Made by a program: the position numbers and the translations under genes
Shown here: positions 1-64,000 of the stretch, one piece after another
How the letters are laid out: every line of letters begins with the position of its first letter
Numbering within the stretch: the stretch's first letter is position 1
Notes under the pieces: model-generated
What the model was told of the DNA's origin: nothing
Seen by the model: only the letters and a program-made list of their open reading frames with translations
The model's database searches: none
DNA from: a virus
Virus record (IMG/VR): IMGVR_UViG_3300050821_002957
Coordinates: 271,192 to 335,191 of that record
Strand: one strand, 5' to 3'
DNA: 64,000 nucleotides

Positions 1-660
1 ACGGAGCAGAGAAAACAACGGATTTAAGCATGGGTCCAGCGTAACATGAATCCCAAACTTGTCAATCATTTGGGATGTAGATCGTAAAAACTGGAATTGG
101 ACATTGCTTCATGCGTCTGTCGTATTCTTCACACGGCAATTCTTCTTTGCAGGTCGGACATGCTTGGACGTGCTCACGCATGAACATGTAAAAATCGTCA
201 AGTTCCATTTTCTCCCTAAACAAACTTTGCGTAGCTGTCACACGATCTATCAATGTGCCACTTTAGAGCCTCAAGAACGGCAGCATCTTCAGAAGAAACT
301 TCATTCGGATCACCACCGGCATAGATGACATCGTGCTCTACGGCAATGTTGCGGTCGTACTTCATCAAAATTGTAAGACCGGCGATCACTCTCTCGATGG
401 TGCTCATGTTTTCCAATTTTTCCATGTGTCTAGTCCTTTTTAAAAAATGAGTGCGAACGACGGACACCACTCTACCGTCCGCACCCTCGCATGTTACTGC
501 GATGTCTTTGTAGTCATCACAATGATTTCCATTGCATCACTCATTGTGAAGGTGCCGGGAAGAAGCACGCCATTACTGATGATACGCCATGCCTGAAGAC
601 CTTCGTCGAAGACAATGTTATCGGGCAGGCGTTGATTGGAGCGACCAACAAAATCAAACA

Positions 661-960
661 TCATCGGTAACGTCCTGTCTTGCGGAGCCATTCGTCACGT
701 TCTGCTTTGCGTTGGCGCTGAAGAACCGTAGTCGCCATCGGAGCGCAGCGACAGACAGCGAATGCCATGAGTGCGATGATGAACCACGCAGCCAAATGAC
801 CCCAGTGGGAATTGTACGCTGAGAGAATAATGGCAATGAAAGATACAAATACTACGGCAAGTGATCCGTAGTTGATGATGGTCAGAAACCAGAAATAAAA
901 ATCCTGGTCACGAAGACGATTGCCGGGTAGGGTCGGTCCCATATAGTTGTCGATGTCCAT
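661..960 (-). CDS. small two-TM membrane protein (hypothetical)
   Basis: The ORF tail (MDIDNYMGPTLPG...FLTIINYGSLAVVFVSFIAIILSAY...FIIALMAFAV) has two hydrophobic helices. The long N-terminal extension in the ORF track is probably not translated. Confidence 0.3.
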   Translation of the reverse strand: MDIDNYMGPTLPGNRLRDQDFYFWFLTIINYGSLAVVFVSFIAIILSAYNSHWGHLAAWFIIALMAFAVCRCAPMATTVLQRQRKAERDEWLRKTGRYR

Positions 961-1007
961 TTCAAATTGGAAGGGTGAGGCGTTGTTGCGGCCCCACCCA
1001 ATTTGAT

Positions 1008-1913
1008 TTACGCTTCGACTTCGACTTCGTAGACAGCGAGGAACAGTTCGTTCAGTTCGTCGCTGTCGATGACTCCCGCACGATAATCCTTCAGGCCGAA
1101 CAGGAACTTCTGAGCAGGACCCGCAGGCGTATTCTCGATGGTCTCGTCGATCCACTTCTTCACGTCGGCGTCGGTGCGCTTGATCGGCCCGGACACAGCA
1201 GCGCCAATTGCAGAAGCAGCCTTGGCGATACCTGAAGCGGTTGCACGACCATTCGGAGAATCGGCCTTCGCTTTGGCAATGACGGCCTTACGATCCTTGG
1301 TGGCGATCTTGGCGACAGTGTGAACAGCATCGAACTTCATGCCACCAGTAGCGAGTTCTTTCTGCGAATCCACGTCGAGTTCGAGTACCTTGCGACGGTT
1401 GCTGATGAAAGACGCAGGCTTGCCGAGTTTCTTGGCAATTTGAGCATCGGTCAGTCCGCACGGCTCGACCACCTGGAGGAACAGAACGTAATCGGTGTCG
1501 GTCAGATCCTTGCGAGTGGCGTTTTCGATGAAGCTGGCGAAGAGCGCTTCGGCTTCGTTCATCGGCTGGAACATCGCATCGAGCAAAAACGGATTGTCGG
1601 GACCGTAGGCAATCTCGGTCTCTGTGCCGGTTGCCAGATCCAGACGCCATCCCTTCAGCTTCTTCTTGTTGATGATGTCGGCGGCGAGAATACGAGTGTG
1701 GCCGGTGACAGGGACGGCCTTCTCACCATCGCCACGACGCACGGTAATGGGCACCTTCTGTCCACCAGCGAGAAGACTCTGAACCATGTCTTCAATCTGT
1801 TCGTCGGTGCGAGTGACACGTCCGGTGTACTTGGCGAAGTTCTTCTTTAGATCGGCGGGTAAGAAGCGGGGAGCGTCCTTCTTTCCGTAAGTTTCGGTTG
1901 AGAATTTGATCAT
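1008..1913 (-). CDS. ParB-like nuclease/partition-domain protein
   Basis: A ParB/Srx-type motif (VPITVRRGD...GHTRILAA) is followed by an HTH (LTDAQIAKKLGKPASFISNRRKVLEL). Confidence 0.55.
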   Translation of the reverse strand: MIKFSTETYGKKDAPRFLPADLKKNFAKYTGRVTRTDEQIEDMVQSLLAGGQKVPITVRRGDGEKAVPVTGHTRILAADIINKKKLKGWRLDLATGTETEIAYGPDNPFLLDAMFQPMNEAEALFASFIENATRKDLTDTDYVLFLQVVEPCGLTDAQIAKKLGKPASFISNRRKVLELDVDSQKELATGGMKFDAVHTVAKIATKDRKAVIAKAKADSPNGRATASGIAKAASAIGAAVSGPIKRTDADVKKWIDETIENTPAGPAQKFLFGLKDYRAGVIDSDELNELFLAVYEVEVEA

Positions 1914-2005
1914 TTGTTTCGGTGTCCTTTTTTGTTTCGTTTTTACTACTCTGACTTTTCTACTCTAAACTAGGTGCATCTACTTTGTCAATAGCAAACG
2001 CAAAA

Positions 2006-2503
2006 TTATTTCACTAATTCCAACCAGCCCCATTGATTGTTGTCAGTCCACATGGTTTCCCATTCGTAGTCAATGGTGGCATCGAGCAGCACTTCGATAC
2101 GTTGTGCGTCATGACCACCGTATTTCTTTGACGGCCCAGGCATTTCTACGACGGTTCCGATGCGGCCTTCGTTCATCGAATTGCCGCAAATCAGCACACG
2201 ATCACCAACTTTCACGATGGCCGGTGCAGGTACGGGCTTCGGTGTCGGGTTTGATTCTAGTCTTGCCAAAACCTCGTTGACAAAATCAATTTCCTGCCGA
2301 TCACGTTCAGCCAGAACAGTCGGATCAATCAAGGCACGTTCGGCTTCATAAGCGGCCTTTGTAATGGCACACTTATCCAAAAATTCCCGGTGACAAGGCT
2401 TGCAGACACATTTGCGGACATGAGGACCAAAAGGCTTTTCCTCACTGAATGCACCAACATATTCGCCCTCCAGGTAATTCTCGTATTGGCTAGTGTTGAT
2501 CAT
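2006..2503 (-). CDS. hypothetical protein with a C-terminal SH3/KOW-like segment
   Basis: Clean 165-aa ORF. A sigma70-like promoter with the TAGATGTATCTA palindrome lies immediately upstream at 2505-2539. Confidence 0.4.
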   Translation of the reverse strand: MINTSQYENYLEGEYVGAFSEEKPFGPHVRKCVCKPCHREFLDKCAITKAAYEAERALIDPTVLAERDRQEIDFVNEVLARLESNPTPKPVPAPAIVKVGDRVLICGNSMNEGRIGTVVEMPGPSKKYGGHDAQRIEVLLDATIDYEWETMWTDNNQWGWLELVK

Positions 2504-2504
2504 G

Positions 2505-2539
2505 AAACCATCTTACCAGATAGATGTATCTAATGTCAA
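2505..2539 (-). promoter_or_regulatory. sigma70-like promoter with the palindrome TAGATACATCTA in the spacer
   Basis: Minus sense reads TTGACA-ttagatacatctatctgg-TAAGAT-ggtttc-ATG. Confidence 0.45.
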
Positions 2540-2816
2540 CGAGTCACGGCAACTTTTTTTCAAGACGTTTCATCTCGATCAGTTGATGAAACAAGTCGGT
2601 ACAGGTTTTCAACTGATCGAAAAATCGAGGATCGGCTGGCTTTTCTTCGGGATGGAGTGAAACCATTGTCGAAAGCAGCCCATTACAGGCTTCAATTTTG
2701 CGTTCCAACAAAGTGATAGGACTGGGTTTCACAAATACCGGAGCCGGGGGAGGAACGCTCCGTGAAGGAACGTTCCCCAAAGTCGTCAAGAGAAGGATGG
2801 CGACTATCATATCGTT

Positions 2817-3620
2817 TTACAGGGCGAACAGCGTGCCGAGTTTCTGCGTCGATTCCAAGGCTACGTGCGGATGCTTCACGATCTCATCCCGAAAAACTTC
2901 CGTGAAGGCGTTATGCAGAGACCACATGCTGCGTCCCTTGAATTCGTCGTGGCGAGGCTCAAAGTATTCGTGAGCGACAGGCAGCACTTGATTCTGATTG
3001 ATAATGCCACTTTCCAGCGCATCAAAAATCGTCGCTTTCGCTTCGATATCGGTGATCTTTGTTTCCTTCAGCAAATTCACCCGATTGCCCAGGACATCGA
3101 ACTTGAGAATCGCCTTGTCCACGCCGCCGAAGATGGCAGTGCGAGGATTTAAACCAGCAGTATGCTTCCGCCACAGAATTTCCTCATCTCCAGACAAAGC
3201 CATGTTGTCGCAGCAGAAGACACGGAACCCGGCGACCAGACCAACCGCCATCGACTTGTCATTGGCCGCACGCAGACCCATTGCAAAGGCGAAATCGTCT
3301 ACTGCACGCTTCAATACCAGGGTGCCGAAGAGCTTCATTCCGTTGCTCATGACGGCCATTTCACAGCGGTCGATGGAAATTTTGTGGTCGGCCAAACGCT
3401 CTTCGATCAAGTTGATGAAATCGGCGTGAGCGACGGGACGATGGGTAAGGGTGCGTGGCGGGGTATTCAAATTCAGAAGTTCGCCACGAGAAATCCGTAC
3501 TGCGCCCCGGTGGGTACAGAGAGTTGCGCTAACGTTCTTGGCTTCCATTTTGGAACCATCCATTTCTGCCGAGTTCGTCTCGACAAAACAATCATACGCC
3601 AATCTGAATCGAGATGTCAA
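2817..3620 (-). CDS. hypothetical protein, possibly of the DUF932 phage/plasmid-related family
   Basis: 267-aa ORF next to ParB. The family assignment is only a recollection of overall resemblance and is not verified. Confidence 0.3.
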   Translation of the reverse strand: MTSRFRLAYDCFVETNSAEMDGSKMEAKNVSATLCTHRGAVRISRGELLNLNTPPRTLTHRPVAHADFINLIEERLADHKISIDRCEMAVMSNGMKLFGTLVLKRAVDDFAFAMGLRAANDKSMAVGLVAGFRVFCCDNMALSGDEEILWRKHTAGLNPRTAIFGGVDKAILKFDVLGNRVNLLKETKITDIEAKATIFDALESGIINQNQVLPVAHEYFEPRHDEFKGRSMWSLHNAFTEVFRDEIVKHPHVALESTQKLGTLFAL

Positions 3621-3672
3621 TAGCCTGATAAGATTTTTTAGACGCCTATTCAGGTCGGTCTACATAATTGGT

Positions 3673-4920
3673 ATGGCTGCACCTTCTTATACTGGCGATT
3701 TTTCCATCAAAAGCCTCATCCTTACGAACACGACCGGCGAAACGGTTGATTTGCGCTTTGTGATGCTGGAAATCAACGTTTATGAATCGCTTTGGAACAA
3801 CAACACCACTTGCGATATTCTGATCAATGACGCAAACAACCTGATCATGAATATTCCGATGTTTGGATATGAGACGTTGCTGTTAGAATTTCAGACGCCG
3901 AATGGAGAATTATGGTCGAAGACGTTCCGGCTCATGCGAATTACAGATAGAACGTTGACTAAGGAACGAGCCTTGGGATACATTCTCCATTTTGTAACGC
4001 TCGAAGCAATCACAAATTTGAAGACCAGAGTGAGCAAGTCGTACAAAGGCATGTTGATCTCTGATATGGTGGACGATCTCTTCAATAACTGGTTAGATTC
4101 AGACTCCGACATCAACATTGAGACTACAAAAAATCAATTCCATTTTATCATCCCAAACATTCCACCAATTCAGGCAATCAACTGGCTGTCTACGCACGCA
4201 AACTCGACGGGCTATAGTGGATCAAATTATCTTTTCTATGAGGACAAATACGGGTTCAACTTTGTCACGATGGAATCACGAATGGCACAGGATTCGAGTA
4301 AGACGTATTTGTTTCAAGTGGCAAACGTTCGTACCGATCCACCGGCTTTGCTTCCTGACTTCTCGACCAATGACGTGGCGGCACTTTCTTATACTCTCGA
4401 CAGTCAAAGTGACATCGTAGAGAACATGCGAGCAGGAATGTACGGTAACCAACTTCTTACGCACAGCCACTCTCGTAAAATTTGGCGCAGCTATACGTTC
4501 GATTATCCTTCTTCATTCGATAACTATACTCACTTGTACGACAGCAACATGCTAGAATCTCAGGCGACACAGGACACAAACAAACCGGCCAGTCGTCTAA
4601 AACTCTATCCAACTGGAGCCGATCAAGATGGTTATCCCTTTGTGCCTGAGCAGTGGCTTCCGATTCGTATTTCACAGTTACAGCAGTTGCACAACATCAG
4701 ATTCACAATTGCGATTCCTGGCGACTCTCAAAGGACTGTCGGTGAAGTAGTGACATTCAATCTTCCGTCGCCGCAGCAGCCAGTCAATAATCAACAGGTA
4801 AACGACAAATATTATGCTGGTGACTTTTTGGTCCAAAGTGTCCGACACATCATCGACATTGACAAGTATCGGACTGTCCTTGAACTAACCAAAGATTCTA
4901 CGTTGTCGCAATATCCTTAA
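3673..4920 (+). CDS. hypothetical large N/T/Q-rich protein, possibly structural
   Basis: Long clean ORF. The internal Met (MAAPSYTG) was chosen as start so the gene does not overlap the convergent minus-strand gene. Confidence 0.35.
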   Translation: MAAPSYTGDFSIKSLILTNTTGETVDLRFVMLEINVYESLWNNNTTCDILINDANNLIMNIPMFGYETLLLEFQTPNGELWSKTFRLMRITDRTLTKERALGYILHFVTLEAITNLKTRVSKSYKGMLISDMVDDLFNNWLDSDSDINIETTKNQFHFIIPNIPPIQAINWLSTHANSTGYSGSNYLFYEDKYGFNFVTMESRMAQDSSKTYLFQVANVRTDPPALLPDFSTNDVAALSYTLDSQSDIVENMRAGMYGNQLLTHSHSRKIWRSYTFDYPSSFDNYTHLYDSNMLESQATQDTNKPASRLKLYPTGADQDGYPFVPEQWLPIRISQLQQLHNIRFTIAIPGDSQRTVGEVVTFNLPSPQQPVNNQQVNDKYYAGDFLVQSVRHIIDIDKYRTVLELTKDSTLSQYP

Positions 4921-4956
4921 AGCCATAAATACTTTATTTTTCAATAGTTTATAAGT

Positions 4957-5725
4957 TTTGCTTGGAGACCTTATAAATAGATGCGTGACCTATTGTATCT
5001 ACTCCATCACAAACAATTTGAACAGAAAACGTTATATAGGATTTACTGGTAACTTTCGTGTTCGGAAGAATAAACACAAAGACTTGTCTCGACGAGGAAG
5101 CCTTCAGGCAATTCATCATGCTATCCGCAAATACGGTTGGGAAAATTTTTCATGGGAAATTCTCTTTGAATCTAGCGACCGTGAACAGACTCTTAATGTA
5201 AAAGAGCCGGAATTCATAAAGCTCTATCAGACACAAAATCCCAAATATGGATACAACCAAACTGCTGGTGGCGAACACTATGTTTTGTCAGAAGAAGCTC
5301 GTCACAAAATTTCTCTCTCGAAACTAGGAAAGAAGAGACCGCCCCATGTTATTGAAGCTCTGCGACGTGCAAACTTCGGAACCAAACAAAGTGAAGAACG
5401 TAAAGCTAGACAAAGTGAATTACTAAGACACCGTTATGACCACAAGCCAAATCCAATGAAGGGTCGCAAACTGACCGAGCCGCACAAACAAAAACTCAGG
5501 GCAGTACATCCACACTTACCACACACCAAAACATCCAAAGCAAAAATTGCAGAAAAGAACAGCCGCCACTGGACCGTTGTCTTCCCGGATGGGCACCAAG
5601 AACAAATCGTGAACATGGCAAAGTTTTGTAGAGAGCACAATCTCCACCAGTCAAATATGTCAGAGACTCAATCGAATGGGAAGACTTACAAAGGATTTAA
5701 ATGTTGCCGATCCGAAATAACTTAA
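4957..5725 (+). CDS. GIY-YIG homing endonuclease
   Basis: The motifs CIYSITNNLNRKRYIGFTGNFRVR...YGYNQTAGGE are present, with a basic C-terminal DNA-binding region. Confidence 0.75.
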
Positions 5726-6819
5726 GCCTGCTTGCGTCTCGTGCGCTTAACCACTGGAGCCGTCTCTTCGACTTGAGTTCCATCATGATCAGGTAGAAGA
5801 ATCTCGTCACCTTCTTCAGGCGCTTCGATTTCCCATTCAATTTTTCCTTCGACCGCTTTGCAATAGACATACGATCCAGGAGAAATTTTGCCGTCAATAA
5901 AGTCGTCTGCGAGAGGATTGAGAAGGAATCGGTTGATTACTCGCTTTAACTCTCGTGCGCCATACTGAATGCTCGTGCCGGTTTTAGTGAGCAACTCAAG
6001 AGATGGTTCATCATAGTTCATGAAGAAGCCTTTGTTTCCGAGGCGTTCCATAATCTGCGTCTGAATCTTGTTGAGTTCTAGAGTTGTAATCTTTTTTAAC
6101 ATGTCAGGACTTAGCGGTTTGTATGTGACCACTTCATCGACACGATTTGGAAACTCAGGTGGAAATTTGCGTGCTAATGCTCCAAGACCAATTCTCTGAA
6201 TAGCAGCAAAATTATGATCGCTGAATGCATCAGTAGTAATCGGACCTTGAAGTTTGTTGAAACCGAAGCCGCCTGTGAACATTTCCGACATTTCTTTTGC
6301 GCCAAGGTTAGAAGACATGAAAATAACTGTCTTCTGAAAATCTGCGCTGGTATTGTCTCCCAGGCGAAGGGTTGCTTTATCGAGAATACCGAGTAATACT
6401 CTCCAGAGAGACGCACTACCCTTTTCAATTTCGTCGAAGAGAATAATTGAAATAGGAGATTTTTCAGTAGCTACAGCATTGATCTTGGCCTGCGAAAACA
6501 CCGGATGTGTTTCACGATGTCCCAAGTAACCAGGAGGAGCACCGATCAGCTTCGCAACTTCATGTTCCATCTGAAATTCGCCACAATCGATTCTTAGTAC
6601 ATTTTTGTCTGTACCGTGAAGAACTTCTGAAAGTGTCTCAGCAGTTCTGGTCTTACCTGTTCCCGTAGGTCCCATCAAGAAGAAGACACCGACCGGGCGA
6701 CCTGGAGCATTCAATCCAGCCATCGCACGCACAATGTACGGGATGATCTTGTCGATTGCATGATCCTGTCCAACGATCAACTTCTTCCACGCTTCGGCCA
6801 GTTCTTGTGATTTCATCAT
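5722..6819 (-). CDS. Clp/Hsp100-family AAA+ ATPase, single D2-type module (ClpA/ClpB/ClpC C-terminal-like)
   Basis: It carries VGQDHAI...FFLMGPTGTGKTRTAETL (Walker A), ILFDEIEKG (Walker B), a sensor region and a C-terminal small domain. The N-domain and D1 module are absent. Confidence 0.7.
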   Translation of the reverse strand: MMKSQELAEAWKKLIVGQDHAIDKIIPYIVRAMAGLNAPGRPVGVFFLMGPTGTGKTRTAETLSEVLHGTDKNVLRIDCGEFQMEHEVAKLIGAPPGYLGHRETHPVFSQAKINAVATEKSPISIILFDEIEKGSASLWRVLLGILDKATLRLGDNTSADFQKTVIFMSSNLGAKEMSEMFTGGFGFNKLQGPITTDAFSDHNFAAIQRIGLGALARKFPPEFPNRVDEVVTYKPLSPDMLKKITTLELNKIQTQIMERLGNKGFFMNYDEPSLELLTKTGTSIQYGARELKRVINRFLLNPLADDFIDGKISPGSYVYCKAVEGKIEWEIEAPEEGDEILLPDHDGTQVEETAPVVKRTRRKQA

Positions 6820-6855
6820 TCCCTAATTGCCTCGCTTGGATACTGCTGCTACTAC

Positions 6856-7134
6856 TTACAAATTCAACTTGTTCAACATATGTTTGAGTCGATCTGCATC
6901 TTTAGCTTGCATGATGAAACAATCGAAGTGACCATAACGACACTTGTACCCAAACACATATTTCACAGCCACCCACATCCGTTGGAAAAAGTTACGATAA
7001 TGTTGCAGGAACACTTCCGTGTATATGCTATTATCTTCGTCATCCCAAGCAAACCGCAGCGTGTGTTCTGACGAGTGACAAGCACAGTCAAAATATTGCG
7101 GCTCAAATGGCTCAATCATTGGTATCATCTTCAT
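6856..7134 (-). CDS. hypothetical Cys/His-rich small protein
   Basis: 92-aa ORF lying between the Clp ATPase and the sHsp gene. Confidence 0.3.
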   Translation of the reverse strand: MKMIPMIEPFEPQYFDCACHSSEHTLRFAWDDEDNSIYTEVFLQHYRNFFQRMWVAVKYVFGYKCRYGHFDCFIMQAKDADRLKHMLNKLNL

Positions 7135-7217
7135 CGGTATTTAGGGAATCCTTGTATGCCAAAAGAAAAGCCGGAACCTTTCGGCCCCGGCTCTCTTGTT
7201 TGTGAACTATATGACAA

Positions 7218-7751
7218 CTACTTAATCTCGAAAGTGGTTCGAGTTTTTTCTTCTGTTGGTTTTGGCTTTGAAACCACAACCGTCAGAACGCCGTTTTCAG
7301 ACGACACTGATTCGACAATCGCATTTGGTTGAAGGTCAAACGTGCGAACCCAAGCAGCCTTTGAAATTCCTTGGTGGCGATGAACTTCACCTACACCAGG
7401 AGCATTCGTAGACTTGGATGGATGAACGGCATCAGGTGCTTTCAATCCACGAACGATAAGAACATTGCCTTCTTTTTCGACTACAAGTTGACTCTTACTG
7501 TATCCGGCAGCAGCGAGTTCAAGACGAACTTTGCCATCAGCTTGCTCAATAATGTCATAAGGAGGGAAATTTCTTGCGCCGTTGGTAGTGGATGTTAACG
7601 TCACAAAGGGGAAATCGGGGTGCTCGATCAAACTCCAAAAGTCTGACACAACGCCTCGTCCTGACTCAAAAAGACCGAATAGGTCGTCTTTGGATGTACC
7701 AATTGAATACTTCATTTTATTCTCCTGTCTCCTCAATGTAGAGCGAGACAC
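7218..7751 (-). CDS. small heat-shock protein (Hsp20/alpha-crystallin family)
   Basis: Alpha-crystallin-domain-like segments are present (LELAAAGYSKSQLVVEKEGNVLIVRG ... ENGVLTVVVSKPKP). Confidence 0.65.
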   Translation of the reverse strand: MSRSTLRRQENKMKYSIGTSKDDLFGLFESGRGVVSDFWSLIEHPDFPFVTLTSTTNGARNFPPYDIIEQADGKVRLELAAAGYSKSQLVVEKEGNVLIVRGLKAPDAVHPSKSTNAPGVGEVHRHQGISKAAWVRTFDLQPNAIVESVSSENGVLTVVVSKPKPTEEKTRTTFEIK

Positions 7752-7796
7752 TGTTTGTTATAAAGAACCTCAGTTGAGAGCGTTCCTACTCAAGGC

Positions 7797-7804
7797 TATT
7801 TATA
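7797..7804 (-). promoter_or_regulatory. T4-type late-promoter motif TATAAATA
   Basis: An exact TATAAATA on the minus strand lies about 46 nt upstream of the sHsp start. A gp55 late sigma factor is encoded in the same window. Confidence 0.35.
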
Positions 7805-7807
7805 CAG

Positions 7808-8410
7808 CTAATTTGTCCCAGTCGAACCAAATCCACCAATACGATCTGTCTTCTGTGTCGGTTTCGTAGCGGTCTCTTCGACAACATAAGCCATGTCTGG
7901 GATCATCTCTGCTTGTGCAATGCGGTCACCATGAACAACGATAGCAATTTCAGTCGAATCATTCCTGAGTACAACAAAAGTAGGATCGACGTAATCTGCA
8001 TCGACAACACCTTCGTGATTCGCCAGGACCAAACCTTGCTTCAAAGCCAAGCCAGAACGACTGTGAAGACGGACGCTGTAGCCAACTGGAATATCAAAGA
8101 TCAAATTAGTCGGAACCATTACACGAGATCCCGGCTTGATAAAAATACAATTTTGTTCTGTGACTGCTGTCTGAGTTACTTCGACCAAAGTCTTCTTATT
8201 GTCAACATTGTAAGACCAGACTTGTACTCCCAGATCCAGGCAAGCTCGAAGATCAAAGCAGGCTGCATGTTGTGTTCCCCATTGTGGATCAAATGCTGTC
8301 GGAGTGAGCTTATAAAACTTGAGAGGAGGAGCGTCGGGTTGTGTTAATTCCTGATTAAACGGATCAGTAAGTGTAAGTGGTTGCGGTACGAATTTCATAT
8401 TCAATTCCAT
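7808..8410 (-). CDS. dut: dUTPase / dCTP-deaminase-family protein
   Basis: It contains a dUTPase motif-3-like segment (RLHSRSGLALKQGLVLANHEGVVDADYV). Confidence 0.65.
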   Translation of the reverse strand: MELNMKFVPQPLTLTDPFNQELTQPDAPPLKFYKLTPTAFDPQWGTQHAACFDLRACLDLGVQVWSYNVDNKKTLVEVTQTAVTEQNCIFIKPGSRVMVPTNLIFDIPVGYSVRLHSRSGLALKQGLVLANHEGVVDADYVDPTFVVLRNDSTEIAIVVHGDRIAQAEMIPDMAYVVEETATKPTQKTDRIGGFGSTGTN

Positions 8411-8438
8411 TTCATCATGGAATCAAATTCTGTCAAGT

Positions 8439-9215
8439 TTAGTGGGCGCTGTTGATCAGAACACCAATAGGATTGAGGCTTCGGTAAATCGTAGCGCCAG
8501 TCACAGCATAAGTCAGGATTCGGTCGTACCATTTTGGTTTTGTCAGCCGGTCAATGTTCATAGTGATAGAATCGATGTTTGCAGTGATAGGAGGAATAGA
8601 TGTAGCTAAAGTTCCTGAAACCATTGCAACATTCGTCGAGACGGTTCCAATATTTGCTTCGATCTTGGGAAGAGTTTCTGATAGACCGGCCATTGTGGTG
8701 CTGGTTGAGCGGCTCGCATCACGAATTGCAAACATGGTGTCACTAGCTTGGCCTTGAAGACATAGAGAGTTCTGTTTGCAGTTAAAATATAGATCAAAAT
8801 TCTTGTTGTACTGAGCAGCTACATCGGTCGGCACATTGGCATAAGCTGTAACCAAAGTGTTGATCGATTTGTTGGTCTCGCTTAGTTGAGTATTCAAATT
8901 TTTGTTAGCTTCGGCAAGTTGTGTGTTCACTGCCGAGACAAGACCTGACTGAACCAATGCAAGGCGATTATCACTCTTGTCGGCGACTGTATTGACTTCG
9001 GCGGTCAGCTTATCTTGGACTGTATCTATTTTGGCAAGCAATTTATCCTGGACAGTATCGATCTTAGTGAGTACTTTGTCAGGAAGGTTTTTGGCTGTAG
9101 TCTGGACTTCGAGCGTGGTCACAGTGAGTTGATGAAGAAAGAGACAAAGAAAAGCTGCGACGGGAACAACAGAAAGAAGAGCCAAGAGTTTTGCAAGTTT
9201 GATTAGACGATCCAT
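8439..9215 (-). CDS. membrane-anchored coiled-coil protein with internal tandem repeats
   Basis: An N-terminal TM helix is followed by the repeats KIDTVQDKLLAKIDTVQDKLTAEVNTVADK. The underlying 33-bp DNA repeat is visible at 8990-9070. Confidence 0.4.
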   Translation of the reverse strand: MDRLIKLAKLLALLSVVPVAAFLCLFLHQLTVTTLEVQTTAKNLPDKVLTKIDTVQDKLLAKIDTVQDKLTAEVNTVADKSDNRLALVQSGLVSAVNTQLAEANKNLNTQLSETNKSINTLVTAYANVPTDVAAQYNKNFDLYFNCKQNSLCLQGQASDTMFAIRDASRSTSTTMAGLSETLPKIEANIGTVSTNVAMVSGTLATSIPPITANIDSITMNIDRLTKPKWYDRILTYAVTGATIYRSLNPIGVLINSAH

Positions 9216-9691
9216 TGTTTGATACCCGAAAGAAAGGCTTCCTGTGTAACTTCAGATACCACTACTTGACCTTTGACAAATAACATGATTGTCGGGACGG
9301 CTCTGATAGAATACTTCATCGCAAGGTCTGCATTAGTATCTACGTCAACCCTAAGAAATGTTAACTCTGGGTCTTTAGAAAGCGCAGTGATGCCGGGAGC
9401 GTACAAACTAAAATTGAGAGCAATTGCACTGGAAGCTACATTGCTCTTTTGACTCCACAGGACAATGACACTCGTTTTATTTTGAAGGATCGCATCAAAG
9501 ACGGCGGCAATAGTGATATCTGTCATCATGTCCCTATTTAGCTTGACTTTACAGTCATCCTTAAGTATACTGTTTGCACTATGGCTACCAGTAAAGATAA
9601 CACTTTTGTCTGTAGTTTCTGCGATCCCCCAAGAAAATGTGTCAACGCTCAAGGTCTCGCAGCCCATCAACGGTCGGCACACCCAGATCAA
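9203..9691 (-). CDS. thioredoxin-fold protein lacking the CxxC active site
   Basis: The C-terminus is Trx-like (VPTIMLFVKGQVV...FLSGIKQWI). The position corresponding to WCGPC reads WSQKS. The real start is probably the internal MMTD near 9529. Confidence 0.4.
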   Translation of the reverse strand: MIWVCRPLMGCETLSVDTFSWGIAETTDKSVIFTGSHSANSILKDDCKVKLNRDMMTDITIAAVFDAILQNKTSVIVLWSQKSNVASSAIALNFSLYAPGITALSKDPELTFLRVDVDTNADLAMKYSIRAVPTIMLFVKGQVVVSEVTQEAFLSGIKQWIV

Positions 9692-9841
9692 GTCAAATCA
9701 AAATCAACACCTAAAAAGACGCATCACAAAACATATCACAAAAAATCATCAGAGATCTCATTGGCCGATGCGATCAATGCGTTGGAAATCAAACGAGACG
9801 CTTTGGATGAAGTCATTAAAAATTTGAAGGAGATGTTATGA
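9581..9841 (+). CDS. small basic protein with a C2H2-type zinc finger
   Basis: The finger FVCSFC...HQRSAH (C-x2-C...H-x3-H) is followed by a K/H-rich tail. Confidence 0.35.
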   Translation: MATSKDNTFVCSFCDPPRKCVNAQGLAAHQRSAHPDQVKSKSTPKKTHHKTYHKKSSEISLADAINALEIKRDALDEVIKNLKEML

Positions 9842-10140
9842 AACCATTGAGCAGGCGACAAGTCAGTACACTACGCCATTTAAAGATTCATGGAAGCGTC
9901 AGCATAGAGAGCTTGCGGTCCTTCCACCAGGGAACAATCTGGAGCCTTATGTACAAAGGACTCGTAGTCAAATTTGGAGGATCAGATGTAGGATTATCTA
10001 CGGCAGGCGAGGCAGTCCTTCGTGACTACAATTCGACGGCCCCGAGCTATCGCAAACATGATGCCGAATTGACCGACCGAGTTCAACGTCTTCTCGTGCG
10101 AGTGAAAATTCTTCAGATGCGAAAATCTGCGGCAGCTTGA
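9838..10140 (+). CDS. hypothetical protein
   Basis: 100-aa ORF whose start ATGA overlaps the upstream stop codon. Confidence 0.3.
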   Translation: MKPLSRRQVSTLRHLKIHGSVSIESLRSFHQGTIWSLMYKGLVVKFGGSDVGLSTAGEAVLRDYNSTAPSYRKHDAELTDRVQRLLVRVKILQMRKSAAA

Positions 10141-10168
10141 CATTTAGATGCATCTAGTGCTATGCTGG
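10139..10168 (+). promoter_or_regulatory. sigma70-like promoter with the perfect palindrome TAGATGCATCTA in the spacer
   Basis: It reads TTGACA-tttagatgcatctagtgc-TATGCT, immediately upstream of the ATG at 10173. Confidence 0.45.
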
Positions 10169-10172
10169 GTGC

Positions 10173-10361
10173 ATGTCTAATCCTCGTTACAGAATTAGTG
10201 GTGAACACATCGTGGACAATACCACGAACCACATTGTCATGACCCTCTCGTTGCCAAAATGGGAGGCTACGCTTTCATTCGAGTGCAAGGTTCTCAATGG
10301 TGAACTGGTCCCGAAATGGGTGGACGACGTTCTCATTTGGTTACCGCCTGCCGTTTCTTGA
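10173..10361 (+). CDS. small hypothetical protein
   Basis: 62-aa ORF downstream of the promoter at 10139. Confidence 0.3.
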   Translation: MSNPRYRISGEHIVDNTTNHIVMTLSLPKWEATLSFECKVLNGELVPKWVDDVLIWLPPAVS

Positions 10362-10471
10362 CAAGATCGCCAGACGTGGTACAGTTGAGAGGAATTGAAA
10401 CCGTCTCTACATTCTCCTGTGGAGGCTTCTTAGGTGCTGCGGAAGGAAATACCGCAGCACCATTTTTGTTT

Positions 10472-11722
10472 CTAGAGACGCCCGGAACGGATCAGTTCGA
10501 GGGCCTGTTCTTTCGATTTGATGTGACCGGCAAGCTGCCCATTCTCGGCGGCGTCCAGGATTCGTTTGAAATCTGGTCCTGGCTTCATTCCAAGTGCCTT
10601 CAGATCATCCCCATTGACAAATTTTGCCGGATTCAAGTCTTCGGCCTTCATGTTGGCAAACATTTTTGACAACATCTGGAAAGCAGCGATATGGACGTGC
10701 TTGTCCTGAGCCTCTGTACGGCATCCATAGAGCTTCAAGGCGTCGGGGAACAGCTTCTCACGCATCAGGCGTTTCAACACGTCCAGCGTCGTTCCAGCCG
10801 TCACAGAACCGATTCTGGACTGAAGGTCGATGATGCCGGTAATCTGCTTGATCGTGTCGTTAAAAAACTTCAGACGTTTACCAATTTTTTCTGCGCTCCC
10901 TGAAGGCAACATGTACAACGCACCAGCCAAACCCAATGCTGGATTGATGTTGGTGCCGATGAACGAAAGTGTTGCCATCATCTGAGCGTAATCATACGGA
11001 GTCATGTGGGCAACTTCCGGCAGAACATGCTCTAAGATGCCGGTGTTGTTCATTCCCTTGATTGTCTTGTGAGCGTCATGACCCATTGCCTTGGTCAATT
11101 CCTCTGTTATGCGCTCTACGTCCATTTTCGCAATGTTCGGAGCGTGCGCCTGCATTGCCGCCAGTGTCTCTGGGTGGATCTCAAATCCGAGCTTCGCCTG
11201 AAAACGATGTGCCCGAAGCATCCGAAGATGATCCTGTGTAAAACGGTCGTTCGGATTGCCGACACATTTGATGAGGCCGTTTTTTGCATCGGCCTTGCCA
11301 CCATGAAAATCGATGATGTCACCAGTGAACGGGTCCATGTACATTGCATTGACGGTGAAGTCACGCCGGTTGGAATCTTGTTGTTGATCACGAGTGTATT
11401 CGACATCATCTGGACGCCGACCATCAGTGTACTTTCCATCTTTGCGGAATGTGGCAATGTCGATACCGTGGCAGACAACGACACCAAATGATTTTCCTAC
11501 GACACTTGTTCCTGGGAAAAGTTTGAGAACTTCTTCAGGTGTGGCGTCAGTTGCTACGTCAAAATCTTTTGGCTTGTGGCCGGTCAAAAAATCACGAACA
11601 CAACCGCCAGCGAGATAGCCGACAAAGCCGTGTCTGCGAAGCGTAGTGATTACGTCTTTGGCGTCGTCAAGCGTGCCATAGGTGGACTCCCGAAGGAGGG
11701 CGAATTGTGTAAATGAGAGCAC
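10472..11722 (-). CDS. cca: tRNA nucleotidyltransferase (CCA-adding enzyme)
   Basis: The pol-beta head motif of the CCA/poly(A) polymerase family is present (GYLAGGCVRDFLTGHKPKDFDVATDATPEEV). Length is 416 aa. Confidence 0.8.
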   Translation of the reverse strand: MLSFTQFALLRESTYGTLDDAKDVITTLRRHGFVGYLAGGCVRDFLTGHKPKDFDVATDATPEEVLKLFPGTSVVGKSFGVVVCHGIDIATFRKDGKYTDGRRPDDVEYTRDQQQDSNRRDFTVNAMYMDPFTGDIIDFHGGKADAKNGLIKCVGNPNDRFTQDHLRMLRAHRFQAKLGFEIHPETLAAMQAHAPNIAKMDVERITEELTKAMGHDAHKTIKGMNNTGILEHVLPEVAHMTPYDYAQMMATLSFIGTNINPALGLAGALYMLPSGSAEKIGKRLKFFNDTIKQITGIIDLQSRIGSVTAGTTLDVLKRLMREKLFPDALKLYGCRTEAQDKHVHIAAFQMLSKMFANMKAEDLNPAKFVNGDDLKALGMKPGPDFKRILDAAENGQLAGHIKSKEQALELIRSGRL

Positions 11723-11901
11723 CGTATATTTAGTCCTTTAATATGAACATCCAGAGATTGTGATTTTGTTTTTCCTGTCGATCTCTTGACCATCGTTGAA
11801 CCAGCTTACCGACCAATCCGTAGACCACCAGGACAAAGCCGATGATCATTACGTTATTGATGCCGTACTGATTCAAAGCAAACATCACTTAGCCGATCCA
11901 A

Positions 11902-12219
11902 TCATTTTTTGTGCTCCCAGTGAATCACTACGGTTGCGTACATTCCACCGCCATCGTGCGACTCCCGAACACCATATCCAAGCGGTGTCAGCATTGAAGC
12001 TACTTTTGCGACAAATTTTGATGCCGGGTAATAATCAACCCGAAACGAAGCAGCGCCGCTCGACGTGTACTTGACCGGATTGTCAATCATGTCCTCGATC
12101 TTTGGTGCAACGACATTATTGATAAAATTGGTGACCTCGGTCTCAACTTCCTCAGCGTGCTTAATCTCGGCGGCGGCGACGTATTCAGCAGCAGTTTTGA
12201 TGGTCAATCCGTTGTTCAT
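11902..12219 (-). CDS. hypothetical protein
   Basis: The ORF starts at MNNGLTIK. A TTGACA-N18-TATTCT promoter with the AGATGTATCTA palindrome lies at 12226-12255. Confidence 0.35.
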   Translation of the reverse strand: MNNGLTIKTAAEYVAAAEIKHAEEVETEVTNFINNVVAPKIEDMIDNPVKYTSSGAASFRVDYYPASKFVAKVASMLTPLGYGVRESHDGGGMYATVVIHWEHKK

Positions 12220-12261
12220 GAATAAAGAATAGCATGAAGATGTATCTAATGTCAAGGCCCC

Positions 12262-12642
12262 TTAATCCGGCATCGTCATGATGTTCTTTTGATGCGGACG
12301 GGTCATGAAATTTCCATTGCCATCGGGATTCATTTTTGGTTGTGCAGCGTAGCAATAATCAAACGTGACGACTCGACCCGGCTGTTCGTTTTCTGAAGAA
12401 GGATCGGCCCATTCGTCGCCAGCCCAATTGCCACTTGTAATGTGAATTTCGTGAGTGTGTCCGACAGCACCGGGCATTTTGCTGATCGCTTGTCCATAAA
12501 CAGTGTCAGGAGTTCCACGACCACCTTCATGGCGACGACCCATCACAACGTTGTCGTAAGGATTGACATTGCCAGAAGGACCAGACATTGTACGGTTGTA
12601 CATCTGGTTTTGCATAGCGGCAAATTGGGAGAAACTCAACAT
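12262..12642 (-). CDS. hypothetical protein
   Basis: 126-aa ORF. Confidence 0.35.
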   Translation of the reverse strand: MLSFSQFAAMQNQMYNRTMSGPSGNVNPYDNVVMGRRHEGGRGTPDTVYGQAISKMPGAVGHTHEIHITSGNWAGDEWADPSSENEQPGRVVTFDYCYAAQPKMNPDGNGNFMTRPHQKNIMTMPD

Positions 12643-12680
12643 GCTTCTATTTAGATAGGATCACCACGATAAATAAGATC

Positions 12681-12995
12681 ATGTATGCCTCACTCGTGCT
12701 TTACACCGAACCACGGAGACCGCTGATCAATCCAAAGTTCGATTTGTTCGCTTGGTTAGACACTCGACAGGAACCAAATTTATTCCCGGCTCGTGTGGTA
12801 GATAAGGTTCAATTGATGCTTCCAGAGAAGGTAAAGACGATGGATGTTCTGTCGGCAGACATCTTTGACTTCATCTCTTGGCAAGCCGAAGAGAAGGGCT
12901 ATGCCGTCGTCAGAAGCATCGATACGAATTGGATGTACTGGTCGATCCTAGCTGACAAGTACGTACTCCTGGACATGGTTCGAGTGTTGATCTGA
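12681..12995 (+). CDS. hypothetical protein
   Basis: 104-aa ORF. Confidence 0.3.
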   Translation: MYASLVLYTEPRRPLINPKFDLFAWLDTRQEPNLFPARVVDKVQLMLPEKVKTMDVLSADIFDFISWQAEEKGYAVVRSIDTNWMYWSILADKYVLLDMVRVLI

Positions 12996-13458
12996 AATGA
13001 AAAAGGCCGACAGACACTCTCTTAAGTAGAGTATCCATCGGCCCAGTTCTCTGAACGAGTCGGTAGAGTCCTTGCAAGCGTCGATTGGGATGTTCGTAGG
13101 CGCAAGGCCATACATCTGATATCGACGGTTTTTAAACCCTACAAGATTCAGCCCGGTTGCGGTGCCGTTAGCTGATCTCTGCATCACACACTATCTCGTT
13201 AGCAGGATGTACACGTCGCTCACCATTTTTCTAATGATACGAAATCTCTACACTGTCGTGCAAAGTGCGTGTCAACCCTGGCAAACTTGAGTTGGCTTTG
13301 AACCGTCCAGACTTAGACTGGGTTCGCTTTGTCCCGGTCGCATCGTCTGTAACCTCTTGCTCACAAACCAATACTAACAAACCTCTTAGAAGGAGTCAAG
13401 AGAAATTTAAGGTTATTTTTCTATTGACTTCTCCCAAAAAATGTGCTATTCTGAAAGA

Positions 13459-13767
13459 TTACTCTAAAGGAGCACCCCAAATCGCAGCCGCAGAAGGGCC
13501 ACCAGCTTCCATGTAACATCCGTCTTCGCCACACTTCTCGCAAGTCATGTTATCGGCGGTGAATGCACTGGTCGCAGCTTCTCGGAGCCACTTCGCCTTG
13601 TTCAGCCCGGACATGTAGTCTTCATCTTCGGGCAACGTCTCGGCGATCAGCTTCTTGCTGTCAGTGGTGATTCTGAAGTTTACGCCTTCGAGTATTCTAT
13701 CACCGAACTGGTATCCATCCAACAGACAAGCGTCCACCGGCCCACAATCTGGACATACGAGTTTCAT
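13459..13767 (-). CDS. Cys-rich small protein (zinc-ribbon-like)
   Basis: The ORF starts at MKLVCPDCGP, contains a second CEKCGEDGC cluster, and overlaps the upstream gene by ATGA. Confidence 0.3.
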   Translation of the reverse strand: MKLVCPDCGPVDACLLDGYQFGDRILEGVNFRITTDSKKLIAETLPEDEDYMSGLNKAKWLREAATSAFTADNMTCEKCGEDGCYMEAGGPSAAAIWGAPLE

Positions 13768-13949
13768 TTCCACAGCCCTCCTATCGTTCCTATGATGTCT
13801 ACAAACGTGCCCACTGCACAGACAGCGACGATCCAATACATCACCGTCTTGAACGTCTGATTGCGTCCAGGAGCCTTCCAAATGATGAGGGCCAAGAACA
13901 GCGCTACAGCAATCAAAAAGTGCTTGAACACAGATTGTAGTTCGGTCAT
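13764..13949 (-). CDS. small membrane protein
   Basis: Two hydrophobic segments in 61 aa. Confidence 0.3.
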   Translation of the reverse strand: MTELQSVFKHFLIAVALFLALIIWKAPGRNQTFKTVMYWIVAVCAVGTFVDIIGTIGGLWK

Positions 13950-14102
13950 GAAAAATATTGTAGCAGATTTTTGAGGAAAGTAAAATGAGCCGTTGTGGAG
14001 TCGAACTCAGCTTGGGTATATTTGGTCCCTGCGGTGCGGTTGGCAGTCAAAGAGGATGCCTTCGGCAATTGGGGTACAATTCCATATGCAAGGAAAAAAA
14101 TT

Positions 14103-14190
14103 TTGGTGGGACGGGTGTGAGTCGAACACACAGGGTTCCAAGGAACATCCGCTTTACAGGCGGCTCTCGCTCCCTACGAGACTACCATCC
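14103..14190 (-). tRNA. tRNA-Tyr (anticodon GTA), type II with a long variable arm, CCA encoded
   Basis: Hand fold: acceptor GGGATGG/CCGTCCC, anticodon loop CTGTAAA, variable-arm stem GTTCC/GGAAC, T-arm GTGTG-TTCGACT-CACAC, discriminator A, CCA. Confidence 0.6.
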
Positions 14191-14712
14191 CAAGTTTGAA
14201 TGATAGGGCAGGAACGGTTATACTAAAGGCTTAACAGAGTGCTACTGAAGCACGCCGCCGTTCACGCCCAAAGTATAATAATAGAGAGTCATAAAATTTG
14301 ATCTGTGACTCGTCCGGGTAACAACTTCATTCCGGCACCCAGTCACTTCAATATGTATACTAGCACTATTCTTGAGTGCTGTCAAGCTGCTATAGTGCTG
14401 GCAATCTTCTCAAGCTCAACAATGTCTGCTTCGGTAAGAGAGAAACTAAGCACACTATCAAGTAACTGCCATTCTACATCATGCTCAAACAGTGTTGTAT
14501 CGATGCCCTTGAACTTCGCCAAATGACAAAGCAACTTTCGACTCATTCGCATCAATACGGCACCTTGAAGACCAAGTAACCATAGATCCAGACATGCAGG
14601 ATCATGATGTATTCCCAGACAGTCGCCCACGGTTCTGGTGTGAACGACTGCATCAACAGCGTGAACAAAAGAATTTTGAAGACAGAACTTCGTATCTTAT
14701 CGACCGGAGTGT

Positions 14713-15276
14713 TCATTCGCCGCCGTCTCCTCCATCTCCACCGTCTCCTCCGTCACCACCATCGCCATCTCCGCTGTTGTTTGATGACACAGCCGGTGCA
14801 GGATCTTCACGCTCGACCACAACAGTTGGCGTTGTTGCTACCTGAACAACATCTTCGACGATTTCTTCAAAAACCTGAGCAGCTACAAACGGGTCCACGT
14901 AATTGGTGGTGTCATCGGCGTTATAGACGGTTGTCGAATGAGTCCGAGGCACCAAATTGATTGAGCGAGGCGTGTTGCGAATTTGCCGGGGAATGTTGTT
15001 GCCAATCTGATTAGGCGTATTGTTGATCGGGCGAGGCGTTGTTCGCACACTCGGCCACGGAGTTGGGTTTACAGAATCACGAGGCCACGGTGTAGTTGGC
15101 TGTACTTCACGGTCACGATGAGGGAGCGTATCCTTCAACGATAAACTACCAGTCGGATATCGCTTCTCTTTCGGAGCGTCTTCGTACAACAAACTCTTGA
15201 TCGTTTTCCACAATGACATAAAGGGTCCTTCCTTTTCTGTTTTAATTAGGCAACCAAGTGCCCATCCAACTGCCAT
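14713..15276 (-). CDS. Pro/Thr-rich protein with a C-terminal (GDG)n repeat
   Basis: TPWP/NTP-type low-complexity sequence is followed by GDGDGGDGGDGGDGGDGGE. The DNA repeat lies at 14720-14770. Confidence 0.35.
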   Translation of the reverse strand: MAVGWALGCLIKTEKEGPFMSLWKTIKSLLYEDAPKEKRYPTGSLSLKDTLPHRDREVQPTTPWPRDSVNPTPWPSVRTTPRPINNTPNQIGNNIPRQIRNTPRSINLVPRTHSTTVYNADDTTNYVDPFVAAQVFEEIVEDVVQVATTPTVVVEREDPAPAVSSNNSGDGDGGDGGDGGDGGDGGE

Positions 15277-15865
15277 TCAACGACTGATCGATCTTCGGCA
15301 GCAGCTTGCTCAACTTGTGGCCTGGATACGCAGCCCGAAGATCGAGTTCCTGCGTCAATCCTTTCCAAACTTCCCATTCGGTGTATTGCATAGGATTATC
15401 TTACCACATCAATTTGTCTGGTCGTTTTCGTCGTACTCAGAGTTGACAATGCTCTGTGTTACGTTATCTGTCACTCGAATGACAATGCTTCTCCATCCTT
15501 GCCAATCGACCATGATTTGCAGAAGCTCAAGGCCGGTGAAGCCTGAGCGATTACACGCTATTTGAAAATCTTGAATGCGTTGTCGCTTCGTCTTGGTGGT
15601 TCGTCTTCCAGCAGGCATCGTAGTCTCCTATTTTCTGTGGCCGATATGATAGAACGAGCACCACCGGCACTTGTAAGCATCGAATGGGTCCTTCTGTTGG
15701 TCGGCGCATTTCTGTGCTGCTTCCATCGTAAGAAAGTCAATCTTGTTCATGCAACTTCGTACTTTGTCGTACATTGGACCAACCGGCGCAGGCTTCGGAG
15801 GCGTCTCACAAAAAGCAATGTACATGTCCTGAGTCGTAATTTTTGGTGGTTTGTTAGAAGGCATT

Positions 15866-16261
15866 TCAGTTCTCGATACGCTCTTCCCAGATTTTCAGCA
15901 CTTTCATGAACTGTTCATCGAGTTCCGGCGACTCTCCAATGGTAATTTTCCGACCCATGAGCTTACTGACTTCGGCGATACTCTGGTCCATTTTTTTGGT
16001 CGCACGCACAATGTCGAGTTCATGTAGATGATCGAAGTTCTTGGCAGTCTTCCAGATTTCTGCTTCAGCCTTCACGTCTACAATACTACGGTTGATCCAA
16101 TCGAAGATGGCCTTGTACTGACGTTTGTTGCTTCGGCGTTGAACTAGCGCCAACAACTTTTCACGATTGGTCTGAAGTTTACACAAAAGGGAGTGGAGTT
16201 CGATACGTCGAGCAGCCTTGTAAATTTGAAATTGCAACCATGTGCTCATTTCACGTCCCAT
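15866..16261 (-). CDS. hypothetical protein
   Basis: 131-aa ORF in a minus-strand operon. Confidence 0.35.
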   Translation of the reverse strand: MGREMSTWLQFQIYKAARRIELHSLLCKLQTNREKLLALVQRRSNKRQYKAIFDWINRSIVDVKAEAEIWKTAKNFDHLHELDIVRATKKMDQSIAEVSKLMGRKITIGESPELDEQFMKVLKIWEERIEN

Positions 16262-16896
16262 CCTTTCAGGAACAAAGACAAGACTACACGTTCGAGATTT
16301 CGTAAGGCTTCGTTGGAATCGGTAGCAGGCGCAGGATCGAGTTCAATTTTGTCACTGACCACCTGGGGCACATTTGTCGTCGGAACAAATGTTTTGCAAC
16401 GATTAATTGGTTGATGCCAGACGTAGGTCTTTCCCGCAATCTCGACGACGAAACGGTAGCACAGGGTATCTGTCTCAAAGACAAGATTGGAGACGAACCC
16501 ATTATCGTACAGATACCAAATGAAATTGGTTTTTAGGTCGTAGGCTTTATTGTTCGTTGCCGCCGTGAATTTTTTCGCCTTGATGTGCTTGTTCAGATCG
16601 TAGCACGCCTCACACCCGGCAGCGACGACATCTTCAAAAAGCATCCCACCGAGCGCCTCAAGTTCTCGTTCCGCCACCTTACGAAGCTCGACAACAAACT
16701 CAGGAGATTGCTTTGCAGTAGCGATAGCACTCTGCGGAAAGAATACTATGCCCGAGGCATCATTACGTTTGACCGGCGCACCCAACAGAGCGATCATGCC
16801 TTTGGTCCAGTTTTTACCCCGAAACGTATTGATATCGAGTGGATCATTAGTGCCGAAGTGATTGACAGACACCAGATAATTCGGAAACCCTTTCAT
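16246..16896 (-). CDS. hypothetical protein
   Basis: 216-aa ORF. Confidence 0.35.
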   Translation of the reverse strand: MKGFPNYLVSVNHFGTNDPLDINTFRGKNWTKGMIALLGAPVKRNDASGIVFFPQSAIATAKQSPEFVVELRKVAERELEALGGMLFEDVVAAGCEACYDLNKHIKAKKFTAATNNKAYDLKTNFIWYLYDNGFVSNLVFETDTLCYRFVVEIAGKTYVWHQPINRCKTFVPTTNVPQVVSDKIELDPAPATDSNEALRNLERVVLSLFLKGWDVK

Positions 16897-17150
16897 GCCT
16901 TTTTCTCCTCTAAGAATACAGTGTAACCGTATCGGTACATACCAAACAATTGCCCATCTTCATCCGTACCAGTAGAGATCATGTGAAATGCTCTGTCACC
17001 CATCACAATGATCATCGGGATATGGTCTAGCTCGACGGTACGAACTTCGTCATGCAGCCCATCACGAAGATACAGGCGCATCTGTTTTGGTTTCATGCTT
17101 TCACTCCGAAAATCTTTTTCAAAATCCAGACAGGCGGATGATCCAACCAT
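16893..17150 (-). CDS. hypothetical protein
   Basis: 85-aa ORF overlapping the next gene's stop by 4 nt. Confidence 0.3.
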   Translation of the reverse strand: MVGSSACLDFEKDFRSESMKPKQMRLYLRDGLHDEVRTVELDHIPMIIVMGDRAFHMISTGTDEDGQLFGMYRYGYTVFLEEKKA

Positions 17151-17422
17151 GCAAGATCATTGGCAAATGGACATTCATCCTGGCGCAAAGAGGACTCATA
17201 ATACTTGGCAGCGGCAACCGAAATGCTTGTTGATTCCACCCAACCATCACACTTTGAATACGTCATGTGAATGTATTCTAGAGCTTCTTCAGCGGTGCGG
17301 CCTCTGGTGAGCACCGTGCCAATACGGGAATGTGAGAAGCTCCACAGCAAATACTTCTCACCATTCGGAACGTACCGGAATTCAAGTTCTCGGCACTCTT
17401 CTGTTGTAAGCCACTTCATCAT
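17093..17422 (-). CDS. hypothetical protein
   Basis: 109-aa ORF. Confidence 0.3.
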   Translation of the reverse strand: MMKWLTTEECRELEFRYVPNGEKYLLWSFSHSRIGTVLTRGRTAEEALEYIHMTYSKCDGWVESTSISVAAAKYYESSLRQDECPFANDLAWLDHPPVWILKKIFGVKA

Positions 17423-18519
17423 TATTTCACCCCTGCAAATTGTTCGATCATTGCTTGCTGGGAAGGCTGACCGGCCAGCGGATTCGCCGACGAAGGCTTC
17501 ACACCCTTTACCAGCCGCACATTGTGGAACGTCGTCGGATACTGATTGAAGCCTTTTCCGTGGACACTGTAGTTGCAGATCACTTTGTTGCGAACAGTGA
17601 AGCTCGATCCATCGGCGAAGTGAAACACAATCTCGCCCTGAAAGCCTGCGCCATTCACATGACCCTCGATGATTTCGGGAATGACACCGGAACCGAAACC
17701 GCTCATGATCATCTGATTGTCTTTCGCTTCAAGAACGACGGCCAGCTTGGTGACGTTTTTGTAGAGGAACATACGCTGGGCATAATCGGCGTCCTTCTGA
17801 GCGATCTTGCGGAGCAGATCCTTGAAATTTGGAACGAGGCGAGTATAGTTGCCGGTGTGCGAATCCCATCCTTCGCCTACAGTCTGTAACAAGAAATCGG
17901 CAGAGGTCGGCGTATATCGTTCGTTGCGTGTGCGAGGATGGTCCATGCGATATTGAACCGAAGAGACGAAATTGTTGAACAGGATGTCTTCGTACTGGAG
18001 GGTCAGACCGTCTGTCATGTCCTTCAGAACTTTCGTGACGAGGATTGCCGCTTCGGTGGTCGGCATCGGCGGAACGTAATCGTCGGCCTTCTCTTCTTCG
18101 CTGCGCCCGACACGCTTCACAATTTTGTCCTTCAGGAGCATCAGCGCATCATACAGGTCAACGATCTCAGCGCAGACGGCGAACCATTGAGCATTGTCAA
18201 ACTTCTTCTTTTTGGCGAGCTTCACTTTTCCGGCGACTTGATTGCCGTACATGAAAGTCAGATCGAAGGTATAGTTCTCGACCTTGGGAAAATGATAGGC
18301 AGCGCTAAAGGCTTCGCTGTACAGTCCACGATGGCTGTCCTCTGCGATACTGACGACGGTATTGAGTGCTTCTTTGGCGCTCTTGAATTCAGGATTGGGG
18401 ATCGAATCGGTGTAGGTGTTCAGAGCATTGACGACCGTCTGGAGGGCTTTCTTGCCCCAAGACGATTGATTCGCTTGGCAGGCGGCGTTCAACAGCGGGT
18501 ATTGATCTACGCTCTTCAT
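17422..18519 (-). CDS. hypothetical protein
   Basis: 365-aa ORF. A promoter TTGACA-N17-TATTCT preceded by AGATGCATCT lies at 18526-18575. Confidence 0.4.
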   Translation of the reverse strand: MKSVDQYPLLNAACQANQSSWGKKALQTVVNALNTYTDSIPNPEFKSAKEALNTVVSIAEDSHRGLYSEAFSAAYHFPKVENYTFDLTFMYGNQVAGKVKLAKKKKFDNAQWFAVCAEIVDLYDALMLLKDKIVKRVGRSEEEKADDYVPPMPTTEAAILVTKVLKDMTDGLTLQYEDILFNNFVSSVQYRMDHPRTRNERYTPTSADFLLQTVGEGWDSHTGNYTRLVPNFKDLLRKIAQKDADYAQRMFLYKNVTKLAVVLEAKDNQMIMSGFGSGVIPEIIEGHVNGAGFQGEIVFHFADGSSFTVRNKVICNYSVHGKGFNQYPTTFHNVRLVKGVKPSSANPLAGQPSQQAMIEQFAGVK

Positions 18520-18593
18520 GAAACTAGAATAGCAAACCTACCCTACCATGTCAACAGTAGATGCATCTTTTTCTGGAAGGAATATTTTATCTA

Positions 18594-18624
18594 CCTCTTG
18601 ACATATTGACGGCTGGTGCGCTAT
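18594..18624 (+). promoter_or_regulatory. sigma70-like promoter
   Basis: It reads TTGACA-tattgacggctggtgcgc-TATGCTGG. The -10 context TATGCTGG is the same as in the promoter at 10139. Confidence 0.4.
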
Positions 18625-18685
18625 GCTGGTACTGTCAAAGAGAGTCCCATTTTCAACGACTTACGTCCGTTGATAAATACTCTCC

Positions 18686-19090
18686 ATGAAAACCTTCCTC
18701 GAATTTATCTTGACCGAGAATGCCATGTTACCGGGCGTTGCTGGCGTAATGAAACACCAACGGGACAATGGTTTAGCCAAGGTAGGTGTTCATCCCAATT
18801 TTGCTGCCATTAAGAAGCAGCGTGAAGATAGCATCAACAAAGTTGGCACCCATCCAAATTTTGCTGAAATCTTACGTCGGCGTCAAGCAGGTCAAATGTC
18901 GGAAGAAGAAATGAACGAACTGCTTGGTCTATTCAAAAAGAAAAACGATGCAAAACCCTCGCCGTTTGCCAAACCAAAAAACGCAATTGGACATGGTGAC
19001 AAGGCTTATCGCACGAACCACCATTATGGGAACGGTGACATCGAACCATCCACCGTTCCTATTTTCAAACCAACTTGGCAGAATCGTTAG
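18686..19090 (+). CDS. hypothetical protein with an internal duplicated motif
   Basis: The segments VGVHPNFAAIKKQREDS and VGTHPNFAEILRRRQ are repeated. Confidence 0.35.
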   Translation: MKTFLEFILTENAMLPGVAGVMKHQRDNGLAKVGVHPNFAAIKKQREDSINKVGTHPNFAEILRRRQAGQMSEEEMNELLGLFKKKNDAKPSPFAKPKNAIGHGDKAYRTNHHYGNGDIEPSTVPIFKPTWQNR

Positions 19091-19629
19091 AAACGTCTCG
19101 GACACGCTGGCGGCTTCGCACAATCACCGGGTCCACCATTGTCCTTGGTCACTTTTTTGTTGGGAACTTTCTTCGGCTTTTTGACCGGCGACAATTGATG
19201 TGCATCGAAGTATTGAACGTCAGTCAAAATGCCTTCATGCAGTTTTGATGATTGCAGACCGACTCGCTGTGACGACGTAAAAAATTTGGACAATGAAATC
19301 GCAACACCTTCAAAATCTGAAATGCTGTCTTTGTACGTGTCGCCGAGTACGATCATATCCGGCTCTTCTTCATATGAAATCACTGCGGCCCCAGGTTGTT
19401 CTTGGAGAAGCTGTTCGTCAATGTAGAATCCGTCCATCGGCCCACCGTCAGCCTTGAGACCCGGAGGCTGAATTGCCACTCGGACGCACGCATACAGGAA
19501 AGTTGTGCGAGAGACAGCGACACCTTTAAGTCCTGAAATGGGATCTTTGTATGTTCTGCCGAGCGTTGCTACTTCTGTCGCTGCGGTCTTCAAAACGTTT
19601 TCACGATCAATTGGTTTGGAGTTTGCCAT
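19087..19629 (-). CDS. hypothetical protein with a duplicated module
   Basis: The segments YKDPISGLKGVAVSRTTF and YKDSISDFEGVAISLSKF are repeated, and the C-terminal tail is basic. Confidence 0.35.
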   Translation of the reverse strand: MANSKPIDRENVLKTAATEVATLGRTYKDPISGLKGVAVSRTTFLYACVRVAIQPPGLKADGGPMDGFYIDEQLLQEQPGAAVISYEEEPDMIVLGDTYKDSISDFEGVAISLSKFFTSSQRVGLQSSKLHEGILTDVQYFDAHQLSPVKKPKKVPNKKVTKDNGGPGDCAKPPACPRRF

Positions 19630-19674
19630 GTGTCGAGAGTAACATGATGGCTATAGGTGTGTCAATAATTTTAA

Positions 19675-19762
19675 TGGCTGGAGGAGCAGGACTCGAACCT
19701 GCATATGAGCTTTCGCTACGACACATTAACAGTGTGCTGCCTTACCGTTAGGCGACCCTCCA
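19675..19762 (-). tRNA. tRNA with a GTT (Asn) anticodon loop but a long, type-II-like variable arm; CCA encoded
   Basis: Hand fold: acceptor TGGAGGG/TCCTCCA, D-arm GCCT-AACGGTA-AGGC, anticodon loop CTGTTAA, an 18-nt variable region with an AGC-GAAA-GCT hairpin, T-arm GCAGG-TTCGAGT-CCTGC, then G and CCA. Confidence 0.45.
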
Positions 19763-19783
19763 ATATAAATGGATGTATGGCAA

Positions 19784-20217
19784 ATTCACAGAAAGTAAAA
19801 GAATGGCGCAAAAGAACCAAACAACGAATGATTGATGCAATGGGTGGATCGTGTGTAGTCTGTGGCTACACTCGTTGTTCAGCCTCATTAGGATTTCATC
19901 ATCTCGATCCGAGCAAGAAACATTTTGGTTTCGGAGGTCTTCGTGCCAACCCAAAATCTTGGGAGAAGATCAGCGAAGAACTACGAAAATGCGTTCTGAT
20001 TTGCAATCGTTGTCACGGAGAAGTACATGATGGTATAACCATCATTCCCATTAATGCAAAACGGTACGACGAAAGTTATGCTCAGAAATTTGGAAGAAGA
20101 AAAATGGCTCCGGGGACAGGACTCGAACCTGTAACATCCGCTTTAACAGAGCGGCGCTCTACCATTGAGCTACCCCGGAATGAGGTTGCTTCTTTGGTTA
20201 GGGTCACGCCGTTTTAA
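19784..20217 (+). CDS. HNH homing endonuclease
   Basis: Motifs CVVCGY...HHLDP...CNRCHGEVHDG are present. The gene lies between two tRNA genes and its 3' end overlaps the antisense tRNA at 20105-20179. Confidence 0.65.
20105..20179 (-). tRNA. tRNA-Asn (anticodon GTT), CCA encoded
   Basis: Hand fold: acceptor TCCGGGG/CCCCGGA, D-arm GCTC-AATGGTA-GAGC, anticodon arm CCGCT-CTGTTAA-AGCGG, T-arm ACAGG-TTCGAGT-CCTGT, discriminator G, CCA. Confidence 0.65.
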
Positions 20218-20260
20218 AGCGTGACCTACGTATTGTAGGTTGTGTAAGTCATCACAATTC

Positions 20261-20268
20261 TATTTATA
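20261..20268 (-). promoter_or_regulatory. TATAAATA late-promoter-like motif within a conserved 28-mer
   Basis: The 28-mer GTCATCACAATTCTATTTATACCACGGT recurs at 22351-22378. Both copies lie upstream of minus-strand tRNA genes. Confidence 0.35.
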
Positions 20269-20520
20269 CCACGGTGTTTTGAAACTGTCAACCTTTTATT
20301 TTACATTGACTCCGATCATTCGTCATACCGATCCATGAATTCTCTAACGTCATCAATACGAATTACAAACAAAATGATGAACAGAGGACCGCCGATGCAA
20401 AATAACACTCTGGCAGTTTGCTCCATGTCCATTATCATCTCAAAGAACCCCGCAAGAAAAAGCAAAATGAATGCCAGCCGCCAGCAATTCTTCCAGTTGA
20501 TCTTCACATAATCGAACATG

Positions 20521-21456
20521 TTACACCACCAAATCTTTGGGCAAGCGTTCAGTCCGTGCAATCTCTTCTGCGGTCGGTTTGATCACATTGCCGACGATTC
20601 CACCGAAGATTGCTCCGACCGTATCTGTGTCGCCACCGACCTCAATGAAGCTGTTGATGCAGGATGCGAACGAAAGACCTTTTTCCAAAGCCTGATGTGC
20701 CTGCCATAATGCAAAAGGAACTGTATCGACTGCCGTTACTTCTTTGCCGTTTCCAACCTTGCCAATTATTCCCCAATTGGTTTCGTTAAATGCACCCTCA
20801 CTGGCGACCCATTCGATGCGATCACGAAGTTCCCCTGATGGTGTGTATTTGATGATGTTTAACCAGAAGTCTTCCTCAGGTCTTCCATAAGTTACGTTTG
20901 CTGCGGCTATGGCGACCGCTATCGAACCGGCAATAGCATCGACGTGATAATGGGTCACTTCGGCAGATAGACGTGCTTCTTGCGCTACAAGGCCATAGTC
21001 AGGTCCAAAGTGTGCGCCAATGACAGCATCACGCATTGCCGATCCGTTGCCTTTTGAGCCGATGCCCGGTCCCCACCAATTCTTGCTATGCTCAAGCCAA
21101 TTGTCGGAGTCATAGCTATAGGTCGTCAACAAACCACGAGTGCCACGCCCATAACCACGCTGAGGATCAACATGAAAATTACGAGCTAATTCCTGAGCGA
21201 GTTCGAGTTGATTGATCGTATTGAATCGGTACAAAGTTCTAACGACACCAATACCGACATGTGTGTCGTCTGTCCAGGGATAGAGAATGTCAATTTTTGT
21301 GATCCCTCGTTCAGTGGCGACATTCCCAGCCTTGTAATATTCAGCCGGAAGAATCTTCATCTGATTTTCGCCTGCTGCATCGCCTACCGACAAGGCAAGA
21401 AGCGAAAGATAAGTTTCTTTCTTTTTGTACTGCATCGGAGCAAGACAGGGTGTCAT
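20521..21456 (-). CDS. ADP-ribosylglycohydrolase (ARH/DraG family)
   Basis: Several ARH motifs are present: LSVGDAAGE, PWTDDTHVG, GNGSAMR and GGDTDTVGAIFGGIVG. Confidence 0.8.
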   Translation of the reverse strand: MTPCLAPMQYKKKETYLSLLALSVGDAAGENQMKILPAEYYKAGNVATERGITKIDILYPWTDDTHVGIGVVRTLYRFNTINQLELAQELARNFHVDPQRGYGRGTRGLLTTYSYDSDNWLEHSKNWWGPGIGSKGNGSAMRDAVIGAHFGPDYGLVAQEARLSAEVTHYHVDAIAGSIAVAIAAANVTYGRPEEDFWLNIIKYTPSGELRDRIEWVASEGAFNETNWGIIGKVGNGKEVTAVDTVPFALWQAHQALEKGLSFASCINSFIEVGGDTDTVGAIFGGIVGNVIKPTAEEIARTERLPKDLVV

Positions 21457-21463
21457 ATTTCAC

Positions 21464-21676
21464 CTACTTGGTCGGTTTGTGCCAACCATATGCATGTTGA
21501 GCGGTCTTTGGCTCATATCCTAGAACGAGGTTACAGTTGGCAATACATTCGTCAAGATGACCGTCGCCTTTGTGAGTTGGATCTTGCAAAAATTGAAGTG
21601 CATGACGAATTGCTTGGCGTGCAGATCGAGCTTCGTTTTGCAGACGTTGAATTTGTTCTTCTATAGTTTCTACCAT
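21464..21676 (-). CDS. small hypothetical protein
   Basis: 70-aa ORF. Confidence 0.3.
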   Translation of the reverse strand: MVETIEEQIQRLQNEARSARQAIRHALQFLQDPTHKGDGHLDECIANCNLVLGYEPKTAQHAYGWHKPTK

Positions 21677-21999
21677 GTCTTAGTGTTTGTCCTCCACCAC
21701 CCAAACAGATAGCATACCACGGCGTAGATAATTGTCCATTCACCAGCAGTGAGAAAGAATGTGCCGCATCCTATCGTAGGAGTATCGAATGACAAGTTTG
21801 CAAAGAAGGCTTTTCCAAGACAAACAGCGAGACCGCCAAAATAAACAGCGGCAAAGAAGAGTTCACTTGGTCGAGGTACGGTGATATTGGGCCACTTCAT
21901 ATCCACAATGTTCGCACCGATCACCAGGGAAGTCAAGTTTTGCGCCTTGATGTAGATGAGCTTCTTGATTTGGATTGTCGGGCGTGCAGATAGTTTCAA
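21670..21999 (-). CDS. small membrane protein
   Basis: Hydrophobic helices in 109 aa. Confidence 0.3.
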   Translation of the reverse strand: MKLSARPTIQIKKLIYIKAQNLTSLVIGANIVDMKWPNITVPRPSELFFAAVYFGGLAVCLGKAFFANLSFDTPTIGCGTFFLTAGEWTIIYAVVCYLFGWWRTNTKTW

Positions 22000-22101
22000 T
22001 GCCGGTAAACTTTGTGTTTGGATCGAAACTGAAATTTGGATCTAATTTGTAAATCATAGCAAGAAGTATATAGCACTTCTAAGCCAATGAAATTAAGGTT
22101 T

Positions 22102-22175
22102 TGGCAGGAGTGGTAGGAGTTGAACCCACGCTAAAGGTTTTGGAGGCCCTTGTGCTACCGTTACACCACACTCCT
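22102..22175 (-). tRNA. tRNA-Trp (anticodon CCA)
   Basis: Hand fold: acceptor AGGAGTG/CACTCCT, D-arm GTGT-AACGGTA-GCAC, anticodon loop CTCCAAA, T-arm GTGGG-TTCAACT-CCTAC, G and CCA. Confidence 0.6.
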
Positions 22176-22191
22176 GTGATGAGGAAGATTA

Positions 22192-22267
22192 TGGCCGCTG
22201 GTTCCAGTTACGCTCTGGACTCTTCTGTTCTTCAGACAGACGCTTTCACTAGATTAGCTTACCAGCG
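22192..22267 (-). tRNA. tRNA-Phe-like (anticodon loop CTGAAGA) with a non-canonical T-loop
   Basis: Acceptor CGCTGGT/ACCAGCG, then G and CCA. The anticodon arm is TCTGT-CTGAAGA-ACAGA. The T-arm is TCCAG-AGCGTAA-CTGGA and lacks the TTC motif. Confidence 0.45.
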
Positions 22268-22288
22268 GTGTTGTGCTTTGAGAGAGGC

Positions 22289-22327
22289 GCAACGACTGCT
22301 GGTTTCAACAGCAGTCGTTGCGCCCCG
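22289..22327. other. perfect 16-bp inverted repeat (hairpin with a 7-nt loop)
   Basis: It reads GGCGCAACGACTGCTG-gtttcaa-CAGCAGTCGTTGCGCC. It lies between the conserved TATAAATA 28-mer and the tRNA-Phe-like gene. Confidence 0.7.
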
Positions 22328-22369
22328 GTGGTAAATCGCCAATATGTAAAAGTGCGTGTCATCGTAATT

Positions 22370-22377
22370 CTATTTAT
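22370..22377 (-). promoter_or_regulatory. TATAAATA late-promoter-like motif (second copy of the conserved 28-mer)
   Basis: GTCATCGTAATTCTATTTATACCACGAT lies upstream of the tRNA-Phe-like and tRNA-Trp genes. Confidence 0.35.
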
Positions 22378-22553
22378 ACCACGATCATTGCTGTCTGTCA
22401 ACAATGAAATTCTGTGTCGTGAACAAATGGTTCCTCGGATGGGAGCGGTATCATAGGCAGTGATAATCCCACCTGATTCCCCGGCTCACGACAAAATAAC
22501 AAGGCCACTCGGAAGTAGCCAAGATCCCTTGGTACACATGGTAACAGGGTCTA

Positions 22554-22793
22554 CTATTCGTGAATGATTTCGCCTATCACTCGTTCTGGCATTAGCTTCT
22601 CAGGCGGGACACTTCCATTCATAAGGTCAACCATGCGCTGTGCTTGAGCTAGAGTGTGAAAGGTTCCATACGGTGTGACATGTGCTCCACCGTCGCCAGA
22701 ACCTACTTCAACCAAATCATACTTCGTTTCCGTCTTCGGCCAAATCTCGTACCTAATTTTCTGTTCGGTCGATGACTTGTTGACGAATTCCAT
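22554..22793 (-). CDS. small hypothetical protein
   Basis: 79-aa ORF. Confidence 0.3.
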   Translation of the reverse strand: MEFVNKSSTEQKIRYEIWPKTETKYDLVEVGSGDGGAHVTPYGTFHTLAQAQRMVDLMNGSVPPEKLMPERVIGEIIHE

Positions 22794-23735
22794 AAATGTG
22801 TGTCGGTGTTAAGGCACACCGAGCAGGCCGCAAGATTTTGTTACTGATCAATACCTGCTAAGAACCAGGATGTTTAAGAACTTATCCTTGAGAAAGCTCC
22901 GTTGTAGGCGACACGGCTTCCCTGAGAGTCAGAGTTACTTCAGCTACTCCTGATGGTATGGTGACTCAGCTACCCCGACTTTTTAGTGATCGGCTCCATT
23001 CCGGTATTCGATTCGGCAACGACAGATTCCGACTCTGCAACGTTCTGCTTCTTTTCGATGAGAAGCAAAAATCATAAAAACTCAAAATGACCAGAGGACC
23101 CTCAGCAGTGAGCGCAGATCCCACGTTCGCATACAAGCGTCAATGACAAGTTTTATCCAACGAGCCATTGTCTTGTACGTTGGCTCACCGTCGAGTGCGC
23201 TATCCAGTTCGACACACTCACCTGCGGTTCTAATGACTTTCGTCTCCCGCTGGCCCTATCATCGCCTCACACTTCCGTGTGTTTCAACATCCTGGTCATC
23301 TCAAGGGCGACAGCCTTGCGGCCACGACACCCCACCAGCTTTTTTACTGTGTACTGATCACAGGGAGAGCTAGAACGACTTTCGCCGCCCCACACCTACC
23401 GCCACTGGTCGAGACTTCTACATGCGACCAGCCATGTCGCTAAAAGGGGCACTACGAGTAGATGCCCTCCACCACGTTGTTCTTTTACGTCCAACAACGA
23501 AACGACTTAGACCCATAACTCTGACCGGAAATCAGAACTATGATCCACACTCCCCGGTGGAAGCCGGGAAGACTTTGAATGTGAACTAATAATTGACAAG
23601 GGATTATAGCCCCGAAGGACCATTTCACCATTTGAAAGATAACCCTCATCTTCCGGCTCACATCACGAAATACGGCTGCTTGTCCTACCATTAGACGACC
23701 GGATCTGCCGACGCTTTACGCCATGAGAGCAGATT

Positions 23736-24060
23736 GGACTCCGACCGGGACTCGAACCCGGATTTCTCAGCTAGACGAATGACGGAGCATAGTGCGCTCT
23801 ACGTCGGAATTGGTGGATACACATGGGAATTGAACCCATAACCTTCTCGGTGCAAGCGAGTTGCTCTCCCAATTGAGCTAGTGACCCATAACTTTGTACC
23901 TCGAACAAATAAGTATCAGAGGGCTTGTCATTAGGAAAGATAACCCTCTAAATCCGGCTCGAAGCACTACAAAACTTTTGGTGGATCGCCAGGGATTTGA
24001 ACCCTGCTGTTATCCTCGGTGCAAGCGAGGCAAACACCCCAAGCATTTCCGCAACCCACA
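23736..24060 (-). pseudogene. three degenerate tRNA-like elements (tRNA pseudogenes or fragments)
   Basis: One element has a T-arm CCGGG-TTCGAGT-CCCGG with the D-arm GAGC/GCTC but an unfoldable anticodon region. A second has an Ala-like loop CTTGCAC with an acceptor of only 5 of 7 pairs. A third has a clean 3' half (anticodon arm, T-arm, GCGATCC-A-CCA) with no matching 5' acceptor strand. Confidence 0.35.
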
Positions 24061-24278
24061 TTTAAATAGCACGAACAAATAGCGGTAGAAGACTGATAGG
24101 AGACTGCATTTAACGCACCCTCGGATTGGATACCGATCAGATACGCTTCAAACTCCCCTCCTCAAAGTTACGGGCGTCTTTTACTACACGTACAACGAAC
24201 TGCTTTGTGCCCACCAAATACTGCCGGTGAACTTTGTCATGGTTAGGTAACCTTCCAACCAGCGGCTCGTGCTATGTC

Positions 24279-24340
24279 GAAACAGAACGAAACAGAACGA
24301 AACAGAACGAAACAGTGCTCAACGATGCGAAACAGTGCGT
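24279..24340. repeat. 10-bp tandem repeat (CGAAACAGAA)x3 followed by two CGAAACAGTG units
   Basis: Directly visible as cgaaacagaacgaaacagaacgaaacagaacgaaacagtgctcaacgatgcgaaacagtgcg. Confidence 0.8.
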
Positions 24341-24421
24341 TAGGTCAAAGATCGTATTCTTTATCTATACACGCTACAGTTTGCTTTCAATAGCGCCTTT
24401 GACTCTTTCAGTCTAACATCC

Positions 24422-24691
24422 TTAGTATGGGATGTCAAGTGCCACGAACATAATAATTTCATCTTCGTCTTTTTTGCGACGAGCAGCAGCTTCTTTCTCA
24501 GTCAACACCAGAGGAGACGGATTGCCTTCGACTTTGATATTCACTGATAAACCTTGCTGGAGCCATCCAGATACTTCATCGGGCGGCGTCTCGACAAATG
24601 CCTGATCACACGCCTTCTGAATTTCGACATTGCGTATTGCAGCAAGCGGTTTGCCGGATGGCGTCATGATGTCTACGTTACAAAGAAGCAT
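24422..24691 (-). CDS. hypothetical protein
   Basis: 89-aa ORF. Confidence 0.3.
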   Translation of the reverse strand: MLLCNVDIMTPSGKPLAAIRNVEIQKACDQAFVETPPDEVSGWLQQGLSVNIKVEGNPSPLVLTEKEAAARRKKDEDEIIMFVALDIPY

Positions 24692-24693
24692 GT

Positions 24694-25023
24694 TTATCTA
24701 CCAACTGCTACGGCTGAAATTCCGATAACACTTTCAATATTGTACAACAGACGAGCGGCTTCTGACAATTCTGAGCCGGTGCGATCCAGTGTAGCATGGA
24801 CGCCGGTCGGATCAGAATCAGCTTTTGAGTCATCGTCTTCTCCGGTGTATTGAAGAACATCTAACACCGTTTTTAAGCGACGAGCCAACATCCTAGCCAA
24901 TTGCAAATTTGCATCCGAAGAAGATTGAATTGTCGTTGGTTCGTGGTTCTTTTCTGCTGGACCGTCAACAACTAATCCAAACTTCTCTAATAAAACTTTG
25001 TTTCCTTTCTTTCCTGTATTCAT
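24694..25023 (-). CDS. hypothetical protein
   Basis: ORF trimmed to the internal Met (MNTGKKGNK) so that it does not overlap tRNA-Ile. Confidence 0.3.
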   Translation of the reverse strand: MNTGKKGNKVLLEKFGLVVDGPAEKNHEPTTIQSSSDANLQLARMLARRLKTVLDVLQYTGEDDDSKADSDPTGVHATLDRTGSELSEAARLLYNIESVIGISAVAVGR

Positions 25024-25029
25024 AATTTT

Positions 25030-25105
25030 TGGTTGGCCCAGATGGAATCGAACCATCAACCTCAGAATTATCAGTTCTGCGCTCTACCAATTGAGCTATG
25101 GGCCA
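25030..25105 (-). tRNA. tRNA-Ile (anticodon GAT), CCA encoded
   Basis: Hand fold: acceptor TGGCCCA/TGGGCCA, D-arm GCTC-AATTGGTA-GAGC, anticodon arm CAGAA-CTGATAA-TTCTG, T-arm GATGG-TTCGATT-CCATC, discriminator A, CCA. Confidence 0.7.
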
Positions 25106-25190
25106 ACATACTCAGAAGTAGTTATACTAGCGGCGAATCATTAGTGGAGGCCCAATAATCCGCCGCCAGTTTTACAGAATCAACCAAAAA

Positions 25191-26984
25191 CTACTCTTCG
25201 GTCTCTTCTGCGATCCCAGCACTTGAACCACGAATAAAATCCGTAACCAATGCTGGAACATTCGAGTCGAACCCAACGATGTCCAAAGAATACGGGTCCT
25301 TCGGATCTGCGATGGTAAATTGCGTAGAAACCATTCCCATCACGATCAGGCGCACATCATCCTGCCCACGATGCTTACGATACTGCTTGAGAGCCTGCGA
25401 CGGTTGCATTTGTCCAGCCCAAGTCTCATTATCCGTGATCACCATGAAAGCGTCTGCGTCGATGCCAGCCTTTTGAGCGTGAAGCATCGGTGCAGCACAA
25501 TCGGTTCCACCAGCCGACATGCGAGAGGTCTTTGCCAACGCAGTCTTCAGAGTGTCCTTTGCGGTGATGCCAATTTCCTGCATTCCCGTAGAAAATGCAT
25601 AGATAGCGTAATTCGGTTCCGTGCGAGCCACAACCATCGCCATTGCTGCGCCTGCTTGTGCTGCCGTGATTCCGGTGCCTTGGATGATGCTGGACGCCCA
25701 CGACATAGAACCAGAAACGTCCATGCCAATGTACGTAGCCTTACCAGTCGGAATTGCGTTTGCGAATGCCAAGTAGAACGTGTTCTCTAAAGCGTCCACA
25801 ATGGTCGGTACAACGGTCCAGGTCGCATCGCTGCGCTGACCGTGGCCTTGGCCGTAGGTGCCTTGTGCCAACAATACCTGGAGCGGGTGAATCTTGCTCT
25901 TCTTGACGTAGGCTTCATCGTTCAAACGAGACACGACGAGCTTCGATGCTGCCGACAGCGGCTTCAAGAGACCAATCTTCGACATGGTTCCAAGATTACG
26001 AACCATTGCAGTTACCGGCATCTTCTGAAGCAGAGCTTCCCAGACTTCCGGTTGCGTCTTAAACTGCGTCGGAATCATTTCGTGAGTCAATCCACCGTCG
26101 ATGATGCACTTTACGATAGTGCTCGTATCCGTCGCCTTCTTTGCGGTTTCATAGGCGGTGATCAACTTCGGTGCGTTCGATCCGGTCAACAAATCATAAG
26201 CGTTCTGATAGCGAGCACGCTGATTCTGAATTTCCGCAGAAGTCAGATCAGTCGTGCGATGGCTGTTGCCCTGCCACTTCTTGACAGAACGAGTCCAGTT
26301 CTGAGCAGCTTCGTTCAAGGCATCGAGACCACCGAAACGACCCCAAGCCAGCAAAGCACTCTTCATCGGATCAGTCGCCTTGACGTGTGCGAGGCTGACG
26401 AGATCACGAGTGGACCAGCCATCACGCTGTTGATACTTCGCCAACTGATAAGCCAGCGAATCTTCCGTGCGTTCGGTGTACCAGTTGCCGATTGCAGTCT
26501 TTACACCACGACCGTATCCACGCATGGAATCGAGGTACTCGTTGAAGTGGAACATGTGAGTACCGATACGTGCAACCTTGCTCAATTGCGACAGAGCATA
26601 AGCAGCAGTTTCAGCCGAACCAAAATTCGGTGTTGCGGCAACTGCCAGGGCAAACAATGCCGGATCGTTCTTCGGAGCACGGCCTGCTTGCGAAATGTTG
26701 ACGATCATATCGACCGTGCGCTTTCCATCCAACTGCAAGCACGCACGAACGTTCGCTGCGTTGTCTACAGTCATCTTCTTGGCAGATGCATAGTACGTCG
26801 GCGCATCGCTACCGAGAATCAAAAATCGTTCGAGCATCTGGAAGGGAGTGATGGTGAAGGTGTATCCACCAGCGTTGTTCTGCTTCATCTCTGCTTCCCG
26901 GCCCGGAATTGCCTGCGACTGTGATGTCTTCTTGCCGCTTAATACCGTTGCGTAATTGCTCTTTGCTGATCCTGCCTTTGCCAT
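25191..26984 (-). CDS. rsr: Ro60/Rsr orthologue (TROVE domain plus C-terminal vWA domain)
   Basis: The TROVE-like N-region (GGYTFTITPFQMLERFLILGSDAPTYY) is followed by the vWA MIDAS motif YIGMDVSGSM. A GGAGA SD sits 7 nt upstream of the ATG at 26984. The longer ORF start in the track is probably not used. Confidence 0.75.
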   Translation of the reverse strand: MAKAGSAKSNYATVLSGKKTSQSQAIPGREAEMKQNNAGGYTFTITPFQMLERFLILGSDAPTYYASAKKMTVDNAANVRACLQLDGKRTVDMIVNISQAGRAPKNDPALFALAVAATPNFGSAETAAYALSQLSKVARIGTHMFHFNEYLDSMRGYGRGVKTAIGNWYTERTEDSLAYQLAKYQQRDGWSTRDLVSLAHVKATDPMKSALLAWGRFGGLDALNEAAQNWTRSVKKWQGNSHRTTDLTSAEIQNQRARYQNAYDLLTGSNAPKLITAYETAKKATDTSTIVKCIIDGGLTHEMIPTQFKTQPEVWEALLQKMPVTAMVRNLGTMSKIGLLKPLSAASKLVVSRLNDEAYVKKSKIHPLQVLLAQGTYGQGHGQRSDATWTVVPTIVDALENTFYLAFANAIPTGKATYIGMDVSGSMSWASSIIQGTGITAAQAGAAMAMVVARTEPNYAIYAFSTGMQEIGITAKDTLKTALAKTSRMSAGGTDCAAPMLHAQKAGIDADAFMVITDNETWAGQMQPSQALKQYRKHRGQDDVRLIVMGMVSTQFTIADPKDPYSLDIVGFDSNVPALVTDFIRGSSAGIAEETEE

Positions 26985-27059
26985 ATCATTATCTCCTATG
27001 ATACCTAATTTTTTCGACTTCACCAGAATAACACATGCCTGATTGTTGTCAAGCATGTA

Positions 27060-27398
27060 TTATCCAATATCACCTGCTCCATCTTTGTGACGTAAGATCA
27101 CTTCTTCAGCGATCATGTACGCCAAGACTGCAAGCTGTTCGTAATACTTCATGGTCATATCGATGATTTCGTCGATCTGACTACGTGTTGCGATGATACG
27201 AACCGGAATCATTCGTTCCTCAAACAGCGTCTCTTTAAAAATCCACTGTCCTTTCGCAACCGGCATGATCGTCAAACCACCAGAAATTGTACGCACCTTT
27301 TCATCCCAGATTTTGTGGAATCTGGTTCTGATCGGACGACCGTCATTCCGCATTGTCGGAACGAGAATCTCCCACATCGATTTTTTGGTGCTATTCAC
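27060..27398 (-). CDS. hypothetical protein, probably translationally coupled to rsr
   Basis: 112-aa ORF ending about 75 nt upstream of the rsr start. Confidence 0.35.
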   Translation of the reverse strand: MNSTKKSMWEILVPTMRNDGRPIRTRFHKIWDEKVRTISGGLTIMPVAKGQWIFKETLFEERMIPVRIIATRSQIDEIIDMTMKYYEQLAVLAYMIAEEVILRHKDGAGDIG

Positions 27399-27429
27399 AC
27401 ACCCACCATAACATGTAGATGTGTCTTTG

Positions 27430-27681
27430 TCAAACTACCAATTCAAATTGTTCGAGGTCCCCGGTCACATAGCTGCCCGTTTCAAGTTGAGCCGTCCAGT
27501 GATCAGGATGAAGTACGTATGATTCGGAAGTTGGATTCCAAATTTTATACCGCTCAGTTACCACGCCTGCGATTATATAGGCACACTGAAAATTACAGCC
27601 AGGACAACGTTCGGTTTTGGTTCCATCCCAGCCGCCATGATAGAGGATCTTGACGCCGGGTTTCATTTGGTCGAGGATCAT
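27430..27681 (-). CDS. hypothetical protein
   Basis: 83-aa ORF. Confidence 0.3.
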   Translation of the reverse strand: MILDQMKPGVKILYHGGWDGTKTERCPGCNFQCAYIIAGVVTERYKIWNPTSESYVLHPDHWTAQLETGSYVTGDLEQFELVV

Positions 27682-27709
27682 GAAATACTCACACTATCGG
27701 CTAACACCA

Positions 27710-27910
27710 TCAATTCTCATGAGTTTGCCTCTTAATGTCCGGTGCTATCAGTTCTATGAGCTTGTCCAGTTGAGGCCGAATGGTGTCTAGGTCAACTTTC
27801 GTGTAACCCTTTTGCATCATTGCGTCTACCATTTCATATGCCGTAGTTGTGATCTCGTACAATTCTTCTGTCAGATCGCTTTGGTAGACGTACTCGCCCC
27901 AATCTCTCAT
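27710..27910 (-). CDS. small hypothetical protein
   Basis: 66-aa ORF overlapping the upstream stop by 4 nt. Confidence 0.3.
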   Translation of the reverse strand: MRDWGEYVYQSDLTEELYEITTTAYEMVDAMMQKGYTKVDLDTIRPQLDKLIELIAPDIKRQTHEN

Positions 27911-29016
27911 CTGATTTCCCCACCAATCTCTGCAACCAGTTTACGAATTGCATCGCCCTCAGGACCGGCCCAACGGCGCTTCAGGTCTTCGTCAACATCT
28001 TTGGACTTATTACGCCAGTCGTCAATCGCTAATTTTTGTTTTTTAAGAAACGGATTGCCCTTTTTGATTTGTTCCGAAAGACCATCCCAGTCAATCAGGC
28101 CACCGCCGTTGATGTCAAAACTTACTTCAATTGCAATTTTGAAGCGACCATCGGTGTCATCAAGGTATTCTGTGTCGATAGCATCTTTTAGAGATAAGTG
28201 TGTCGGAAGAGAAATGTATCCAAACCGTTCTTCACGAACAATGATGCCTTCGTCAATTCGACTAATATTGAAATACTGGATTTTCCAGCTTGTATCGTCG
28301 CCCCAATAACAACCAGCGACAAATGCGTGCTTCGGAGGAAGAATTACACTCCCATAAGCATAGTCTTTTTTTGGTCCCCAGACCCATCGATATTCATCAC
28401 GTTCGTATGAAGTTCCAGCGTCGTTTATTTTGCCGGTGTACGCCCGGACTCTGGTTCCGTCTTCGTAATAGATGATTTTCCGACCAGACATTTTTGAACT
28501 AATGTCACCGATACGAGCACCTGGAGGAAATTTTTCGAGTAAGTTCTTCCAATCATTCTCCGAATAATCGTCTTCGCTAACATGCTGCCGAATCGTAGGA
28601 ATGTACAACTCGACTGGACAAAACCCATCACTGTCTTTTTCTTCCCCGCCGATGTCTTTGATGCCGACACCAGGAGTGATTTCTAAGACACGAGTGCCGG
28701 TATAGTGTGGAGAGTAGAGAGCATAATACTTGTCGCCTTTCCGAGTGACCGCAAAGGTTTCAGAGAAAGCATGATAGTTGCGTATGTACTCACCGATCAG
28801 ATAAGGATCTTGTCCTTGTGCGTCCTGTTGAAAGACCCCGATCTTCTGATAAGACCAACAGCCTTTACCTTTGTCGATTTGGTCGATTACTTTAGCCGTA
28901 AAGGATGGATATTCTTTTAAATACCCATCCTCATCTTGCGGAGCCACAGGCGTAGGAATCTGAACGGTGACCGAAGGGATCACCGTGTTCGATTTTCTAT
29001 TGAAAGACCAGAACAT
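27907..29016 (-). CDS. hypothetical protein (369 aa)
   Basis: Clean ORF between clpP and the rsr operon with no recognisable motif. Confidence 0.4.
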   Translation of the reverse strand: MFWSFNRKSNTVIPSVTVQIPTPVAPQDEDGYLKEYPSFTAKVIDQIDKGKGCWSYQKIGVFQQDAQGQDPYLIGEYIRNYHAFSETFAVTRKGDKYYALYSPHYTGTRVLEITPGVGIKDIGGEEKDSDGFCPVELYIPTIRQHVSEDDYSENDWKNLLEKFPPGARIGDISSKMSGRKIIYYEDGTRVRAYTGKINDAGTSYERDEYRWVWGPKKDYAYGSVILPPKHAFVAGCYWGDDTSWKIQYFNISRIDEGIIVREERFGYISLPTHLSLKDAIDTEYLDDTDGRFKIAIEVSFDINGGGLIDWDGLSEQIKKGNPFLKKQKLAIDDWRNKSKDVDEDLKRRWAGPEGDAIRKLVAEIGGEIR

Positions 29017-29018
29017 TA

Positions 29019-29618
29019 CTACTCTTCTCTCGGACGAGGCTTGACGATCTTGTCGATGATGCCGTATGCCAGTGCTTCTTCGGCATCCATGATGTAGTCA
29101 CGCTCAAGATCCTTCTCGATGCGCTCAATCGGCTGACTTGTCAAATCAACCATCATGTTGACCAGACGCTTCTTGGTCTTTAAAATATGTTCGGCGTAGA
29201 TCGCAATGTCTGTAGCCTGTCCACCAAGACCGTACATCGACGGCTGGTGAATCATGACCTCAGCACCAGGAAGAGCAAACCGCTTGCCCTTGGTGCCACA
29301 CATCAAGATTGATGCACCCATCGAAGCTGCACGACCGACACAGGTAGTCTTGATATCGACACCGACGAGGTTCATGGTATCAATGATTGCCATGCCTGCG
29401 GAGATCGATCCACCCGGCGAATTGATGTAAATCTGAATGTCTTTCTCAGGATTTTCGGTCGAGAGATAAAGTAACTGTGCGACGACAGCGTTCGCAACAT
29501 AGTCATCAATCGGTGTTCCCAAGAAAATGATATTGTCTTTCAACAGACGTGAGTAAATATCATACGCACGTTCACCCTTGTGATCCGATTCGATTACGAT
29601 TGGAGTAAGCATTGACAT
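29019..29618 (-). CDS. clpP: ATP-dependent Clp protease proteolytic subunit ClpP
   Basis: It has the catalytic Ser context [11 protein letters not shown], the His context MIHQPS and the ClpP N-terminal region [13 protein letters not shown]. Confidence 0.85.
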
Positions 29619-29654
29619 GATGGTTTTTATTGTTCCTTTTTGAAGGGGCGACCG

Positions 29655-29840
29655 TCAAGCCGCCCGTATGAAGCCGAGCGTGACAAAAAACACGGCGAAG
29701 AGCGCAGAGGCCCATCCGTAATTCTCGCCTTCAGCTAAAGCAACAACGACACAGATGGCGACGAAAATTCCGAGCCATACACCGACGAAGGCTAGACTGC
29801 CAAAAGCAACCACGCCTCCCAAAGTCAAAAGTTCTATCAT
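29655..29840 (-). CDS. small membrane protein
   Basis: Two TM helices in 61 aa. Confidence 0.3.
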   Translation of the reverse strand: MIELLTLGGVVAFGSLAFVGVWLGIFVAICVVVALAEGENYGWASALFAVFFVTLGFIRAA

Positions 29841-29856
29841 TTTATTTTCCCTTTCT

Positions 29857-30264
29857 CTACTTCAAATTCAGATCCTTACGAATCTTGTCAATCTTGTTAT
29901 TGGTAACTCGATTGTACTCGGACATGATGCGTTTCATAATCGTCCTGAACGATATCTGCACGATCAAAAAAAACATCGCTAACGGCCAGCAAATGACATC
30001 ATAAGCAATTTCCCCACGAAAATCAATTGCTTTCGGTGGTACAGCTTTTAGACGTATGTTGTTTTTTACATAATTCCGCCATTCATAGATGAGAAACTCT
30101 GGGATATTTTCACCCCGAATCCTATGAAACAACAAGAATCGTGCTCGTTCTGCCTCATAGAATCCAATCTCATCATCGACGTACAGCTTCCACCTGATGA
30201 ACCCCCATAAAAAACCCACGGCTGCATAACCAAACACAGCCAGGACATAGTAAAAAATTTTCAT
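29857..30264 (-). CDS. membrane protein
   Basis: An N-terminal TM helix and a second helix are present in 135 aa. Confidence 0.3.
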   Translation of the reverse strand: MKIFYYVLAVFGYAAVGFLWGFIRWKLYVDDEIGFYEAERARFLLFHRIRGENIPEFLIYEWRNYVKNNIRLKAVPPKAIDFRGEIAYDVICWPLAMFFLIVQISFRTIMKRIMSEYNRVTNNKIDKIRKDLNLK

Positions 30265-30797
30265 TGCGGCTCGAAGAGAATGACGTGTATGTTATCAAGC
30301 TCCTGTAGTCTATCATAAACCAATGCCTTTACGTCAACAAAATTCAGACCACCATTCGCACAACCTAACGCAGGCATCGCAAGAGACTTGATGAGTAAAC
30401 CTGACTTCAGCCGGTCCTTCAAATCATCGAGGCCAGCGGCGATCCATTCTAGTTTTGATCCATTTCTCCAATCGTCTTTCGTCGGAAAATTGATAATGAA
30501 TTCGTTGATCTGAGATGTTTGATAGTGTTCACATCCGCAGGCACACCACAACCCCTGATCATGGGCGTCAAAATCACATTCACAAAGACAGTCAGGGATT
30601 TCATGCCAAACCCAAACCTTACCAGTCTGAATGTACTTGCGAGCGCACAATTTCCTGTATTCGACGTACATGTCAGGATAACGCTGCTTGAACTGGAGTG
30701 CGATACCTTTGCCCATCACGCCGACACAATTCACAGTGTTGACGATAGCTTGTGCGCCGCAGTCGAAGAGGTTACCAGTCGTTCGTGTTTCGATCAT
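30261..30797 (-). CDS. macrodomain protein of the TARG1/DarG type (ADP-ribose hydrolase) with a Cys-rich insertion
   Basis: GNLFDCGAQAIVNTVNCVGVMGKGIALQFKQRYP resembles TARG1 GDLFSCP...CRMGAGIAVLFKKKF. The C-terminal LAMPALGCANGGL resembles LSMPRIGCGLDRL. An insert CLCECDFDAHDQGLWCACGCEH is present. Confidence 0.65.
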   Translation of the reverse strand: MIETRTTGNLFDCGAQAIVNTVNCVGVMGKGIALQFKQRYPDMYVEYRKLCARKYIQTGKVWVWHEIPDCLCECDFDAHDQGLWCACGCEHYQTSQINEFIINFPTKDDWRNGSKLEWIAAGLDDLKDRLKSGLLIKSLAMPALGCANGGLNFVDVKALVYDRLQELDNIHVILFEPQ

Positions 30798-30976
30798 TTT
30801 CTTTTCAGTTTCTTTTCTAGCCTACGAATTTCTTTTCGGGTTTCCGTTTCTTTAGCTTGGTTTCTCAAGTCTTCGAGATACTCTTCGTCGGTCGTATAGG
30901 TGTTGTAGCCACAATCCAGACATGTTTCTGTGTACTGCTGAATTCGATTATGTGGACAATCAAGAAAACTGATCAT
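30794..30976 (-). CDS. small Zn-ribbon-like protein
   Basis: It carries a CPHN...C...CLDCGY cluster and a K/R-rich tail. Confidence 0.3.
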   Translation of the reverse strand: MISFLDCPHNRIQQYTETCLDCGYNTYTTDEEYLEDLRNQAKETETRKEIRRLEKKLKRK

Positions 30977-31224
30977 TCACCTAACTCCACTAGATCGTAA
31001 AGAAGCTGGTTCAACTGATTGACCGGCATCGTCTGACCAAGAATATTATCAACATTCACACCAAAGCCTACGGCCCATTGCCAACGAGCACCGGATGGAG
31101 CTTTCGAGACAATCACACGAAATTTCTTTTCGTCACGAACACTCTCAATAATGTGAAGGTCAATTTCAGAATTCATTTTTATCTCGATAGGTGACAACAG
31201 GCCGAATGCCGCCCAATTCGACAT
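30973..31224 (-). CDS. small hypothetical protein
   Basis: 83-aa ORF. Confidence 0.3.
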   Translation of the reverse strand: MSNWAAFGLLSPIEIKMNSEIDLHIIESVRDEKKFRVIVSKAPSGARWQWAVGFGVNVDNILGQTMPVNQLNQLLYDLVELGE

Positions 31225-31394
31225 TCAACTTCACGCCTTCCGGTTGATCACGTGGCCGCTGACATAGCCGACCGAAATGATTTTATCAACATTGATGTTA
31301 TTGCGCCGCAGGTATTCTTGGAGCGCATCAATCAATTGTTCTTGTGACAGACGAATTTCTGACTGGATTGTAATGGGGTTCTTTTGGGGATACA

Positions 31395-31622
31395 TCATGC
31401 CTCCTCTTCAGTGAGCTTGCGAAAATTTTCTTCATGATAACCGAAGAGCACTCGACCATCTTTTAAAGCAATGGCTACGTGACCCGGCATCTGTTCGATC
31501 TCGCCAAGCATGAGTACAGTGTCGCCATTCTTGAAAGGATAGTCAAAGCCTTCAGGAAGGGCGTTGACCTCGCAAAGATATGGACGTTTGAGTGGCTTGT
31601 GCCTATAATATTTTTCGTTCAT
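31395..31622 (-). CDS. small hypothetical protein
   Basis: 75-aa ORF. Confidence 0.3.
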   Translation of the reverse strand: MNEKYYRHKPLKRPYLCEVNALPEGFDYPFKNGDTVLMLGEIEQMPGHVAIALKDGRVLFGYHEENFRKLTEEEA

Positions 31623-31924
31623 TCTAAACTTCCTATGAGTTCGAGGAACAATGGCAAGCTGTCTTCACACTCGACAATGTATCCGTCATCGTCCAATTTT
31701 CCTTTGAGGATACCAGCTTTGATCAGAGCCGCCTCAGGATCAGATTTCCATCCGCTGTTTCCGAACGGACGTTTCCCAGAGAAGCCTTCTTCTTTGATCA
31801 TCAGTTGGATCAACAATTCTTTCATCCATTCGAGGATCGTCACTTCTCGTTGCAGATCATCAGAATGAAAAAGAAGATACCCCGCTTGCTTCAGCACTTC
31901 CGATGTGTACTTTACGGTCTTCAT
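31619..31924 (-). CDS. small hypothetical protein
   Basis: ORF trimmed to the internal Met MKTVKY so that it abuts the MazG stop. Confidence 0.3.
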   Translation of the reverse strand: MKTVKYTSEVLKQAGYLLFHSDDLQREVTILEWMKELLIQLMIKEEGFSGKRPFGNSGWKSDPEAALIKAGILKGKLDDDGYIVECEDSLPLFLELIGSLE

Positions 31925-32568
31925 ACTTTGGCATCGCTCTCGCCGGTCAGGATTGCAGAGATGAAATGAGTACGGGGTGGCAAATCCGCAATTTGAATGT
32001 CTTCCTTTTCCCGGCCACCTGTCTCTGGATTGGTAATGAAGTCCCGCTGTGAAATCGTGGTCCAGCGGTCTACAAAACATGTTTCGATATCCAACGTATT
32101 TTCGACGCAATAATCACGGCACAAAATAACGATGGTATCAATAACACCTGGATGAATGTTTGCAGCGTAAAGAAATTGATCCGACAAACTTCCCAAATGT
32201 TTGCCAAGCAACAGAAGGATGAGTTCAGATTTTGATGGATTGCCTGGAACGTTAGTAGGAAGACGATACGCAGGGAGTGCTTTTAAATCCCGAAAAATTT
32301 CTGTGAATGTGGCGATCCGACCAACCCGAGCACAGAATTCTGCAAGACCGATGAGCACGTCACCAATTTCTTTTTTCTTTTCGGCCTGCCAGTACTCCCA
32401 GGTTCCCCGAATATTCCCGGATTGCTTCACTTCTACACGTTGAAGTTCGCCAAATTCTTCTCCGATGGCAAGAAGATCATGAGCATCGGTGCCGGTTGGA
32501 TAATTACGAAGATGCCATTGATGCAATTCGTTTACGAGGTCGCTAATGACAATTTTGGTGATGTCCAT
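31921..32568 (-). CDS. MazG-like nucleoside triphosphate pyrophosphohydrolase
   Basis: It carries LLAIGEEFGELQRV...KEIGDVLIGLAEF, which resembles the EExGExxE...E..DxL motifs of MazG. Confidence 0.55.
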   Translation of the reverse strand: MDITKIVISDLVNELHQWHLRNYPTGTDAHDLLAIGEEFGELQRVEVKQSGNIRGTWEYWQAEKKKEIGDVLIGLAEFCARVGRIATFTEIFRDLKALPAYRLPTNVPGNPSKSELILLLLGKHLGSLSDQFLYAANIHPGVIDTIVILCRDYCVENTLDIETCFVDRWTTISQRDFITNPETGGREKEDIQIADLPPRTHFISAILTGESDAKV

Positions 32569-32821
32569 ACACCCTCATTCTACACCAAAAATAGAAAAGC
32601 GCAAGGTCTATTAAACCCTGCGCTTCTGGTGCATTGCGTGTTCCGGTGGTATCGTCACATGCACGTTAGACGTTTCTACGTGTTCGGGTCTTTCTCCCGA
32701 CTAGCCTTTTCCCTGCACCTAGTGACCGTCTCCTAATCCCAGAATATTCTCAAGCGATCAGTAATTAGCTGCGTAGCTCTACCTTTTTCCAGATACGTCC
32801 GTATGACGGCTGCTTGCTCAA

Positions 32822-33103
32822 CTACCGATTCAGTGTAGCAGGTTCTTCAGATTTCTTTTCAAATTTCCGCTTTACCTTGCTGGTAGAATCAACGTAGATG
32901 TTGAGATTCTTTACGTCCCCAACATATTTTGAAACCGCCTGAACCCATTCCCGAGTCGGCGTGGCTCTCAACGTATGAGTTCCCTTCTCGGTGCCCTTAC
33001 GAATTTCTTCCCGAAGGGTCTCAGGAATCATCTGCCAATGCTTCGGGCACAATAATGCTTTGCCCCGAGTGTTTTCGTCGCAAATACGAACGATACATGC
33101 CAT
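32822..33103 (-). CDS. hypothetical protein
   Basis: 93-aa ORF. Confidence 0.3.
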   Translation of the reverse strand: MACIVRICDENTRGKALLCPKHWQMIPETLREEIRKGTEKGTHTLRATPTREWVQAVSKYVGDVKNLNIYVDSTSKVKRKFEKKSEEPATLNR

Positions 33104-33117
33104 GCTAAAAATAGCTC

Positions 33118-33549
33118 CTATGTGATACTGCTACTGAAATTTGTCGAACTACTACATGTCGCCAAATTACTTACAAACGTCGAACCACCGTTCAAATTTT
33201 CATTGACGCTCAGACAACTGCCACCGATGGTATAACTACCGTTGTCAGTCGCCGTCGTCGTTCCTGTGTACGTAATCTGAGTTCCATACGGCCATGTGTT
33301 AGGTGACGTATATGGATAATACGGATAGTAGTTTGGGTAATGATTCTTCGTGCAAGGGTTTTCGATGTAGCGAATCGTTTCCGGCCCAGGAATGAACCTG
33401 ATGGTTTCCTTGTCCGATTCTACTTCGACAACTCGAATTGTTTCTTTTGGCTCCGGGACCGTGATCGTCACCTTTTTGCCGTCTTCTGATACTTTTACCT
33501 GCGCCTCGCCAGGGATTTCAATTTCTATTCCATTTAAGTTTAACGTCAT
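33118..33549 (-). CDS. hypothetical protein with a YPYYPY low-complexity stretch
   Basis: 143-aa ORF. Confidence 0.3.
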   Translation of the reverse strand: MTLNLNGIEIEIPGEAQVKVSEDGKKVTITVPEPKETIRVVEVESDKETIRFIPGPETIRYIENPCTKNHYPNYYPYYPYTSPNTWPYGTQITYTGTTTATDNGSYTIGGSCLSVNENLNGGSTFVSNLATCSSSTNFSSSIT

Positions 33550-33570
33550 GTTGATCTCCTGTCAAGTTCC

Positions 33571-34194
33571 TTACTTATTCAATTCTGCTTCATTGACATC
33601 ACAGGCTAAGTTGCTGGTCATATAGTTTCCACTGAGAGCCGATGACGTATAGGTGCTACGGACAGCGCTCATTGCATTCATCGCCATTCCAGTGTTGGCT
33701 ACGGTATAGTTGACGGCATTCGATACGCCAATATCCTTCGCCGCCGCCCATGCATCTTGATTGGCACCGAAGTAGACGAAGCCCCATTTGTTTTCATCCT
33801 GACGAATTTTGATCAACGTCTGGATTGCTGCACGCTTCCATTCTCTAGAAGCATTTTCACGTCCGTCTGTCATGATTGTAACCATGACATCAGTCTCACC
33901 CCTGGTAGCCGTAGAAATAGTTGCACCAATGGCATCGAACAATGCTGTCCCGCCGTCTGGGGAATATGTGTTTTTGTTAAGTTTTTGAACTTGTGCGAGT
34001 GGAACATCGGTGAATACCTTTTCCACTTTTTCTGAGAACTTGGTGAGAGATACAAGGTAGGTAACTTCACCTGCCTTCTCTTCTTTCGCCATCATTTGTA
34101 ACTGTTCATTGAATCCATCGATTACGACTTGTTGCTGATTGAGCATCGAGCCGGATTCGTCAAGGATAAACTTCTGCTTAATTGTCTTAGCCAT
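33571..34194 (-). CDS. stand-alone von Willebrand factor A (vWA) domain protein
   Basis: It has the MIDAS motif DESGSM and the segments GGTALFDAI and TDGRENAS. An AGGAGG SD lies 9 nt upstream of the ATG at 34194. Confidence 0.65.
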   Translation of the reverse strand: MAKTIKQKFILDESGSMLNQQQVVIDGFNEQLQMMAKEEKAGEVTYLVSLTKFSEKVEKVFTDVPLAQVQKLNKNTYSPDGGTALFDAIGATISTATRGETDVMVTIMTDGRENASREWKRAAIQTLIKIRQDENKWGFVYFGANQDAWAAAKDIGVSNAVNYTVANTGMAMNAMSAVRSTYTSSALSGNYMTSNLACDVNEAELNK

Positions 34195-34899
34195 TCTGTA
34201 GTGGCCTCCTGTATTGAATTGCAAAGTGACGTACTGCATTACCCGCACTTCTGTTTTATATAGACAGGAGATTTTAGACAAAAAGGTGGGATGAAAAAGA
34301 AAAAGCGCAGGGTCCGGGAATGACCATTGCGCCTCTTCTCGACGTTTTCTCCTTGTGCTACCACAGACGCACCGATTAAAGTGCCGGGGCGACGATCCCC
34401 AAAGGAGTTTGGCTTGCGCCTTAAACACGTCCAGAGATTCCCGCTCCAAACGCTTCCACTTCGGTGTAGGTCCGCAGTGGTCAGTTACGCCCTCTCGTCA
34501 AGCGAGTGCGCTCTATTTTTATCGATGTCCGAGACAGGAATTTAACCTGCATACTCCGAAGTTGGATGCTATTCTACGGTGCGGACATGCCCACGATCCG
34601 TTTCAGCTACTTTCGGACAAACTTTATACACGGTGGTGCATCTTATACTTCTTGGATCGAAACCCAAGCGGGGACGGAGTATGCCGCATCGAGAGCATTG
34701 AACGGTTGCAGGACGTTACTCCCTTGGCCTGTATTCTCGACTTCCTTCTGGTCCGTAAGCCCGACTACCAGAAACTCACCAAAACCTACTTGTCGGCGGG
34801 AGGGATTTTTCACTTGCTAAATCCAGTCCGCTTATCCGGTGGGACCTATCCTTTTCAGGGCCGACGAGAAATCCGGGGCGCTTTCGTTAAGCTATCGTT

Positions 34900-35700
34900 C
34901 ATGACCGACCTGGAGTGCCAGGATCTTCCCCGTATCGAAGAACGGAGCACACTGCGCTCGACGTTCAAACTAATTGGAAGAGAGGACTTCACTTATAGTT
35001 GTTCCAACACTCCGACGTTGCAACATCGAAGCCAAGCTGACTTTCCAGCTTCCGTAGTTGACTATCTAGAATTCGTCTAACTCTGCGGAGTCGAACCGCT
35101 CTCGCCCCTCAACGGGGCTGTGCTTCCGTTACACTAAGTGAGCAACTACGTGTCTTCTCTCTTCCAAAAATCCACGGTCACTGCTTGCCTATGGAACCCT
35201 CATCACATTCGACATCTCTGCGATTTGAGGTAGCACTTTCCAGGTGCCCTTTATACCCTTACCGACATGCAGCGACCACTAAAAATTCCGGCTGGACTGC
35301 GCTGAACGAGGCCGGTTCGCTATTTCCTGTTCAACTAGATGATGGTAGCTTACCACCATCACGTCGGCTCTTACGCCGCAAGATTGTGCGCTATTACACT
35401 TCACATGGTGTTTAGTCACAATCCAGCCTAATCGACGAACGGAGCATACTGCGCTCTACGTTCAAAATCCGTAGTGTCCTGCCATTAGACGACCGGAACG
35501 TTACGTTCCGAGAGGGACTCGAACCCCCATTTCCACTATCGGTGCCGTCCTGCCATTAGACGATTTTCAGAGGAGTCGAACCCCATTTGCACCTTCTCCG
35601 CATCTTGGAGGAAGCTACGTGAGTGCTTCACCTATGGGTTTACCAGTGCTCTTTCGAGTTGGTTTCCATGTCTGCCGTCGCACGTCGGTATCAGCCTTTC
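34900..35700 (-). pseudogene. array of degenerate tRNA-like fragments
   Basis: T-arm-like hairpins occur (GGGGG-TTCGAGT-CCCTC and GCGG-TTCGACT-CCGC). The motifs GTCGTCTAATGGCAGGAC and ACGTAGAGCGCAGTATGCTCCGT are shared with the 23.6-23.8 kb region. No complete cloverleaf could be folded by hand. Confidence 0.3.
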
Positions 35701-36106
35701 GGTCCTAACACTCCAAGAAAACTTAAATGTGATGGCCCTTCTACGCCAGTCCTTTTCACGTCTTCTCTAGATCGCAGGCTCTCTCGTCTCAAGGACCATC
35801 ACAAAACAAATTGGTAGCAGGTAACCCTTCGTGCCTTGAAGGATTTTACAGAGTGCTCGTCCAACCTTGCTACCAAAAAATCTACATTTGGCGAAAAACT
35901 GGACCATGCCATTTCCAGGCTTGGCGGCGACTCATCTTGTCTCGACTTCGGGATCGCCCTTCACCCTATCCCATGTTCTTCCGGTTTCTATCCCGGCCTG
36001 TTAAGCACCAAACAAAACTGCGACTTCCAGTCTTTGTAATCCTTTATGGTCGCTGTCCGCTCTGGCTGCTCTGCGCTGCCCTCTCAACAAACCCAGGATA
36101 ACAAAC

Positions 36107-36595
36107 CTACGCTTCCATGTCAATAGCTACATCATCTTTTTTTGAATTATTTTCGACGATCCAGGGAACCTCGATTTTGACCTGTTTTTCTCGTTCCAAC
36201 CAAAACCACGCCATCTTGGTAAGACCGTAGACATGGTTCGTAGGATCGCCACCATTGAGCCTACAGAGCGCTATAGCGAATCGATTTGCATGGACCCAGG
36301 CCCAACCCCATTTTTCGGCACCGGCAAGGTGGAGGGCATTGAGATCCTCAACAGGCCGATCCAAAATAACCAACATATTTTCGCATTGATCAGGTGGGAG
36401 AGAATGGATGCGCTCGCCACAAATAAATTTTGCATGTTCTGAAACTTCAACCGTGGGATCGTTCAAGAATTTAACAGCGGCTTCATTGTCTTCAGCGACA
36501 AACCCCCAAATACCGAAGCCATCGCAAACGGGACAAGTATCAGTTCCTCGAATGCGTCCCGAGCCTTTACATAAATCGCAGGGTCCATAGGTCAT
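36107..36595 (-). CDS. hypothetical protein with a DnaJ-type CxxCxGxG zinc-finger N-terminus
   Basis: The N-terminus carries CDLCKGSGRI and CPVCDGFGI. Confidence 0.35.
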   Translation of the reverse strand: MTYGPCDLCKGSGRIRGTDTCPVCDGFGIWGFVAEDNEAAVKFLNDPTVEVSEHAKFICGERIHSLPPDQCENMLVILDRPVEDLNALHLAGAEKWGWAWVHANRFAIALCRLNGGDPTNHVYGLTKMAWFWLEREKQVKIEVPWIVENNSKKDDVAIDMEA

Positions 36596-36608
36596 GAACC
36601 CATTTAGA

Positions 36609-37382
36609 TCACTTGATTGGAGCGTATCCCATTTCGACAGCGTTGTAGGTCACACCGTTGATAGAAATTTGAACAAAAGTGATCTTAGAAATTGCAGCCA
36701 AGGCAACTGCTGCTGGAATCGCATTCGGTGGAACAACGGCATTGATCTGATAGAGACCCACGAAATCCGGCGATAATCCTGAAAACAAAACTTTAGCAGG
36801 TTCGCCAGCAATCGTGACGGTCGGTATGTCCACTGTATAGGCCAACTGAGTAGCCGACGCAGGTACACCATCTGTCTGTGTGACTGTAACCGGCCCCAGA
36901 CCTGTACAATAAATTTGTATCACTTGCCCAAGAGTTACTGGGTTCGTATAATCAACCAATTTGTAATTCACATCAAGAATTGCGCCTTGCTGGGTCACTG
37001 TATTAGTTTCAAAAATCGAAGCTGCGGTAGATGCAATTGGAAAGAGAGCAGAATTGTTGCCTACGGTGATAAGTGCATTCGGAGAAGAAGTATTGGTCTC
37101 CCACGGAATCTGAAGATTAATCTGAGTAGACGAGACGTAATAAAGAGGCGCTGCAAGGCCATTCACTAAAACTTGAATGCCACCAAGTGTCTTTGGAAGA
37201 GTTGCTGGTGCTACAGTGGTCGGCACACCAGGAAAGGTTCCGTAAATCGTTGCTGCCCCGCCAGGAGCCGCCAGACCATATCCAGTCCCACTTACGAGAC
37301 CTGCAATCGAGTTCTGCGAGAAACTCATCACGGCCATAAAGACCAACATCAAAAACTGCTTCATAATAATAACCTTCCTCAC
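36609..37382 (-). CDS. secreted or surface protein with a C-terminal domain resembling the Acidobacteria-type Soli_cterm motif
   Basis: An N-terminal signal or TM segment is followed by a Thr/Val/Pro-rich body. The C-terminus carries VLFSGLSPDFVGLYQINAVVP. Confidence 0.35.
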   Translation of the reverse strand: MRKVIIMKQFLMLVFMAVMSFSQNSIAGLVSGTGYGLAAPGGAATIYGTFPGVPTTVAPATLPKTLGGIQVLVNGLAAPLYYVSSTQINLQIPWETNTSSPNALITVGNNSALFPIASTAASIFETNTVTQQGAILDVNYKLVDYTNPVTLGQVIQIYCTGLGPVTVTQTDGVPASATQLAYTVDIPTVTIAGEPAKVLFSGLSPDFVGLYQINAVVPPNAIPAAVALAAISKITFVQISINGVTYNAVEMGYAPIK

Positions 37383-37824
37383 TACATCTTATAAATTTCT
37401 ATGGCGTCATCAAGGAGCGCCTGAAGTTGTTCTGCCTTATCATACAACAGAAAGGCTTGTTCAAAAAGTTCTGGGTTTGCTTTAGCTTGTTCTGCTTCTT
37501 GTCGAATACTTGCAATCTGCTGTTCTAGATGCTGTCTAGCTGTCTGTGTTGCTGCTGCGGTAGCATTCATAATGATTAATCAATGTACATGGAAATTCTT
37601 GGAGGAACGCATCCCTCAGGGACATAACAAAAATCGCCGGGACCAAGTTCACCATTCAGTGCTTTGAATAGATCCTTGTCGCCAATGAGTCTTGTCATAT
37701 TAGACCTAGAGTTTGATCCAATGAAAACAGTGTTATCGTAGGAAATCATAAAAAATTTGGCCGAATGAACTTTGCTCAGAAACATCCGGCCCTCTTTCAC
37801 GCATTCATCATTCGTAAAAGAAAT

Positions 37825-38898
37825 TTAGCGTTGCAAGTGACGTTGATTGACTATTGCACGGTACGGAAATTCTTTATTGATTCCCAACCAGTTGCACCAT
37901 GCCTCGAAAGAACCAGCATTGTGGGTATCGAGTGCAATGAGTCCGTCTTGCGGTGCTCTCGGATCGAATAGAAGCTGACGCCCGACACGAGCCATATCCG
38001 GCACATTGTCAGAGTAAGCCTTCCAGTATTCAGGACACCAGTCGAGTGCATCACTTACAACAGATGGTACACCTTCGGCAATTCCATCAGCAGTGACCAT
38101 ATTGAACGATTCGGTGTAACTGCCCTGAATCAACAGGTGCATCTTTCTGACGACATCCCTAAACTGCGGCCATGTTGCCCATCCAAGTTCTTTCAGTGTG
38201 AAACCAGGAATGCCCTGAGTCATCGCACGAACAGAATTCAAAATTGTGTTTCCGCCGCCTTCGGTCCTTCCACCACTGACCCAAAATTCGGTATCAACTT
38301 TGAGTTCTTCGTGAAGTTCTAGTGCTGCACCGGCTGCGCTCATCAAGTTCTTTTGTGGACGAGTTGCACCAAATGCACCGATCTTCAGAACGCCACCGCC
38401 ATAGACAGGCTTGTTCGGTGACACAGTATAGTCGAGATAGTACATGTTCGGTAGGTAGGTGCAGGGAGCTTGATACGCCTGACGGACCCACAGAATAAAC
38501 TTGGAAGAATTTCCTGCGATGTTAAAGTTCAACGAACCCAATTCCAGGTCGATGTACTCACGCATCAATTTTACGCCATTTGTGTCGGCCTGTAAGAATC
38601 CGACATTGCTGTGACAATTTACAGCAAACTGAACATTGTGATACTTATAGGTAATCGCCTGTAACTCTCTCGTAGGAATCCAGGGCGCAGCGATTTCGAC
38701 GTGCGTCACTGTAGGATTCTTGTCAAGAAATGCATCAAGGGCTGCGGAGTTCAAGATTGGGAGCACAGTGCATTTGATTCCGTGCTTGTTTAAAATCTTG
38801 GCGATGTTGAGGGCTGCTACACCAAGCCCTATGTGGGAAATTCCCGCAAAGGCCGCAAAGTTTTTGTAGCAGAGAACTAGATGAACATTAGGTTGCAT
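37825..38898 (-). CDS. hypothetical protein, possibly a glycosyltransferase
   Basis: 357-aa ORF near the sugar-metabolism theme. No firm motif was found, so the call is speculative. Confidence 0.25.
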   Translation of the reverse strand: MQPNVHLVLCYKNFAAFAGISHIGLGVAALNIAKILNKHGIKCTVLPILNSAALDAFLDKNPTVTHVEIAAPWIPTRELQAITYKYHNVQFAVNCHSNVGFLQADTNGVKLMREYIDLELGSLNFNIAGNSSKFILWVRQAYQAPCTYLPNMYYLDYTVSPNKPVYGGGVLKIGAFGATRPQKNLMSAAGAALELHEELKVDTEFWVSGGRTEGGGNTILNSVRAMTQGIPGFTLKELGWATWPQFRDVVRKMHLLIQGSYTESFNMVTADGIAEGVPSVVSDALDWCPEYWKAYSDNVPDMARVGRQLLFDPRAPQDGLIALDTHNAGSFEAWCNWLGINKEFPYRAIVNQRHLQR

Positions 38899-39012
38899 TG
38901 GATACCGTCAAAGGATGAATTTTTCTCTCTGTCAGTAGTTAGCGTAGCATCGATTTTGGATTTGACAAGTCCGCTTACCACTGGAGACTATTTACACCCA
39001 TCAACAGCTTGA

Positions 39013-39255
39013 TCATCCAATGTGAGCCGATACCACATTTCCGTTGACAACTTTAAAATTTATCCGAAAAGCGTTGTGGTCATTGTTGAGTGGTTGAAGC
39101 CCTGAATGTTCAACTTTTACGATGAAACCTGCCTGCTGTGCTTTGCTTTGTGCTTCGTCGATTCTCATCCCGACATATTGTGAAACGTCCATAATTTTAT
39201 ACCTATTGTGACTGACAGGCTTTCCGCCCCGAATTTTTGGTGTTAGGAAATCCAT
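39013..39255 (-). CDS. small protein with a PASTA/BamE-like segment
   Basis: It contains YVGMRIDEAQSKAQQAGFIVKV. Confidence 0.25.
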   Translation of the reverse strand: MDFLTPKIRGGKPVSHNRYKIMDVSQYVGMRIDEAQSKAQQAGFIVKVEHSGLQPLNNDHNAFRINFKVVNGNVVSAHIG

Positions 39256-39557
39256 TATTCCTCGTCGTTAATATCTAGCCAATCGGGAGCTTCCCAGGTT
39301 CGGTGAATAACTCTGACGTAGATTACACCTTCTTCTTCGTCAAGATTCCATTCAAGATCATCGCCAACTTCTATGTTCAATTCACGAACTAATCCATCTG
39401 GCAGTGTCATCATTCCGTTCGGTTGTATGACACAGGCATATGACCTATTACCAAATCCAGAGTTCACCCAGACACCTAAAATGGGTGGTTCATCATTATC
39501 TTCAGTCGGCTCTTCGTCAAAGTCTTCCGGTTCTAGCTCTGCGTAATCTTCAGCCAT
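39255..39557 (-). CDS. AbrB/SpoVT (MazE-like) swapped-hairpin domain protein with an acidic N-terminus
   Basis: It contains MMTLPDGLVRELNIEVGDDLEW. Confidence 0.35.
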   Translation of the reverse strand: MAEDYAELEPEDFDEEPTEDNDEPPILGVWVNSGFGNRSYACVIQPNGMMTLPDGLVRELNIEVGDDLEWNLDEEEGVIYVRVIHRTWEAPDWLDINDEE

Positions 39558-40681
39558 TTTCTTCCTACCCGAATCACTGACATTTCTGGCAACGGTTCTT
39601 TGAGTCTTGGATCGATAACTACACTACCATTTACATTTACGGCTCCGCTCTTCACCAGACGACTGCCCTCTGAGACCGAAGATGCCAAACCCATCAGCAC
39701 CAAGACTCGATCCAGGCGTGTATTGACCGAATGAAAAACCGGAATTCTTACAACTGGAATATCGACCGGCGCTTCACGATCTGAAAATCTCTTTGTCCAT
39801 TCAATTTCAGCGGTGTCTGCTTTTGGTTCGTCATGTAACCAATGAACAATTCGCCATGCCAAATATTTCTTAGATTGAAATGGTTGAGGATGCCAGCCAC
39901 ATTTATTTGGAAACAGAACCTCTTGCCATTGGCGCATTACATCATCAGCAATCGACATAACTTTGCTGAACATTTCAAATGGTTCATCCAGCAAACCAAT
40001 GTGATTACCGAACGACTTGGACATCTTTCGACCGTCCGTACCAAACAACAAAGGAACCGTCGCAATAACCTGAGGTTTCTCACCACGATCATGCATGTAC
40101 ATCCGGCCCATCAGCATGTTGTAAAATTGATCGTTGCCGCCAAGTTCAATATCTACACCTTCTCTGAAAGAGTCATATGCCTGAAGCATGGGGTATAACA
40201 TCTCATGCATAAAGACCGGAGTGTTTGTTACCTTGCGTTCTTTAAAATCGTCACGGCCACCGATTTGACTGAGGGTGAAATGGGACATGAGACGAATTAC
40301 ATCTTGCATCTTCATCTCGTCAAACCATTCGGCATTCTTTTTGACGACGGTTTTGGTTCGATCCAAAATTTTGAAAGCCTGTGTCATATAGCTCCAGGCG
40401 TTCGTATTGATTTCATCGTCAGAAAGCGCAGGCCGAAGCTGATTGCGCCCGGTCGGATCACCAATCGATGCTGTGGTGTTGCCGACGATCATCACAATGG
40501 TGTGCCCAGCATCCTGAAATTCACGCATCTTTTTCAACAGCACAGCATGACCAAGATGTAGGTCTGGTGCTGTGGGATCGAATCCGGCTTTCACACGTAA
40601 CGGATGACCTGACGCAATAAGAGCATCAAACTCCTTTTCGTCGAGGAGTTGCGTAAACCCGGATTTGAGTGATTGTTGCAC
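39533..40681 (-). CDS. tyrS: tyrosyl-tRNA synthetase
   Basis: It has the class I HIGH motif in a TyrRS context (GFDPTAPDLHLGH), the KMSKS motif and a C-terminal S4-like domain (LVKSGAVNVNG). Confidence 0.85.
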   Translation of the reverse strand: MQQSLKSGFTQLLDEKEFDALIASGHPLRVKAGFDPTAPDLHLGHAVLLKKMREFQDAGHTIVMIVGNTTASIGDPTGRNQLRPALSDDEINTNAWSYMTQAFKILDRTKTVVKKNAEWFDEMKMQDVIRLMSHFTLSQIGGRDDFKERKVTNTPVFMHEMLYPMLQAYDSFREGVDIELGGNDQFYNMLMGRMYMHDRGEKPQVIATVPLLFGTDGRKMSKSFGNHIGLLDEPFEMFSKVMSIADDVMRQWQEVLFPNKCGWHPQPFQSKKYLAWRIVHWLHDEPKADTAEIEWTKRFSDREAPVDIPVVRIPVFHSVNTRLDRVLVLMGLASSVSEGSRLVKSGAVNVNGSVVIDPRLKEPLPEMSVIRVGRKWLKITQS

Positions 40682-40704
40682 CCAACTAGTTTAGCATATG
40701 AAAA

Positions 40705-41022
40705 TTAATCGTCAACCACTTTACCGCCTCGGATCACTTGTGCATTGAACGTGACTTTGGCAGTTCCGGCGAAAGGACTCATTGGTTGCGGTCGGCCTTC
40801 AGAATCGGTAAAGACGGGAAGCTGCCGTACAACTTTTTCGGGGATATCAAGTGTCGTAAAAAGTTCGTCAAAAATTTTCTGGATGCCTTTGTTCAACTCT
40901 TCTCTGCTGGCACCGAAAATTTCTTTCTGAAATTTTCCTGGTAGGGCAACATTGGCGACGAATTCCTGGACACCATCTTTGATTCCATAGTCACTAAAAC
41001 GAACAAGTATCACTTCTCTCAT
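40705..41022 (-). CDS. hypothetical protein
   Basis: ORF trimmed to MREVILVRFSDYG. It may have an alpha/beta sandwich fold. Confidence 0.3.
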   Translation of the reverse strand: MREVILVRFSDYGIKDGVQEFVANVALPGKFQKEIFGASREELNKGIQKIFDELFTTLDIPEKVVRQLPVFTDSEGRPQPMSPFAGTAKVTFNAQVIRGGKVVDD

Positions 41023-41102
41023 AACTGCATTTAGACAATAAAAAAAGGAGCAGATCCTAAGACCCACTCCCTTTCTAGACATAAGACTGAACAAAAACTA
41101 TT

Positions 41103-41930
41103 TTAGGCGACCTGAGTGATCTGCCAGAAATCGTCTGCAAGATTTCCATCAAGCAAGTACTCGAACGGCATGTAGAAGTAACCCTTTGCGCCCCAGAAAG
41201 GACCCCAGGAATTACGGACGATGAAAGTACGAGGCGGTGCGCCATTGACTGTCGTGTTGGTTGCATTGTAGCCGACAACCAATACAGCATGTCCACCCAA
41301 TAGATTTTCAGAAGCAGCAGGCATCGGAACAATTCCGGTTGCTGCTACTTGTGCGCTTTCAAAAGAATCATAGACGCTGAATCCGATCACGAACGGGAAA
41401 CCCGATGCGAGGCAGGACTGCATTGCGTTCAATTCTTGTGGAACACTTGCGTATTGAATGGCCTTGCTCTTCAAAGCAGTCGTATAGCAAGAGGCCGGTG
41501 GCTTCTCAGTGAACTTTGAAGTGTTATAAGGCCATGTTGCTTCCGGTGGGACTCCCCAGGTTGCTACGGCTTTGATGCCATCGCTAAGAGTTGCGCCGGA
41601 ATCCGAAGATACAGTGCCTTCTTCGACACGCTCATTGTAATAAATGAACAGGCGAGATGGCATGAAAATCGGAAGTTTCAATTTAATCTGATCGTATTCA
41701 ATTGCGCCTGCGATAGCATTTGCAGTGCATGATCCGAGTTGCTGCTGGTTGTAACAGGCAGGACATCCTGAACGCATGTCTACGAAAGTAGCGATCTTTT
41801 CAGGTGCAATCCGTGCTGCGAAGATTCTTTTGCGATGGTCAGGAAGAGACGGCTTCCAGCCATATTTCTTGCCGAGTGGAGAGAGTTTGTTGCTCATGCT
41901 GCTATTTAGCAGCATAGAAATCGTTGTCAA
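41103..41930 (-). CDS. papain-like (C1 family) cysteine peptidase
   Basis: The catalytic Cys lies in QQQLGSCTANAIAGAI and the His in LGGHAVLVVGYN. A FIVRNSWGPFWGAKGYFYMPFEYL segment follows. Confidence 0.7.
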   Translation of the reverse strand: MTTISMLLNSSMSNKLSPLGKKYGWKPSLPDHRKRIFAARIAPEKIATFVDMRSGCPACYNQQQLGSCTANAIAGAIEYDQIKLKLPIFMPSRLFIYYNERVEEGTVSSDSGATLSDGIKAVATWGVPPEATWPYNTSKFTEKPPASCYTTALKSKAIQYASVPQELNAMQSCLASGFPFVIGFSVYDSFESAQVAATGIVPMPAASENLLGGHAVLVVGYNATNTTVNGAPPRTFIVRNSWGPFWGAKGYFYMPFEYLLDGNLADDFWQITQVA

Positions 41931-41933
41931 CTA

Positions 41934-42314
41934 TCAACAACAACCCACCCCACGATGATCATAACAATAGTCTTCCGGTTTTGGATTTAAAATATCATCC
42001 AAAACTGCCCAGGCCATCGCCACTCGGAACCAACAATGTTCGGCACCGATAATTTCCATGCTCTCAAATAGCGGCGGCGAGTCCAGACGAAAAGTAATCG
42101 CCACTCGGACAGGAACAAAGAAACGTCTTTTGTCAACCCCAAGTTCCGTTGCCAAATCCATCAAAGTTTTCTTGATGGTCTCGGTCGTGAAATCATCTTT
42201 GATGGATAAGAGCGCATTTTTGGTTCGCTCCAACACCAAAACAGATTCTTGGATTGTTCCTTTTTTGGCCGGGATCAACAACAACGGATCGTATTCTTTC
42301 AGACCGGCGCTCAT
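41934..42314 (-). CDS. stand-alone protein resembling the GluRS C-terminal subdomain (YqeY/GatB_Yqey-like)
   Basis: LATELGVDKRRFFVPVRVAITFRLDSPPLFESMEIIGAEH resembles the FMPLRVALTG...LLGKE segment of GluRS. Confidence 0.4.
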   Translation of the reverse strand: MSAGLKEYDPLLLIPAKKGTIQESVLVLERTKNALLSIKDDFTTETIKKTLMDLATELGVDKRRFFVPVRVAITFRLDSPPLFESMEIIGAEHCWFRVAMAWAVLDDILNPKPEDYCYDHRGVGCC

Positions 42315-42892
42315 AATACCAGCTTTCGTTCGATTTCTGCCGCCATACGAAGATCAGTAATTCGCACAATCGGCAACACCCAATTCTGTGTTTCAAGTTT
42401 GTACTTGTTCCGGCGAGCTTCTTCCCACTTGCTCAAATCGGTCACGTTGTCAATCCGGTCACAACCTTTGATGCGGCGAGGACGAGCATCGGCGTGTGTC
42501 AACGTCATATAATATTCATCGTCGGGCCGTTTTGCACGAGCTACCAATTCGCCTGTAATTGGATTGAACGACGGCAATTCTTTGGACAATACGATAATAT
42601 CTTCGTACATTTCTTGCCCGAACAGATTCACTATTACCGAAGTTGGAACATAACAATCTTCGACGATATCATGCCCAAGTCCCAACGCTACATGCATAGC
42701 GTCGGCGTAACCATAAGTCATCGCAACGTCGAATGCAACACGGCGAACGTGCTCAAAATACCGTTCACCAGTCAGACGGCGGCTCTGCTTACGATGCGCT
42801 TCCTTGACCAACCAATACATGCGCTGGACATACGACAGTTCATCAGCATTCAAATACTCAGCCATCGTATTGAAAAATTCTTTACGGTTCAT
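42311..42892 (-). CDS. HD-domain phosphohydrolase (RelA/SpoT-type (p)ppGpp hydrolase-like)
   Basis: The HD motif context is RYFEHVRRVAFDV...HVALGLGHDIVED. The promoter TTGACA-N18-TAGCGT lies upstream. Confidence 0.6.
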   Translation of the reverse strand: MNRKEFFNTMAEYLNADELSYVQRMYWLVKEAHRKQSRRLTGERYFEHVRRVAFDVAMTYGYADAMHVALGLGHDIVEDCYVPTSVIVNLFGQEMYEDIIVLSKELPSFNPITGELVARAKRPDDEYYMTLTHADARPRRIKGCDRIDNVTDLSKWEEARRNKYKLETQNWVLPIVRITDLRMAAEIERKLVL

Positions 42893-43201
42893 GATTTTTA
42901 CGCTATCACAGTAGATACATCGTTGTCAATTCTGGGTAGATGTCATGGAGATTCGCTGTGGCTTGAATCGCCAACAATGACGCCATGCAAAATGAGCCAT
43001 ACCAGCATGACCACACCGAGCACATTTCGTTCTCCAATGCTTTCCTGAGACCCCACGAATAACCCACCAGAGATCGTGATACCAGCGATGTACCGAAACT
43101 TTATGTGGTTCGCTCATTGTAATCCTAAAGCCTTTCTCATTGCGAATTGTGTTTGCAAGACGCCAGCCTCTTCGCCAACCTCTAATGCATTGGTGAGTAA
43201 A

Positions 43202-43630
43202 TCAATGAGCGTATTTCTGTTGATACATCCACTCAACCAAATCTTGTCGTTGAGTGATTTCTGGATACATCCACTCAACCAAAGCAAGAGCCGATGCTAC
43301 AGTTCTAAGCTCGACATCAGTCATCAACAGGCGATACCCATTCAACCGTTTCCCACTTTCAAGATCCATCACCAGATATTGCATTTTGGATGCTAACGAT
43401 ATACCCGGCTCTTCCCGGTCCAGATTTTCTATCCACGGTTTATCGTCTTTAGTCGTGTTGAAAATGATGTCACCTGCCAACCGAAGAATATCAGCCATCT
43501 GGTTTTTCACATGTGCCGAAACTGCATGTAACATCCTAATTTTCCTCGTTATTAAAAATTTGAATTGCCGTAGCGTACTTACGGAACGACAATGAACCAC
43601 AAGACGAAAATCGCATCGAGACGGTAGCAA
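43202..43630 (-). CDS. hypothetical protein with a C-terminal direct repeat
   Basis: The 3' end contains a 19-bp direct repeat (atacatccactcaaccaaa) that encodes LVEWMY twice. Confidence 0.3.
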   Translation of the reverse strand: MLPSRCDFRLVVHCRSVSTLRQFKFLITRKIRMLHAVSAHVKNQMADILRLAGDIIFNTTKDDKPWIENLDREEPGISLASKMQYLVMDLESGKRLNGYRLLMTDVELRTVASALALVEWMYPEITQRQDLVEWMYQQKYAH

Positions 43631-43919
43631 TCTGTTCAGGACCCTCTTCGAGGAAATTATCCAGATCGGACATTGACGTAAAATCGATCATGAAAGTCAT
43701 CCCTTGATCCATTTCTTCAGCAACGAATCCGGCAGCGGTTTTTCACCACGAAGCTGCTGTAAATACTGGACGAACACTCCGTCAACCGCCTTGGCATTAT
43801 TCACATCAGGAATCTTCAATTCCTTTTTTGCATGAAGGCGAGAAAATGATAAATCCCCTGAAGTTGACCAAACTCACCGTTCGTCATTTCAATGGTCTTC
43901 AAAGTCTTGGTCCGTGGCA

Positions 43920-44186
43920 TCACGCCTCTGCTTTCAGGGCCTTCTCTAAGCGTTCAATCACCGCTTCCTCTTTAGAGGCATGTTTTCCGATGAGCGCACC
44001 ATGTTTGATGCCGAGCAGACAGGTTTCGACGATGCTGACATGCCGACGCTTGGCCGATTGGGAAGACGATTTCTTGCTGAGAACTTCGACGGCATTCGCA
44101 GCATGAATATCAGCAAGATAAACGGCGAGATTTTTCCAATTGTCCAATTCGATCTTCAGATCTAGAATCTCGTTCTCAGTCATCAT
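43920..44186 (-). CDS. hypothetical protein
   Basis: 88-aa ORF. Confidence 0.3.
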   Translation of the reverse strand: MMTENEILDLKIELDNWKNLAVYLADIHAANAVEVLSKKSSSQSAKRRHVSIVETCLLGIKHGALIGKHASKEEAVIERLEKALKAEA

Positions 44187-44188
44187 GA

Positions 44189-44488
44189 TTATGCTCCGAT
44201 CTCGATGGTGGGCATTTCCATTCCGGCAGCAAAGCCATGCCGAGTATAAAATGACTTGATAGGGATCATTGCCGTTTTAAAGGACTTTTCAGTACCGTCA
44301 CCGTTCTGAATGAAATGCATCAGCTTTTTCGCAGATCGAATGGGAGCATTCCAATACGCCCAACCATCACTGCAAAGATTGACTTGATCACGAAAATCGG
44401 AGAGGAATTTAGCCGCTTGATAAGTGGGTGTGTCTGGACGATATTTACGAACAGCACTATCGATTTCGTTTTCATTCATGTAGTTCAT
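44189..44488 (-). CDS. hypothetical protein
   Basis: 99-aa ORF. The promoter AGATACATCT-TTGACA-N17-TAGAAT lies 15 nt upstream of its ATG. Confidence 0.35.
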   Translation of the reverse strand: MNYMNENEIDSAVRKYRPDTPTYQAAKFLSDFRDQVNLCSDGWAYWNAPIRSAKKLMHFIQNGDGTEKSFKTAMIPIKSFYTRHGFAAGMEMPTIEIGA

Positions 44489-44727
44489 AAGAAGATTCTA
44501 TCAAATGGATGGTGTCATGTCAAGAGAAGATGTATCTTTTTTTAGAAACGCCAAAAATGAACTGGAATTGGCGTTTCGGCAATGAAAGTTTCGACTGCAT
44601 TTTTAACAGCAAGAAGTGTTTCTTGGTCATGTGGCTCTGGAGAAAGCCAGTATTCACGAATGATTTCACGTATCAGGTTTCATAGTACCATATTACCAGA
44701 ACCTAAATTCATTGTCAATAGATGTAA

Positions 44728-45165
44728 CTAATTTCTATGTTCGTCGAAAAACAATTTTTGACTGATTATTGGCATAAGCTTTTCAAGGGCAACAGGAGAA
44801 ATTCTATCAATGAGATCATATTCTGTGCCGACGAGAGCGCCAAATTCGACTTCATAACTCTCGTAACCGCTTAAGTATCTAATGTATACGTAATCCACCT
44901 TCGGTGACTTCGTAACTCGAAAACGAACACCATCACCCATTGAAACAGGTGTCTGAGCACCCCACATTTTAAAAATTGTATTATTACGGGGATTCGTGAT
45001 GAAATCTTCAATTGAACTAGTAAACTTTGTCTTCATGCCGTCCTTGGTTAGCTGATCCGATGGTCCCCGGAGGGCCTGGATACACACCTTGGAAGGCGGA
45101 AAACAATTGGCGATATGAGGGGTCTGGGATTCGTCCGAAGACGTTTTGGAGGGTGACCGCCTCAA
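44728..45165 (-). CDS. hypothetical protein
   Basis: 145-aa ORF. Confidence 0.3.
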   Translation of the reverse strand: MRRSPSKTSSDESQTPHIANCFPPSKVCIQALRGPSDQLTKDGMKTKFTSSIEDFITNPRNNTIFKMWGAQTPVSMGDGVRFRVTKSPKVDYVYIRYLSGYESYEVEFGALVGTEYDLIDRISPVALEKLMPIISQKLFFDEHRN

Positions 45166-45245
45166 GAATACTCTCTTAGTGTACTACAGAAACTTAAAGA
45201 TTTTCTTTCGCTTCACTTGATATTGTAGCGATTTTCTCAGCGATG

Positions 45246-45725
45246 TCAAGCAACCCTGTAATCCGTGGTATTTGCACCTTTTCCACCGGAACCATTACAA
45301 GGTTTGCAAAGTGGCTGAATGTTGCTGATAAACCCGGTCCCACCTTTGATGATAGGAATAACGTGGTCGGCCTCAAGAGCCTCATCTAGCTCTGATTCAT
45401 GTCGTCCACAACATAAACATCGATGGTCGTATTGAATTTTAAGTTCTCGCCATTCCTTTGCTGTGAAGCTGCCGCCATTTTGTTCTTCACGCAACCTCCG
45501 CTTATTTCGCTCTGCTACGAGTGCTGCATGAATAACGTGTTTATTCTTAGGATCATCCCAATAACGTTTTTGTGATTGCCGGATTTTGATCCGATTGTTC
45601 GTATAATATTTTCTCGAAAATTTCTTTCCATTCAACTGGAAGTACTCTTTATAGCAGGTCACACAATTTCCGCTGACCGGCCAATTTTCGTGGTCCGGGT
45701 TTTCTTTTGAAAGATTTAGCACCAC
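45246..45725 (-). CDS. HNH homing endonuclease
   Basis: Motifs HRCLCCGRHE...ADHVIPIIKGGTGFISNIQPLCKPCN are present. Confidence 0.7.
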   Translation of the reverse strand: MVLNLSKENPDHENWPVSGNCVTCYKEYFQLNGKKFSRKYYTNNRIKIRQSQKRYWDDPKNKHVIHAALVAERNKRRLREEQNGGSFTAKEWRELKIQYDHRCLCCGRHESELDEALEADHVIPIIKGGTGFISNIQPLCKPCNGSGGKGANTTDYRVA

Positions 45726-45755
45726 TCTAAATACTTTCTCAGGTGACCAACACAG

Positions 45756-46325
45756 ATGCCATTCAATCCCGTAATCGGAGCATACCAGAACCAGCCGACC
45801 GATATCAACTTTTTAAACACGCACCGCTTTCGTGTGATTCTGCGGCGCTGTCCTAATGTCGTCTATTGGGTTCAGGAATGCAACCTGCCTGCTATGGGAA
45901 TGGGCAACGCCGTACAGCCGACACCGTTCGTCGATGTGCCACGTCCCGGCGACAAGATTCGGTACGAAGATTTTACGATGTCGTTTCCAGTCGATCAGGA
46001 CATGATGAACTATCGAGAAATCGGAGATTGGATGGTCGGCCTTGGATTCCCTCAAGAGTTTGGACAGTATGCAGACCTCAAATCTTCTTATGATGGCATC
46101 TATTCGGATATCTGGCTCTTGATTTTAGATTCGGACAACAATGTGGCGCATACCGTCAAATTTATTGGTGCTTTCCCTACCTATCTTTCGCAAATTCAGT
46201 TTACGACGACGGTCTCCGATACGATCATTCCAATGGTCTCGGCAACATTCAAATATGCGTACTGGTCGCTGGACGATGTGAACGCTGGATCTTCGACCGT
46301 GACGCTTGGTGATTTCGTCCAGTAG
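45756..46325 (+). CDS. tail-tube-family protein (gp19/gp54-like)
   Basis: Length is 189 aa. The motif spacing F.V.I...C..LP...PV...GD...D.T resembles T4 gp19. The call is by recollection only. Confidence 0.3.
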   Translation: MPFNPVIGAYQNQPTDINFLNTHRFRVILRRCPNVVYWVQECNLPAMGMGNAVQPTPFVDVPRPGDKIRYEDFTMSFPVDQDMMNYREIGDWMVGLGFPQEFGQYADLKSSYDGIYSDIWLLILDSDNNVAHTVKFIGAFPTYLSQIQFTTTVSDTIIPMVSATFKYAYWSLDDVNAGSSTVTLGDFVQ

Positions 46326-46360
46326 CCATTTGCGAGATTTTGTGGTAGACTTTTAGGCGT

Positions 46361-46855
46361 ATGAGATCGTTCAAAGAAATGTGCGCTGAAATCATAGCTG
46401 AAGCCGTAGAACCTCTGACCGAAGCGTCTGTCGAAAAAACCGTCACCATCTTACGTGGAATCTCAGGTGCAGGCAAGAGCACGTACACGGCGAAGCATTT
46501 TCCTGATGCTGTCATATGCAGTGCTGATCATTATTTTGGTCATGGTGCCGACTACAAGTTCGACGGTAGCAAACTCGGCAAAGCGCACGATCAATGTTTC
46601 CAGTTGTTCATGACGGCCTGCAACTCCGGGAAACCGAGCATTGTCGTCGATAATACGAACACCACTTTGCGAGAGTTTTTACGTTACGTCGAATTTGCAA
46701 AGAGCCGTGGATACAAAGTCGATGTCGTTCGTTTGGTGGTTGATCCTAAGATTGCCGCCAAGCGCAATGTTCATGGCGTTCCGGCTGAAAAGGTCCAACA
46801 AATGCAGAATCGTTTCCAGGATTATCGTGGTGAGACCGTAGTCCACAACAACTAA
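46361..46855 (+). CDS. P-loop kinase (AAA_33 / polynucleotide-kinase-like)
   Basis: It has Walker A LRGISGAGKST and a D(x)nT pattern like the T4 Pnk kinase domain. No phosphatase domain is present. Confidence 0.55.
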   Translation: MRSFKEMCAEIIAEAVEPLTEASVEKTVTILRGISGAGKSTYTAKHFPDAVICSADHYFGHGADYKFDGSKLGKAHDQCFQLFMTACNSGKPSIVVDNTNTTLREFLRYVEFAKSRGYKVDVVRLVVDPKIAAKRNVHGVPAEKVQQMQNRFQDYRGETVVHNN

Positions 46856-46988
46856 ACGAACAGGCTATCATTCAACTGGTCGGAATGGAAAGTAAGTTAG
46901 CGGCAGGCCCCGTCAGAAATACCAGTGCGAAGCGTTGCGAAACCTGTTCTCTACTAGACAAAATCTGATTCCATGATGTAATGGGATC

Positions 46989-47501
46989 ATGCACATTGAC
47001 GATCTCATGGCGATGATTGACGCTGATGTCGGTGTTCCATTGCGCCGTGATCATGTCGAATGGGAATCCAGTAGGACCCAGGCGTTACATCAAAAGTATC
47101 GCAAGATTCTCTATTACGAAAAAGTCGAACTGGATCGAATGAAAGCGGCGATTGATCCGCTACGTAAACTCAAGCGTGACTATTACAGCGGCAAGAGTGA
47201 AAAGCCCTCGCCTCTGAAGCCTGACACCAAACTCAAAATCACTACAGAAGAGACGACGGCATCCAAGCGTGTCATCAAAGACGAACTAAGTTTCTGGGTA
47301 GACTGTGATCCAGATGTCATCGCCGCCCGAGACCTCGTTTCTCAGCAGGCGGAAAAAGTAGAGCTTATCAAAGACACTCTTGACGACATCAGAAAGAGAT
47401 CCTTCAGTTTAAGTACAATTTTGAATTCGCAACGGTTTAAACATGGTCTGGAAAATTTGGGCCAAGTGATTGACATGAGCGATCCTGATTACGAAAGATG
47501 A
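46989..47501 (+). CDS. hypothetical coiled-coil protein
   Basis: 170-aa ORF. Confidence 0.3.
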   Translation: MHIDDLMAMIDADVGVPLRRDHVEWESSRTQALHQKYRKILYYEKVELDRMKAAIDPLRKLKRDYYSGKSEKPSPLKPDTKLKITTEETTASKRVIKDELSFWVDCDPDVIAARDLVSQQAEKVELIKDTLDDIRKRSFSLSTILNSQRFKHGLENLGQVIDMSDPDYER

Positions 47502-47986
47502 CTAGCCCTATGATTGATGTCGAAGAAATATTTGCCGTCTGTGCTCAAGAGTTCCCAGATGTCGAAAAGCGAGTCTTCAGCGAGCCTGATTTTTTAAAGA
47601 ATGACGGCAAATACAATTCTAAAAATGAATGGGAAAGATTATGGGAAACACATCATCATCGTGATGCCGTGGTAGAGCATAAAGAAACGGCAGATAAAAT
47701 TGTGGAGATCAGCACCCATGATATTTTCTTTCGTTCTAACATAGGCAAAGGTTCCAAAGGAGAACAAAAGCGAGCTATTGAACCGTGGAAGTATGCGTAC
47801 AGCTACAAGTCCACATCAAGTAACAAAAAGTATCGGTGTGTCGGCGGTCCTCTCGATGGGAAATATTCGACCATTGGAGCCGACAAAAATTACGTCAGCT
47901 ATAACTGTTCCGCCAATTCTCGTTATGGCAAAAAGAAGTATCCAACCGGAATGCTGATTCATACGAGTTTATTAGGAGTCAAATGA
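47498..47986 (+). CDS. hypothetical protein
   Basis: 162-aa ORF whose start ATGA overlaps the upstream stop. Confidence 0.3.
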   Translation: MTSPMIDVEEIFAVCAQEFPDVEKRVFSEPDFLKNDGKYNSKNEWERLWETHHHRDAVVEHKETADKIVEISTHDIFFRSNIGKGSKGEQKRAIEPWKYAYSYKSTSSNKKYRCVGGPLDGKYSTIGADKNYVSYNCSANSRYGKKKYPTGMLIHTSLLGVK

Positions 47987-48171
47987 AAATACCTGTCAAA
48001 TTGAATAAAGAAAAGCAAGCTAAGTTCGACATATTGGTGGCGCAACTGATTGAAGAAGGATTTGATGTTGCTCTGAACAATCAACAACAAACTGTCACAT
48101 TTTATCTAAATCATACTGACTCGATGTATTCTCTCAATCTACACGCCGATGGAACCTGGACATTAGAATGA
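47983..48171 (+). CDS. small hypothetical protein
   Basis: 62-aa ORF overlapped by 4 nt. Confidence 0.3.
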   Translation: MKIPVKLNKEKQAKFDILVAQLIEEGFDVALNNQQQTVTFYLNHTDSMYSLNLHADGTWTLE

Positions 48172-48374
48172 TCGATCCAGAAGATGTATTTCGAGTTTGC
48201 GCTGAAGAGAGAATCATTCCAACTCTCAATCGTGAACCTGTGTATTTCATTACCGAAGAACTGTTCAAGCATCGAATGGAGTGTGCCAGCTATGGAACAG
48301 ATCGCATACCAGAAGTGACGGATGACGACGTAGAAAAGATGGTGAAACAGTTAATCAAGAAAGGCCAAAAATAG
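48168..48374 (+). CDS. small hypothetical protein
   Basis: 68-aa ORF overlapped by 4 nt. Confidence 0.3.
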   Translation: MIDPEDVFRVCAEERIIPTLNREPVYFITEELFKHRMECASYGTDRIPEVTDDDVEKMVKQLIKKGQK

Positions 48375-48392
48375 TGCCTCTACATAGTATTA

Positions 48393-50069
48393 GTGTCAGA
48401 TATTCTTCACATCTCGAAGGCCAACGAGACCTATATTCGTCTCAAAGCCGACCGTCATATTTTGATGGAGCTTTGGGATCATTTTTCCTATCCACATCCT
48501 AATGCTGCATTCATTCCTGCGTTCAGAGAAAAGCGCTGGGATGGCAAAGTTCGTCTCCTCGATTTACGATCTGGCAAGCTCCCTCTCGGTCTTCATCTCC
48601 TAGTCAAAGAATACTGCGATCAGATGGGATACGAAGTTTCCTATGAGGACCCTATTGACGTAGAAAATCCCTTCTCTGTCGAAGAGTTCCGGCGCATGAT
48701 CGAAGCTCTCAAGCCTTCTACCGAAATCGAAGGCGTCCGGGAGATGATCGTTCCACATGATTTCCAGGAACGTGGCATCATTCATGCGATCCAAGCCAAT
48801 CGATCCCTTCTCTTGAGCGCAACCGCCAGCGGCAAGTCTTTCATGATTTACGTTCTGCTGCGCTATTACCTCGCCAGGACCAAAGGAAAAATTTTGATCA
48901 TTGTTCCGACCACTGCTTTGGTAAGTCAACTTTACGATGATTTTATCGACTATGCCCATTACGTAGATTTCAATGTCGAAGCCAACTGTCACAAGGTCTA
49001 CGATGGCGGCGAGAAGCGTACAGACAAACGTGTGACGATTTCTACGTGGCAGGCGTTAGCAGTGAAGGAGCGCCTCCCTAAAGAGATCCTGGACGAACTG
49101 AAGGCTGAAAAGACACCGGCACAGGTCAAGGCCATCGTCAAGAAGTGGAACAAGCAAGCTCCGTACATTTTGGAAGAAGAGTTCTTTCACGAGTTCAAAG
49201 TGGTCTTCGGCGACGAATGCCACAAATTTTCTTCGCAAGATCCAGGTGGCGGCGGTGAGCTAGAAGAAATCATGTCGAAACTGATCAATGCCCGTTATCG
49301 GATCGGGACGACAGGAACACTCAGGGACGCCAAAATTCATCACATGGTTCTCGAAGGTATTTTCGGCAAGGTCTACAAGGTTGTCACCACCAGAGAATTG
49401 ATCGACCAGAAGAAGGCCGCAGAGCTTTACATCAAGTGTCTACAATTTCAGTATTCAGATGCAGAGCGGAAGATGATGAAGAAAAAATCCTATCCCGAAG
49501 AGATGGAATTTCTTCAGTCACATCAACATCGTAATCGGTTCGTCAGAGATCTCGCTTTGTCGCTGGACGGGAATACATTGGTCCTGTTTGAAAAGATCGA
49601 CAAACACGGCAAAATTTTGTTCGACATGATCAAGGACAACATTGCGCCGGGAAGAAAACTGTTTTTTGTCTATGGAAAAACGCCGACCGAAGATCGCAAT
49701 CAGGTTCGGAAAATCACAGAAGGGGAAAAGGACGCCATTATCGTTGCCTCTTATGGAACGTTTGCCGAAGGCGTAAATATTCGCAACATTAATAGCATCA
49801 TTTTTGCTTCACCGACCAAGGCAAAAGTCCGGGTACTCCAGTCGATTGGTCGTGGCTTACGCCTGTCCCGGAGGAAGACGATGGTGACCCTGTACGATTT
49901 GGCCGACGATCTGTCTATTTGGAACAAAAGTGGAACGATGGTTCATGATAACTATTCGCTCCAGCACTTTACGGAAAGGATCAATTTTTACAACACCGAG
50001 CAGTTCGATTACAAGCTGTACAAATGTTGGTTGGAGCCGAATGAAGTTCAAGGACTATCAGGAACATAA
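48393..50069 (+). CDS. uvsW: UvsW-type SF2 DNA/RNA helicase
   Basis: It is alignable by eye to T4 UvsW: RWDGKVRLLD, Walker A SATASGKS, KILIIVPTTAL, Walker B DECH, plus helicase C motifs. Confidence 0.85.
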   Translation: MSDILHISKANETYIRLKADRHILMELWDHFSYPHPNAAFIPAFREKRWDGKVRLLDLRSGKLPLGLHLLVKEYCDQMGYEVSYEDPIDVENPFSVEEFRRMIEALKPSTEIEGVREMIVPHDFQERGIIHAIQANRSLLLSATASGKSFMIYVLLRYYLARTKGKILIIVPTTALVSQLYDDFIDYAHYVDFNVEANCHKVYDGGEKRTDKRVTISTWQALAVKERLPKEILDELKAEKTPAQVKAIVKKWNKQAPYILEEEFFHEFKVVFGDECHKFSSQDPGGGGELEEIMSKLINARYRIGTTGTLRDAKIHHMVLEGIFGKVYKVVTTRELIDQKKAAELYIKCLQFQYSDAERKMMKKKSYPEEMEFLQSHQHRNRFVRDLALSLDGNTLVLFEKIDKHGKILFDMIKDNIAPGRKLFFVYGKTPTEDRNQVRKITEGEKDAIIVASYGTFAEGVNIRNINSIIFASPTKAKVRVLQSIGRGLRLSRRKTMVTLYDLADDLSIWNKSGTMVHDNYSLQHFTERINFYNTEQFDYKLYKCWLEPNEVQGLSGT

Positions 50070-50508
50070 AGAGGAAATCTCAATCCGATTGATAAAGTTG
50101 GTAAGCGGCGAAAGCATCATCTGTCGAGCGCCGGAATGTGAAGGATCGCTGCTGACGATTTTCTGTCCAATGCAGGTGACCGAGATCAGTACGACGGACC
50201 TTTCGACCAATGAAAGCATCTATCTGATGACGCCCTGGATTCCGTTCGCTGTCGATCAGACATTGCAACTAAATAAAACCACCATCATGCTGCTTACGGA
50301 AGTGCATGAAGATATGGCGCAAGCGTACCTGGAGCGGGTCGATGTATTTGTGAATGGAGGAGAAGAAGAAACAGAAGAACCGCAGAGAGTGCTAAAAGAA
50401 CGTCGGCTTTGCAAACATCAGCGATCTACCAGTATGGATGCGGATGAAGAAACGGAGCCGCCAACGAACCAAAAAGCACGATCCCGAAGAAAATCAAAAT
50501 CAACTTGA
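50041..50508 (+). CDS. hypothetical protein (position of UvsW.1-like ORFs)
   Basis: The ORF overlaps the uvsW 3' end by 29 nt and has an acidic, then basic C-terminal tail. Confidence 0.3.
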   Translation: MKFKDYQEHKEEISIRLIKLVSGESIICRAPECEGSLLTIFCPMQVTEISTTDLSTNESIYLMTPWIPFAVDQTLQLNKTTIMLLTEVHEDMAQAYLERVDVFVNGGEEETEEPQRVLKERRLCKHQRSTSMDADEETEPPTNQKARSRRKSKST

Positions 50509-50644
50509 TGATCAGGATCGCCACAAGGACTTTGACCATAAACCAGACGAATTTGGTGATGCCAACTGCGCCTTTGGCGGCAAGATAGATCACCGCAATT
50601 AGTATCAAAAGAAAGAAAAAAGGCATACGAGCACACAGTACCAT
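50426..50644 (-). CDS. small hydrophobic membrane protein
   Basis: 72 aa made almost entirely of TM segments. It is antisense to the neighbouring genes. Confidence 0.25.
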   Translation of the reverse strand: MVLCARMPFFFLLILIAVIYLAAKGAVGITKFVWFMVKVLVAILIIKLILIFFGIVLFGSLAAPFLHPHPYW

Positions 50645-50768
50645 GTTTAGATGTAGATGTCAAGTTGACAGATCCAGAAAGCATGGTGAAATAGACACAT
50701 GACGGCACAGCACCAGTTTCAGCAAAAGCGTGGTTCCAGGCCGTTAAATTTGGAGAACCACAGAAAGG

Positions 50769-51437
50769 ATGACAGATACCAAAGAACTAGAAATTACGCC
50801 ACCCAAAAAGGCTACGACTCACTACGTTGACAACAAGAAATTATTTGCTGCACTAGTCGAATGGCAGAAGGATTTAAAGCGAGCGCACCGGAAGAAAGAA
50901 CCGAAGCCGCAACTTCCCGAATACGTCGCCGAGTGCATGATGAAGATGGCGAATCGACTTTCTCAGAAGGCCGGATTCGTGAACTATACGTATCGAGAAG
51001 ACATGGTAGGCGATGCCCTCGAATCATGTCTACGTTATATTCACAATTTCAATCCTGCAAAAAGTAACAACGCCTTTGCTTACATTACGCAAATTATTCA
51101 TAATGCATTTATTAGGAGAATCCAGAAAGAACAGAAGCAGCTTTACGTCAAAATGCGTATTGTAGACGATGCTGACTTCGTAGGTTCGTATGAAAGGCAG
51201 GAAGGAGACTCGACACAGTACAACAACTCTTATGTGACTTATCTACAGGAAAATAAGGGCGACGTGATTTCCAAATTTGAAAGTTGGAAAGAGTCGAAGA
51301 AGACCAAGGCAAATGCAAAGAAGAAAGAGGCAAAGCTGCTGGCTGGATTGTTTGTCGAAGAAGAGCCAGATGCAGCGGTTGTCGTGACAGTTACACCGAA
51401 AAAGAAAAAAGCGAAGGTAGCAAAGGCAAAGAAATGA
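50769..51437 (+). CDS. 55: late-transcription sigma factor gp55
   Basis: It is alignable to T4 gp55: YVDNKKLFAALVEWQ, LHNFNP and AFAYITQIIHNAFIRRIQKEQK. Confidence 0.8.
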   Translation: MTDTKELEITPPKKATTHYVDNKKLFAALVEWQKDLKRAHRKKEPKPQLPEYVAECMMKMANRLSQKAGFVNYTYREDMVGDALESCLRYIHNFNPAKSNNAFAYITQIIHNAFIRRIQKEQKQLYVKMRIVDDADFVGSYERQEGDSTQYNNSYVTYLQENKGDVISKFESWKESKKTKANAKKKEAKLLAGLFVEEEPDAAVVVTVTPKKKKAKVAKAKK

Positions 51438-51709
51438 TCACAATTGATTACATCATCAGCGATATTGAAAGGCAGGACGGAAAGGTTTTGTTGTGGTTGA
51501 CACGTCCGTTCGGGCCGATCCCAGAAGAACAAGCGGGAGATCTGAAGGAAGGCGACGAGATGACCATTAACATTGCATTCCCCGGCGACATTCCACCAGA
51601 TGCACCCACTGACGAAAACCAATTGAATTTGTTCGACGGGCATGAAGTTGTAAGCGACAATGGTGAGACTGTCCTAAGGGAAGAATGCGAACATGGAATT
51701 TACTCCTGA
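51434..51709 (+). CDS. small hypothetical protein
   Basis: Its start ATGA overlaps the gp55 stop. Confidence 0.3.
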   Translation: MITIDYIISDIERQDGKVLLWLTRPFGPIPEEQAGDLKEGDEMTINIAFPGDIPPDAPTDENQLNLFDGHEVVSDNGETVLREECEHGIYS

Positions 51710-52283
51710 GTTTATTGCAGCAGCGAAGAAGGCGGCAAAAGAGACTGCCGACAGTTTCACTCTTCTTAATGCACCAAAGGCCGATCCGTTGGCTTTATTT
51801 CCTTCTGAAAACGAAGTATCTGAAGAAGAAGAAAAAGTACTGGCAATCATCAAAGAGATAGAACAAGTACCGAGTGCTTACGACAGGATAAATCATCGGC
51901 GACTAATCAACTCGATCACAGAGTTTGTTCGACACGCTTTAATAGAGTCATTGTTTGAATATCCAGAAGATATTCCGCCGTTTGTAACTCGTATGATCGG
52001 TCTTTATCTTGATCATCTTCAAGAAAAGGAATCAATAGAAAGCTATTCGGTAGTCTGTGACACACGAAACAACACCGATGGAGTATATGACACGACCGAA
52101 TTGGTGGTCGATGTCTACATTACGCCGACCAAGGCGATGGAATACATTCAACTCAATTTTGTTCTGACCGAAAAGGGTGTTGGATTTGATGAAGTCACCG
52201 GATCGTTTGACAGCGAATCTGATGGTTCTGAATATGACAACGGTCTAGATTGGCCGAATGATTTTTGTCCCGAATACGAATGA
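51693..52283 (+). CDS. acidic hypothetical protein
   Basis: 196-aa ORF. Confidence 0.3.
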   Translation: MEFTPEFIAAAKKAAKETADSFTLLNAPKADPLALFPSENEVSEEEEKVLAIIKEIEQVPSAYDRINHRRLINSITEFVRHALIESLFEYPEDIPPFVTRMIGLYLDHLQEKESIESYSVVCDTRNNTDGVYDTTELVVDVYITPTKAMEYIQLNFVLTEKGVGFDEVTGSFDSESDGSEYDNGLDWPNDFCPEYE

Positions 52284-52618
52284 CTTCCGATAACGACCAA
52301 TACGAAGTAACAGCAGTCAGTGATCATAGACGATGCTTCTCGAAGTTCATCTTTGACATGACGAACGTCGAAGGCTCTCCCGGCATCGGCTGCACCTGCA
52401 AGACAGACACAATAGAGACACGAATTGTCGGTACACAGTCATATCGTAACTGGCAATTCCCAAAGGGCCGCAACCCGTTCAAGGTTGGTCAGATTGTCAC
52501 ACTTGAAAATTTGAAGACTGGTCGAACCACCGGAGCCATTCAAGAAGCTGAGGCGAAGTTAGCAGAACGCCGCAAGAAAATACAACAGGATAAGGAAGCT
52601 GAGAAAGGGAAGTCATGA
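52265..52618 (+). CDS. hypothetical protein
   Basis: 117-aa ORF. Confidence 0.3.
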   Translation: MSRIRMTSDNDQYEVTAVSDHRRCFSKFIFDMTNVEGSPGIGCTCKTDTIETRIVGTQSYRNWQFPKGRNPFKVGQIVTLENLKTGRTTGAIQEAEAKLAERRKKIQQDKEAEKGKS

Positions 52619-52953
52619 CAAGAGAACTGAGAAGGAAGTTGATAAAGGCAGCACATGAGAAGTATGTGGCAGCACGCTCTGAGTTATACAGAAAATGTCA
52701 TGAAGAACTGATGGCAATTAAGGACGAAATTTACGCTCCGCTTGACCTTATAGAAATCGATGATAAGCTGGTTTTGAGCAGGAAGCCCACCCGATGGCGT
52801 AGTAACGGTAATGATGACATCTGCAACATAGGAGAACTATGTCTACGTCATCATCAAGAGCCGAAGAACTGCGAGAGGCTTACGAATTACTCTCTCAACA
52901 CGCCCGATTTAGCAAGAAATTCTTCACTGATCAATACACAAAATTTGGCATGA
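52615..52953 (+). CDS. hypothetical protein
   Basis: 112-aa ORF. Confidence 0.3.
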   Translation: MTRELRRKLIKAAHEKYVAARSELYRKCHEELMAIKDEIYAPLDLIEIDDKLVLSRKPTRWRSNGNDDICNIGELCLRHHQEPKNCERLTNYSLNTPDLARNSSLINTQNLA

Positions 52954-52987
52954 GAGGCATCAGACAGTTGATTGCTTTACTTGTGTT

Positions 52988-53602
52988 ATGAATTACCACA
53001 TGAACAGAGTGAAGGCTGTTGAAAAAGGAGAGCACTGTTACGAGGGCAACCCTTGTAAATACGGACACACACTCAAAAGTATTGGGAAGCGGGATCGTTG
53101 TATCCCATGCAGGCAAAAGGATGAAAAACAACGAAACTCCACTGAGAAAGCTCGTAAACGAAGAAGTGAGGCCCAACGTCGATTCCGACGAACTGAACAC
53201 GGCCAAGTCTATTTCAAAATCCTAGAGAAATCATTAGAACGTCGTGAAAGAAAACGGGCAAGAGAACAAACCGCCGACAGTAGAGAGAAGAAACGCCATT
53301 ATCACAGAAAAGCAAAATACGGTATTGATCGACAAAATTTTGAGATGTGGTTAGCAATTCAAGAACATGTATGTCCAATTTGTCGGGAACCCTTGTATGA
53401 GGGTGTAACCGGAAGTGAGCAGTTGTGTGTAGATCATGATCACAATTGTTGTCCAGGAAATCATACTTGTGGAAAATGTGTTCGTGGATTTTTGCATCGA
53501 CGCTGTAATACTCTTTTGGGATTGACAGAAAAATATCCAGGAACATGGAGTGAAAACACTAGGCGATATTTGACTAGCAAAGGGATGGGTAGAATTATAT
53601 GA
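52988..53602 (+). CDS. Endonuclease-VII-family (T4 gp49-like) nuclease, probably a homing endonuclease
   Basis: It has an N-terminal Cys cluster, then CPICREPL...LCVDHDHNCC...CGKCVRGFLHRRCN. A basic KR-rich linker is present. Confidence 0.6.
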   Translation: MNYHMNRVKAVEKGEHCYEGNPCKYGHTLKSIGKRDRCIPCRQKDEKQRNSTEKARKRRSEAQRRFRRTEHGQVYFKILEKSLERRERKRAREQTADSREKKRHYHRKAKYGIDRQNFEMWLAIQEHVCPICREPLYEGVTGSEQLCVDHDHNCCPGNHTCGKCVRGFLHRRCNTLLGLTEKYPGTWSENTRRYLTSKGMGRII

Positions 53603-54261
53603 CCTATCGTTGTTATCTCATCACGAATACAGTGAATCGCAAGCAATACGTCGGGTACACCAAGTATTCACTCATCACTCGTCTAACGGCACACTTTTCT
53701 AAAGCTAAGACTGGTAGCCCCTCGACACTTCATGCAGCGATGCGGAAGTATGGCCGGGAGTCATTCAAGATTGAATTACTGTCCTTATCTAGAAGTCTTG
53801 ATAGAGTAAGGTTCCGTGAACGGGGTTGGATCAAGACTTATAATACTTTCGACCAAGGATATAACATGTCCATTGGTGGAGAAACGTCGGCTCCTTCCAC
53901 TAAAGTCTATTCTGAAGTGCGTCGTCAAAAAATAGCTGCTAGAACGAAAGCATATTGGGCATCAGAAGAAGGTCAAGCAAAACGAAGGCGTCTCCAAATA
54001 CGAAATAGACGTATTCAATCTAATCGGATGAAGGTTCGTTGGGCAAATCCTACTGAAGCTCAACTGAAGGCACGTCGTCCAGGCCGACCCAAAGGTTCAA
54101 AAAACATCTGGCCGCTTCCATTTAAGTGCAAGCCAGTACAACACAACGATAAAATTTACAACAGCGCCAAAGAAGCCGCCGTAGAGTTTGGAGTAGTCGT
54201 TAGGACAATCCATGCTTGGTGTGCGGCCCATAAGAATGGCTGGAGACATCCTTGGAAATAG
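53599..54261 (+). CDS. GIY-YIG homing endonuclease
   Basis: Motifs YRCYLITNTVNRKQYVGYT...R...YNMSIGGE are present, with a basic C-terminal region. Confidence 0.75.
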   Translation: MTYRCYLITNTVNRKQYVGYTKYSLITRLTAHFSKAKTGSPSTLHAAMRKYGRESFKIELLSLSRSLDRVRFRERGWIKTYNTFDQGYNMSIGGETSAPSTKVYSEVRRQKIAARTKAYWASEEGQAKRRRLQIRNRRIQSNRMKVRWANPTEAQLKARRPGRPKGSKNIWPLPFKCKPVQHNDKIYNSAKEAAVEFGVVVRTIHAWCAAHKNGWRHPWK

Positions 54262-55346
54262 CATTGATCGGAGACACACACGCAGGGCATAAGAACGATA
54301 GCCTTCTGTTTCAGGACTACTTCAAGCGCTTTTACGATCAGGTGTTTTTTCCTGAATTGGAAAAGCGTAGTATCTCAACCATTATCCATGTGGGGGACGT
54401 ATTTGACCGCCGTAAGTATGTCAATTTTCATATTCTTCAGCGAACGAGAGTTGATTTCTTGGAAAAATTGGCCGACTACGATACCCATTTCCTTTGTGGG
54501 AATCATGACGTTTATTTTAGGGACTCCAATGAGACAAATGCCTTAAGAGAGCTTGTCTATGGACGCTATTCTAAGATTCACATCTACGAAGAGCCACAGG
54601 AGCTTGTCATTGATGGTCTAAAAATCCTGCTTATGCCGTGGCTCAATCCTACGAACATGGACACTGGTCTCAGCATGATCGAACGTAGCACTGCATCGGT
54701 TTTGATGGGTCATTTAGAAATTGCTGGGTTCAAATTTGATCAGACTCAGGTGTGTGAGCATGGAATGGACAAGAACATTTTCGGCAAATTCAAGAAGGTG
54801 TTTTCCGGTCACTTCCATCATGCCTCAGAAGAAGGTCCGATCCGTTATCTTGGTGCGCCCTACGAATACACCTTTGCAGATCTGAACGATCCCAAAGGCT
54901 TCTACATCTTTGACACCGATACTTTAGAGCTTGAGTTCATTCAGAATCCAGAGCGAATGTTCTATCGAGTGATCTATGACGACCGGGAAGAAGATGCCGC
55001 CGAGAAGTTGCTGGGAATGGACTTCAGTGAGTTTGAAGGCAAGATGGTTCGGATCATTGTGCCATACAAGAACAATCCGGTCCTGTACGAGCAGTGGATC
55101 GACAAGCTGATTCAGAACAATCCATCTGAGTGGTCCATCAAGGAACAACTGTCTCTTGAAGTGGATGGCGAAATCGAAGAGATGATGTTCGAGGAATTCA
55201 AGGTTGAAGGTGGTCAGGTCGTTCATGGCGGCACCGCTGAGATCCTGGACAAGTACATTGATGCTCTAGAAACCGATGTGAATAAAGACCGGCTTAAGGG
55301 TGTGCTGAGAGAATTGTTGGTCGAGGCTACGGCGTCTGTAAGTTGA
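54252..55346 (+). CDS. 47: recombination endonuclease subunit gp47 (Mre11/SbcD-like)
   Basis: It carries the T4 gp47-like motifs IGDTHAG, HVGDVFD, GNHD, SGHFH and DLNDPKGFYIFDTDT. Confidence 0.85.
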   Translation: MEIALIGDTHAGHKNDSLLFQDYFKRFYDQVFFPELEKRSISTIIHVGDVFDRRKYVNFHILQRTRVDFLEKLADYDTHFLCGNHDVYFRDSNETNALRELVYGRYSKIHIYEEPQELVIDGLKILLMPWLNPTNMDTGLSMIERSTASVLMGHLEIAGFKFDQTQVCEHGMDKNIFGKFKKVFSGHFHHASEEGPIRYLGAPYEYTFADLNDPKGFYIFDTDTLELEFIQNPERMFYRVIYDDREEDAAEKLLGMDFSEFEGKMVRIIVPYKNNPVLYEQWIDKLIQNNPSEWSIKEQLSLEVDGEIEEMMFEEFKVEGGQVVHGGTAEILDKYIDALETDVNKDRLKGVLRELLVEATASVS

Positions 55347-55376
55347 CAAAAACCTGCTCCGTGGTGTAATAGGTCT

Positions 55377-55634
55377 ATGAGTAAGATGCCTGACGTGCTC
55401 CGGGAATTTTTGTGGTCTTTGACAGAAGCCGAAGCGAACGAAATTCTGGACTGGATGGCAGCTACTCCACAGGTTGCACGAGGCAGTCAAATCACGGATA
55501 TTGTGTACCGAGAGCCGATCAAGCAGGTTACGCAAGTGAATTATCCATATGTGCCTGTCGCCGACCCATACTACAGTCATGAGTGTGTTCAGTGTTGGTT
55601 GCCGAAGTACTTGTGCATGTGTCCAGGAAAATAA
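55377..55634 (+). CDS. small hypothetical protein
   Basis: 85-aa ORF. Confidence 0.3.
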   Translation: MSKMPDVLREFLWSLTEAEANEILDWMAATPQVARGSQITDIVYREPIKQVTQVNYPYVPVADPYYSHECVQCWLPKYLCMCPGK

Positions 55635-55635
55635 T

Positions 55636-56076
55636 ATGAGTCATCAAACATACGTCGCCGGGTTCCTCTTCGACAGCACCTATGAGCACGTCGCCCTGAT
55701 CAAAAAAGAGAAACCAGCATGGCAGAAGGGAAAGTTGAATGGTATCGGCGGAAAGATTGAGCCGGGTGAAACTTCTATTGATGCCATGCGCCGAGAGTTC
55801 AGGGAAGAGACCGGAGTTGACATTCAAGAATGGAACCAATACATTCAACTTTCGGGTGATGAATTTGCTGTCGAATTCTTTTACGCCATCGGTGATCCTT
55901 TCCTAGTCCAGACGACTACGGAAGAAGTGGTGAACGTCTATGCCACCGGCTACTTGCCTCAGCTTGATACTATTCCAAATTTGCAGTGGCTCATCCCAAT
56001 GGCAATGACGATGGAATTTGAATCGGCTGGAAAGTTTTTGATGAAAGAGATCCCAAAAGTCCAGGTAGGAAATTAA
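55636..56076 (+). CDS. Nudix hydrolase
   Basis: The Nudix box is GGKIEPGETSIDAMRREFREETGV. The ATG was chosen at 55636. Confidence 0.7.
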   Translation: MSHQTYVAGFLFDSTYEHVALIKKEKPAWQKGKLNGIGGKIEPGETSIDAMRREFREETGVDIQEWNQYIQLSGDEFAVEFFYAIGDPFLVQTTTEEVVNVYATGYLPQLDTIPNLQWLIPMAMTMEFESAGKFLMKEIPKVQVGN

Positions 56077-56438
56077 TATGGAATGTAAACACACCGACGA
56101 ACACATTTGCGACTGTCCGTGTCATGCGACGACTGAGACCGGCGAACCAGCCGTCCTCCACATGATCCCTTGCTGTGACATCTGTAGCGTCTGCAAGCGG
56201 TACATCGACCAGTACAAGAGCGTATCCATCAACGCATGAGAACATTCCGAGTGCGGGGAGATCGCAAAGACTGTACGTATGATTTATGGAAGCACCTGCC
56301 TATTAACGATGGTGACACATTACAATTTGATGATGGTGACTCTCAATTTATAGCTGGCTATGGCTGGAAGTTCACACCAATAAATCGTAATTTTGTAGTT
56401 TCGGTTCCGTTTCACATCATCCAACAACTTCAACAACA

Positions 56439-56876
56439 ATGACAATGCGCCGATGCCCTGCATGTAAACAGGATAAAGAAGATACGTTGGATAACTTTTA
56501 TAAGAGAACTGGAACGAGTAGAGTACATACCTACTGTAAACCATGTTATGCAGCGAGAGGAGTGGCTTATAGAAAGACAGTCAAAGACACCCCGGAGTTT
56601 AAATCGAAACGCAGATTTGAGCAAAGAAAACGTAGGATGGGAATCGATAAAGATACTTTTTGGAAGATGTTTGAATTTCAATCGGGTATTTGTCCTATAT
56701 GTAAATTATCGTTAGAAGAAGGTACAGGAAAGGTTCATGTAGATCATGATCACAAGACTGGGAAAATACGAGATTTATTGTGTCGCCGATGCAATATCAT
56801 GATAGGGTTGGCACAAGACAATCGTGAAATTCTAGCGGCAGCGATTCGATATTTGGAGAAACATGATTGTATTTAA
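56439..56876 (+). CDS. Endonuclease-VII-family nuclease (second copy), probably a homing endonuclease between genes 47 and 46
   Basis: It carries CPACKQ...CKPCY...CPICKLSL...VHVDHDHKTG...LCRRCN. Confidence 0.6.
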   Translation: MTMRRCPACKQDKEDTLDNFYKRTGTSRVHTYCKPCYAARGVAYRKTVKDTPEFKSKRRFEQRKRRMGIDKDTFWKMFEFQSGICPICKLSLEEGTGKVHVDHDHKTGKIRDLLCRRCNIMIGLAQDNREILAAAIRYLEKHDCI

Positions 56877-58794
56877 AGAACTGTCTTGGCGAAATTTTTT
56901 GAGCACTGGTAATGTGCCAACAGTAATCCGGCTCAATACATCACCAACCACACTTATTCTTGGATATAACGGTTCTGGCAAATCAACTTTTCTTGATGCA
57001 ATTTGTTACGCACTGTTCAAGAAGCCATTCCGCAAGATCAAGAAAGATCAGATCGTCAACACTATCAACGGCAGTGATTGTGAAGTCAGGATTGATTTCT
57101 CTATTGGCACCCATGACTATACTGTGCGCCGGGGAATCAAGCCTGACTTCTTTGAGATCATCATGCCGGATGGAGAACCACGTAAGAAGGCCGCAGGAGC
57201 CAAGGACGATCAGGCATTCTTGGAAGAAGACATTCTGAAGGTCAACTACGAATCGTTTACTCAGGTCGTCATTCTCGGTAATGCTGCCTACACGCCTTTC
57301 ATGCAGTTGAAGGCAGCACAACGGAGAGAATTCATCGAGCACATTCTAGACATCGGTGTCTTCAGTAGCATGAACGAAATTCTGAAGAAGAAGCAGACCA
57401 CGGTCACAACTTCTTTGGCAACGCTCAACAAAGACATTGATCTTCAAAAAGAAAAGCTCACTCTGGTCAAGGGCTTCATCGACAAGTTGGAAGCAGATCG
57501 AAAGAAGGCCAATAAAAATATCATCGCTCAGATGGCCGAACAGAATGCCATCATCGACGAATTGGAGCCGGTCGCTGATAATCTACAAAAAGAAATCACG
57601 GCGTTGCATGAACAGTTGCAATCGAAGACAAAGGAATTGAACGCTGCTTCGGTGAAAGAAATTGATGCACTTACCGATCAGATGGAAGATAGTCTGGATG
57701 CGCTTCGGGAAAAGATCGTCGATACGTCTGCCATTGAGAACCGGCTTCGTACTATGTCTCCACTGCGTACCGGCATTCTGAACAACATCAAGAATACCAA
57801 GGCGTCTATTTTATTTTACGAAGACAATGACTCCTGCAAGACCTGTAAGCAAGGTATTGAACAACAGTTTCGGTCGAACATCATTGAGCAAAAGCAAAAA
57901 CAGATTGAAGAGTACGAAGTCGGTCTCGCCAAGTTGGACAAAGAAGTAGAAAAGCAACAAGCACGTCTTACCGAACTGAACGAAAGCAATCGTAAGTTAG
58001 AAGAGCAAATTAGTAAGGCTCAATCGGCACATCAAGTCACTGTCCGTAAGATGATGCATGAGAATACGGCGAACATTGCGGAGATGACGGCAGAGTTACA
58101 GGCTGATCTCAAATTTCTCAATGCCAAACATAGCACACACTCTGCAACCCTTAGTGGCGCACGTCAACTCGTAAAGAAGATGGAGGCCGACAAGAAGGCA
58201 GCGGAGTCATCCAAGAACATCGACGAACAGTACAAGAAACGTGACGAAATTGTAGAAAAGGCCGATAAGCTAGAATCGACCAAGGCAGATGCAATCGAGA
58301 CCCGGCATTTTTATGAGATCGCCGCCGTCCTGTTGAAAGATTCCGGCATCAAGGCAGCGATCATCAAGCAGTATTTGCCGATGATCAATAAGCTGGTCAA
58401 TAAGTATCTGGTCGAGCTTGACTTTTATTTGCTGTTTGCCCTGGACGAAAATTTCGACGAGACATTCAAGAGTCGGCATCGGGACACGCTTCAGTATTAT
58501 TCATTTTCTGAAGGTGAGAAACTCCGTATCGACTTAGCGTTGCTGTTTTGTTGGAGAGACATTGCCAGGATGAAAAATTCCTGTGCTTGTAATTTGCTAA
58601 TTTTAGACGAAGTAATAGACGGTTCAATGGATCACAATGGAACCGATTTTTTCATCAAATTGATCAATGAGCTTGGAACTGGTTCTAATGTATTCGTGAT
58701 TTCGCACAAACAAGACTCGTCGCTAGATAAGTTTAAAGATGTTTTGCGTTTTGAAAAGGTGAAAAATTTCAGTCAGTTGGCGGTGAATCTATGA
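56863..58794 (+). CDS. 46: recombination endonuclease subunit gp46 (Rad50/SbcC-like ATPase)
   Basis: Walker A is GYNGSGKST and a long coiled coil follows. The segments SGIKAAIIKQYLPMINK, FSEGEKLRIDLALLF, LILDEVIDGSMD and VFVISHK are alignable to T4 gp46. Confidence 0.9.
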   Translation: MIVFKELSWRNFLSTGNVPTVIRLNTSPTTLILGYNGSGKSTFLDAICYALFKKPFRKIKKDQIVNTINGSDCEVRIDFSIGTHDYTVRRGIKPDFFEIIMPDGEPRKKAAGAKDDQAFLEEDILKVNYESFTQVVILGNAAYTPFMQLKAAQRREFIEHILDIGVFSSMNEILKKKQTTVTTSLATLNKDIDLQKEKLTLVKGFIDKLEADRKKANKNIIAQMAEQNAIIDELEPVADNLQKEITALHEQLQSKTKELNAASVKEIDALTDQMEDSLDALREKIVDTSAIENRLRTMSPLRTGILNNIKNTKASILFYEDNDSCKTCKQGIEQQFRSNIIEQKQKQIEEYEVGLAKLDKEVEKQQARLTELNESNRKLEEQISKAQSAHQVTVRKMMHENTANIAEMTAELQADLKFLNAKHSTHSATLSGARQLVKKMEADKKAAESSKNIDEQYKKRDEIVEKADKLESTKADAIETRHFYEIAAVLLKDSGIKAAIIKQYLPMINKLVNKYLVELDFYLLFALDENFDETFKSRHRDTLQYYSFSEGEKLRIDLALLFCWRDIARMKNSCACNLLILDEVIDGSMDHNGTDFFIKLINELGTGSNVFVISHKQDSSLDKFKDVLRFEKVKNFSQLAVNL

Positions 58795-58994
58795 AAATGA
58801 AAGAATGTCCGACATGTGAAGGTGAGAAGACAGAGCCTTGTGAATTGTGTGATGGCAGCGGAACCTGTCAGCACTGTAATGATGGTCAGTGTCCCGATTG
58901 CTACGGCGACGGATACCAAGACTGTTTTGAATGTGACGGGGAAGGTCAGGTCGAAGATGACGATGCACCAGAGGAAGACGAAGAAAGTGAATGA
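58791..58994 (+). CDS. Cys-rich protein with five CxxCxGxG-type repeats and an acidic tail
   Basis: It carries CPTCEGE, CELCDGSG, CQHCNDGQ, CPDCYGDG and CFECDGEG. Confidence 0.4.
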   Translation: MKMKECPTCEGEKTEPCELCDGSGTCQHCNDGQCPDCYGDGYQDCFECDGEGQVEDDDAPEEDEESE

Positions 58995-59265
58995 ATGCCT
59001 TGATTTTCGAGATAAGCCACTGAAGAAAGGCGATTGGGTGATTCGGGCCGTCAGCTATGGGTCAACCAGCGCATGGCTTGTCTATTCTCGTCTTGAAGAA
59101 GATCCTCAACCAAATCCGAAAAAGGGTGGCTGGGCCTTTTGGATCAGGACTTATAGGCACGGTATTTTTGGTGGACGAGGTAAGGCAGAAAATCATACCA
59201 CCATGATTCGTATTGAAGAATCTGAAGTTCCAAAAGAAATTTTAGAAGCGGCATCGAAGTTATAA
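58987..59265 (+). CDS. hypothetical protein (GTG start inferred)
   Basis: The ORF continues in frame 1 after the Cys-rich gene, and no in-frame ATG lies downstream of that stop. Confidence 0.25.
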   Translation: MNECLDFRDKPLKKGDWVIRAVSYGSTSAWLVYSRLEEDPQPNPKKGGWAFWIRTYRHGIFGGRGKAENHTTMIRIEESEVPKEILEAASKL

Positions 59266-59273
59266 GTACGGAT

Positions 59274-60611
59274 ATGACCCTACAAGAGAAAATTGAAACC
59301 AGGACTGCTCGGATCGGAATCATTGGTCTTGGGTATGTCGGCTTGCCTCTCGCCGTCGAATTTGGAAAGGCCGGATTTCATGTACATGGATTTGATCTTG
59401 ACGAGGAAAAGGTTACCAACATCAAGACTGGATTTAATTATATTCCTGATGTCGATCCAGACGAACTTCGTAAGCTGTGTGATGCACATTTTGAAAACGT
59501 CAATCAAAGACCACAACTGGGCGGAAGTTTGACGGCATCTTCAGTCTTTACTCCTTTAGCTGACATGGACGCAGTGATTATTTGTGTTCCTACTCCGCTC
59601 AAAAAGACAAAAGATCCCGATATTCAATACATTGTTGCGGCCTGTGAATCGATTGCACGACATCTTCATTCGCCGATGCTGATTTCTCTTGAATCCTCGA
59701 CCTATCCTGGGACCACGGATGAATTGATGTTGCCGATGTTCCAACGAGAAGGATTTGAAGTCGGCAAGGATTTCTTCTTGTGCTTCTCGCCGGAAAGAGT
59801 CGATCCGGGCAACAAAGATTTTCATACCAAAAACATTCCCAAGGTCATCGGCGGTATCACTCCAGAATGCACTAGACTGGGCCAACTGTTGTATGAAACT
59901 GCCATTCAGACGATCATTCCGGTCCAAGGCACACGCACGGCAGAGATGGTGAAGCTGCTTGAGAACACATTCCGCATGGTCAATATCGGATTGGTCAACG
60001 AACTGGCGATCATGTGCGACAAGATGAACATCAACATCTGGGAAGTGATCGATGCCGCAAAGACCAAGCCATTCGGGTTCATGCCTTTCTATCCAGGTCC
60101 AGGTCTTGGTGGTCATTGTATTCCTATTGATCCGTTTTATTTTTCCTGGAAGGCCAAGCAATATGGATGTGAACCACGCTTCATTGAGACAGCAGGCTAC
60201 GCCAACGCTCAGATGCCTCACTATGTCGTCCAGAAGGTCCAGGACGCATTGAACAAAGAGAAGAAGGCTATCAATGGGTCCAAGATTCTGATCCTAGGAA
60301 TGGCGTACAAACGTGACATTGACGACGTGCGTGAATCCCCGGCGCTTGACGTTGCTCATTTACTATTGGACAAGGGCGCAGAGCTTCAATATTTCGACAT
60401 GTACATTCCTAAAGCTAGGGTGAATGGATATCATCTGGAAAGCCTTAGAGTTGATCAAATTGACGATGCCGTAGATAACGCAGATTGCATCGTCATTACC
60501 ACCGATCACAGCTACATGGATTACAAAGATGTGGTCGAGCACTGCAAACTGATTGTCGATACCAGGAACGCTTTGAAAGGATTGAATGATCCTAAAATTG
60601 TTCGGATATGA
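59274..60611 (+). CDS. nucleotide-sugar dehydrogenase (UDP-glucose / UDP-N-acetylmannosamine dehydrogenase family)
   Basis: It has an N-terminal Rossmann motif (IGIIGLGYVGLPLAVEF) and a central catalytic region with a GGHCIP-type Cys. Length is 445 aa. Confidence 0.75.
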   Translation: MTLQEKIETRTARIGIIGLGYVGLPLAVEFGKAGFHVHGFDLDEEKVTNIKTGFNYIPDVDPDELRKLCDAHFENVNQRPQLGGSLTASSVFTPLADMDAVIICVPTPLKKTKDPDIQYIVAACESIARHLHSPMLISLESSTYPGTTDELMLPMFQREGFEVGKDFFLCFSPERVDPGNKDFHTKNIPKVIGGITPECTRLGQLLYETAIQTIIPVQGTRTAEMVKLLENTFRMVNIGLVNELAIMCDKMNINIWEVIDAAKTKPFGFMPFYPGPGLGGHCIPIDPFYFSWKAKQYGCEPRFIETAGYANAQMPHYVVQKVQDALNKEKKAINGSKILILGMAYKRDIDDVRESPALDVAHLLLDKGAELQYFDMYIPKARVNGYHLESLRVDQIDDAVDNADCIVITTDHSYMDYKDVVEHCKLIVDTRNALKGLNDPKIVRI

Positions 60612-60692
60612 AAAAAAGAGAAGATTTTTGGATCAATGCCGTAGAATTGTTAGAAACTTGACAGATCCCAAAATCGTGCGAATCTAGTTGTC

Positions 60693-60938
60693 ATGGAAAA
60701 GGTGAAGATTTTTAGTCATTGTGATTTTCTGGAAAAACAGGTCAATGATTGGATTGCTGCAACAAAACCTAAAATTACGAGGGTCTTGCAGACACAAGCA
60801 GGAGACTATGGTACTTACGTCATTCTGACCATCTTTTACGAGGACACGGTGGATACGATGCAGGATGAGCTTTACCGCTCCGACATAAGAAGAGCATATA
60901 TTCCACCCAGCATTATGGATTTGGAAGTAAATGTGTGA
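60693..60938 (+). CDS. small hypothetical protein
   Basis: 81-aa ORF. Confidence 0.3.
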   Translation: MEKVKIFSHCDFLEKQVNDWIAATKPKITRVLQTQAGDYGTYVILTIFYEDTVDTMQDELYRSDIRRAYIPPSIMDLEVNV

Positions 60939-61318
60939 TAGAACTTTCTGAAGCTCATTTTGTCGAAGTGCTTGAGGCGCTCCATCGTGATCAGACCGGC
61001 CTTGCTGATGCTTTGCTGGCCGTCAGGAAACTTGCACTGTCCCGATCATGGATTGTAGAAGGCCGTGGTAGCTACGAATGGGATGATGATCGCTACCAAG
61101 AGGAATTTGGAGCCTTTCTTACAGAAATAGTTGAGGAAATTGACAAGGCTCTCCATAAAAGCAGTCGAGCGCATCAAATTTGCTGTGGAACTTATCGGCA
61201 TCTAGCAATTCATGATAAAGGTCCGGTCCAGATGAGATTAAATTTTGGGATGGCAGCGTATGAAGATTATGCGGACTTCGTAGAGCATGTCATCAAGGTG
61301 TCCTCACTTGAAGTTTGA
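60935..61318 (+). CDS. hypothetical protein
   Basis: 127-aa ORF. Confidence 0.3.
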   Translation: MIELSEAHFVEVLEALHRDQTGLADALLAVRKLALSRSWIVEGRGSYEWDDDRYQEEFGAFLTEIVEEIDKALHKSSRAHQICCGTYRHLAIHDKGPVQMRLNFGMAAYEDYADFVEHVIKVSSLEV

Positions 61319-61465
61319 ATATAAAACAGTTCCGTCTAATTGGATGTATCGAGAGCAGTGGCTTGACCTTTTAAACAAGGAAGGTCAAGATGGATGGGAA
61401 ATTGTAGAAACTCGCCAAGGTCCATCTGGGTTTTTGACTTTCAAGAGGCAGATCGACGAAGGAAT

Positions 61466-61705
61466 ATGGGATACCACAAAGTAGAGATTAAAAGAGGCGT
61501 TCTTGGAGAGATCAGTAAAATCCAGGAAGAGCTTGACGAACTACAAGACGCTGAAGGGCAGCATGTTCGTCTTTTGATGTTGTGTGAACTGGCGGATTTG
61601 GTAGGAGCCATTGACCACTATCTCAGAGTAAATTTTCCAGATTGGGGCATTAACGATTTGCATCATATGGCATTGCTTACACAAGAGCACAAAGAGGGGA
61701 GATGA
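61466..61705 (+). CDS. MazG-like all-alpha NTP pyrophosphatase (small form)
   Basis: It carries LGEISKIQEELDELQDA...ELADLVGAIDHY. Confidence 0.4.
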   Translation: MGYHKVEIKRGVLGEISKIQEELDELQDAEGQHVRLLMLCELADLVGAIDHYLRVNFPDWGINDLHHMALLTQEHKEGR

Positions 61706-62064
61706 GTAGAACAATTAACGATCACGTAGTACAGGGCGATACTGCTCGACAATTAATCATTGAAGTCTTGGATGAACCCGGACAAGGCGGCGCAAATCAT
61801 TTGTACGCTATTAGGAATGGCCTAGATTTTTTGTGCAGCGTCAGATTTCAAAATGGTCCGATTAAGGAATTTGGTGTGAATGGCATCACTCAAGAAGCGT
61901 TGTTGGCAATCGTCATCGACCGGCTGCGTTGTTTTCAGGCAGGACCGTTCGCCGGGGAACACAATGCCATTGCTCTTGAAAAGTGTGAAGATGCCCTGAA
62001 TCACTTACAGGCACGAACCAGAGATCGTATTGCTCGTGGTGTCGAAGGAACAAGCACAAAATGA
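61702..62064 (+). CDS. hypothetical protein
   Basis: 120-aa ORF. Confidence 0.3.
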   Translation: MSRTINDHVVQGDTARQLIIEVLDEPGQGGANHLYAIRNGLDFLCSVRFQNGPIKEFGVNGITQEALLAIVIDRLRCFQAGPFAGEHNAIALEKCEDALNHLQARTRDRIARGVEGTSTK

Positions 62065-62798
62065 TGAAACACTGCATGATCGATTATGGCTTGGTAGGAC
62101 AGGCTCAGACGTTCTATAAGGCGTTGGGATACATTAACCTCGACTTACCTTGGTTGGTCAGTCCGCAGGCGATTGTAGCCACACTACCGGCTGGCAAGAA
62201 GATATTTCAAAGCAATTTCGGATGTCTGGTTGGTTCCGGCGAGCAGAGCTTTATTCAGATGATGATGGATGGTACTTTGAAACCCGGAAAGTATCAGACT
62301 ACGACGCCTTGTTTCCGTGATGAAGAACCTATTTCCGAATTTTCACGGTTGAATTTTTTGAAGACAGAATTGATTTGGTACATGCCGGATGTCGAATTGA
62401 AAGTAGCATACGATAAAGTTTTGAACGATGCTCTTTCGTGCTTTTTTGAAATTTCTCATGCTGACACATTGGATGCGGTTCAAACATCTGAAGGATTTGA
62501 CATTTGCTGCAACGGAATCGAGCTAGGAAGCTACGGCGTGCGGAAAATGGGCGAACATACCTGGGTCTTTGGGACCGGCCTTGCAGAGCCACGATTCTCC
62601 ATGACTGTAAATCGTCGTCTCACTCCCGAAATCTTGGAAAAGCAGCGTGCAGATGAATTGGAACAAGAACGTCTAGAGCATGAAGCAATGCATCTTGCTG
62701 GTCATGCACATTCTCACGATCCAAACGGGATTTTGTTGGATCACAATCATGAACCGATCAGCGAGCAGGAAGAGACTTCCGTCGCACAAGAATCTTAA
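62061..62798 (+). CDS. class-II aminoacyl-tRNA-synthetase-like catalytic core paralogue (AsnA/EpmA/HisZ-like)
   Basis: It has a motif-2-like segment (TPCFRDEEPISEFSRLNFLKTE) and a motif-3-like segment (GTGLAEPRFSM), with no anticodon-binding domain. A His-rich tail follows. Confidence 0.4.
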   Translation: MMKHCMIDYGLVGQAQTFYKALGYINLDLPWLVSPQAIVATLPAGKKIFQSNFGCLVGSGEQSFIQMMMDGTLKPGKYQTTTPCFRDEEPISEFSRLNFLKTELIWYMPDVELKVAYDKVLNDALSCFFEISHADTLDAVQTSEGFDICCNGIELGSYGVRKMGEHTWVFGTGLAEPRFSMTVNRRLTPEILEKQRADELEQERLEHEAMHLAGHAHSHDPNGILLDHNHEPISEQEETSVAQES

Positions 62799-63117
62799 TA
62801 GGGATTCCGTGTTCGTACATCACTTTTCCTTCATAATCTTTCCGGCGTAAGGCTTCATTTCCAGGATGATTTTCTGAAGTCAGTTCTACCCATTCACTAC
62901 GACTGCCGACACCTTTGTTCGCCGGGTCGGAAAGATTCTCTGCGTTATTGAGCCAGCGTTTGTTCATGACGACTTGTTTCATCCTCTTCGCCGTAGACCA
63001 ATGCTGTATCGTGGGTTTGAAGGAAACTGTACGTTCGGCGGTGGCAGTTTCTTCATCGTCTCCAGGGATGTTGAATGCGCCCAAGCCATCACCCAGCCAC
63101 CAATGTAGCCCATACAT
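62758..63117 (-). CDS. hypothetical protein
   Basis: 119-aa ORF. Confidence 0.3.
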   Translation of the reverse strand: MYGLHWWLGDGLGAFNIPGDDEETATAERTVSFKPTIQHWSTAKRMKQVVMNKRWLNNAENLSDPANKGVGSRSEWVELTSENHPGNEALRRKDYEGKVMYEHGIPIKILVRRKSLPAR

Positions 63118-63136
63118 ACTGAAGTTGGAATGCCCA

Positions 63137-63787
63137 TTAGAATTCGATTTCCTTTGCTGGTTTGTATTTGAGTAGGGCGGCGAGTTCGACCATTAATTCA
63201 TTGAAGTCGGACGGTTTTTCTTCCATCTTGTATCGCTTTGCAATTGGTTGGATTCGACGATCTTCATCGCTTCGAGCTTCATCTTTATACCAATACGTCT
63301 TGGCTTCACGGTCGATATCGTAGCAGCCTCGTTTTTCGTAGTGGGCACAAATGTCAGCGTGCATTTCCTTTAAGGCGTTGAGCGTCTTGATTCGAGCCAC
63401 TCGTTGTTTTTCAGGGCGCTCGATTTCATCACGCATGTTATGATCGGTCTCACGTTGAAGTTGTTTGAGCCGCTCTGATGCCATCTCCCAGTTCATATAG
63501 ATCATGCGTTGAATCCACCACTTATTTTCAAGTAGGACTTTGAGCCGGGTTTCTTCTTCTGCTGGTGTGTGCGTCGGAGTGATCCATTTTTTGGTGACTG
63601 GATCACGTCGTCCTTCTGTCCACTTCTTCTTGCCGTAAGGATGGTAAGGAGATTCTTCAATATCACGAGGAATCGGTTCAAAATTCAGCACGTTGGATTC
63701 CTGGCGTGAATTATCTACCAGCCGCACGAGGACACATGCATCATTGTCTTCATCGACACCAAAGCGCCGGATGGCTTCTTCCTGCAT
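63137..63787 (-). CDS. hypothetical protein
   Basis: 216-aa ORF. Confidence 0.3.
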   Translation of the reverse strand: MQEEAIRRFGVDEDNDACVLVRLVDNSRQESNVLNFEPIPRDIEESPYHPYGKKKWTEGRRDPVTKKWITPTHTPAEEETRLKVLLENKWWIQRMIYMNWEMASERLKQLQRETDHNMRDEIERPEKQRVARIKTLNALKEMHADICAHYEKRGCYDIDREAKTYWYKDEARSDEDRRIQPIAKRYKMEEKPSDFNELMVELAALLKYKPAKEIEF

Positions 63788-64000
63788 CTCGTCGTAAAAT
63801 TTTTGCAGTTTTTTTGGATCAGGGCATCGTCGTCAGCAACGTGCGAAGGCCATCGGTATTGAAAGACTGAAGCGTACCAACAGCAGTTTCTTCAAGGAAA
63901 ATATCCGACAATGCTGGAACGATCATCGTCTTTCCGTTGACCTTGATTCTTGCTGGTCTCATGTAAAATTCGATGACATCAGATGGTGAATAGGGAGCTT

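Follow-up and report, generated by a model that had tools for sequence, protein, structure and literature searches.

A palindrome beside the -35 hexamer of putative early promoters in a T4-like jumbo phage: possible operator of a ParB/KorB-like repressor

Introduction

The closest described counterpart of the arrangement reported here is the KorB-OB regulon of the IncP-1 plasmid RK2, in which one palindromic operator recurs at many places of a mobile genome as the target of a ParB-fold helix-turn-helix protein, and in which the regulator's own operon is also under its control. The chromosomal ParB-parS and Noc-NBS systems share this fold and the helix-turn-helix, and Noc sites are likewise many and scattered over the genome, with roughly 70 of them on the Bacillus subtilis chromosome. 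Another precedent is provided by the lambdoid repressor and Cro operators (OR1-3, with the leaderless PRM), dyads that overlap or abut the -35 and -10 hexamers of σ70 promoters, that include a site near -42 beside a leaderless promoter, and through which the regulator controls its own gene. In the early-to-middle switch of T4 (AsiA/MotA), host σ70-RNA polymerase is reprogrammed at particular promoters by way of a short element near -30. When KorB represses host σ70 promoters from a proximal position, OB is located 4-10 bp 5' of the -35 hexamer, other OB sites lying further away, and the ParB/KorB family binds 16-bp palindromes as dimers (PMC11790492).

Here we describe a recurring 12-bp palindrome in a 64-kb stretch of DNA (the window) from an uncultured T4-like jumbo phage with a genome of about 400 kb (~404 kb). 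As in RK2, many copies of one palindrome are distributed over a mobile genome, the sites that lie upstream of a promoter do so at 0-7 bp from the -35, comparable to the 4-10 bp of proximal OB, and the candidate regulator matches the Pfam families KorB and HTH_ParB as well as crystal structures of KorB:

1008..1913, minus strand: 301-aa ParB/Noc/KorB-fold protein, candidate operator-binding repressor

The two systems differ in that the carrier is a lytic-type T4-like jumbo phage and not a plasmid, in that the operator sequence is unrelated to OB, and in that half of the phage sites lie in the promoter spacer, which is not among the described OB positions. Furthermore, no distal sites were recognised in the phage, the window yielded neither a KorA nor an IncC partner, and box II of the candidate reads GHTR, not GERR. 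Whereas parS and NBS are not placed by promoter hexamers and serve mainly segregation and nucleoid occlusion, the phage sites are tied to promoters, and the window is without a detected ParA gene or ParA-binding motif. The lambdoid operators are 17 bp long, cluster at one or two control regions and govern the lysis-lysogeny decision, whereas the phage has single sites of 12-16 bp over dozens of T4-type promoters; integrase or lysogeny genes were not seen in the window. The MotA box (TGCTTtA) has no dyad symmetry and, centred at -30, takes the place of the -35, whereas the present element is a palindrome found together with a perfect TTGACA, for which reason a MotA-dependent middle promoter was rejected. 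No MotA or AsiA family was among the Pfam matches listed for the window, two of the three bulk scans covering the top 25 families. Should the operator reading be true, the phage would possess a plasmid-style control circuit that has so far been undescribed for lytic T4-type phages.

Results

The palindrome is enriched at promoters

The element is a multi-copy, dyad-symmetric sequence with the 12-bp consensus TAGATrCATCTA, for which a position-frequency matrix was built from 30 sites. Its fuller form is kTAGATrCATCTAy, the core being 12 bp and the symmetry extending to 16-18 bp in some copies. Exact matches to the 10-mer AGATRYATCT occur 5 times in the 64-kb window (at 2522, 10146, 12238, 18559 and 44528) versus 0.24 expected, and none of the shuffled sequences reached 5; the exact 12-mer TAGATRYATCTA is found at 2521 and 10145 only. 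One-mismatch copies of the 10-mer are present at promoters at 42913 (AGATACATCG) and 44720 (AGATGTAACT), and additionally at 1972 (AGGTGCATCT) and 27417 (AGATGTGTCT). With at most one mismatch allowed, 12 copies were found in the window versus 6.9 expected, 9 of them in promoters, while the intragenic one-mismatch copies (8598, 38135, 48182) are at chance level. Sites with up to two mismatches from the 12-mer show the same preference (9 of 14 in promoter zones of the window), and over 12 stretches with a total of 242 kb 49 of 80 sites are located in promoter zones that make up ~2% of the sequence. The palindrome is thus non-random and promoter-tied, and the observation is stronger than first described. 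The earlier note on this DNA had counted eight copies next to TTGACA and listed seven; the association with promoters is real, and the number of promoter copies is nine.

The nine sites, with the reading frames that follow them, are listed below. Sites between the -35 and the -10 are referred to as spacer operators and those 5' of the -35 as upstream operators; centres are given relative to the transcription start predicted from the promoter pattern.

1971..1982, minus: spacer operator variant TAGATGCACCTA, centre about -21.5; -35 1986-1991, -10 1962-1967
2521..2532, minus: spacer operator TAGATACATCTA, centre -23.5; -35 2534-2539, -10 2510-2515
2006-2503, minus: 165-aa ORF, putatively leaderless ATG at 2503, downstream of operator 2521..2532
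10145..10156, plus: spacer operator TAGATGCATCTA, centre -22.5; -35 10137-10142, -10 10161-10166
10173, plus: putatively leaderless ATG of a 62-aa ORF, downstream of operator 10145..10156
12237..12248, minus: spacer operator TAGATACATCTt, centre -23.5; -35 12250-12255, -10 12226-12231
12219, minus: putatively leaderless ATG of a 105-aa ORF, downstream of operator 12237..12248
18558..18569, minus: upstream operator aAGATGCATCTA, centre -44.5, 4 bp 5' of -35 18549-18554; -10 18526-18531
18519, minus: putatively leaderless ATG of a 365-aa ORF, downstream of operator 18558..18569
27416..27427, minus: spacer operator aAGACACATCTA, 10-mer differing at one position, centre -23.5; -35 27428-27433, -10 27405-27410
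27398, minus: GTG start of a 112-aa ORF, downstream of operator 27416..27427
42912..42923, minus: spacer operator aCGATGTATCTA, 10-mer differing at one position, centre -24.5; -35 42924-42929, -10 42900-42905
42892, minus: ATG of an HD_4 hydrolase of 193 aa, downstream of operator 42912..42923
44527..44538, minus: upstream operator aAGATACATCTt, centre -44.5, 4 bp 5' of -35 44518-44523; -10 44495-44500
44488, minus: putatively leaderless ATG of a 99-aa ORF, downstream of operator 44527..44538
44719..44730, minus: upstream operator TAGTTACATCTA, 10-mer differing at one position, centre -41.5, abutting -35 44713-44718; -10 44690-44695

A further, weak site or half-site was left out of the nine:

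50648..50657, minus: TCTACATCTA, possibly a weak site or a half-site, where the spacer of a TTGACA-N17-TACTGT promoter begins; -35 50658-50663

Promoter architecture and leaderless layout

All nine sites lie 0-4 bp from a perfect TTGACA that is followed 17-18 bp downstream by TAnnnT, and thus match the σ70-type pattern TTGACA-N17/18-TAnnnT; a TG extension is seen in several of these promoters. Six sites belong to the spacer class (minus-strand -35 at 1991, 2539, 12255, 27433 and 42929; plus-strand -35 at 10137) and three to the upstream class (minus-strand -35 at 18554, 44523 and 44718), so that eight of the nine promoters face the same way and only that at 10137 is on the plus strand. An A-tract precedes the upstream operators 18558..18569 and 44527..44538. 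The division of the seven listed sites into four in the spacer and the rest 5' of the -35 had been given correctly before, as had the targets (the genes of the HD hydrolase and the 365-aa protein, and two small ORFs, one at 10.2 and one at 12.2 kb); what had been missed were the ParB/KorB-like gene, the leaderless layout, the minus-strand bias and the sites at 1972 and 27417.

The combination TTGACA-N16-19-TAnnnT-N6-ATG occurs 8 times in the window, versus 0.02 expected. An ATG exactly 6 nt past the -10 is found at 8 of 22 promoters in the window and at 22 of 66 in relatives, and the distribution of offsets has a sharp spike at 6. Judged from this spacing, which places the predicted start site at the A of the ATG, the mRNAs from such promoters are probably leaderless. 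In leaderless genes the coding sequence begins at +1 and leaves no untranslated region past the -10 for an operator, which would explain the unusual placement of the sites in the spacer or against the -35. The promoter of the ParB/KorB-like gene (operator 1971..1982) differs from the leaderless starts in having a leader, and the ATG at 44683 that follows the promoter of operator 44719..44730 opens a 5-codon ORF only. By analogy to T4-type phages, on which the label is based, the palindrome-linked promoters would belong to the early class.

Position and sequence are conserved among relatives

The palindrome is present in 47 of 106 TTGACA-type promoters (~40%) in the 242 kb of the 12 stretches from this phage and its relatives, promoters being scanned for with TTGAC(A/C/T) as the -35; when exact copies were searched for without this filter, nearly all of them also abutted TTGACA or a near match. 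The sites fall into two position classes with modes at -23.5 (spacer) and -42.5 (abutting the -35). The spacer 12-mer spans about -29 to -18 and the upstream 12-mer about -48 to -37. In the upstream class, 11 of 24 sites are centred at exactly -42.5 and 19 of 24 between -41.5 and -43.5, the range extending to -48.5. Both classes touch the -35, as would be expected for steric repression.

In orthologous promoters of diverged phages the position of the palindrome is kept while the flanks drift. This is the case for the L242 orthologue of the 10137 promoter, and the L242 promoter at 9668, which corresponds in place to the 2539 promoter and lies upstream of the ParB-like gene, has also kept its spacer site. 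The counterparts of the 44718 promoter in L239, L240 and L241 carry upstream-class sites, and in L146 the promoter in the region matching 50648..50657 has a full upstream-class site. Two relatives have variants of their own (TAGGTACATCTA in 4 copies in L240, and the TAGACGTATCTA type in 5 copies in L288), and the same core sequence is shared by phages with just 57-85% identity between their UvsW helicases. The earlier idea of an operator shared by early promoters fits the dyad symmetry, the promoter association and the conservation of position in diverged phages, but the binders suggested for it are not supported. In 185,579 bacterial and archaeal genomes the composite of palindrome and TTGACA occurs at chance level, with 31 scattered single hits and no enriched taxon. 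Together with the variants in relatives, this makes a conserved host factor less likely than a binder that is encoded by the phages and co-evolves with its site.

A ParB/KorB-like protein as candidate binder

The protein encoded at 1008-1913 matches the Pfam family HTH_ParB above the cut-off (E = 6.9e-6; 26.6 versus 22.6 bits) and the KorB domain below it (E = 1.9e-3; 18.6 versus 22.3 bits). Among sequences in the PDB its best matches, at about 3e-6, are Noc and Spo0J. A Foldseek search with the AF2 model (pLDDT 84.5) returned Spo0J, ParB, Noc and KorB at about 1e-8 and also aligned the operator-bound DNA-binding domain of KorB (1r71). The N-terminal ParB/Srx (CTPase) fold is matched by Pfam ParB_N only below the cut-off (E = 0.16), and the alignments of the model to Spo0J, ParB, Noc and KorB span about 175-234 columns including this N-terminal domain. 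Identity to KorB is about 18-27%. The arginine motif of box II (GERRxRA), on which CTP binding and closure of the clamp depend, is absent; the segment reads TGHTRILAA, with only the last arginine kept, and among 16 homologues the residues G71, T73 and R74 do not vary, while H72 shows a conservation of at least 90%. Since box II is GHTR and not GERR, a CTP clamp that slides as in KorB is doubtful. The ParA-binding motif has been defined as [LFI]G[KR]G[LFI] (PMC12704722), and it is absent from the sequence of the ParB-like protein. No ParA/CbiA-type family, IncC or KorA-like co-repressor is among the Pfam matches listed for the window, and among the same matches no protein other than the ParB-like one is a plausible sequence-specific DNA-binding protein.

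Palindrome sequence is found in the promoter region of the ParB-like gene in all 8 T4-like phages compared (the window, L242, L243, L281, L285, L287, L288 and L289), which is a sign of an autoregulated repressor. The full spacer site is clear in 6 of the 8, the exceptions being L285, with split half-sites only, and L288, with an atypically spaced palindrome in a poor promoter. The imperfect variant TAGATGCACCTA is kept at this promoter in 3 of the 8, being present at the same place in L287 and L289. The ParB-like proteins of these motif-positive relatives are 45-75% identical, the match in L281 being partial. More distant homologues (about 41%) in unrelated types of phage (L244/L276 and L286) are without the palindrome, and their recognition helix differs from the S-x-x-S-N-x-R-K of the motif-positive phages, a correlation drawn from few, phylogenetically nested phages.

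Discussion

We propose, with about even confidence, that the palindrome is an operator to which a phage-encoded repressor binds as a dimer, the likeliest candidate being the ParB/Noc/KorB-fold protein of 1008-1913. From the arrangement of sites and promoters we infer the binding itself, the identity of the binder and the repressive outcome. Repression is more likely than activation, judging from the promoter sequences, given that all target promoters possess a consensus -35 to begin with. In such a circuit, host σ70-RNA polymerase would fire the consensus early promoters TTGACA-N17/18-TAnnnT, with transcription at most of them beginning at the A of the ATG. One early transcript would encode the ParB-like protein, which would accumulate and occupy the operators packed on either side of the -35, blocking contacts of σ region 4 or the α-CTD, or open-complex formation. 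The result would be lower activity of about 40% of the early promoters, that of the ParB-like gene included, and hence negative feedback.

It is possible, although we think it improbable, that the palindrome is the operator of another phage-encoded regulator and that the ParB-like gene is merely one of its targets. The window covers just 64 of about 404 kb, so that the actual binder may be encoded elsewhere; most of its small ORFs have no Pfam match and might include a small unannotated regulator. In addition, a word-limited search detected no ParB-like orthologue on the motif-positive contigs of L240 (399,930 bp) and L241 (145,869 bp, probably a partial genome). Within the window, the earlier note had put forward two binders. 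The 86-aa protein at 9581-9841 consists of a C2H2 finger, a basic linker and a coiled coil; it is basic (pI 9.3), and the C-terminal coiled coil could dimerise it. However, it has a homologue in L242 alone, a response-regulator gene replaces it in the syntenic and motif-positive L285, and its own promoter (-35 at 9543) lacks the palindrome, all of which speaks against it. The AbrB/MazE-like (SpoVT-AbrB) protein at 39255 does contain the swapped-hairpin domain PF04014 (E = 1.6e-5), but with a pI of 4.05 and a net charge of -25, at odds with the basic DNA-binding surface expected of such a regulator, it is an implausible binder. Further DNA-binding domains were not detected in the window.

Rather improbable, in our view, is a dual role of one protein as repressor at the spacer sites and activator at about -42.5, comparable to lambda cI at OR2/PRM. 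The upstream sites match the geometry of class II activation known from CRP and lambda cI, so that activation there is possible by analogy, and the tightness of the cluster at -42.5 and a distance between the classes of ~19-20 bp, roughly two helical turns, fit such a role. If this were true, the early genes would be sorted into two temporal sub-classes. On the other hand, in the scans with TTGAC(A/C/T) the -35 of the upstream-class promoters equals or nearly equals the consensus, the -10 is good and a TG extension is frequent, and with such strong hexamers they should need no activator. Moreover, the offsets vary from -41.5 to -48.5, a spread poorly tolerated in class II activation, and KorB represses from an equivalent position.

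A host transcription factor, or a promoter element associated with RNA polymerase that phages exploit, is improbable. The constancy of the core despite the divergence of UvsW is in its favour, as is the location of the upstream class behind an A-tract in the proximal UP-element region, but it is opposed by the palindrome variants of individual relatives and the chance level of the composite in cellular genomes. Furthermore, a dyad at two positions is unlike a polymerase recognition element, and more than half of the otherwise identical consensus promoters are without the palindrome. Finally, we consider it very improbable that these are parS/NBS-like loading or centromere-like sites, at which a ParB-type clamp would mark, condense or tether the genome and whose location at promoters would be incidental: Noc and Spo0J are indeed the best PDB sequence matches and dozens of sites per genome are comparable to Noc, but at 47 promoters the distance to the -35 is fixed to 1-2 bp, which is too precise to be incidental, a ParA gene is not among the Pfam matches listed for the window, and box II is degenerate (GHTR).

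Features adjoining individual palindrome promoters

On the same strand as the 105-aa ORF (ATG 12219), a gene for a CCA-adding enzyme is located downstream of it, and a Ro60 (TROVE) gene is similarly placed with respect to the 112-aa ORF (GTG 27398). At the promoter of the HD_4 hydrolase gene, an additional half-site, ACATCTA, is present ~13 bp upstream of the -35 (42924-42929).

A palindrome recurs at promoters of the window

Exact copies of the 10-mer AGATRYATCT, the core of the candidate operator AAGTAGATGCATCTACTT, occur five times in the window compared to an expected 0.24, and none of the shuffled sequences reached five. With up to one mismatch allowed, 12 copies were found versus 6.9 expected. 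The five exact copies and four of the one-mismatch copies (1972, 27417, 42913, 44720) lie 0–4 bp from a perfect TTGACA that is followed 17–18 bp further on by TAnnnT; the one-mismatch copies at 8598, 38135 and 48182 are intragenic, have no promoter and resemble background. Eight of the nine palindrome promoters are on the minus strand. Immediately behind the sites are the genes for a ParB-like protein and an HD_4 hydrolase, and ORFs of 165, 62, 105, 112, 365 and 99 aa, while the genes for the CCA-adding enzyme and Ro60 lie on the same strand farther downstream of two of these promoters. An earlier note had divided the sites into those between the −35 and −10 hexamers (spacer class) and those 5′ of the −35 (upstream class), and inspection of the flanks showed both this division and the site coordinates to be correct. 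Its total of eight copies needs revision: seven were listed, five are exact, and two sites had been overlooked. Our confidence that the palindrome observation is real and functionally meaningful is high.

Conservation of the sites in related phages

The window comes from an uncultured jumbo phage of the T4-like type. A protein on a 404,282-bp contig matches the UvsW helicase of the window (48393–50069) at 100% identity, relatives at 53–84% identity are found on contigs of 343–400 kb, and further T4 core functions in the window include a gp46/SbcC-like protein, a gp47-type phosphoesterase, UvsY, a gp55-like sigma r2 protein, and sheath and tail pieces. No cultured phage gave a megablast match to the first 20 kb of the window, and the best cultured matches of gp46 and UvsW, from cyanophages and the Methylophilales phage Melnitz, are about 40% identical.

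For comparison, we collected 11 stretches of DNA on 10 contigs, which represent at least seven further phages of this clade. Pattern scans of IMG/VR for the palindrome with TTGACA returned more than 200 single chance matches and one relative (L003/L146), which was recognised by BLAST of all matches against the window. The stretches L239/L242, L240, L241, L243, L285, L287, L288 and L289 and the short fragment L281 were reached via homologues of UvsW or the ParB-like protein; searches for a related locus with the 365-aa protein alone or UvsW alone yielded none. All relatives have the same palindrome-promoter arrangement. In the pooled set of the window and the 11 stretches (242 kb, with L281 read separately), 106 promoters of the form TTGAC(A/C/T)-N16-19-TAnnnT were identified, 47 of which carry a site with at most two mismatches from TAGATRYATCTA (23 in the spacer, 22 upstream and 2 in both positions). 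Promoter zones, which make up about 2% of the pooled sequence, contain 49 of the 80 sites. Relative to the inferred +1, the site centres form a spacer cluster from −21.5 to −24.5 (mode −23.5) and an upstream cluster from −41.5 to −45.5 (mode −42.5, with a tail to −48.5).

The consensus of 30 sites is kTAGATrCATCTAy, and some copies are perfect palindromes of 16–18 bp, such as AAGTAGATACATCTACTT in L003. Orthologous promoters retain both the site and its class where the neighbouring intergenic sequence has diverged, as seen for the window promoters 10137 and 2539 and their L242 equivalents 2653 and 9668 (window promoters are named by the −35 coordinate). Two relatives have variants of their own, namely TAGGTACATCTA with 4 copies in L240 and a TAGACGTATCTA-type with 5 copies in L288. 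Across 185,579 bacterial and archaeal genomes, TAGATRCATCTA-N0-1-TTGACA was matched 31 times, each a single match and all of them scattered, which is about chance by our own estimate, with no match related to the window and no taxon enriched; on these matches, which argue weakly against it, we rejected a host promoter/operator combination. Taken together, the enrichment, position, conservation, variants and chance-level host scan point to a sequence-specific, dimeric, phage-encoded and co-evolving binder. The palindrome is very probably a protein operator, and the sequence comparisons make it fairly probable that its binder is encoded by the phage.

Leaderless layout of the promoters

At most of the palindrome promoters the start codon is spaced exactly 6 nt from the −10. 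The arrangement TTGACA-N16-19-TAnnnT-N6-ATG was found 8 times in the window against 0.02 expected. A histogram of the distance between the −10 and the ATG has a lone spike at 6 nt, to which 8 of 22 window promoters and 22 of 66 promoters in the relatives contribute. Starts with this layout include 2503, 10173, 12219, 18519, 19629 and 44488 in the window, and the layout is also present at promoters without the palindrome, for example the one with its −35 at 19665. Given a +1 about 7 nt past the −10, these mRNAs would begin at the A of the AUG. Because everything 3′ of the −10 is coding in a leaderless gene, an operator is confined to the spacer or the region upstream of the −35, and these are exactly the positions of the palindrome. 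The strict N6-ATG layout also provides a clue to the host, whose ribosomes must handle leaderless mRNAs efficiently.

The ParB-like gene is an exception to the leaderless rule, having a conserved leader of about 50 nt (1914–1961, minus strand, in the window; 1600–1647 in L243; also in L281, L287 and L289). In most relatives a GTAGC-N5-9-GCTAC hairpin lies directly at the predicted +1, and the 3′ end of the leader has a conserved AAAGGACACC Shine-Dalgarno region in the window and all relatives inspected. This leader may serve as a second, post-transcriptional control point.

Although the promoter with its −35 at 44718 (minus strand) carries an upstream operator, the ORF that starts at its leaderless ATG is just 5 codons long (MKPDT*). 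The roughly 190 nt that follow (44489–44683, minus strand), up to the next promoter (−35 at 44523), contain a GAAACGCCAA...TTGGCGTTTC hairpin. Since relatives carry ORFs of 83–107 aa at the corresponding place, this segment could be a decayed gene; it could also be a small RNA.

A ParB-like protein as candidate binder

The following proteins of the window were considered as binders of the palindrome.

1008–1913, minus strand: ParB-HTH/KorB-like protein
39255–39557, minus strand: AbrB/MazE-like protein
9581–9841, plus strand: C2H2 protein, 86 aa

Pfam scans covered about 120 ORFs of the window, which represents 16% of the phage genome; two of the three bulk scans gave the top 25 families, so that family counts are lower bounds. 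Among the Pfam matches listed there are at least three DNA-related regulators, the gp55-like sigma factor, the AbrB/MazE-like protein and the ParB-like protein. The last of these is the better candidate: its HTH_ParB match exceeds the Pfam threshold (E = 6.9e-6), a sequence comparison with the PDB finds Noc and Spo0J (3e-6), and alignment of its AF2 model (pLDDT 84.5) to Spo0J, ParB, Noc and RK2 KorB reaches about 1e-8. Members of the ParB/KorB family bind as dimers to 16-bp palindromes (PMC11790492). Palindrome sequence, in some cases partial or atypical, is present in the promoter region of the ParB-like gene itself in 8 of 8 T4-like phages in which this region could be read.

Promoter region of the ParB-like gene in the window and its relatives
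Window: TTGACA-aag-TAGATGCACCTA-gtt-TAGAGT
L287 and L289: the imperfect variant of the window, in the identical place
L243 and L281: AGATGCATCT in the spacer
L242: two tandem copies across the promoter
L285: half-sites on either side of the −35
L288: GTAGACACGTTCTAC, a longer-centred palindrome by a weak TTGAAA −35-like hexamer with no clear −10; ambiguous

As judged from these sequences, the palindrome at its own promoter appears to be an autoregulation signature of the ParB-like gene. Distant homologues (about 41% identical) in the unrelated phage types L244/L276 and L286 occur without the motif, and their recognition helices read SWVAKHKK and GWVSAHRI, compared to S-x-x-S-N-x-R-K in motif-positive phages. 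The ParB alignment, used to scan metagenomes and viral sequences, brought in one further close orthologue (L281) and members of an unrelated 94-kb phage type without the motif, while tblastn against 50,697 sequenced phage records gave no homologue. In word-limited searches, none was detected on the contigs of L240 (399,930 bp) and L241 (145,869 bp), the latter probably being a partial genome because of its size. The CTP-binding box II of the family is GHTR rather than GERR, which is conserved family-wide; a ParA-binding motif is absent from the protein sequence, and no ParA gene was among the Pfam matches listed for the window. Whether the ParB/KorB-like protein is the binder, acting as a repressor, is in our judgement evenly balanced. 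In L244, the unrelated 94-kb phage with a distant KorB-like protein, seven perfect or near-perfect inverted repeats of 13–20 nt were observed within two adjacent DNA methyltransferase genes (5000–6124).

The two binders that had been suggested from the sequence alone did not stand. The AbrB/MazE-like protein was rejected on charge: with a net charge of −25 and a pI of 4.05 it is extremely acidic, and therefore implausible as a DNA binder. It has acidic N- and C-terminal tails, is encoded directly 3′ of the phage TyrRS gene, has a homologue in L240, and resembles a DNA mimic or an antitoxin-like protein binder more closely than it does a regulator. The C2H2 protein was rejected on its distribution, as it has a homologue only in L242, the closest relative, and is replaced by a response-regulator gene in the syntenic, motif-positive L285; its own promoter has no site. 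Its architecture, with a single finger (CSFC...HQRSAH), a lysine/histidine-rich basic linker, a C-terminal coiled coil and a pI of 9.3, is unusual for a prokaryotic virus. In L285, a 375-kb relative, the place of the cassette of C2H2 and 62-aa proteins is taken by a stand-alone response-regulator receiver domain protein (2111–2575).

Proposed mechanism and alternative readings

In the spacer class the 12-mer occupies about −29 to −18; in the upstream class it adjoins the −35 on its 5′ side, at about −48 to −37. A dimer in the spacer would clash with σ70 and block open-complex formation, and one placed against the −35 would compete with the alpha-CTD and sigma region 4. KorB acts in this way from proximal operators 4–10 bp upstream of the −35, with 4–5-fold repression (PMC11790492). 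At the target promoters the −35 is at or near consensus, the −10 is good and a TG extension is frequent; repression is favoured over activation because such promoters should be strong unaided. An early-expressed, autoregulated ParB-like repressor would then provide negative feedback on, or shut-off of, a subset of early promoters.

A far broader reading, which we regard as rather unlikely, is that the ParB-CTPase-fold protein is a genome-wide temporal switch acting through dozens of operators at leaderless promoters, with repression from the spacer and activation or clamp loading from −42.5. A plasmid-type KorB circuit would in that case replace the ADP-ribosylation and AsiA/MotA logic in T4-lineage phages, and the ParB fold would take on a new role as a core-promoter-resident regulator. 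A dual role of the same protein as repressor and activator is unlikely: the tight clustering of the upstream sites at −42.5, which places them some two helical turns away from the spacer class, is compatible with such a model, but the strength expected of the target promoters favours simple repression. An RNA-level role was rejected, since the sites are 5′ of the inferred starts of their own promoters, a perfect loopless palindrome of 10–12 nt makes no useful hairpin, and Rfam found only tRNAs. The fixed spacing to the −35 and the variable central dinucleotide led us to reject a homing-endonuclease or restriction target, in spite of the many HNH, GIY-YIG and EndoVII genes and the ATGCAT in the GC variant. 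A MotA box was rejected on the palindromic nature of the element and the retained −35, and a late-promoter reading was likewise rejected.

Relation to known regulatory systems

Among known systems, RK2's KorB-OB regulon comes closest to the proposed operator-based repression by the ParB-like protein. The two have in common the protein fold, a repeated palindromic operator over a mobile genome, and promoter-proximal sites just 5′ of the −35. KorB controls its own operon. The present system differs in its genome, that of a lytic-type T4-like jumbo phage, in an operator of unrelated sequence, in a degenerate box II and in having half of its sites within the spacer; no distal sites were seen in the window, and no KorA/IncC partners among the Pfam matches listed for it. 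The MotA-box system differs in that here the element is palindromic and the −35 is kept, and the likeness to lambdoid operators is one of geometry only.

What is understood of transcription control in T4-type phages derives almost entirely from T4, with its ADP-ribosylation, AsiA/MotA and gp55/gp33, and we know of no operator/repressor circuit on early promoters in this picture. In the present clade of uncultured 350–405-kb T4-like phages, one dyad operator is found at about 40% of the consensus host-type promoters. ParB-CTPase-fold proteins are common in phages according to a recent survey (PMC12704722); we found no literature report of leaderless early promoters in this lineage, or of a protein of this kind controlling the early promoters of T4-type or jumbo phages. 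The circuit is not categorically new biology, but it is clean, conserved and easily testable, and belongs to an unexplored clade of huge phages. If confirmed, it would extend KorB-style global operator-based control from plasmids to lytic jumbo phages, have ParB-fold proteins act from within the promoter spacer, and supply a compact, portable set of strong, repressible, leaderless σ70 promoters, the leaderless architecture being a bonus to the regulatory circuit. Because the promoters match the σ70 consensus, the circuit is directly testable in Escherichia coli.

Other genes of the window

Accessory genes of the window encode TyrRS, a CCA-adding enzyme, Ro60/TROVE, ClpP, a ClpB-like AAA protein, macro and ADP-ribosylglycohydrolase domains, UDP-glucose dehydrogenase, many homing-type nucleases and 7–8 tRNAs.

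14104–25105: tRNA cluster of 7–8 genes (Tyr, 2 Asn, Trp, 2 Ala, Ile, and one by Rfam only at 22195–22267)
39533–40681: phage TyrRS, near the tRNA cluster
10472–11722: CCA-adding enzyme
25191–27056: Ro60/TROVE-vWA protein
45246–45725, 52988–53602, 53599–54261, 56439–56876: homing-type nuclease genes (HNH, three Endonuclease VII-like, GIY-YIG)

The tRNAs, TyrRS, CCA-adding enzyme and Ro60/TROVE protein form an extensive RNA-maintenance toolkit; Rfam detected no Y-RNA-like partner for Ro60 in the window. The homing-type nuclease genes are scattered among the T4 core replication and recombination genes, and intein/Hint domains are present inside the UvsW and gp55 homologues of some relatives (proteins P0021, P0025 and P0043, and the 644-aa sigma r2 protein in L239).

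Follow-up and report, generated by a model that had tools for sequence, protein, structure and literature searches.

The virus genome segment analyzed here probably encodes a minimal two-component Clp protease, made up of ClpP and a Clp/Hsp100 ATPase with a single AAA+ ring. This segment of 64,000 nucleotides, referred to as the window, comes from an uncultured jumbo phage of approximately 405 kb (405,631 bp). Our reading draws on the domain content and intact motifs of the two proteins, the position and conservation of a tripeptide in the ATPase, the separate clade of the ATPase, and the co-occurrence of both genes in the closest relatives. Jumbo phages have been reported before to carry ClpP, Clp ATPases, and Hsp20 (PMC7824862, PMC6102473, PMC12484599, PMC11748809); the new element is the single-ring, docking-competent type of ATPase, phage ClpP and Clp ATPases as such being already documented. 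The initial annotation had joined the ATPase and ClpP with an Hsp20 and a papain-like peptidase into one proteolysis toolkit. All four of these ORFs (4/4) are present, all lie on the minus strand, and the E-values of their domain matches are far beyond chance. They are listed below together with a small ORF found among them.

5722–6819, minus strand: D2-only (single-module) Clp/Hsp100 AAA+ ATPase of 365 amino acids, with Pfam domains AAA_2 and ClpB_D2-small
6856–7134, minus strand: Cys/His-rich small ORF of 92 amino acids between Hsp20 and the ATPase, 72–79% identical in two related phages (L016, L001) at the same position
7218–7751, minus strand: Hsp20/alpha-crystallin small heat shock protein (PF00011, PHROG 432), with a probable start at ATG 7715 (165 amino acids)
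29019–29618, minus strand: ClpP proteolytic subunit of 199 amino acids, lacking a propeptide (PF00574, 3e-75; NF001368)
41103–41930, minus strand: papain-family (C1) cysteine peptidase, xylellain-like (PF00112, 2.6e-15)

The ATPase matches PF07724 (AAA_2; 1e-32, 113.9 bits against a cutoff of 27) and PF10431 (ClpB_D2-small; 3e-14, 53.2 bits against a cutoff of 21.9). The second AAA+ module was the sole part of the reference proteins that aligned to it, corresponding to residues 558–851 of ClpB, residues 448–733 of ClpA, and positions 458–759 of the 764 in PHROG 4871. A tblastn search of the entire 64 kb with E. coli ClpA, ClpB, ClpX, and ClpS as queries gave no match to a D1, an N-domain, ClpX, or ClpS. 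The alignment span and this search confirm the initial description of the protein as D2-only, lacking the N-domain and D1; because it begins at the D2 boundary, it also lacks the M-domain. The architecture of ClpA, ClpC, and ClpE, with an N-domain and two AAA+ modules, is absent from this 365-residue protein, the homologues of which have lengths of 320–420 amino acids. The following elements were located within the ATPase gene.

6649–6672, minus strand: Walker A motif GPTGTGKT, residues 50–57, invariant in both ATPase alignments
6517–6543, minus strand: pore-1 loop GAPPGYLGH, with Tyr98 as the substrate-translocating aromatic residue; G93, P95-Y98, and G100 are invariant
6259–6267, minus strand: F185-G186-F187, a candidate tripeptide for docking to ClpP, located in a loop of 18 residues that follows the sensor-1 helix and aligns with the ClpC loop
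5725–5799, minus strand: disordered C-terminal tail, residues 341–365 (pLDDT <50), an acidic stretch followed by the basic KRTRRKQA

Walker B (D129-E130), sensor-1 (N171), the Arg finger (R226), and sensor-2 (R289) also fall in invariant columns and are common to ClpA, ClpB, and ClpC. Judged from the sequence, all of the motor motifs of the ATPase are intact. The GYLG pore loop is typical of the protein's own family, whereas two-ring Hsp100s have GYVG. The basic end of the tail is kept in phage homologues (VKRTRRKPS, KKRTRTKSV, VKRAKRSDT) and is absent from bacterial ones.

The closest relatives of the ATPase with solved structures, as determined by sequence matches to the PDB, are the D2 modules of ClpB, ClpC, and ClpA. 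A confident AlphaFold2 model (pLDDT 83.9, pTM 0.80) gave as its top fold matches ClpC from ClpC-ClpP complexes and ClpB NBD2. In the tree the ATPase family forms a separate single-ring clade, which lies outside the D2 modules of ClpA, ClpB, and ClpC and is not nested within ClpB D2. Assignment to the ClpB/Hsp104 disaggregase class was rejected, based on a score of 220.8 against a cutoff of 1232.1 for the ClpB equivalog, the missing M-domain, and a loop where ClpB is gapped; assignment to ClpX was likewise rejected (NF003745, 30.2 bits against a cutoff of 359; TIGR00382, 18.6 against 370.75). Both uncultured jumbo phages and Acidobacteriota have members in the single-ring clade. Among genomes, it occurs chiefly in Acidobacteriota, and a CheY receiver domain is fused to some of the proteins there; the phage branch consists of relatives of the window phage, jumbo phages of 340–405 kb. 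This link to Acidobacteriota offers a hint as to the host of the uncultured phage lineage. No D2-only family member was found in 50,697 deposited phage records; the highest identity in these records, 36.6%, belongs to a contaminating S. aureus ClpB.

The loop that carries F185-G186-F187 is an insertion relative to E. coli ClpB and aligns with the AGFGG docking loop of S. aureus ClpC, at a position where both ClpBs are gapped. Its sequence agrees with the ClpP-docking tripeptide pattern for the D2 loop, [LIVMF]-G-[FL]. In the family alignment (n=30), G186 is found in 30/30 and F187 in 29/30 sequences, whereas the adjoining loop columns contain 7–13 residue types as well as indels. A hydrophobic-Gly-Phe/Met tripeptide is present in 119 of the 120 closest homologues, and is FGF in 97; 117 of the 120 were scored automatically, all being positive, two more were positive by inspection, and one had no readable segment. 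Counting against pairing with ClpP are the exceptions in the family, one lacking the motif (L024) and two having Pro-Gly-Phe (L003, L020). Two-ring Hsp100s from the same scans served as an internal control. Of these, 79 have the motif, among them proteins with ClpA/ClpC loops of the usual kind (for example IGFG and YVGF), and 30 lack it; all 16 of the motif-less proteins sampled for the tree grouped with the two ClpB references. The low pLDDT of the FGF loop in the model (57–63) is expected of a flexible loop. The insertion lies in the stretch reportedly swapped for the ClpA loop in BAP, the ClpP-binding version of ClpB; a ClpB-type D2 ring is reportedly turned into a ClpP partner once it is given the ClpA docking loop. 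Two BAP structures (PDB 4D2Q and 4D2X) are among the fold matches of the ATPase model. The initial annotation had left the location of a docking tripeptide to be checked, and had named a missing docking loop combined with clustering among ClpB-type proteins only as evidence against its proposal. The check is positive, with a family-conserved F185-G186-F187 at the docking-loop position of ClpC, and the protein both has the loop and belongs to a clade of its own.

The phage ClpP matches PF00574 with 252.4 bits (cutoff 20.2) and the NCBIfam ClpP subfamily NF001368 with 286.8 (cutoff 249), and falls below the stricter equivalog TIGR00493 (270.9 against a cutoff of 308.6). It shares 54% identity with E. 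coli ClpP by alignment and 64–65% with ClpP of Bryobacter aggregatus. The active site was located as follows.

29097–29324, minus strand: codons of the catalytic triad in invariant columns, Ser99 at 29322–29324, His124 at 29247–29249, and Asp174 at 29097–29099

These residues align with S97, H122, and D171 of E. coli ClpP (mature numbering), so the intact Ser-His site described initially extends to a full triad with Asp174. Also conserved are pocket residues L48, Y62, F112, and L114 (E. coli numbering) and the equivalents of N-terminal E8, E14, and R15; at Y60, F82, I90, and M92 the phage protein carries substitutions also seen in bona fide bacterial ClpPs. The protein is a ClpP of the canonical housekeeping type. 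ClpP-like proteins in PHROG are mostly listed as head maturation proteases, and Iyer et al. (PMC7824862) consider an assembly role possible for phage ClpA and ClpX, both of which would favor a function of ClpP and/or the ATPase in virion morphogenesis, such as prohead or scaffold processing or protein translocation into the capsid, rather than in cytoplasmic proteolysis. We regard such a function as improbable given the level of identity to E. coli ClpP, the score above the ClpP subfamily cutoff, and the failure to match the head-maturation model (NF045542, 77.7 against a cutoff of 120). In addition, the gene adjoins those for a DarG-like macrodomain and Ro60 and no head genes, and the protein has no scaffold or capsid fusion; classification as a prohead/head-maturation protease was rejected on these grounds. 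The ORF downstream of ClpP is not consistently linked to Clp genes.

For the three closest contigs, of 405,631 bp (the source of the window), 370,131 bp, and 34,028 bp, homologues of both the ATPase and ClpP are on record, and in the 370-kb case the two were confirmed on a single contig approximately 22 kb apart. This co-occurrence, which was compared across three closely related contigs, makes pairing of the two proteins likely, although we arrive at the pairing by inference. Several observations count against it. The two genes in the window are 22 kb apart and form no operon, and neither an N-domain nor a known adaptor turned up for the ATPase. The bacterial ATPase homologues do not adjoin clpP either, as read gene by gene in two loci, and no ClpP match was present within 8 kb of them in any of 80 genome loci.

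The working model that we infer, from assembly into a hexamer to physical docking on ClpP, proteolysis, and all that concerns substrates, is as follows. ClpP would form its usual barrel with Ser-His-Asp sites, and the 365-residue ATPase would form one hexameric ring, the counterpart of the D2 ring in ClpA or ClpC. The Tyr98 pore loops would grip the substrate as ATP is hydrolyzed, and the F185-G186-F187 loops would insert into the hydrophobic pockets of a ClpP ring, either the phage's own or that of the host, so that the ATPase could then feed unfolded polypeptide into the ClpP chamber. Substrate choice would have to operate in the absence of an N-domain; it could depend on the C-terminal tail that is specific to the phage proteins, on adaptors, or on the neighboring small heat shock protein and the clients that it holds.

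A different role for the ATPase is suggested by that neighbor. Hsp20 (PF00011, 2.4e-7, 31.2 bits against a cutoff of 20.8; PHROG 432, 7.6e-23) probably starts at ATG 7715, based on a GAGGAG-like ribosome-binding site upstream, and its gene is found a short distance upstream of the ATPase gene both in the window and in three related phages (L016, L001, L264). The ATPase could accordingly be a stand-alone unfoldase or disaggregase working with Hsp20 and never touching ClpP, comparable to ClpB with IbpA/B or to human CLPB/Skd3, in which case ClpP would work with the ClpX, ClpA, or ClpC of the host. The distance between the ClpP and ATPase genes fits with this, as do the raw sequence scores of the ATPase, which are marginally highest to ClpB D2, and the existence of solved structures for an isolated ClpB NBD2 construct (4LJ4 and related entries). 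We nevertheless consider a stand-alone role unlikely. It leaves unexplained an invariant Gly-Phe within a hypervariable loop at the docking position, in phage and bacterial members alike, and the ATPase has neither an M-domain for coupling to DnaK nor a substrate-binding N-domain. The adjacency of Hsp20 is part of a long syntenic block within one phage lineage (CCA enzyme, dUTPase, Hsp20, ATPase, ParB, and gp53) and therefore does not constitute independent evidence, and the scan of genome loci found no Hsp20 match near the bacterial ATPase homologues. The conserved adjacency is thus a weak argument for coupling of Hsp20 to the ATPase. Hsp20 is the small heat shock protein common among phages, with relatives in 449 phage records, mostly of T4-like cyanophages.

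Homologues of the 92-residue ORF, with 51–59% identity, are found in phage contigs that have no ATPase in the vicinity, and the ORF has a weak match to PHROG 12660 ('virion structural protein'); that it is part of a Clp system is doubtful. The C1 peptidase (PF00112, 57.6 bits against a cutoff of 20.7) has intact catalytic residues Gln62, Cys68, His214, and Asn240, and matches the cysteine protease of PDB 3OIS over residues 22–273 (E 1.4e-53), an alignment in which the Cys, His, and Asn motifs coincide. Its relatives occur in only 3 phage records, and it is separated from ClpP by 11.5 kb and from the ATPase by 34 kb, with no linkage to the Clp genes detected. The C1 peptidase at 41.1 kb and Hsp20 at 7.2 kb are both real genes, as initially proposed, with Pfam domains above cutoff, and the best course is to regard each as an auxiliary gene in its own right. 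The toolkit of four is not backed by these data, the C1 peptidase being unlinked to the Clp genes and Hsp20 adjoining the ATPase only within the syntenic block. The window also contains other genes of cellular type, among them those for TyrRS, a CCA-adding enzyme, Ro60, and the macrodomain. Taken further, this could mean that there is no functional system, and that four unrelated auxiliary genes lie by chance within 36 kb of a very large, auxiliary-rich genome. The dispersal of the genes with no conserved operon, the inconsistent linkage of the 92-residue ORF and of the ORF downstream of ClpP, and the presence of those other cellular-type genes are in keeping with it. It is true of the C1 peptidase and probably of Hsp20; for the set as a whole we give it little chance, as the conserved docking motif and the co-presence of the ATPase and ClpP in the closest relatives favor a functional pair.

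If a single D2-type ring does drive ClpP, no smaller ClpP partner derived from Hsp100 would be known, and the protein would be a natural counterpart of the engineered BAP, offering a simple system in which to ask how much of ClpA or ClpC is required for unfolding and for activation of ClpP. Some jumbo phages would then bring their own complete protease rather than borrow host ClpXP or ClpAP, and the host proteome, defense proteins, and the phage's own misfolded virion proteins would be the degradation targets to ask about. More tentatively, D2-only proteins with the hydrophobic-Gly-Phe motif may represent an unrecognized class of minimal, ClpP-activating one-ring Hsp100s, distinct from ClpX and from ClpA/ClpC/ClpE and found mainly in Acidobacteriota, to which the closest members in this phage lineage add their own ClpP, giving an autonomous protease that could be aimed at host or defense proteins. 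If the pairing is false, the region holds an ordinary set of auxiliary genes, of types that earlier work has listed for jumbo phages.

Compared with known systems, the phage ATPase shares with ClpA and ClpC of the ClpA-ClpP and ClpC-ClpP proteases the D2 fold, the motor motifs, and a hydrophobic-Gly-Phe tripeptide in the loop after the sensor-1 helix. It differs in having no N-domain, D1, or M-domain, which would give one ring rather than two, in its low identity to their D2 modules (30–33%) and separate clade, and in its GYLG rather than GYVG pore loop, which is followed by a 7-residue insertion. With ClpX it shares one AAA+ ring, an X-Gly-Phe docking loop (IGF in ClpX), and ClpP as a partner, the latter being predicted for the phage protein, but ClpX belongs to a different AAA+ family and the phage ATPase lacks a zinc-binding N-domain. 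Natural ClpB/Hsp104 proteins are gapped at the FGF loop and, unlike the phage protein, have an N-domain, D1, and M-domain; BAP, a ClpB with the ClpA docking loop, is the form of which the phage ATPase looks like a natural D2-only analogue. Human CLPB/Skd3, a functional Hsp100, resembles it in that its sole ring is of the D2 type (PDB sequence match, E ~1e-27 to 1e-30), but has an ankyrin substrate-binding domain. Skd3 is a disaggregase and is not known to have a ClpP-docking loop. Clp components encoded by phages have been catalogued before and were proposed to act in assembly or in the degradation of host proteins (PMC7824862, PMC6102473, PMC11748809), and phage G carries ClpX and ClpP (PMC12484599). 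Cultured jumbo phages (Rak2-like phages, Atu_ph07, XaC1, and phage G) are similar to the window phage in encoding ClpA-like ATPases, ClpP, and Hsp20. The ATPase of XaC1, the gene for which was read individually, is a two-ring protein of 774 amino acids, and those of the other cultured jumbo phages are ClpA-type by annotation (PHROG 4871 has 764 positions); these ClpA-like ATPases are only 28–32% identical to the ATPase of the window.

The window is phage DNA. It encodes a tail protein (PHROG 350, 8e-85), a UvsW-type helicase, an SbcC-like ATPase and a GIY-YIG homing endonuclease, along with many small ORFs that gave no family match. Near-identity DNA searches of the ATPase and ClpP regions against deposited phages returned no match, indicating that these regions lack a close relative among sequenced phages. 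The initial annotation had grouped four genes as a proteolysis toolkit, and all four were found where it had placed them:

5722-6819, minus strand: ATPase, 365 aa (Pfam AAA_2 1e-32, ClpB_D2-small 3e-14)
29019-29618, minus strand: ClpP, 199 aa (CLP_protease 3e-75)
41103-41930, minus strand: C1 peptidase (Peptidase_C1 2.6e-15)
7218-7751, minus strand: Hsp20 (HSP20 2.4e-7; PHROG 432 7.6e-23)

For the Hsp20, the ATG at 7715, with a GAGGAG-like site upstream, is the more likely start. Scans for promoters and terminators yielded no more hits than shuffled sequence did, and we therefore make no claim of an operon.

The ATPase aligns only to the second AAA+ module of ClpB (558-851) and ClpA (448-733), and covers positions 458-759 of the 764 in PHROG 4871. 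A tblastn search of the 64 kb with E. coli ClpA, ClpB, ClpX and ClpS revealed no D1, N-domain, ClpX or ClpS, in agreement with the proposal that the ATPase lacks both the N-domain and D1. The following features of the ATPase fall in invariant columns common to ClpA, ClpB and ClpC:

Residues 50-57: Walker A
Tyr98: pore loop
D129-E130: Walker B
N171: sensor-1
R226: Arg finger
R289: sensor-2

An AlphaFold2 model built with 30 homologues was confident (pLDDT 83.9, pTM 0.80), the only stretches modelled with low confidence being the pore-loop region, residues 181-200 and the C-terminal tail (341-365). The best fold matches of this model were ClpC chains of ClpC-ClpP complexes and isolated ClpB NBD2. 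The tail itself (5725-5799, minus strand) is disordered (pLDDT <50) and consists of an acidic stretch followed by a conserved basic KRTRRK; this C-terminal extension is present in the phage clade and absent from bacterial homologues, and may act as a degron, as an adaptor site or as a contact for nucleic acid. A GIY-YIG/NUMOD3 homing-endonuclease-like gene (4958-5725, plus strand) is convergent with the ATPase gene, and the two overlap by 4 nt at the stop codon of the ATPase; in the 370-kb sister phage no gene is recorded directly downstream of the ATPase at this position. Membership of a known defence system was rejected, as the PADLOC matches of the ATPase (PDC-M37B, DolB) were limited to its generic AAA core.

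A ClpP-docking tripeptide was sought by alignment, as had been proposed, and a candidate was found in the residues F185-G186-F187. In a phmmer alignment the ATPase carries an 18-residue insertion relative to E. coli ClpB, presumably the stretch that was swapped for the ClpA loop in BAP, the engineered ClpB variant that binds ClpP. When aligned by MAFFT to ClpA and ClpB of E. coli and to ClpC and ClpB of S. aureus, all taken from genome records and identified by sequence, the ATPase has its GGFGF opposite the AGFGG docking loop of ClpC, at a position where both ClpBs are gapped. Within a 30-sequence family alignment, G186 is kept in 30/30 and F187 in 29/30 sequences; at position 185, 19 sequences have Phe, 4 have Leu and 3 have Ile, and the loop positions flanking the tripeptide hold 7-13 residue types as well as indels. 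Among the 120 best database homologues, a hydrophobic-Gly-Phe/Met motif was present in 117/117 of those scored automatically (FGF in 97); two of the 3 skipped by the scoring have the motif on inspection, and the third gave no readable segment. Exceptions occurred among the fetched single-ring loci, one of which (L024) is without the motif and two of which (L003 and L020) have Pro-Gly-Phe. As a control we considered the two-ring Hsp100s among the matches listed in the same scans: the motif is found in 79 of these, including typical ClpA/ClpC loops such as IGFG and YVGF, and is absent from 30. All 16 motif-less two-ring proteins sampled for the tree grouped with the E. coli and S. aureus ClpB references. 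The control thus indicates that the motif at this loop position follows the known division into ClpP partners and non-partners.

The phage ClpP shares 54% identity with E. coli ClpP and 64-65% with that of Bryobacter aggregatus. Its Ser-His active site, described earlier as intact, was confirmed by alignment, in which Ser99, His124 and also Asp174 share invariant columns with the E. coli triad. The protein passes the NCBIfam ClpP subfamily model (286.8 vs a cutoff of 249), falls slightly below the strict TIGR00493 equivalog (270.9 vs 308.6) and fails the ClpP-related head-maturation model (77.7 vs 120). Its start corresponds to the mature N-terminus, its gating residues are conserved, and it retains the E. 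coli pocket residues L48, Y62, F112 and L114; the remaining pocket residues are substituted just as in genuine bacterial ClpPs. Identity, triad, model scores, N-terminus and pocket residues together indicate that this ClpP is, by its sequence, of the housekeeping type and not a prohead protease. The failed head-maturation score and the gene context, which rule out a prohead protease, also argue against a role of these proteins in virion morphogenesis, an explanation that we regard as improbable. A 369-aa ORF (27907-29016) that starts 2 nt past the ClpP stop codon was rejected as a ClpP partner; it has no family match and is missing downstream of ClpP in the 370-kb sister phage.

The ATPase and ClpP occur together in close relatives. 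Contigs of 405,631, 370,131 and 34,028 bp were listed for homologues of both proteins, the first of these bearing ATPase and ClpP sequences identical to those of the window. In the 370-kb relative a single contig was confirmed to hold both genes, at a spacing of ~22 kb like that in the window. No clpP was found beside the bacterial ATPase homologues, either in two loci read gene by gene, where the homologue follows infA and UDP-GlcNAc 2-epimerase, or in 80 genome loci listed. That the phage genes make up no system at all is an explanation to which we give little weight. The order dUTPase, Hsp20, (small ORF), ATPase is kept in relatives whose ATPases are 77%, 63% and 60% identical to that of the window. 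A disaggregase that acts with the Hsp20 and independently of ClpP would account for such an arrangement; however, the order lies within a long syntenic block, extending from the CCA enzyme to ParB and gp53, and for this reason the adjacency is weak evidence of functional coupling. We regard the disaggregase as an unlikely reading. The small ORF between Hsp20 and the ATPase (ORF92, 92 aa, 6856-7134, minus strand) is Cys/His-rich, with a weak PHROG match to 'virion structural protein'. In close relatives it stands next to the ATPase and is highly conserved (79% vs 63% for the ATPase in the phage relative L001), but it was rejected as a trans-acting N-domain or adaptor because homologues of 51-59% identity occur in phage contigs with no ATPase nearby. 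For both ORF92 and the 369-aa ORF after ClpP, linkage is inconsistent across relatives.

The Hsp20 belongs to a common phage sHsp family with relatives in 449 phage records, mostly T4-like cyanophages. The C1 peptidase matches the cysteine protease of PDB 3OIS, which we take to be xylellain of Xylella fastidiosa, at 1.4e-53 with the N-terminal region included, and its Gln62, Cys68, His214 and Asn240 are intact. Its phage relatives are restricted to 3 records, those of a 595-kb uncultured phage, of Burkholderia jumbo phage FLC9 and of Alicyclobacillus phage MMB025, the last with an endolysin annotation. Nothing ties this peptidase to the Clp genes, and its inclusion in the toolkit is not supported.

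Several other genes of the window were noted:

30261-30797, minus strand: macrodomain protein, ~650 nt upstream of ClpP (PADLOC DarG model, E 4.3e-58)
20521-21456, minus strand: ADP-ribosylglycohydrolase (PF03747 6.8e-36), also in the sister phage
25191-27056, minus strand: Ro60-type protein (TROVE 2.9e-40, Ro60 vWA 2.2e-57)
39533-40681, minus strand: tyrosyl-tRNA synthetase, identified through the Pfam-annotated syntenic gene of the sister phage (tRNA-synt_1b and S4)
10472-11722, minus strand: CCA-adding enzyme (PolyA_pol 2e-32)
42311-42892, minus strand: HD_4 domain protein

The first two are ADP-ribose-removing enzymes encoded within 10 kb. The similarity of the macrodomain to DarG suggests a counter-defence role in which DarT-type ADP-ribosylation of DNA is reversed; the sister phage and another phage relative, L265, share the block macrodomain, ORF135, ClpP. 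The Ro60-type gene is kept near ClpP in the sister phage and in the relative L015, and as a putative Ro/Rsr homologue implies an RNA quality-control function, possibly with a Y-RNA nearby. The last three are cellular-type RNA and translation genes.

The relatives of the ATPase are numerous stand-alone proteins, 320-420 aa in length. In a bacterial search set of contigs, one genome per species, 22 of the 23 best matches (39-50% identity) came from Acidobacteriota (Bryobacteraceae, Terriglobia, Acidobacteriaceae, Pyrinomonadaceae, Solibacteraceae) and the remaining one from Vulcanimicrobiota; below these were ordinary two-ring ClpB/ClpC at 33-38% identity. In a neighbour-joining tree of 74 D2 modules, without support values and so indicative only, all single-ring proteins fell into one clade apart from the ClpA-like, ClpB-like and ClpC-like groups; clustering with ClpB only, part of the outcome named beforehand as contrary to the proposal, was not seen. 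The phage subclade holding the window ATPase adjoins a Bryobacteraceae subclade. Some acidobacterial single-ring members (~480-510 aa; P0075, P0081-P0084, P0111-P0115, L184, L185, L189) bear a C-terminal CheY-like receiver domain, which suggests an unfoldase under phosphorylation control. No NCBIfam model covers the single-ring family, its members carry only the names 'AAA family ATPase' or 'ClpA' in their sources, and none was found among 50,697 deposited phage records. Among the matches listed, dozens of IMG/VR viral contigs (L033-L097) encode ClpA-like proteins that have two rings, a length of ~750 aa and a conserved IGFG loop, and on the basis of this conservation docking-competent Clp ATPases seem to be widespread in uncultured phages.

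The best-supported reading, which we consider reasonably probable, is that of a minimal phage Clp protease composed of a ClpP barrel and a single D2-type ring. The barrel would be served by one hexameric ATPase ring docking via its FGF loops, with Tyr98 threading substrate into ClpP for proteolysis; the ClpP partner may be that of the phage or that of the host. For this ATPase without an N-domain, the only leads on substrates are the phage-specific disordered tail ending in KRTRRK and the neighbouring sHsp.

ClpP, ClpA-like and ClpX-like ATPases, ClpS and Hsp20 have already been described in jumbo phages, with proposed roles in host-protein degradation or assembly (PMC7824862, PMC6102473, PMC12484599), so that the general idea is known. 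The new element is a family of one-ring Hsp100 D2 proteins in which the docking tripeptide is retained; we could not find a D2-only Hsp100 with a docking loop described in literature searches. The proteins annotated as ClpA-type in cultured jumbo phages (such as Rak2-like phages, Atu_ph07 and XaC1) are 28-32% identical to the window ATPase, and that of XaC1, the one checked gene by gene, is a two-ring protein of 774 aa, whereas the window ATPase has one ring. The nearest case in the literature is the split plastid ClpC of Nannochloropsis, in which the docking loop has been lost from the D2 piece (PMC3999925); in contrast, the window ATPase is D2-only and carries the loop.

Follow-up and report, generated by a model that had tools for sequence, protein, structure and literature searches.

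We describe, in a 64,000-nt window of DNA from a giant phage (the whole stretch analyzed), an asparagine tRNA gene that carries an additional variable arm and lies beside a small HNH endonuclease gene. The locus can be read as a resident canonical tRNA-Asn to which a module, consisting of a short HNH gene and the extra-arm tRNA-Asn, would have been added. Our preferred interpretation, which we regard as probable, is that a functional asparagine tRNA came with, or is protected from, a homing endonuclease associated with tRNA-Asn genes. Judged from its sequence, the extra-arm tRNA most likely works as an asparagine tRNA, and it belongs to what is apparently a large, hitherto undescribed class; the open-access papers that we searched contain no description of extra-arm tRNA-Asn genes or of their link to HNH genes.

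ARAGORN calls tRNA-Asn(GUU) on the minus strand at both 19675-19762 and 20105-20179, and Rfam recovers both genes. The first is the extra-arm tRNA, 88 nt long with an encoded CCA and with its anticodon at 19728-19730; the second is the resident canonical tRNA, 75 nt long, also with an encoded CCA. The anticodon loop is CUGUUAA in both, as the preliminary description had read it. Between them starts a plus-strand open reading frame for a short-form HNH endonuclease of 146 aa (19777-20217, ATG at 19777, stop codon at 20215-20217), identified by PHROG matches and homologues. The start proposed by the gene caller, 19705, falls inside the tRNA, and homologues place the true start at 19777, which leaves 14 nt between the start codon and the 5' end of the extra-arm tRNA. 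The canonical tRNA-Asn lies entirely antisense within the last 113 nt of the HNH frame, and the final ~37 HNH codons are its antisense. The overlap of the HNH 3' end with the downstream tRNA is therefore as first described, with one change of wording: both tRNA genes and the neighboring genes are on the minus strand, and the HNH gene alone is on the opposite one. An inversion between the two tRNA genes was considered as the source of this orientation and rejected because the two tRNAs are direct, not inverted, repeats. Direct reading of the sequence places the HNH stop codon in the loop of an 8-bp hairpin (20202-20226, no strand assigned) just upstream of the resident tRNA; L249, a relative discussed below, has a hairpin of different sequence at the equivalent position. 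A scan for sigma-70 promoters and terminators gave no excess over the shuffled expectation and explains the expression of neither gene. Elsewhere in the window there are genes for a TyrRS (39533-40681) and for an unusual tRNA-Tyr, and other odd tRNA-like sequences lie at 22195-22267 and 23979-24057.

The variable region of the extra-arm tRNA (19703-19720, minus strand) is 18 nt long, CGUAGCGAAAGCUCAUAU, and has its own hairpin, as the preliminary description had noticed. It comprises a 1-nt 5' linker (C), a 4-bp stem with one bulged U (G(U)AGC paired with GCUC), a GAAA tetraloop of the GNRA type and a 4-nt 3' linker (AUAU). The minimum-energy fold of the 88 nt is a cloverleaf plus this extra hairpin. 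Against the Rfam tRNA model (RF00005, gathering score 29), the gene scores 54.1 bits over its full length (E 1.6e-9), compared with 73.8 bits for the canonical tRNA. The alignment requires a 15-nt insertion in the variable region, so the covariance model, proposed earlier as a check, does not return a type-I structure. All stems are intact, and the G18-G19 pair of residues, the T loop (UUCGAGU), the encoded CCA and the normal 7/5 acceptor/T arrangement are present. The D stem is of the class-I type (GCCU/AGGC, 4 bp), with a 7-nt loop, AACGGUA, in the Rfam alignment. The first base pair is U1-A72 and the discriminator is G73. The asparagine identity set comprises G34-U35-U36 and G73, read by AsnRS, and U1-A72, read by GatCAB in the indirect pathway (PMC9976931); the extra-arm tRNA has all of these determinants. 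Given its GUU anticodon, G73, U1-A72 and normal D and T loops, it would be expected to be charged with asparagine, directly or through Asp-tRNA-Asn, and to decode AAY.

Like a class II tRNA, the extra-arm tRNA has a variable region of more than 10 nt with its own stem-loop. The GUU anticodon is foreign to Leu, Ser and Tyr, G73 fits Ser alone among these three, and the class-II D arm, with its 3-bp stem and enlarged loop, is absent. It also departs from allo- and nev-tRNAs in its 7/5 arrangement and in having identity elements that agree with its anticodon. The earlier suggestion of a chimera, an identity switch or a decoy is not supported, in view of the GUU anticodon, G73, U1-A72, the class-I D stem and the membership of a conserved class. 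We also rejected an archaeal-type or group I intron in the variable region: a group I intron would need more than 13-15 nt, a bulge-helix-bulge motif is absent, and throughout the class the hairpin is retained as part of a mature-looking fold. With the anticodon removed, the nearest neighbors of the 88-nt tRNA are extra-arm tRNA-Asn genes of viral contigs. Searches by blastn with the tRNA alone returned partial T-arm matches only, and its exact core is absent from IMG/VR.

Viral contigs in IMG/VR contain 97 distinct extra-arm tRNA-Asn genes with a GUU anticodon. G73 is found in all 97 and U1-A72 in 85 (88%). The hairpins vary in sequence, with 45 different stems among 90, and fold better than shuffled versions (mean z -3.1). 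A GNRA loop is present in 59/97 members and a GAAA cap in 48/97. The 5' linker is 1 nt in 56/90 and the 3' linker 3-4 nt in 71/90, so that the arm in our window has the modal geometry of the class. Some members have a Tyr-like D arm. The class extends to cultured phages of Aeromonas (44RR2.8t) and Erwinia (pEp_SNUABM_01), among others, and to bacterial tRNA arrays, and in seven Solirubrobacterales-type loci an extra-arm tRNA-Asn lies directly 3' of dnaG. In an unselected pattern scan, restricted to one T-loop sequence, long arms were found on 8/120 phage tRNA-Asn genes (~7%). Some Thr, Lys, Ile, Met and Trp tRNAs that are not adjacent to this HNH family have extra arms as well, and a cause specific to asparagine is therefore insufficient on its own.

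The HNH protein has matches in six PHROG families, of which five carry the annotation HNH endonuclease; the best match covers residues 18-110 with E 3.4e-27. The catalytic core of the protein spans residues ~1-108, and its residues ~110-146 come from reading on through the antisense tRNA. In all, 89 homologues align to the first ~70% of the protein only, and it lacks the zinc-ribbon and helix-turn-helix domain found at the C terminus of full-length relatives (~185 aa). Every invariant Cys, His and Asn column of the motif CxxC ... HH ... N ... CxxCH ... H is retained, and the invariant Asn58 of the family is encoded by AAC at this locus, which gives no sign of recoding. No Pfam HNH model covers the family, the sole match being a weak, sub-threshold one to DUF7097. 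In a PDB sequence search, the motif matched McrA (6ghc) weakly and without significance. With regard to the beta-beta-alpha-metal fold expected of HNH enzymes, AlphaFold pLDDT is 77-95 for the core and 40-58 for the tail, and the best Foldseek matches of the model are HNH nucleases (Cap5, T5 SciA, Cas9 HNH and Gme nickase) but are not significant (E at least 0.085, TM-scores below 0.3). The HNH of the window may be decaying rather than active, since it has lost the DNA-binding domain, lies on the opposite strand and starts only 14 nt from the tRNA.

Relatives of this HNH are encoded at 525 viral loci. Of 67 non-redundant loci, 46 have a tRNA-Asn no more than 320 nt from the HNH gene, and in 36 (54%) the nearest tRNA is tRNA-Asn, against an Asn share of 10% among the tRNAs of those loci. 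Long arms are present in 21/51 HNH-adjacent tRNA-Asn genes (41%) compared with the 8/120 of the unselected scan (odds ratio 9.8, p 2e-7), in counts that ignore relatedness and use a baseline limited to one T loop. When the same T loop was compared on both sides, the shares were 3/6 and 8/120 (p 0.009). In the reverse direction, the HNH family was found within 700 nt of 13/109 long-arm and 4/96 short tRNA-Asn genes, a marginal difference (p 0.07). The short form accounts for 59% of HNH-adjacent tRNA-Asn genes, indicating that a tRNA-Asn can coexist with the nuclease without the extra arm. Comparison of the variable and T loops of these short tRNAs with the baseline was uninformative because the baseline is fixed to a single T loop. 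The opposite-strand orientation seen in the window occurs in only 3/51 cases, two or three tRNA-Asn genes around an HNH gene of the same family recur in other phages, and one subgroup of the family adjoins tRNA-Thr(UGU). In all seven Solirubrobacterales-type loci, an HNH homologue (hhalign probability 99.6%) lies 50-160 nt upstream of the extra-arm tRNA-Asn, in the order dnaG, HNH homologue, tRNA. These proteins are mutually 46-77% identical, and their last metal-binding His is replaced by Glu. As judged from these gene neighborhoods, the HNH family has its genomic niche beside tRNA-Asn genes, in phages and in some bacteria.

Related loci were obtained by protein search and contig look-up only, which gave four relatives, two of them with DNA sequence, and L249 is the sole syntenic relative found. 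It has one tRNA-Asn, the canonical one, and a decayed HNH remnant, which lies in the variable segment that follows the 3' end of the tRNA and extends to the next gene. DNA homology between the window and L249 runs from 20269 exactly to 20105, which is the boundary of the resident tRNA-Asn. The resident gene is the ortholog of the L249 tRNA-Asn, with common acceptor and D stems, and the HNH gene is lodged exactly at its 3' end. Since L249 has only the canonical tRNA-Asn, this comparison with a relative lacking an intact HNH gene, suggested in the preliminary description, does not show the same two tRNAs. The unrelated large phage L244 has the same divergent pair of a long-arm tRNA-Asn and a short HNH, 58% identical to that of the window. 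In two Erwinia phages that are 96% identical, the same tRNA block includes an HNH gene in one, pEp_SNUABM_01, and lacks it in the other, pEa_SNUABM_55. Sporadic presence of this kind beside a conserved gene is characteristic of homing genes, and together with the L249 remnant it supports the earlier proposal of a mobile insertion. The accompanying proposal, that the insertion duplicated or diverged its target tRNA, is not supported, as the acceptor, D and anticodon stems all differ between the extra-arm and resident tRNAs. Searches for related loci with the 180-aa neighbor (viral contigs) and the ADP-ribosylglycohydrolase (metagenome contigs) yielded no relatives, and megablast of 18500-21500 against cultured phages gave no match.

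On the model of T4 SegB and the T5 HNH nickases, we infer that the HNH would cut HNH-less genomes at or near the tRNA-Asn gene, and that repair off an HNH-bearing genome would copy the nuclease gene together with the adjoining tRNA. SegB is capable of amplifying a tRNA locus, and its homing co-converts the tRNA genes next to it (PMC13096335). The arrangement in the window is similar to that of T4/T6 SegB (GIY-YIG) and T5 hegA-H (HNH), small nuclease genes among tRNA genes that are patchily distributed in relatives; T5 hegC and hegD also overlap tRNA genes. Unlike SegB, which has no isotype preference, our HNH family is tied to tRNA-Asn, and unlike the phage homing genes SegB and heg, it also lies beside chromosomal tRNA-Asn in Solirubrobacterales. 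The excess of long arms next to the HNH could arise in two ways. The extra-arm allele may hitch-hike by co-conversion; alternatively, 13 bp inserted in the variable region, the only part of a tRNA gene that tolerates changes in length, may interrupt the nuclease target and make the tRNA gene immune. A compatible second benefit would be that the arm, which lies beside positions 40-48, where defense nucleases cut, may hinder those enzymes.

A more extended version of this conflict combines these elements, and as a whole we consider it tentative and rather unlikely: a tRNA-Asn-targeting HNH family would have selected an immune extra-arm allele that spread by co-conversion. Here the only change to the tRNA-Asn gene that spares its function would be the insertion into the variable loop of a compact hairpin with a GNRA cap. 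The immune allele would spread through phages and tRNA arrays and replace the chromosomal tRNA-Asn of Solirubrobacterales. The arms of phage Lys, Thr, Ile, Met and Trp tRNAs may have the same origin, and the arm may, in addition, weaken host defenses that cut tRNAs.

The strongest alternative to an association with homing, a possible one that we nevertheless consider doubtful, is that the arm acts purely at the RNA level as a counter-defense against the tRNA nucleases of hosts or rivals, with HNH adjacency reflecting a general accumulation of homing endonucleases in the tRNA clusters of phages. Several known systems are in line with it. [quoted passage not shown] As in T5 escape, where phage Lys, Thr and Asn tRNAs act against PARIS and Tyr against retron-Eco7, the extra-arm tRNA is a phage copy of an isotype that is structurally unlike that of the host. 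In unselected phage loci, extra arms are in excess on tRNAs reading ANN codons (Asn, Lys, Thr, Ile and Met; 19/268 vs 5/300 for others, p 0.0014), and the majority of long-arm tRNA-Asn genes have no HNH nearby. SegB, moreover, is associated with tRNA genes irrespective of isotype (PMC13096335). However, a counter-defense role leaves unexplained the HNH preference for tRNA-Asn (54% vs 10%), the several-fold enrichment of long arms beside the HNH, and the joint occurrence of arm and HNH at the dnaG-adjacent tRNA-Asn of Solirubrobacterales. The block of any nuclease by the arm is itself a prediction. The T5 tRNA-Asn, when checked, was an ordinary 78-nt tRNA unlike the extra-arm form, and the searchable papers contain no report of escape through an added arm.

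It is improbable that the HNH-like protein is instead a domesticated partner of the extra-arm tRNA-Asn, for example one that regulates, processes or maintains the gene or the RNA, rather than a selfish homing element. The order dnaG-HNH-tRNA is kept in seven loci despite HNH identities of 46-77%, suggesting long-term retention, and the His-to-Glu replacement in these proteins points in the same direction. In Anabaena, a tRNA array and the HNH gene upstream of it are regulated together (PMC8421152). In phages, by contrast, the HNH is sporadic, often truncated or a remnant (the window, L244 and L249) and missing in close relatives, which is the behavior of a selfish element, and it is absent beside most extra-arm tRNA-Asn genes.

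Mis-charging or recoding, in which SerRS or the phage TyrRS would load Ser or Tyr onto a GUU tRNA in the manner of nematode nev-tRNAs and bacterial allo-tRNAs, is very unlikely and disfavored by most of the evidence. The idea draws on the presence of a long variable arm in a tRNA whose anticodon is none of those for Leu, Ser or Tyr, on G73 being also the discriminator of tRNA-Ser, on the TyrRS gene and unusual tRNA-Tyr of the window, and on the Tyr-like D arm of some class members. Set against it are the conservation of G73 throughout the class and of U1-A72 in 88% of it, and the observation that in E. coli G73 disfavors TyrRS and LeuRS (PMC9976931). Furthermore, the arm has just 4 bp, the D stem is class-I, and the acceptor and T stems are arranged 7/5 rather than 8/4 or 9/3. 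With a canonical tRNA-Asn 342 nt away, mis-charging would result in ambiguous decoding. Asn positions are also normal relative to L249: 59% of Asn columns are conserved, the substitution spectrum is ordinary, and no Asn-to-Tyr replacement was found. Finally, the chromosomal tRNA-Asn next to dnaG in Solirubrobacterales is of the extra-arm kind as well. Least likely of all, and hardly credible, is a pseudo-tRNA or decoy left non-functional by a sloppy insertion, since its lower score (54 vs 74 bits), its redundancy beside a second, canonical tRNA-Asn and the further odd tRNA-like sequences of the phage are countered by intact stems, G18-G19, T loop and encoded CCA, and by the modal arm geometry of a large conserved class with compensatory variation.

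The extra-arm tRNA-Asn also differs from other tRNAs with long arms. Such arms are textbook features of Leu, Ser, bacterial Tyr and Sec tRNAs only. The closest resemblance is to bacterial tRNA-Tyr(GUA), which has a stem-loop between the anticodon and T arms and whose anticodon differs from GUU at position 36 only; the extra-arm form is also similar to the E. coli molecule in the 1-nt 5' linker, the stem of 3-4 bp and the 3' linker of 3-4 nt. However, tRNA-Tyr has A73 and G1-C72, whereas the extra-arm tRNA-Asn has G73, U1-A72 and a 4-bp D stem with a 7-nt loop. Nematode nev-tRNAs reportedly join a class-II-like arm to an anticodon foreign to Leu, Ser and Tyr. Allo-tRNAs of bacteria and phages likewise have an extra arm and a non-Leu/Ser/Tyr anticodon (PMC5389517). 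Both kinds retain Leu or Ser identity elements and are mis-charged, with an 8/4 or 9/3 acceptor/T arrangement in the allo-tRNAs; in contrast, the identity elements of the extra-arm tRNA-Asn match its own anticodon, and its arrangement is 7/5. In Streptomyces coelicolor, type I and type II tRNA-Leu reportedly coexist and one synthetase charges both (PMC6614811), a precedent for short-loop and long-arm forms of one isotype. In that case a class II isotype has lost its arm, whereas the class I isotype described here has acquired one.

In summary, the long arm is found here on a tRNA that retains asparagine identity, and this tRNA is one of a class of many rather than a lone oddity. If these tRNAs are charged with asparagine, then AsnRS or ND-AspRS/GatCAB, EF-Tu and the ribosome would tolerate a class-II architecture on a class-I isotype, which, if true, would inform tRNA engineering. 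The Erwinia phages pEp_SNUABM_01 and pEa_SNUABM_55 provide a ready-made experimental pair. The isotype-specific link between the HNH family and tRNA-Asn raises the testable idea that selfish and immune nucleases may shape tRNA structure.

Two of the seven tRNA genes called by ARAGORN in the window, all on the minus strand like the surrounding genes, are tRNA-Asn genes with a GUU anticodon, one of 88 nt (19675-19762, minus strand) and one of 75 nt (20105-20179, minus strand). The HNH ORF between them, confirmed together with both tRNAs by ARAGORN, Rfam and PHROG matches, runs on the plus strand from an ATG at 19777 to a stop codon at 20215-20217; residues 18-110 of its product match HNH families of PHROG (best E 3.4e-27). 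The 88-nt RNA reads UGGAGGG-UC-GCCU-AACGGUA-AGGC-A-GCACA-CUGUUAA-UGUGU-CGUAGCGAAAGCUCAUAU-GCAGG-UUCGAGU-CCUGC-UCCUCCA-G-CCA. Its acceptor/T arrangement is a normal 7/5, its D arm is of class-I type (a 4-bp stem, with G18-G19), and it carries U1-A72 and G73. The preliminary description had reported a long variable arm with its own hairpin, and this arm is present: the 18-nt variable region (19703-19720) forms a 4-bp stem capped by GAAA, with one bulged U. Against a gathering score of 29, the Rfam tRNA model gives 54.1 bits for the 88-nt gene and 73.8 bits for the 75-nt gene, and the former aligns only with a 15-nt insertion in the variable region; this covariance-model check therefore did not assign it a normal type-I structure. 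The initial observation is real and unusual.

The proposal that this tRNA is chimeric, identity-switched or a decoy is not supported. Its extra arm is short, and changing the identity of tRNA-Tyr from Tyr to Ser needs a longer arm. Across five proteins common to the window phage and its syntenic relative L249 (a 370-kb contig with the same gene order and proteins 61-79% identical to the window's), conservation of Asn columns is 59%; where Asn is replaced, the substitute is Ser, Thr, Asp, Lys, Gln or Glu, and no Asn-to-Tyr replacement was found. For Asn58, which is invariant in the HNH family, the window gene uses the codon AAC. Bacterial AsnRS recognises the anticodon and G73, GatCAB recognises U1-A72, and G73 disfavours TyrRS and LeuRS in E. 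coli (PMC9976931). Given these identity elements, the short arm, the class-I D arm and the ordinary Asn conservation, we therefore read the 88-nt gene as an Asn tRNA.

Genes of this kind form a class in viruses. The pattern CTGTTAA-N(19-32)-GGTTCGAGTCC matches at least 120 viral contigs, and among the matches listed ARAGORN called 110 extra-arm tRNA-Asn(GUU) genes of 81-95 nt, 97 of them distinct. Among these listed matches, G73 is present in 97/97 and U1-A72 in 85/97; the variable region spans 11-24 nt with a stem of mostly 2-5 bp, and the arm loop is GAAA in 48/97 and GCAA or GUAA in 11/97. The 90 arm hairpins predicted among them comprise 45 distinct stem sequences, and the variable regions out-fold shuffled versions strongly (mean z -3.1). 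The window tRNA shares the modal arm geometry, a 5' linker of 1 nt and a 3' linker of 3-4 nt. With the anticodon removed, tRNA-Asn genes make up 41 of its 50 nearest neighbours, the top 17 all being extra-arm, in a set enriched by design for genes of this kind. An unselected scan permitting both lengths found the long arm in 8/120 loci, about 7%. The class also occurs in the cultured Aeromonas phages 44RR2.8t, 31, Riv-10 and avDM and in Erwinia phages, where it is annotated simply as tRNA-Asn; no description of the class or its HNH link was found in the searchable literature. Erwinia phages pEp_SNUABM_01 and pEa_SNUABM_55 have extra-arm tRNA-Asn (86 nt) and tRNA-Lys(UUU) (86-87 nt) genes and a tRNA-Trp of 87 nt, which the annotations treat as ordinary tRNAs. 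In one of the two phages an HNH gene lies over the tRNA-Lys 5' end; the other lacks it, with flanks 95.9% identical.

Homologues of the HNH protein usually have 180-190 aa, with a catalytic core of about 105 aa and, C-terminal to it, a CxxC...CSxxC ribbon and a weak helix-turn-helix; the window protein and one homologue (P0036) are without this second domain. The 3' end of the window ORF overlaps the neighbouring tRNA in antisense, as initially described, the last ~37 codons being the antisense of the 75-nt tRNA (AlphaFold pLDDT 40-58 for the tail, 77-95 for the core). In a profile scan, 525 viral loci proved to encode a relative. Of 67 non-redundant loci, 46 have a tRNA-Asn no more than 320 nt away, and in 36/67 a tRNA-Asn is the nearest tRNA, although Asn accounts for only 10% of the tRNAs of those loci; a sub-group adjoins tRNA-Thr(UGU). 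HNH gene and tRNA share a strand in 48/51 cases, and the opposite orientation in the window is therefore unusual. Long arms are over-represented among HNH-adjacent tRNA-Asn genes (21/51 against the 8/120 baseline; odds ratio 9.8, p 2e-7, kinship ignored), including when an identical T loop is required (3/6, p 0.009, kinship ignored). The reverse comparison is weaker, with a gene of this HNH family near 13/109 long-arm and 4/96 short genes (p 0.07, kinship ignored). Multiple tRNA-Asn genes around a gene of this family recur elsewhere, as long-HNH-short-short (L030/L092), short-long-HNH (L262), HNH-short-long (L276), short-HNH-short (L258, L269) and long-long-HNH (L260).

Comparison with L249 bears on the history of the locus. 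DNA homology begins 5' of the 75-nt tRNA-Asn, stops precisely at the 3' end of that gene (window 20269-20105) and restarts at the initiation codon of the gene that follows (window 19630). The intervening segment is 178 nt in L249, with a co-oriented HNH-core remnant (…ELDKCDMICSNCHHEHH…), and 474 nt in the window, which has the extra-arm tRNA there together with the short HNH gene in inverted orientation. Acceptor and D stems are common to the 75-nt tRNA and the L249 tRNA-Asn, whereas those of the 88-nt tRNA differ. The canonical gene is thus the resident, and HNH elements entered this spot more than once; the mobile-element reading of the preliminary description holds. An unrelated, AT-rich large phage (L244) carries the same divergent pair, its extra-arm tRNA-Asn, with a D arm resembling that of the window tRNA, lying 31 nt from a short HNH gene whose product is 58% identical, which suggests that the two can move as a unit. 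A hairpin 5' of the resident tRNA-Asn (window 20202-20226; L249 about 7755-7790), kept in position and not in sequence, may act in processing or termination.

The source phage is very large and equipped with RNA and translation genes of its own. A contig of at least 405 kb matches the window, the identical sequence occurs in three sequencing sources, and no cultured phage is close to it at the DNA level. An RNA- and translation-related cluster (10472-11722, 20521-21456, 25191-27056, 29019-29618, 30261-30797) includes a CCA-adding enzyme, an ADP-ribosylglycohydrolase, a Ro60/TROVE protein with a vWA domain, ClpP and a weak Macro-domain match, and a TyrRS is encoded at 39533-40681 (minus strand). 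An atypical 88-nt tRNA-Tyr(GUA) (14104-14191, minus strand) has a 6-bp D stem in its minimum-energy fold and matches the tRNA-Sec model of Rfam best, at 29.8 bits, below threshold. A tRNA-like sequence at 22195-22267 (minus strand; Rfam tRNA 39.7 bits) has the anticodon loop CUGAAGA (GAA, Phe), a degenerate T loop (AGCGUAA) and no ARAGORN call; the matching part of the L249 tRNA cluster has a normal tRNA-Phe directly before tRNA-Trp. A tRNA-Trp of L249 (4820-4905) has 86 nt and an extra arm, GAGU-GUAA-ACUC, whereas the window tRNA-Trp has 74 nt; extra arms therefore occur on different isotypes within one phage lineage. Downstream of the Ro60-like gene lie two tRNA-Ala(UGC) genes (23815-24057, minus strand), of which one (23979-24057, 79 nt) has an aberrant D arm, with a sub-threshold Rfam match between them (23898-23966); given this position, a Y-RNA-like partner might be present here.

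tRNA clusters are an established setting for homing endonucleases. In T4, SegB is reported to cleave within the tRNA region and to bias inheritance towards its flanking tRNA genes (PMC2330249), and it can amplify a tRNA-Tyr locus as well (PMC13096335). In T5, likewise, HNH genes overlap tRNA genes, and HNH genes are reported within bacterial tRNA arrays (PMC6582537, PMC8421152). The present HNH family may home at tRNA-Asn genes, with the extra-arm allele hitch-hiking by co-conversion. Alternatively, this allele would be immune, its insertion splitting the nuclease target. [quoted passage not shown] In an extra-arm survey over viral contigs L003-L122 and L332-L443, the arms on class-I isotypes cluster on ANN-codon tRNAs (Asn, Lys, Thr, Ile, Met), with 19/268 versus 5/300 in unselected loci (p 0.0014). 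The arm is very long in several tRNA-Ile(UAU) genes, which reach 90-97 nt in total.

The same pattern, run on one genome per species, returned at least 40 extra-arm GUU tRNAs in bacteria (ARAGORN, among the matches listed), many in dense tRNA arrays of Mycobacterium, Micromonospora and Planctomycetes. At seven Solirubrobacterales-type loci among the matches listed (MAG contigs L157, L179, L180, L183, L186, L189 and L239), the extra-arm tRNA-Asn stands alone. In all four of the seven that were inspected, it is found downstream of dnaG (DNA primase), the usual chromosomal place of tRNA-Asn in Actinobacteria. Of the indirect evidence that a tRNA-Asn with an extra arm can function in ordinary translation, this dnaG-side gene is the strongest. 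In 7/7 loci an HNH homologue (hhalign probability 99.6%), which bears a helix-turn-helix and a zinc ribbon at its N terminus, lies 50-160 nt upstream of the tRNA. The order dnaG, HNH homologue, extra-arm tRNA-Asn is conserved (dnaG checked in 4/7), and in the one sequence read, that of L179, the last motif His of the homologue is Glu. The broader pattern is thus a widespread class of extra-arm tRNA-Asn and a tRNA-Asn-associated HNH family, occurring jointly from giant phages to a bacterial chromosome.
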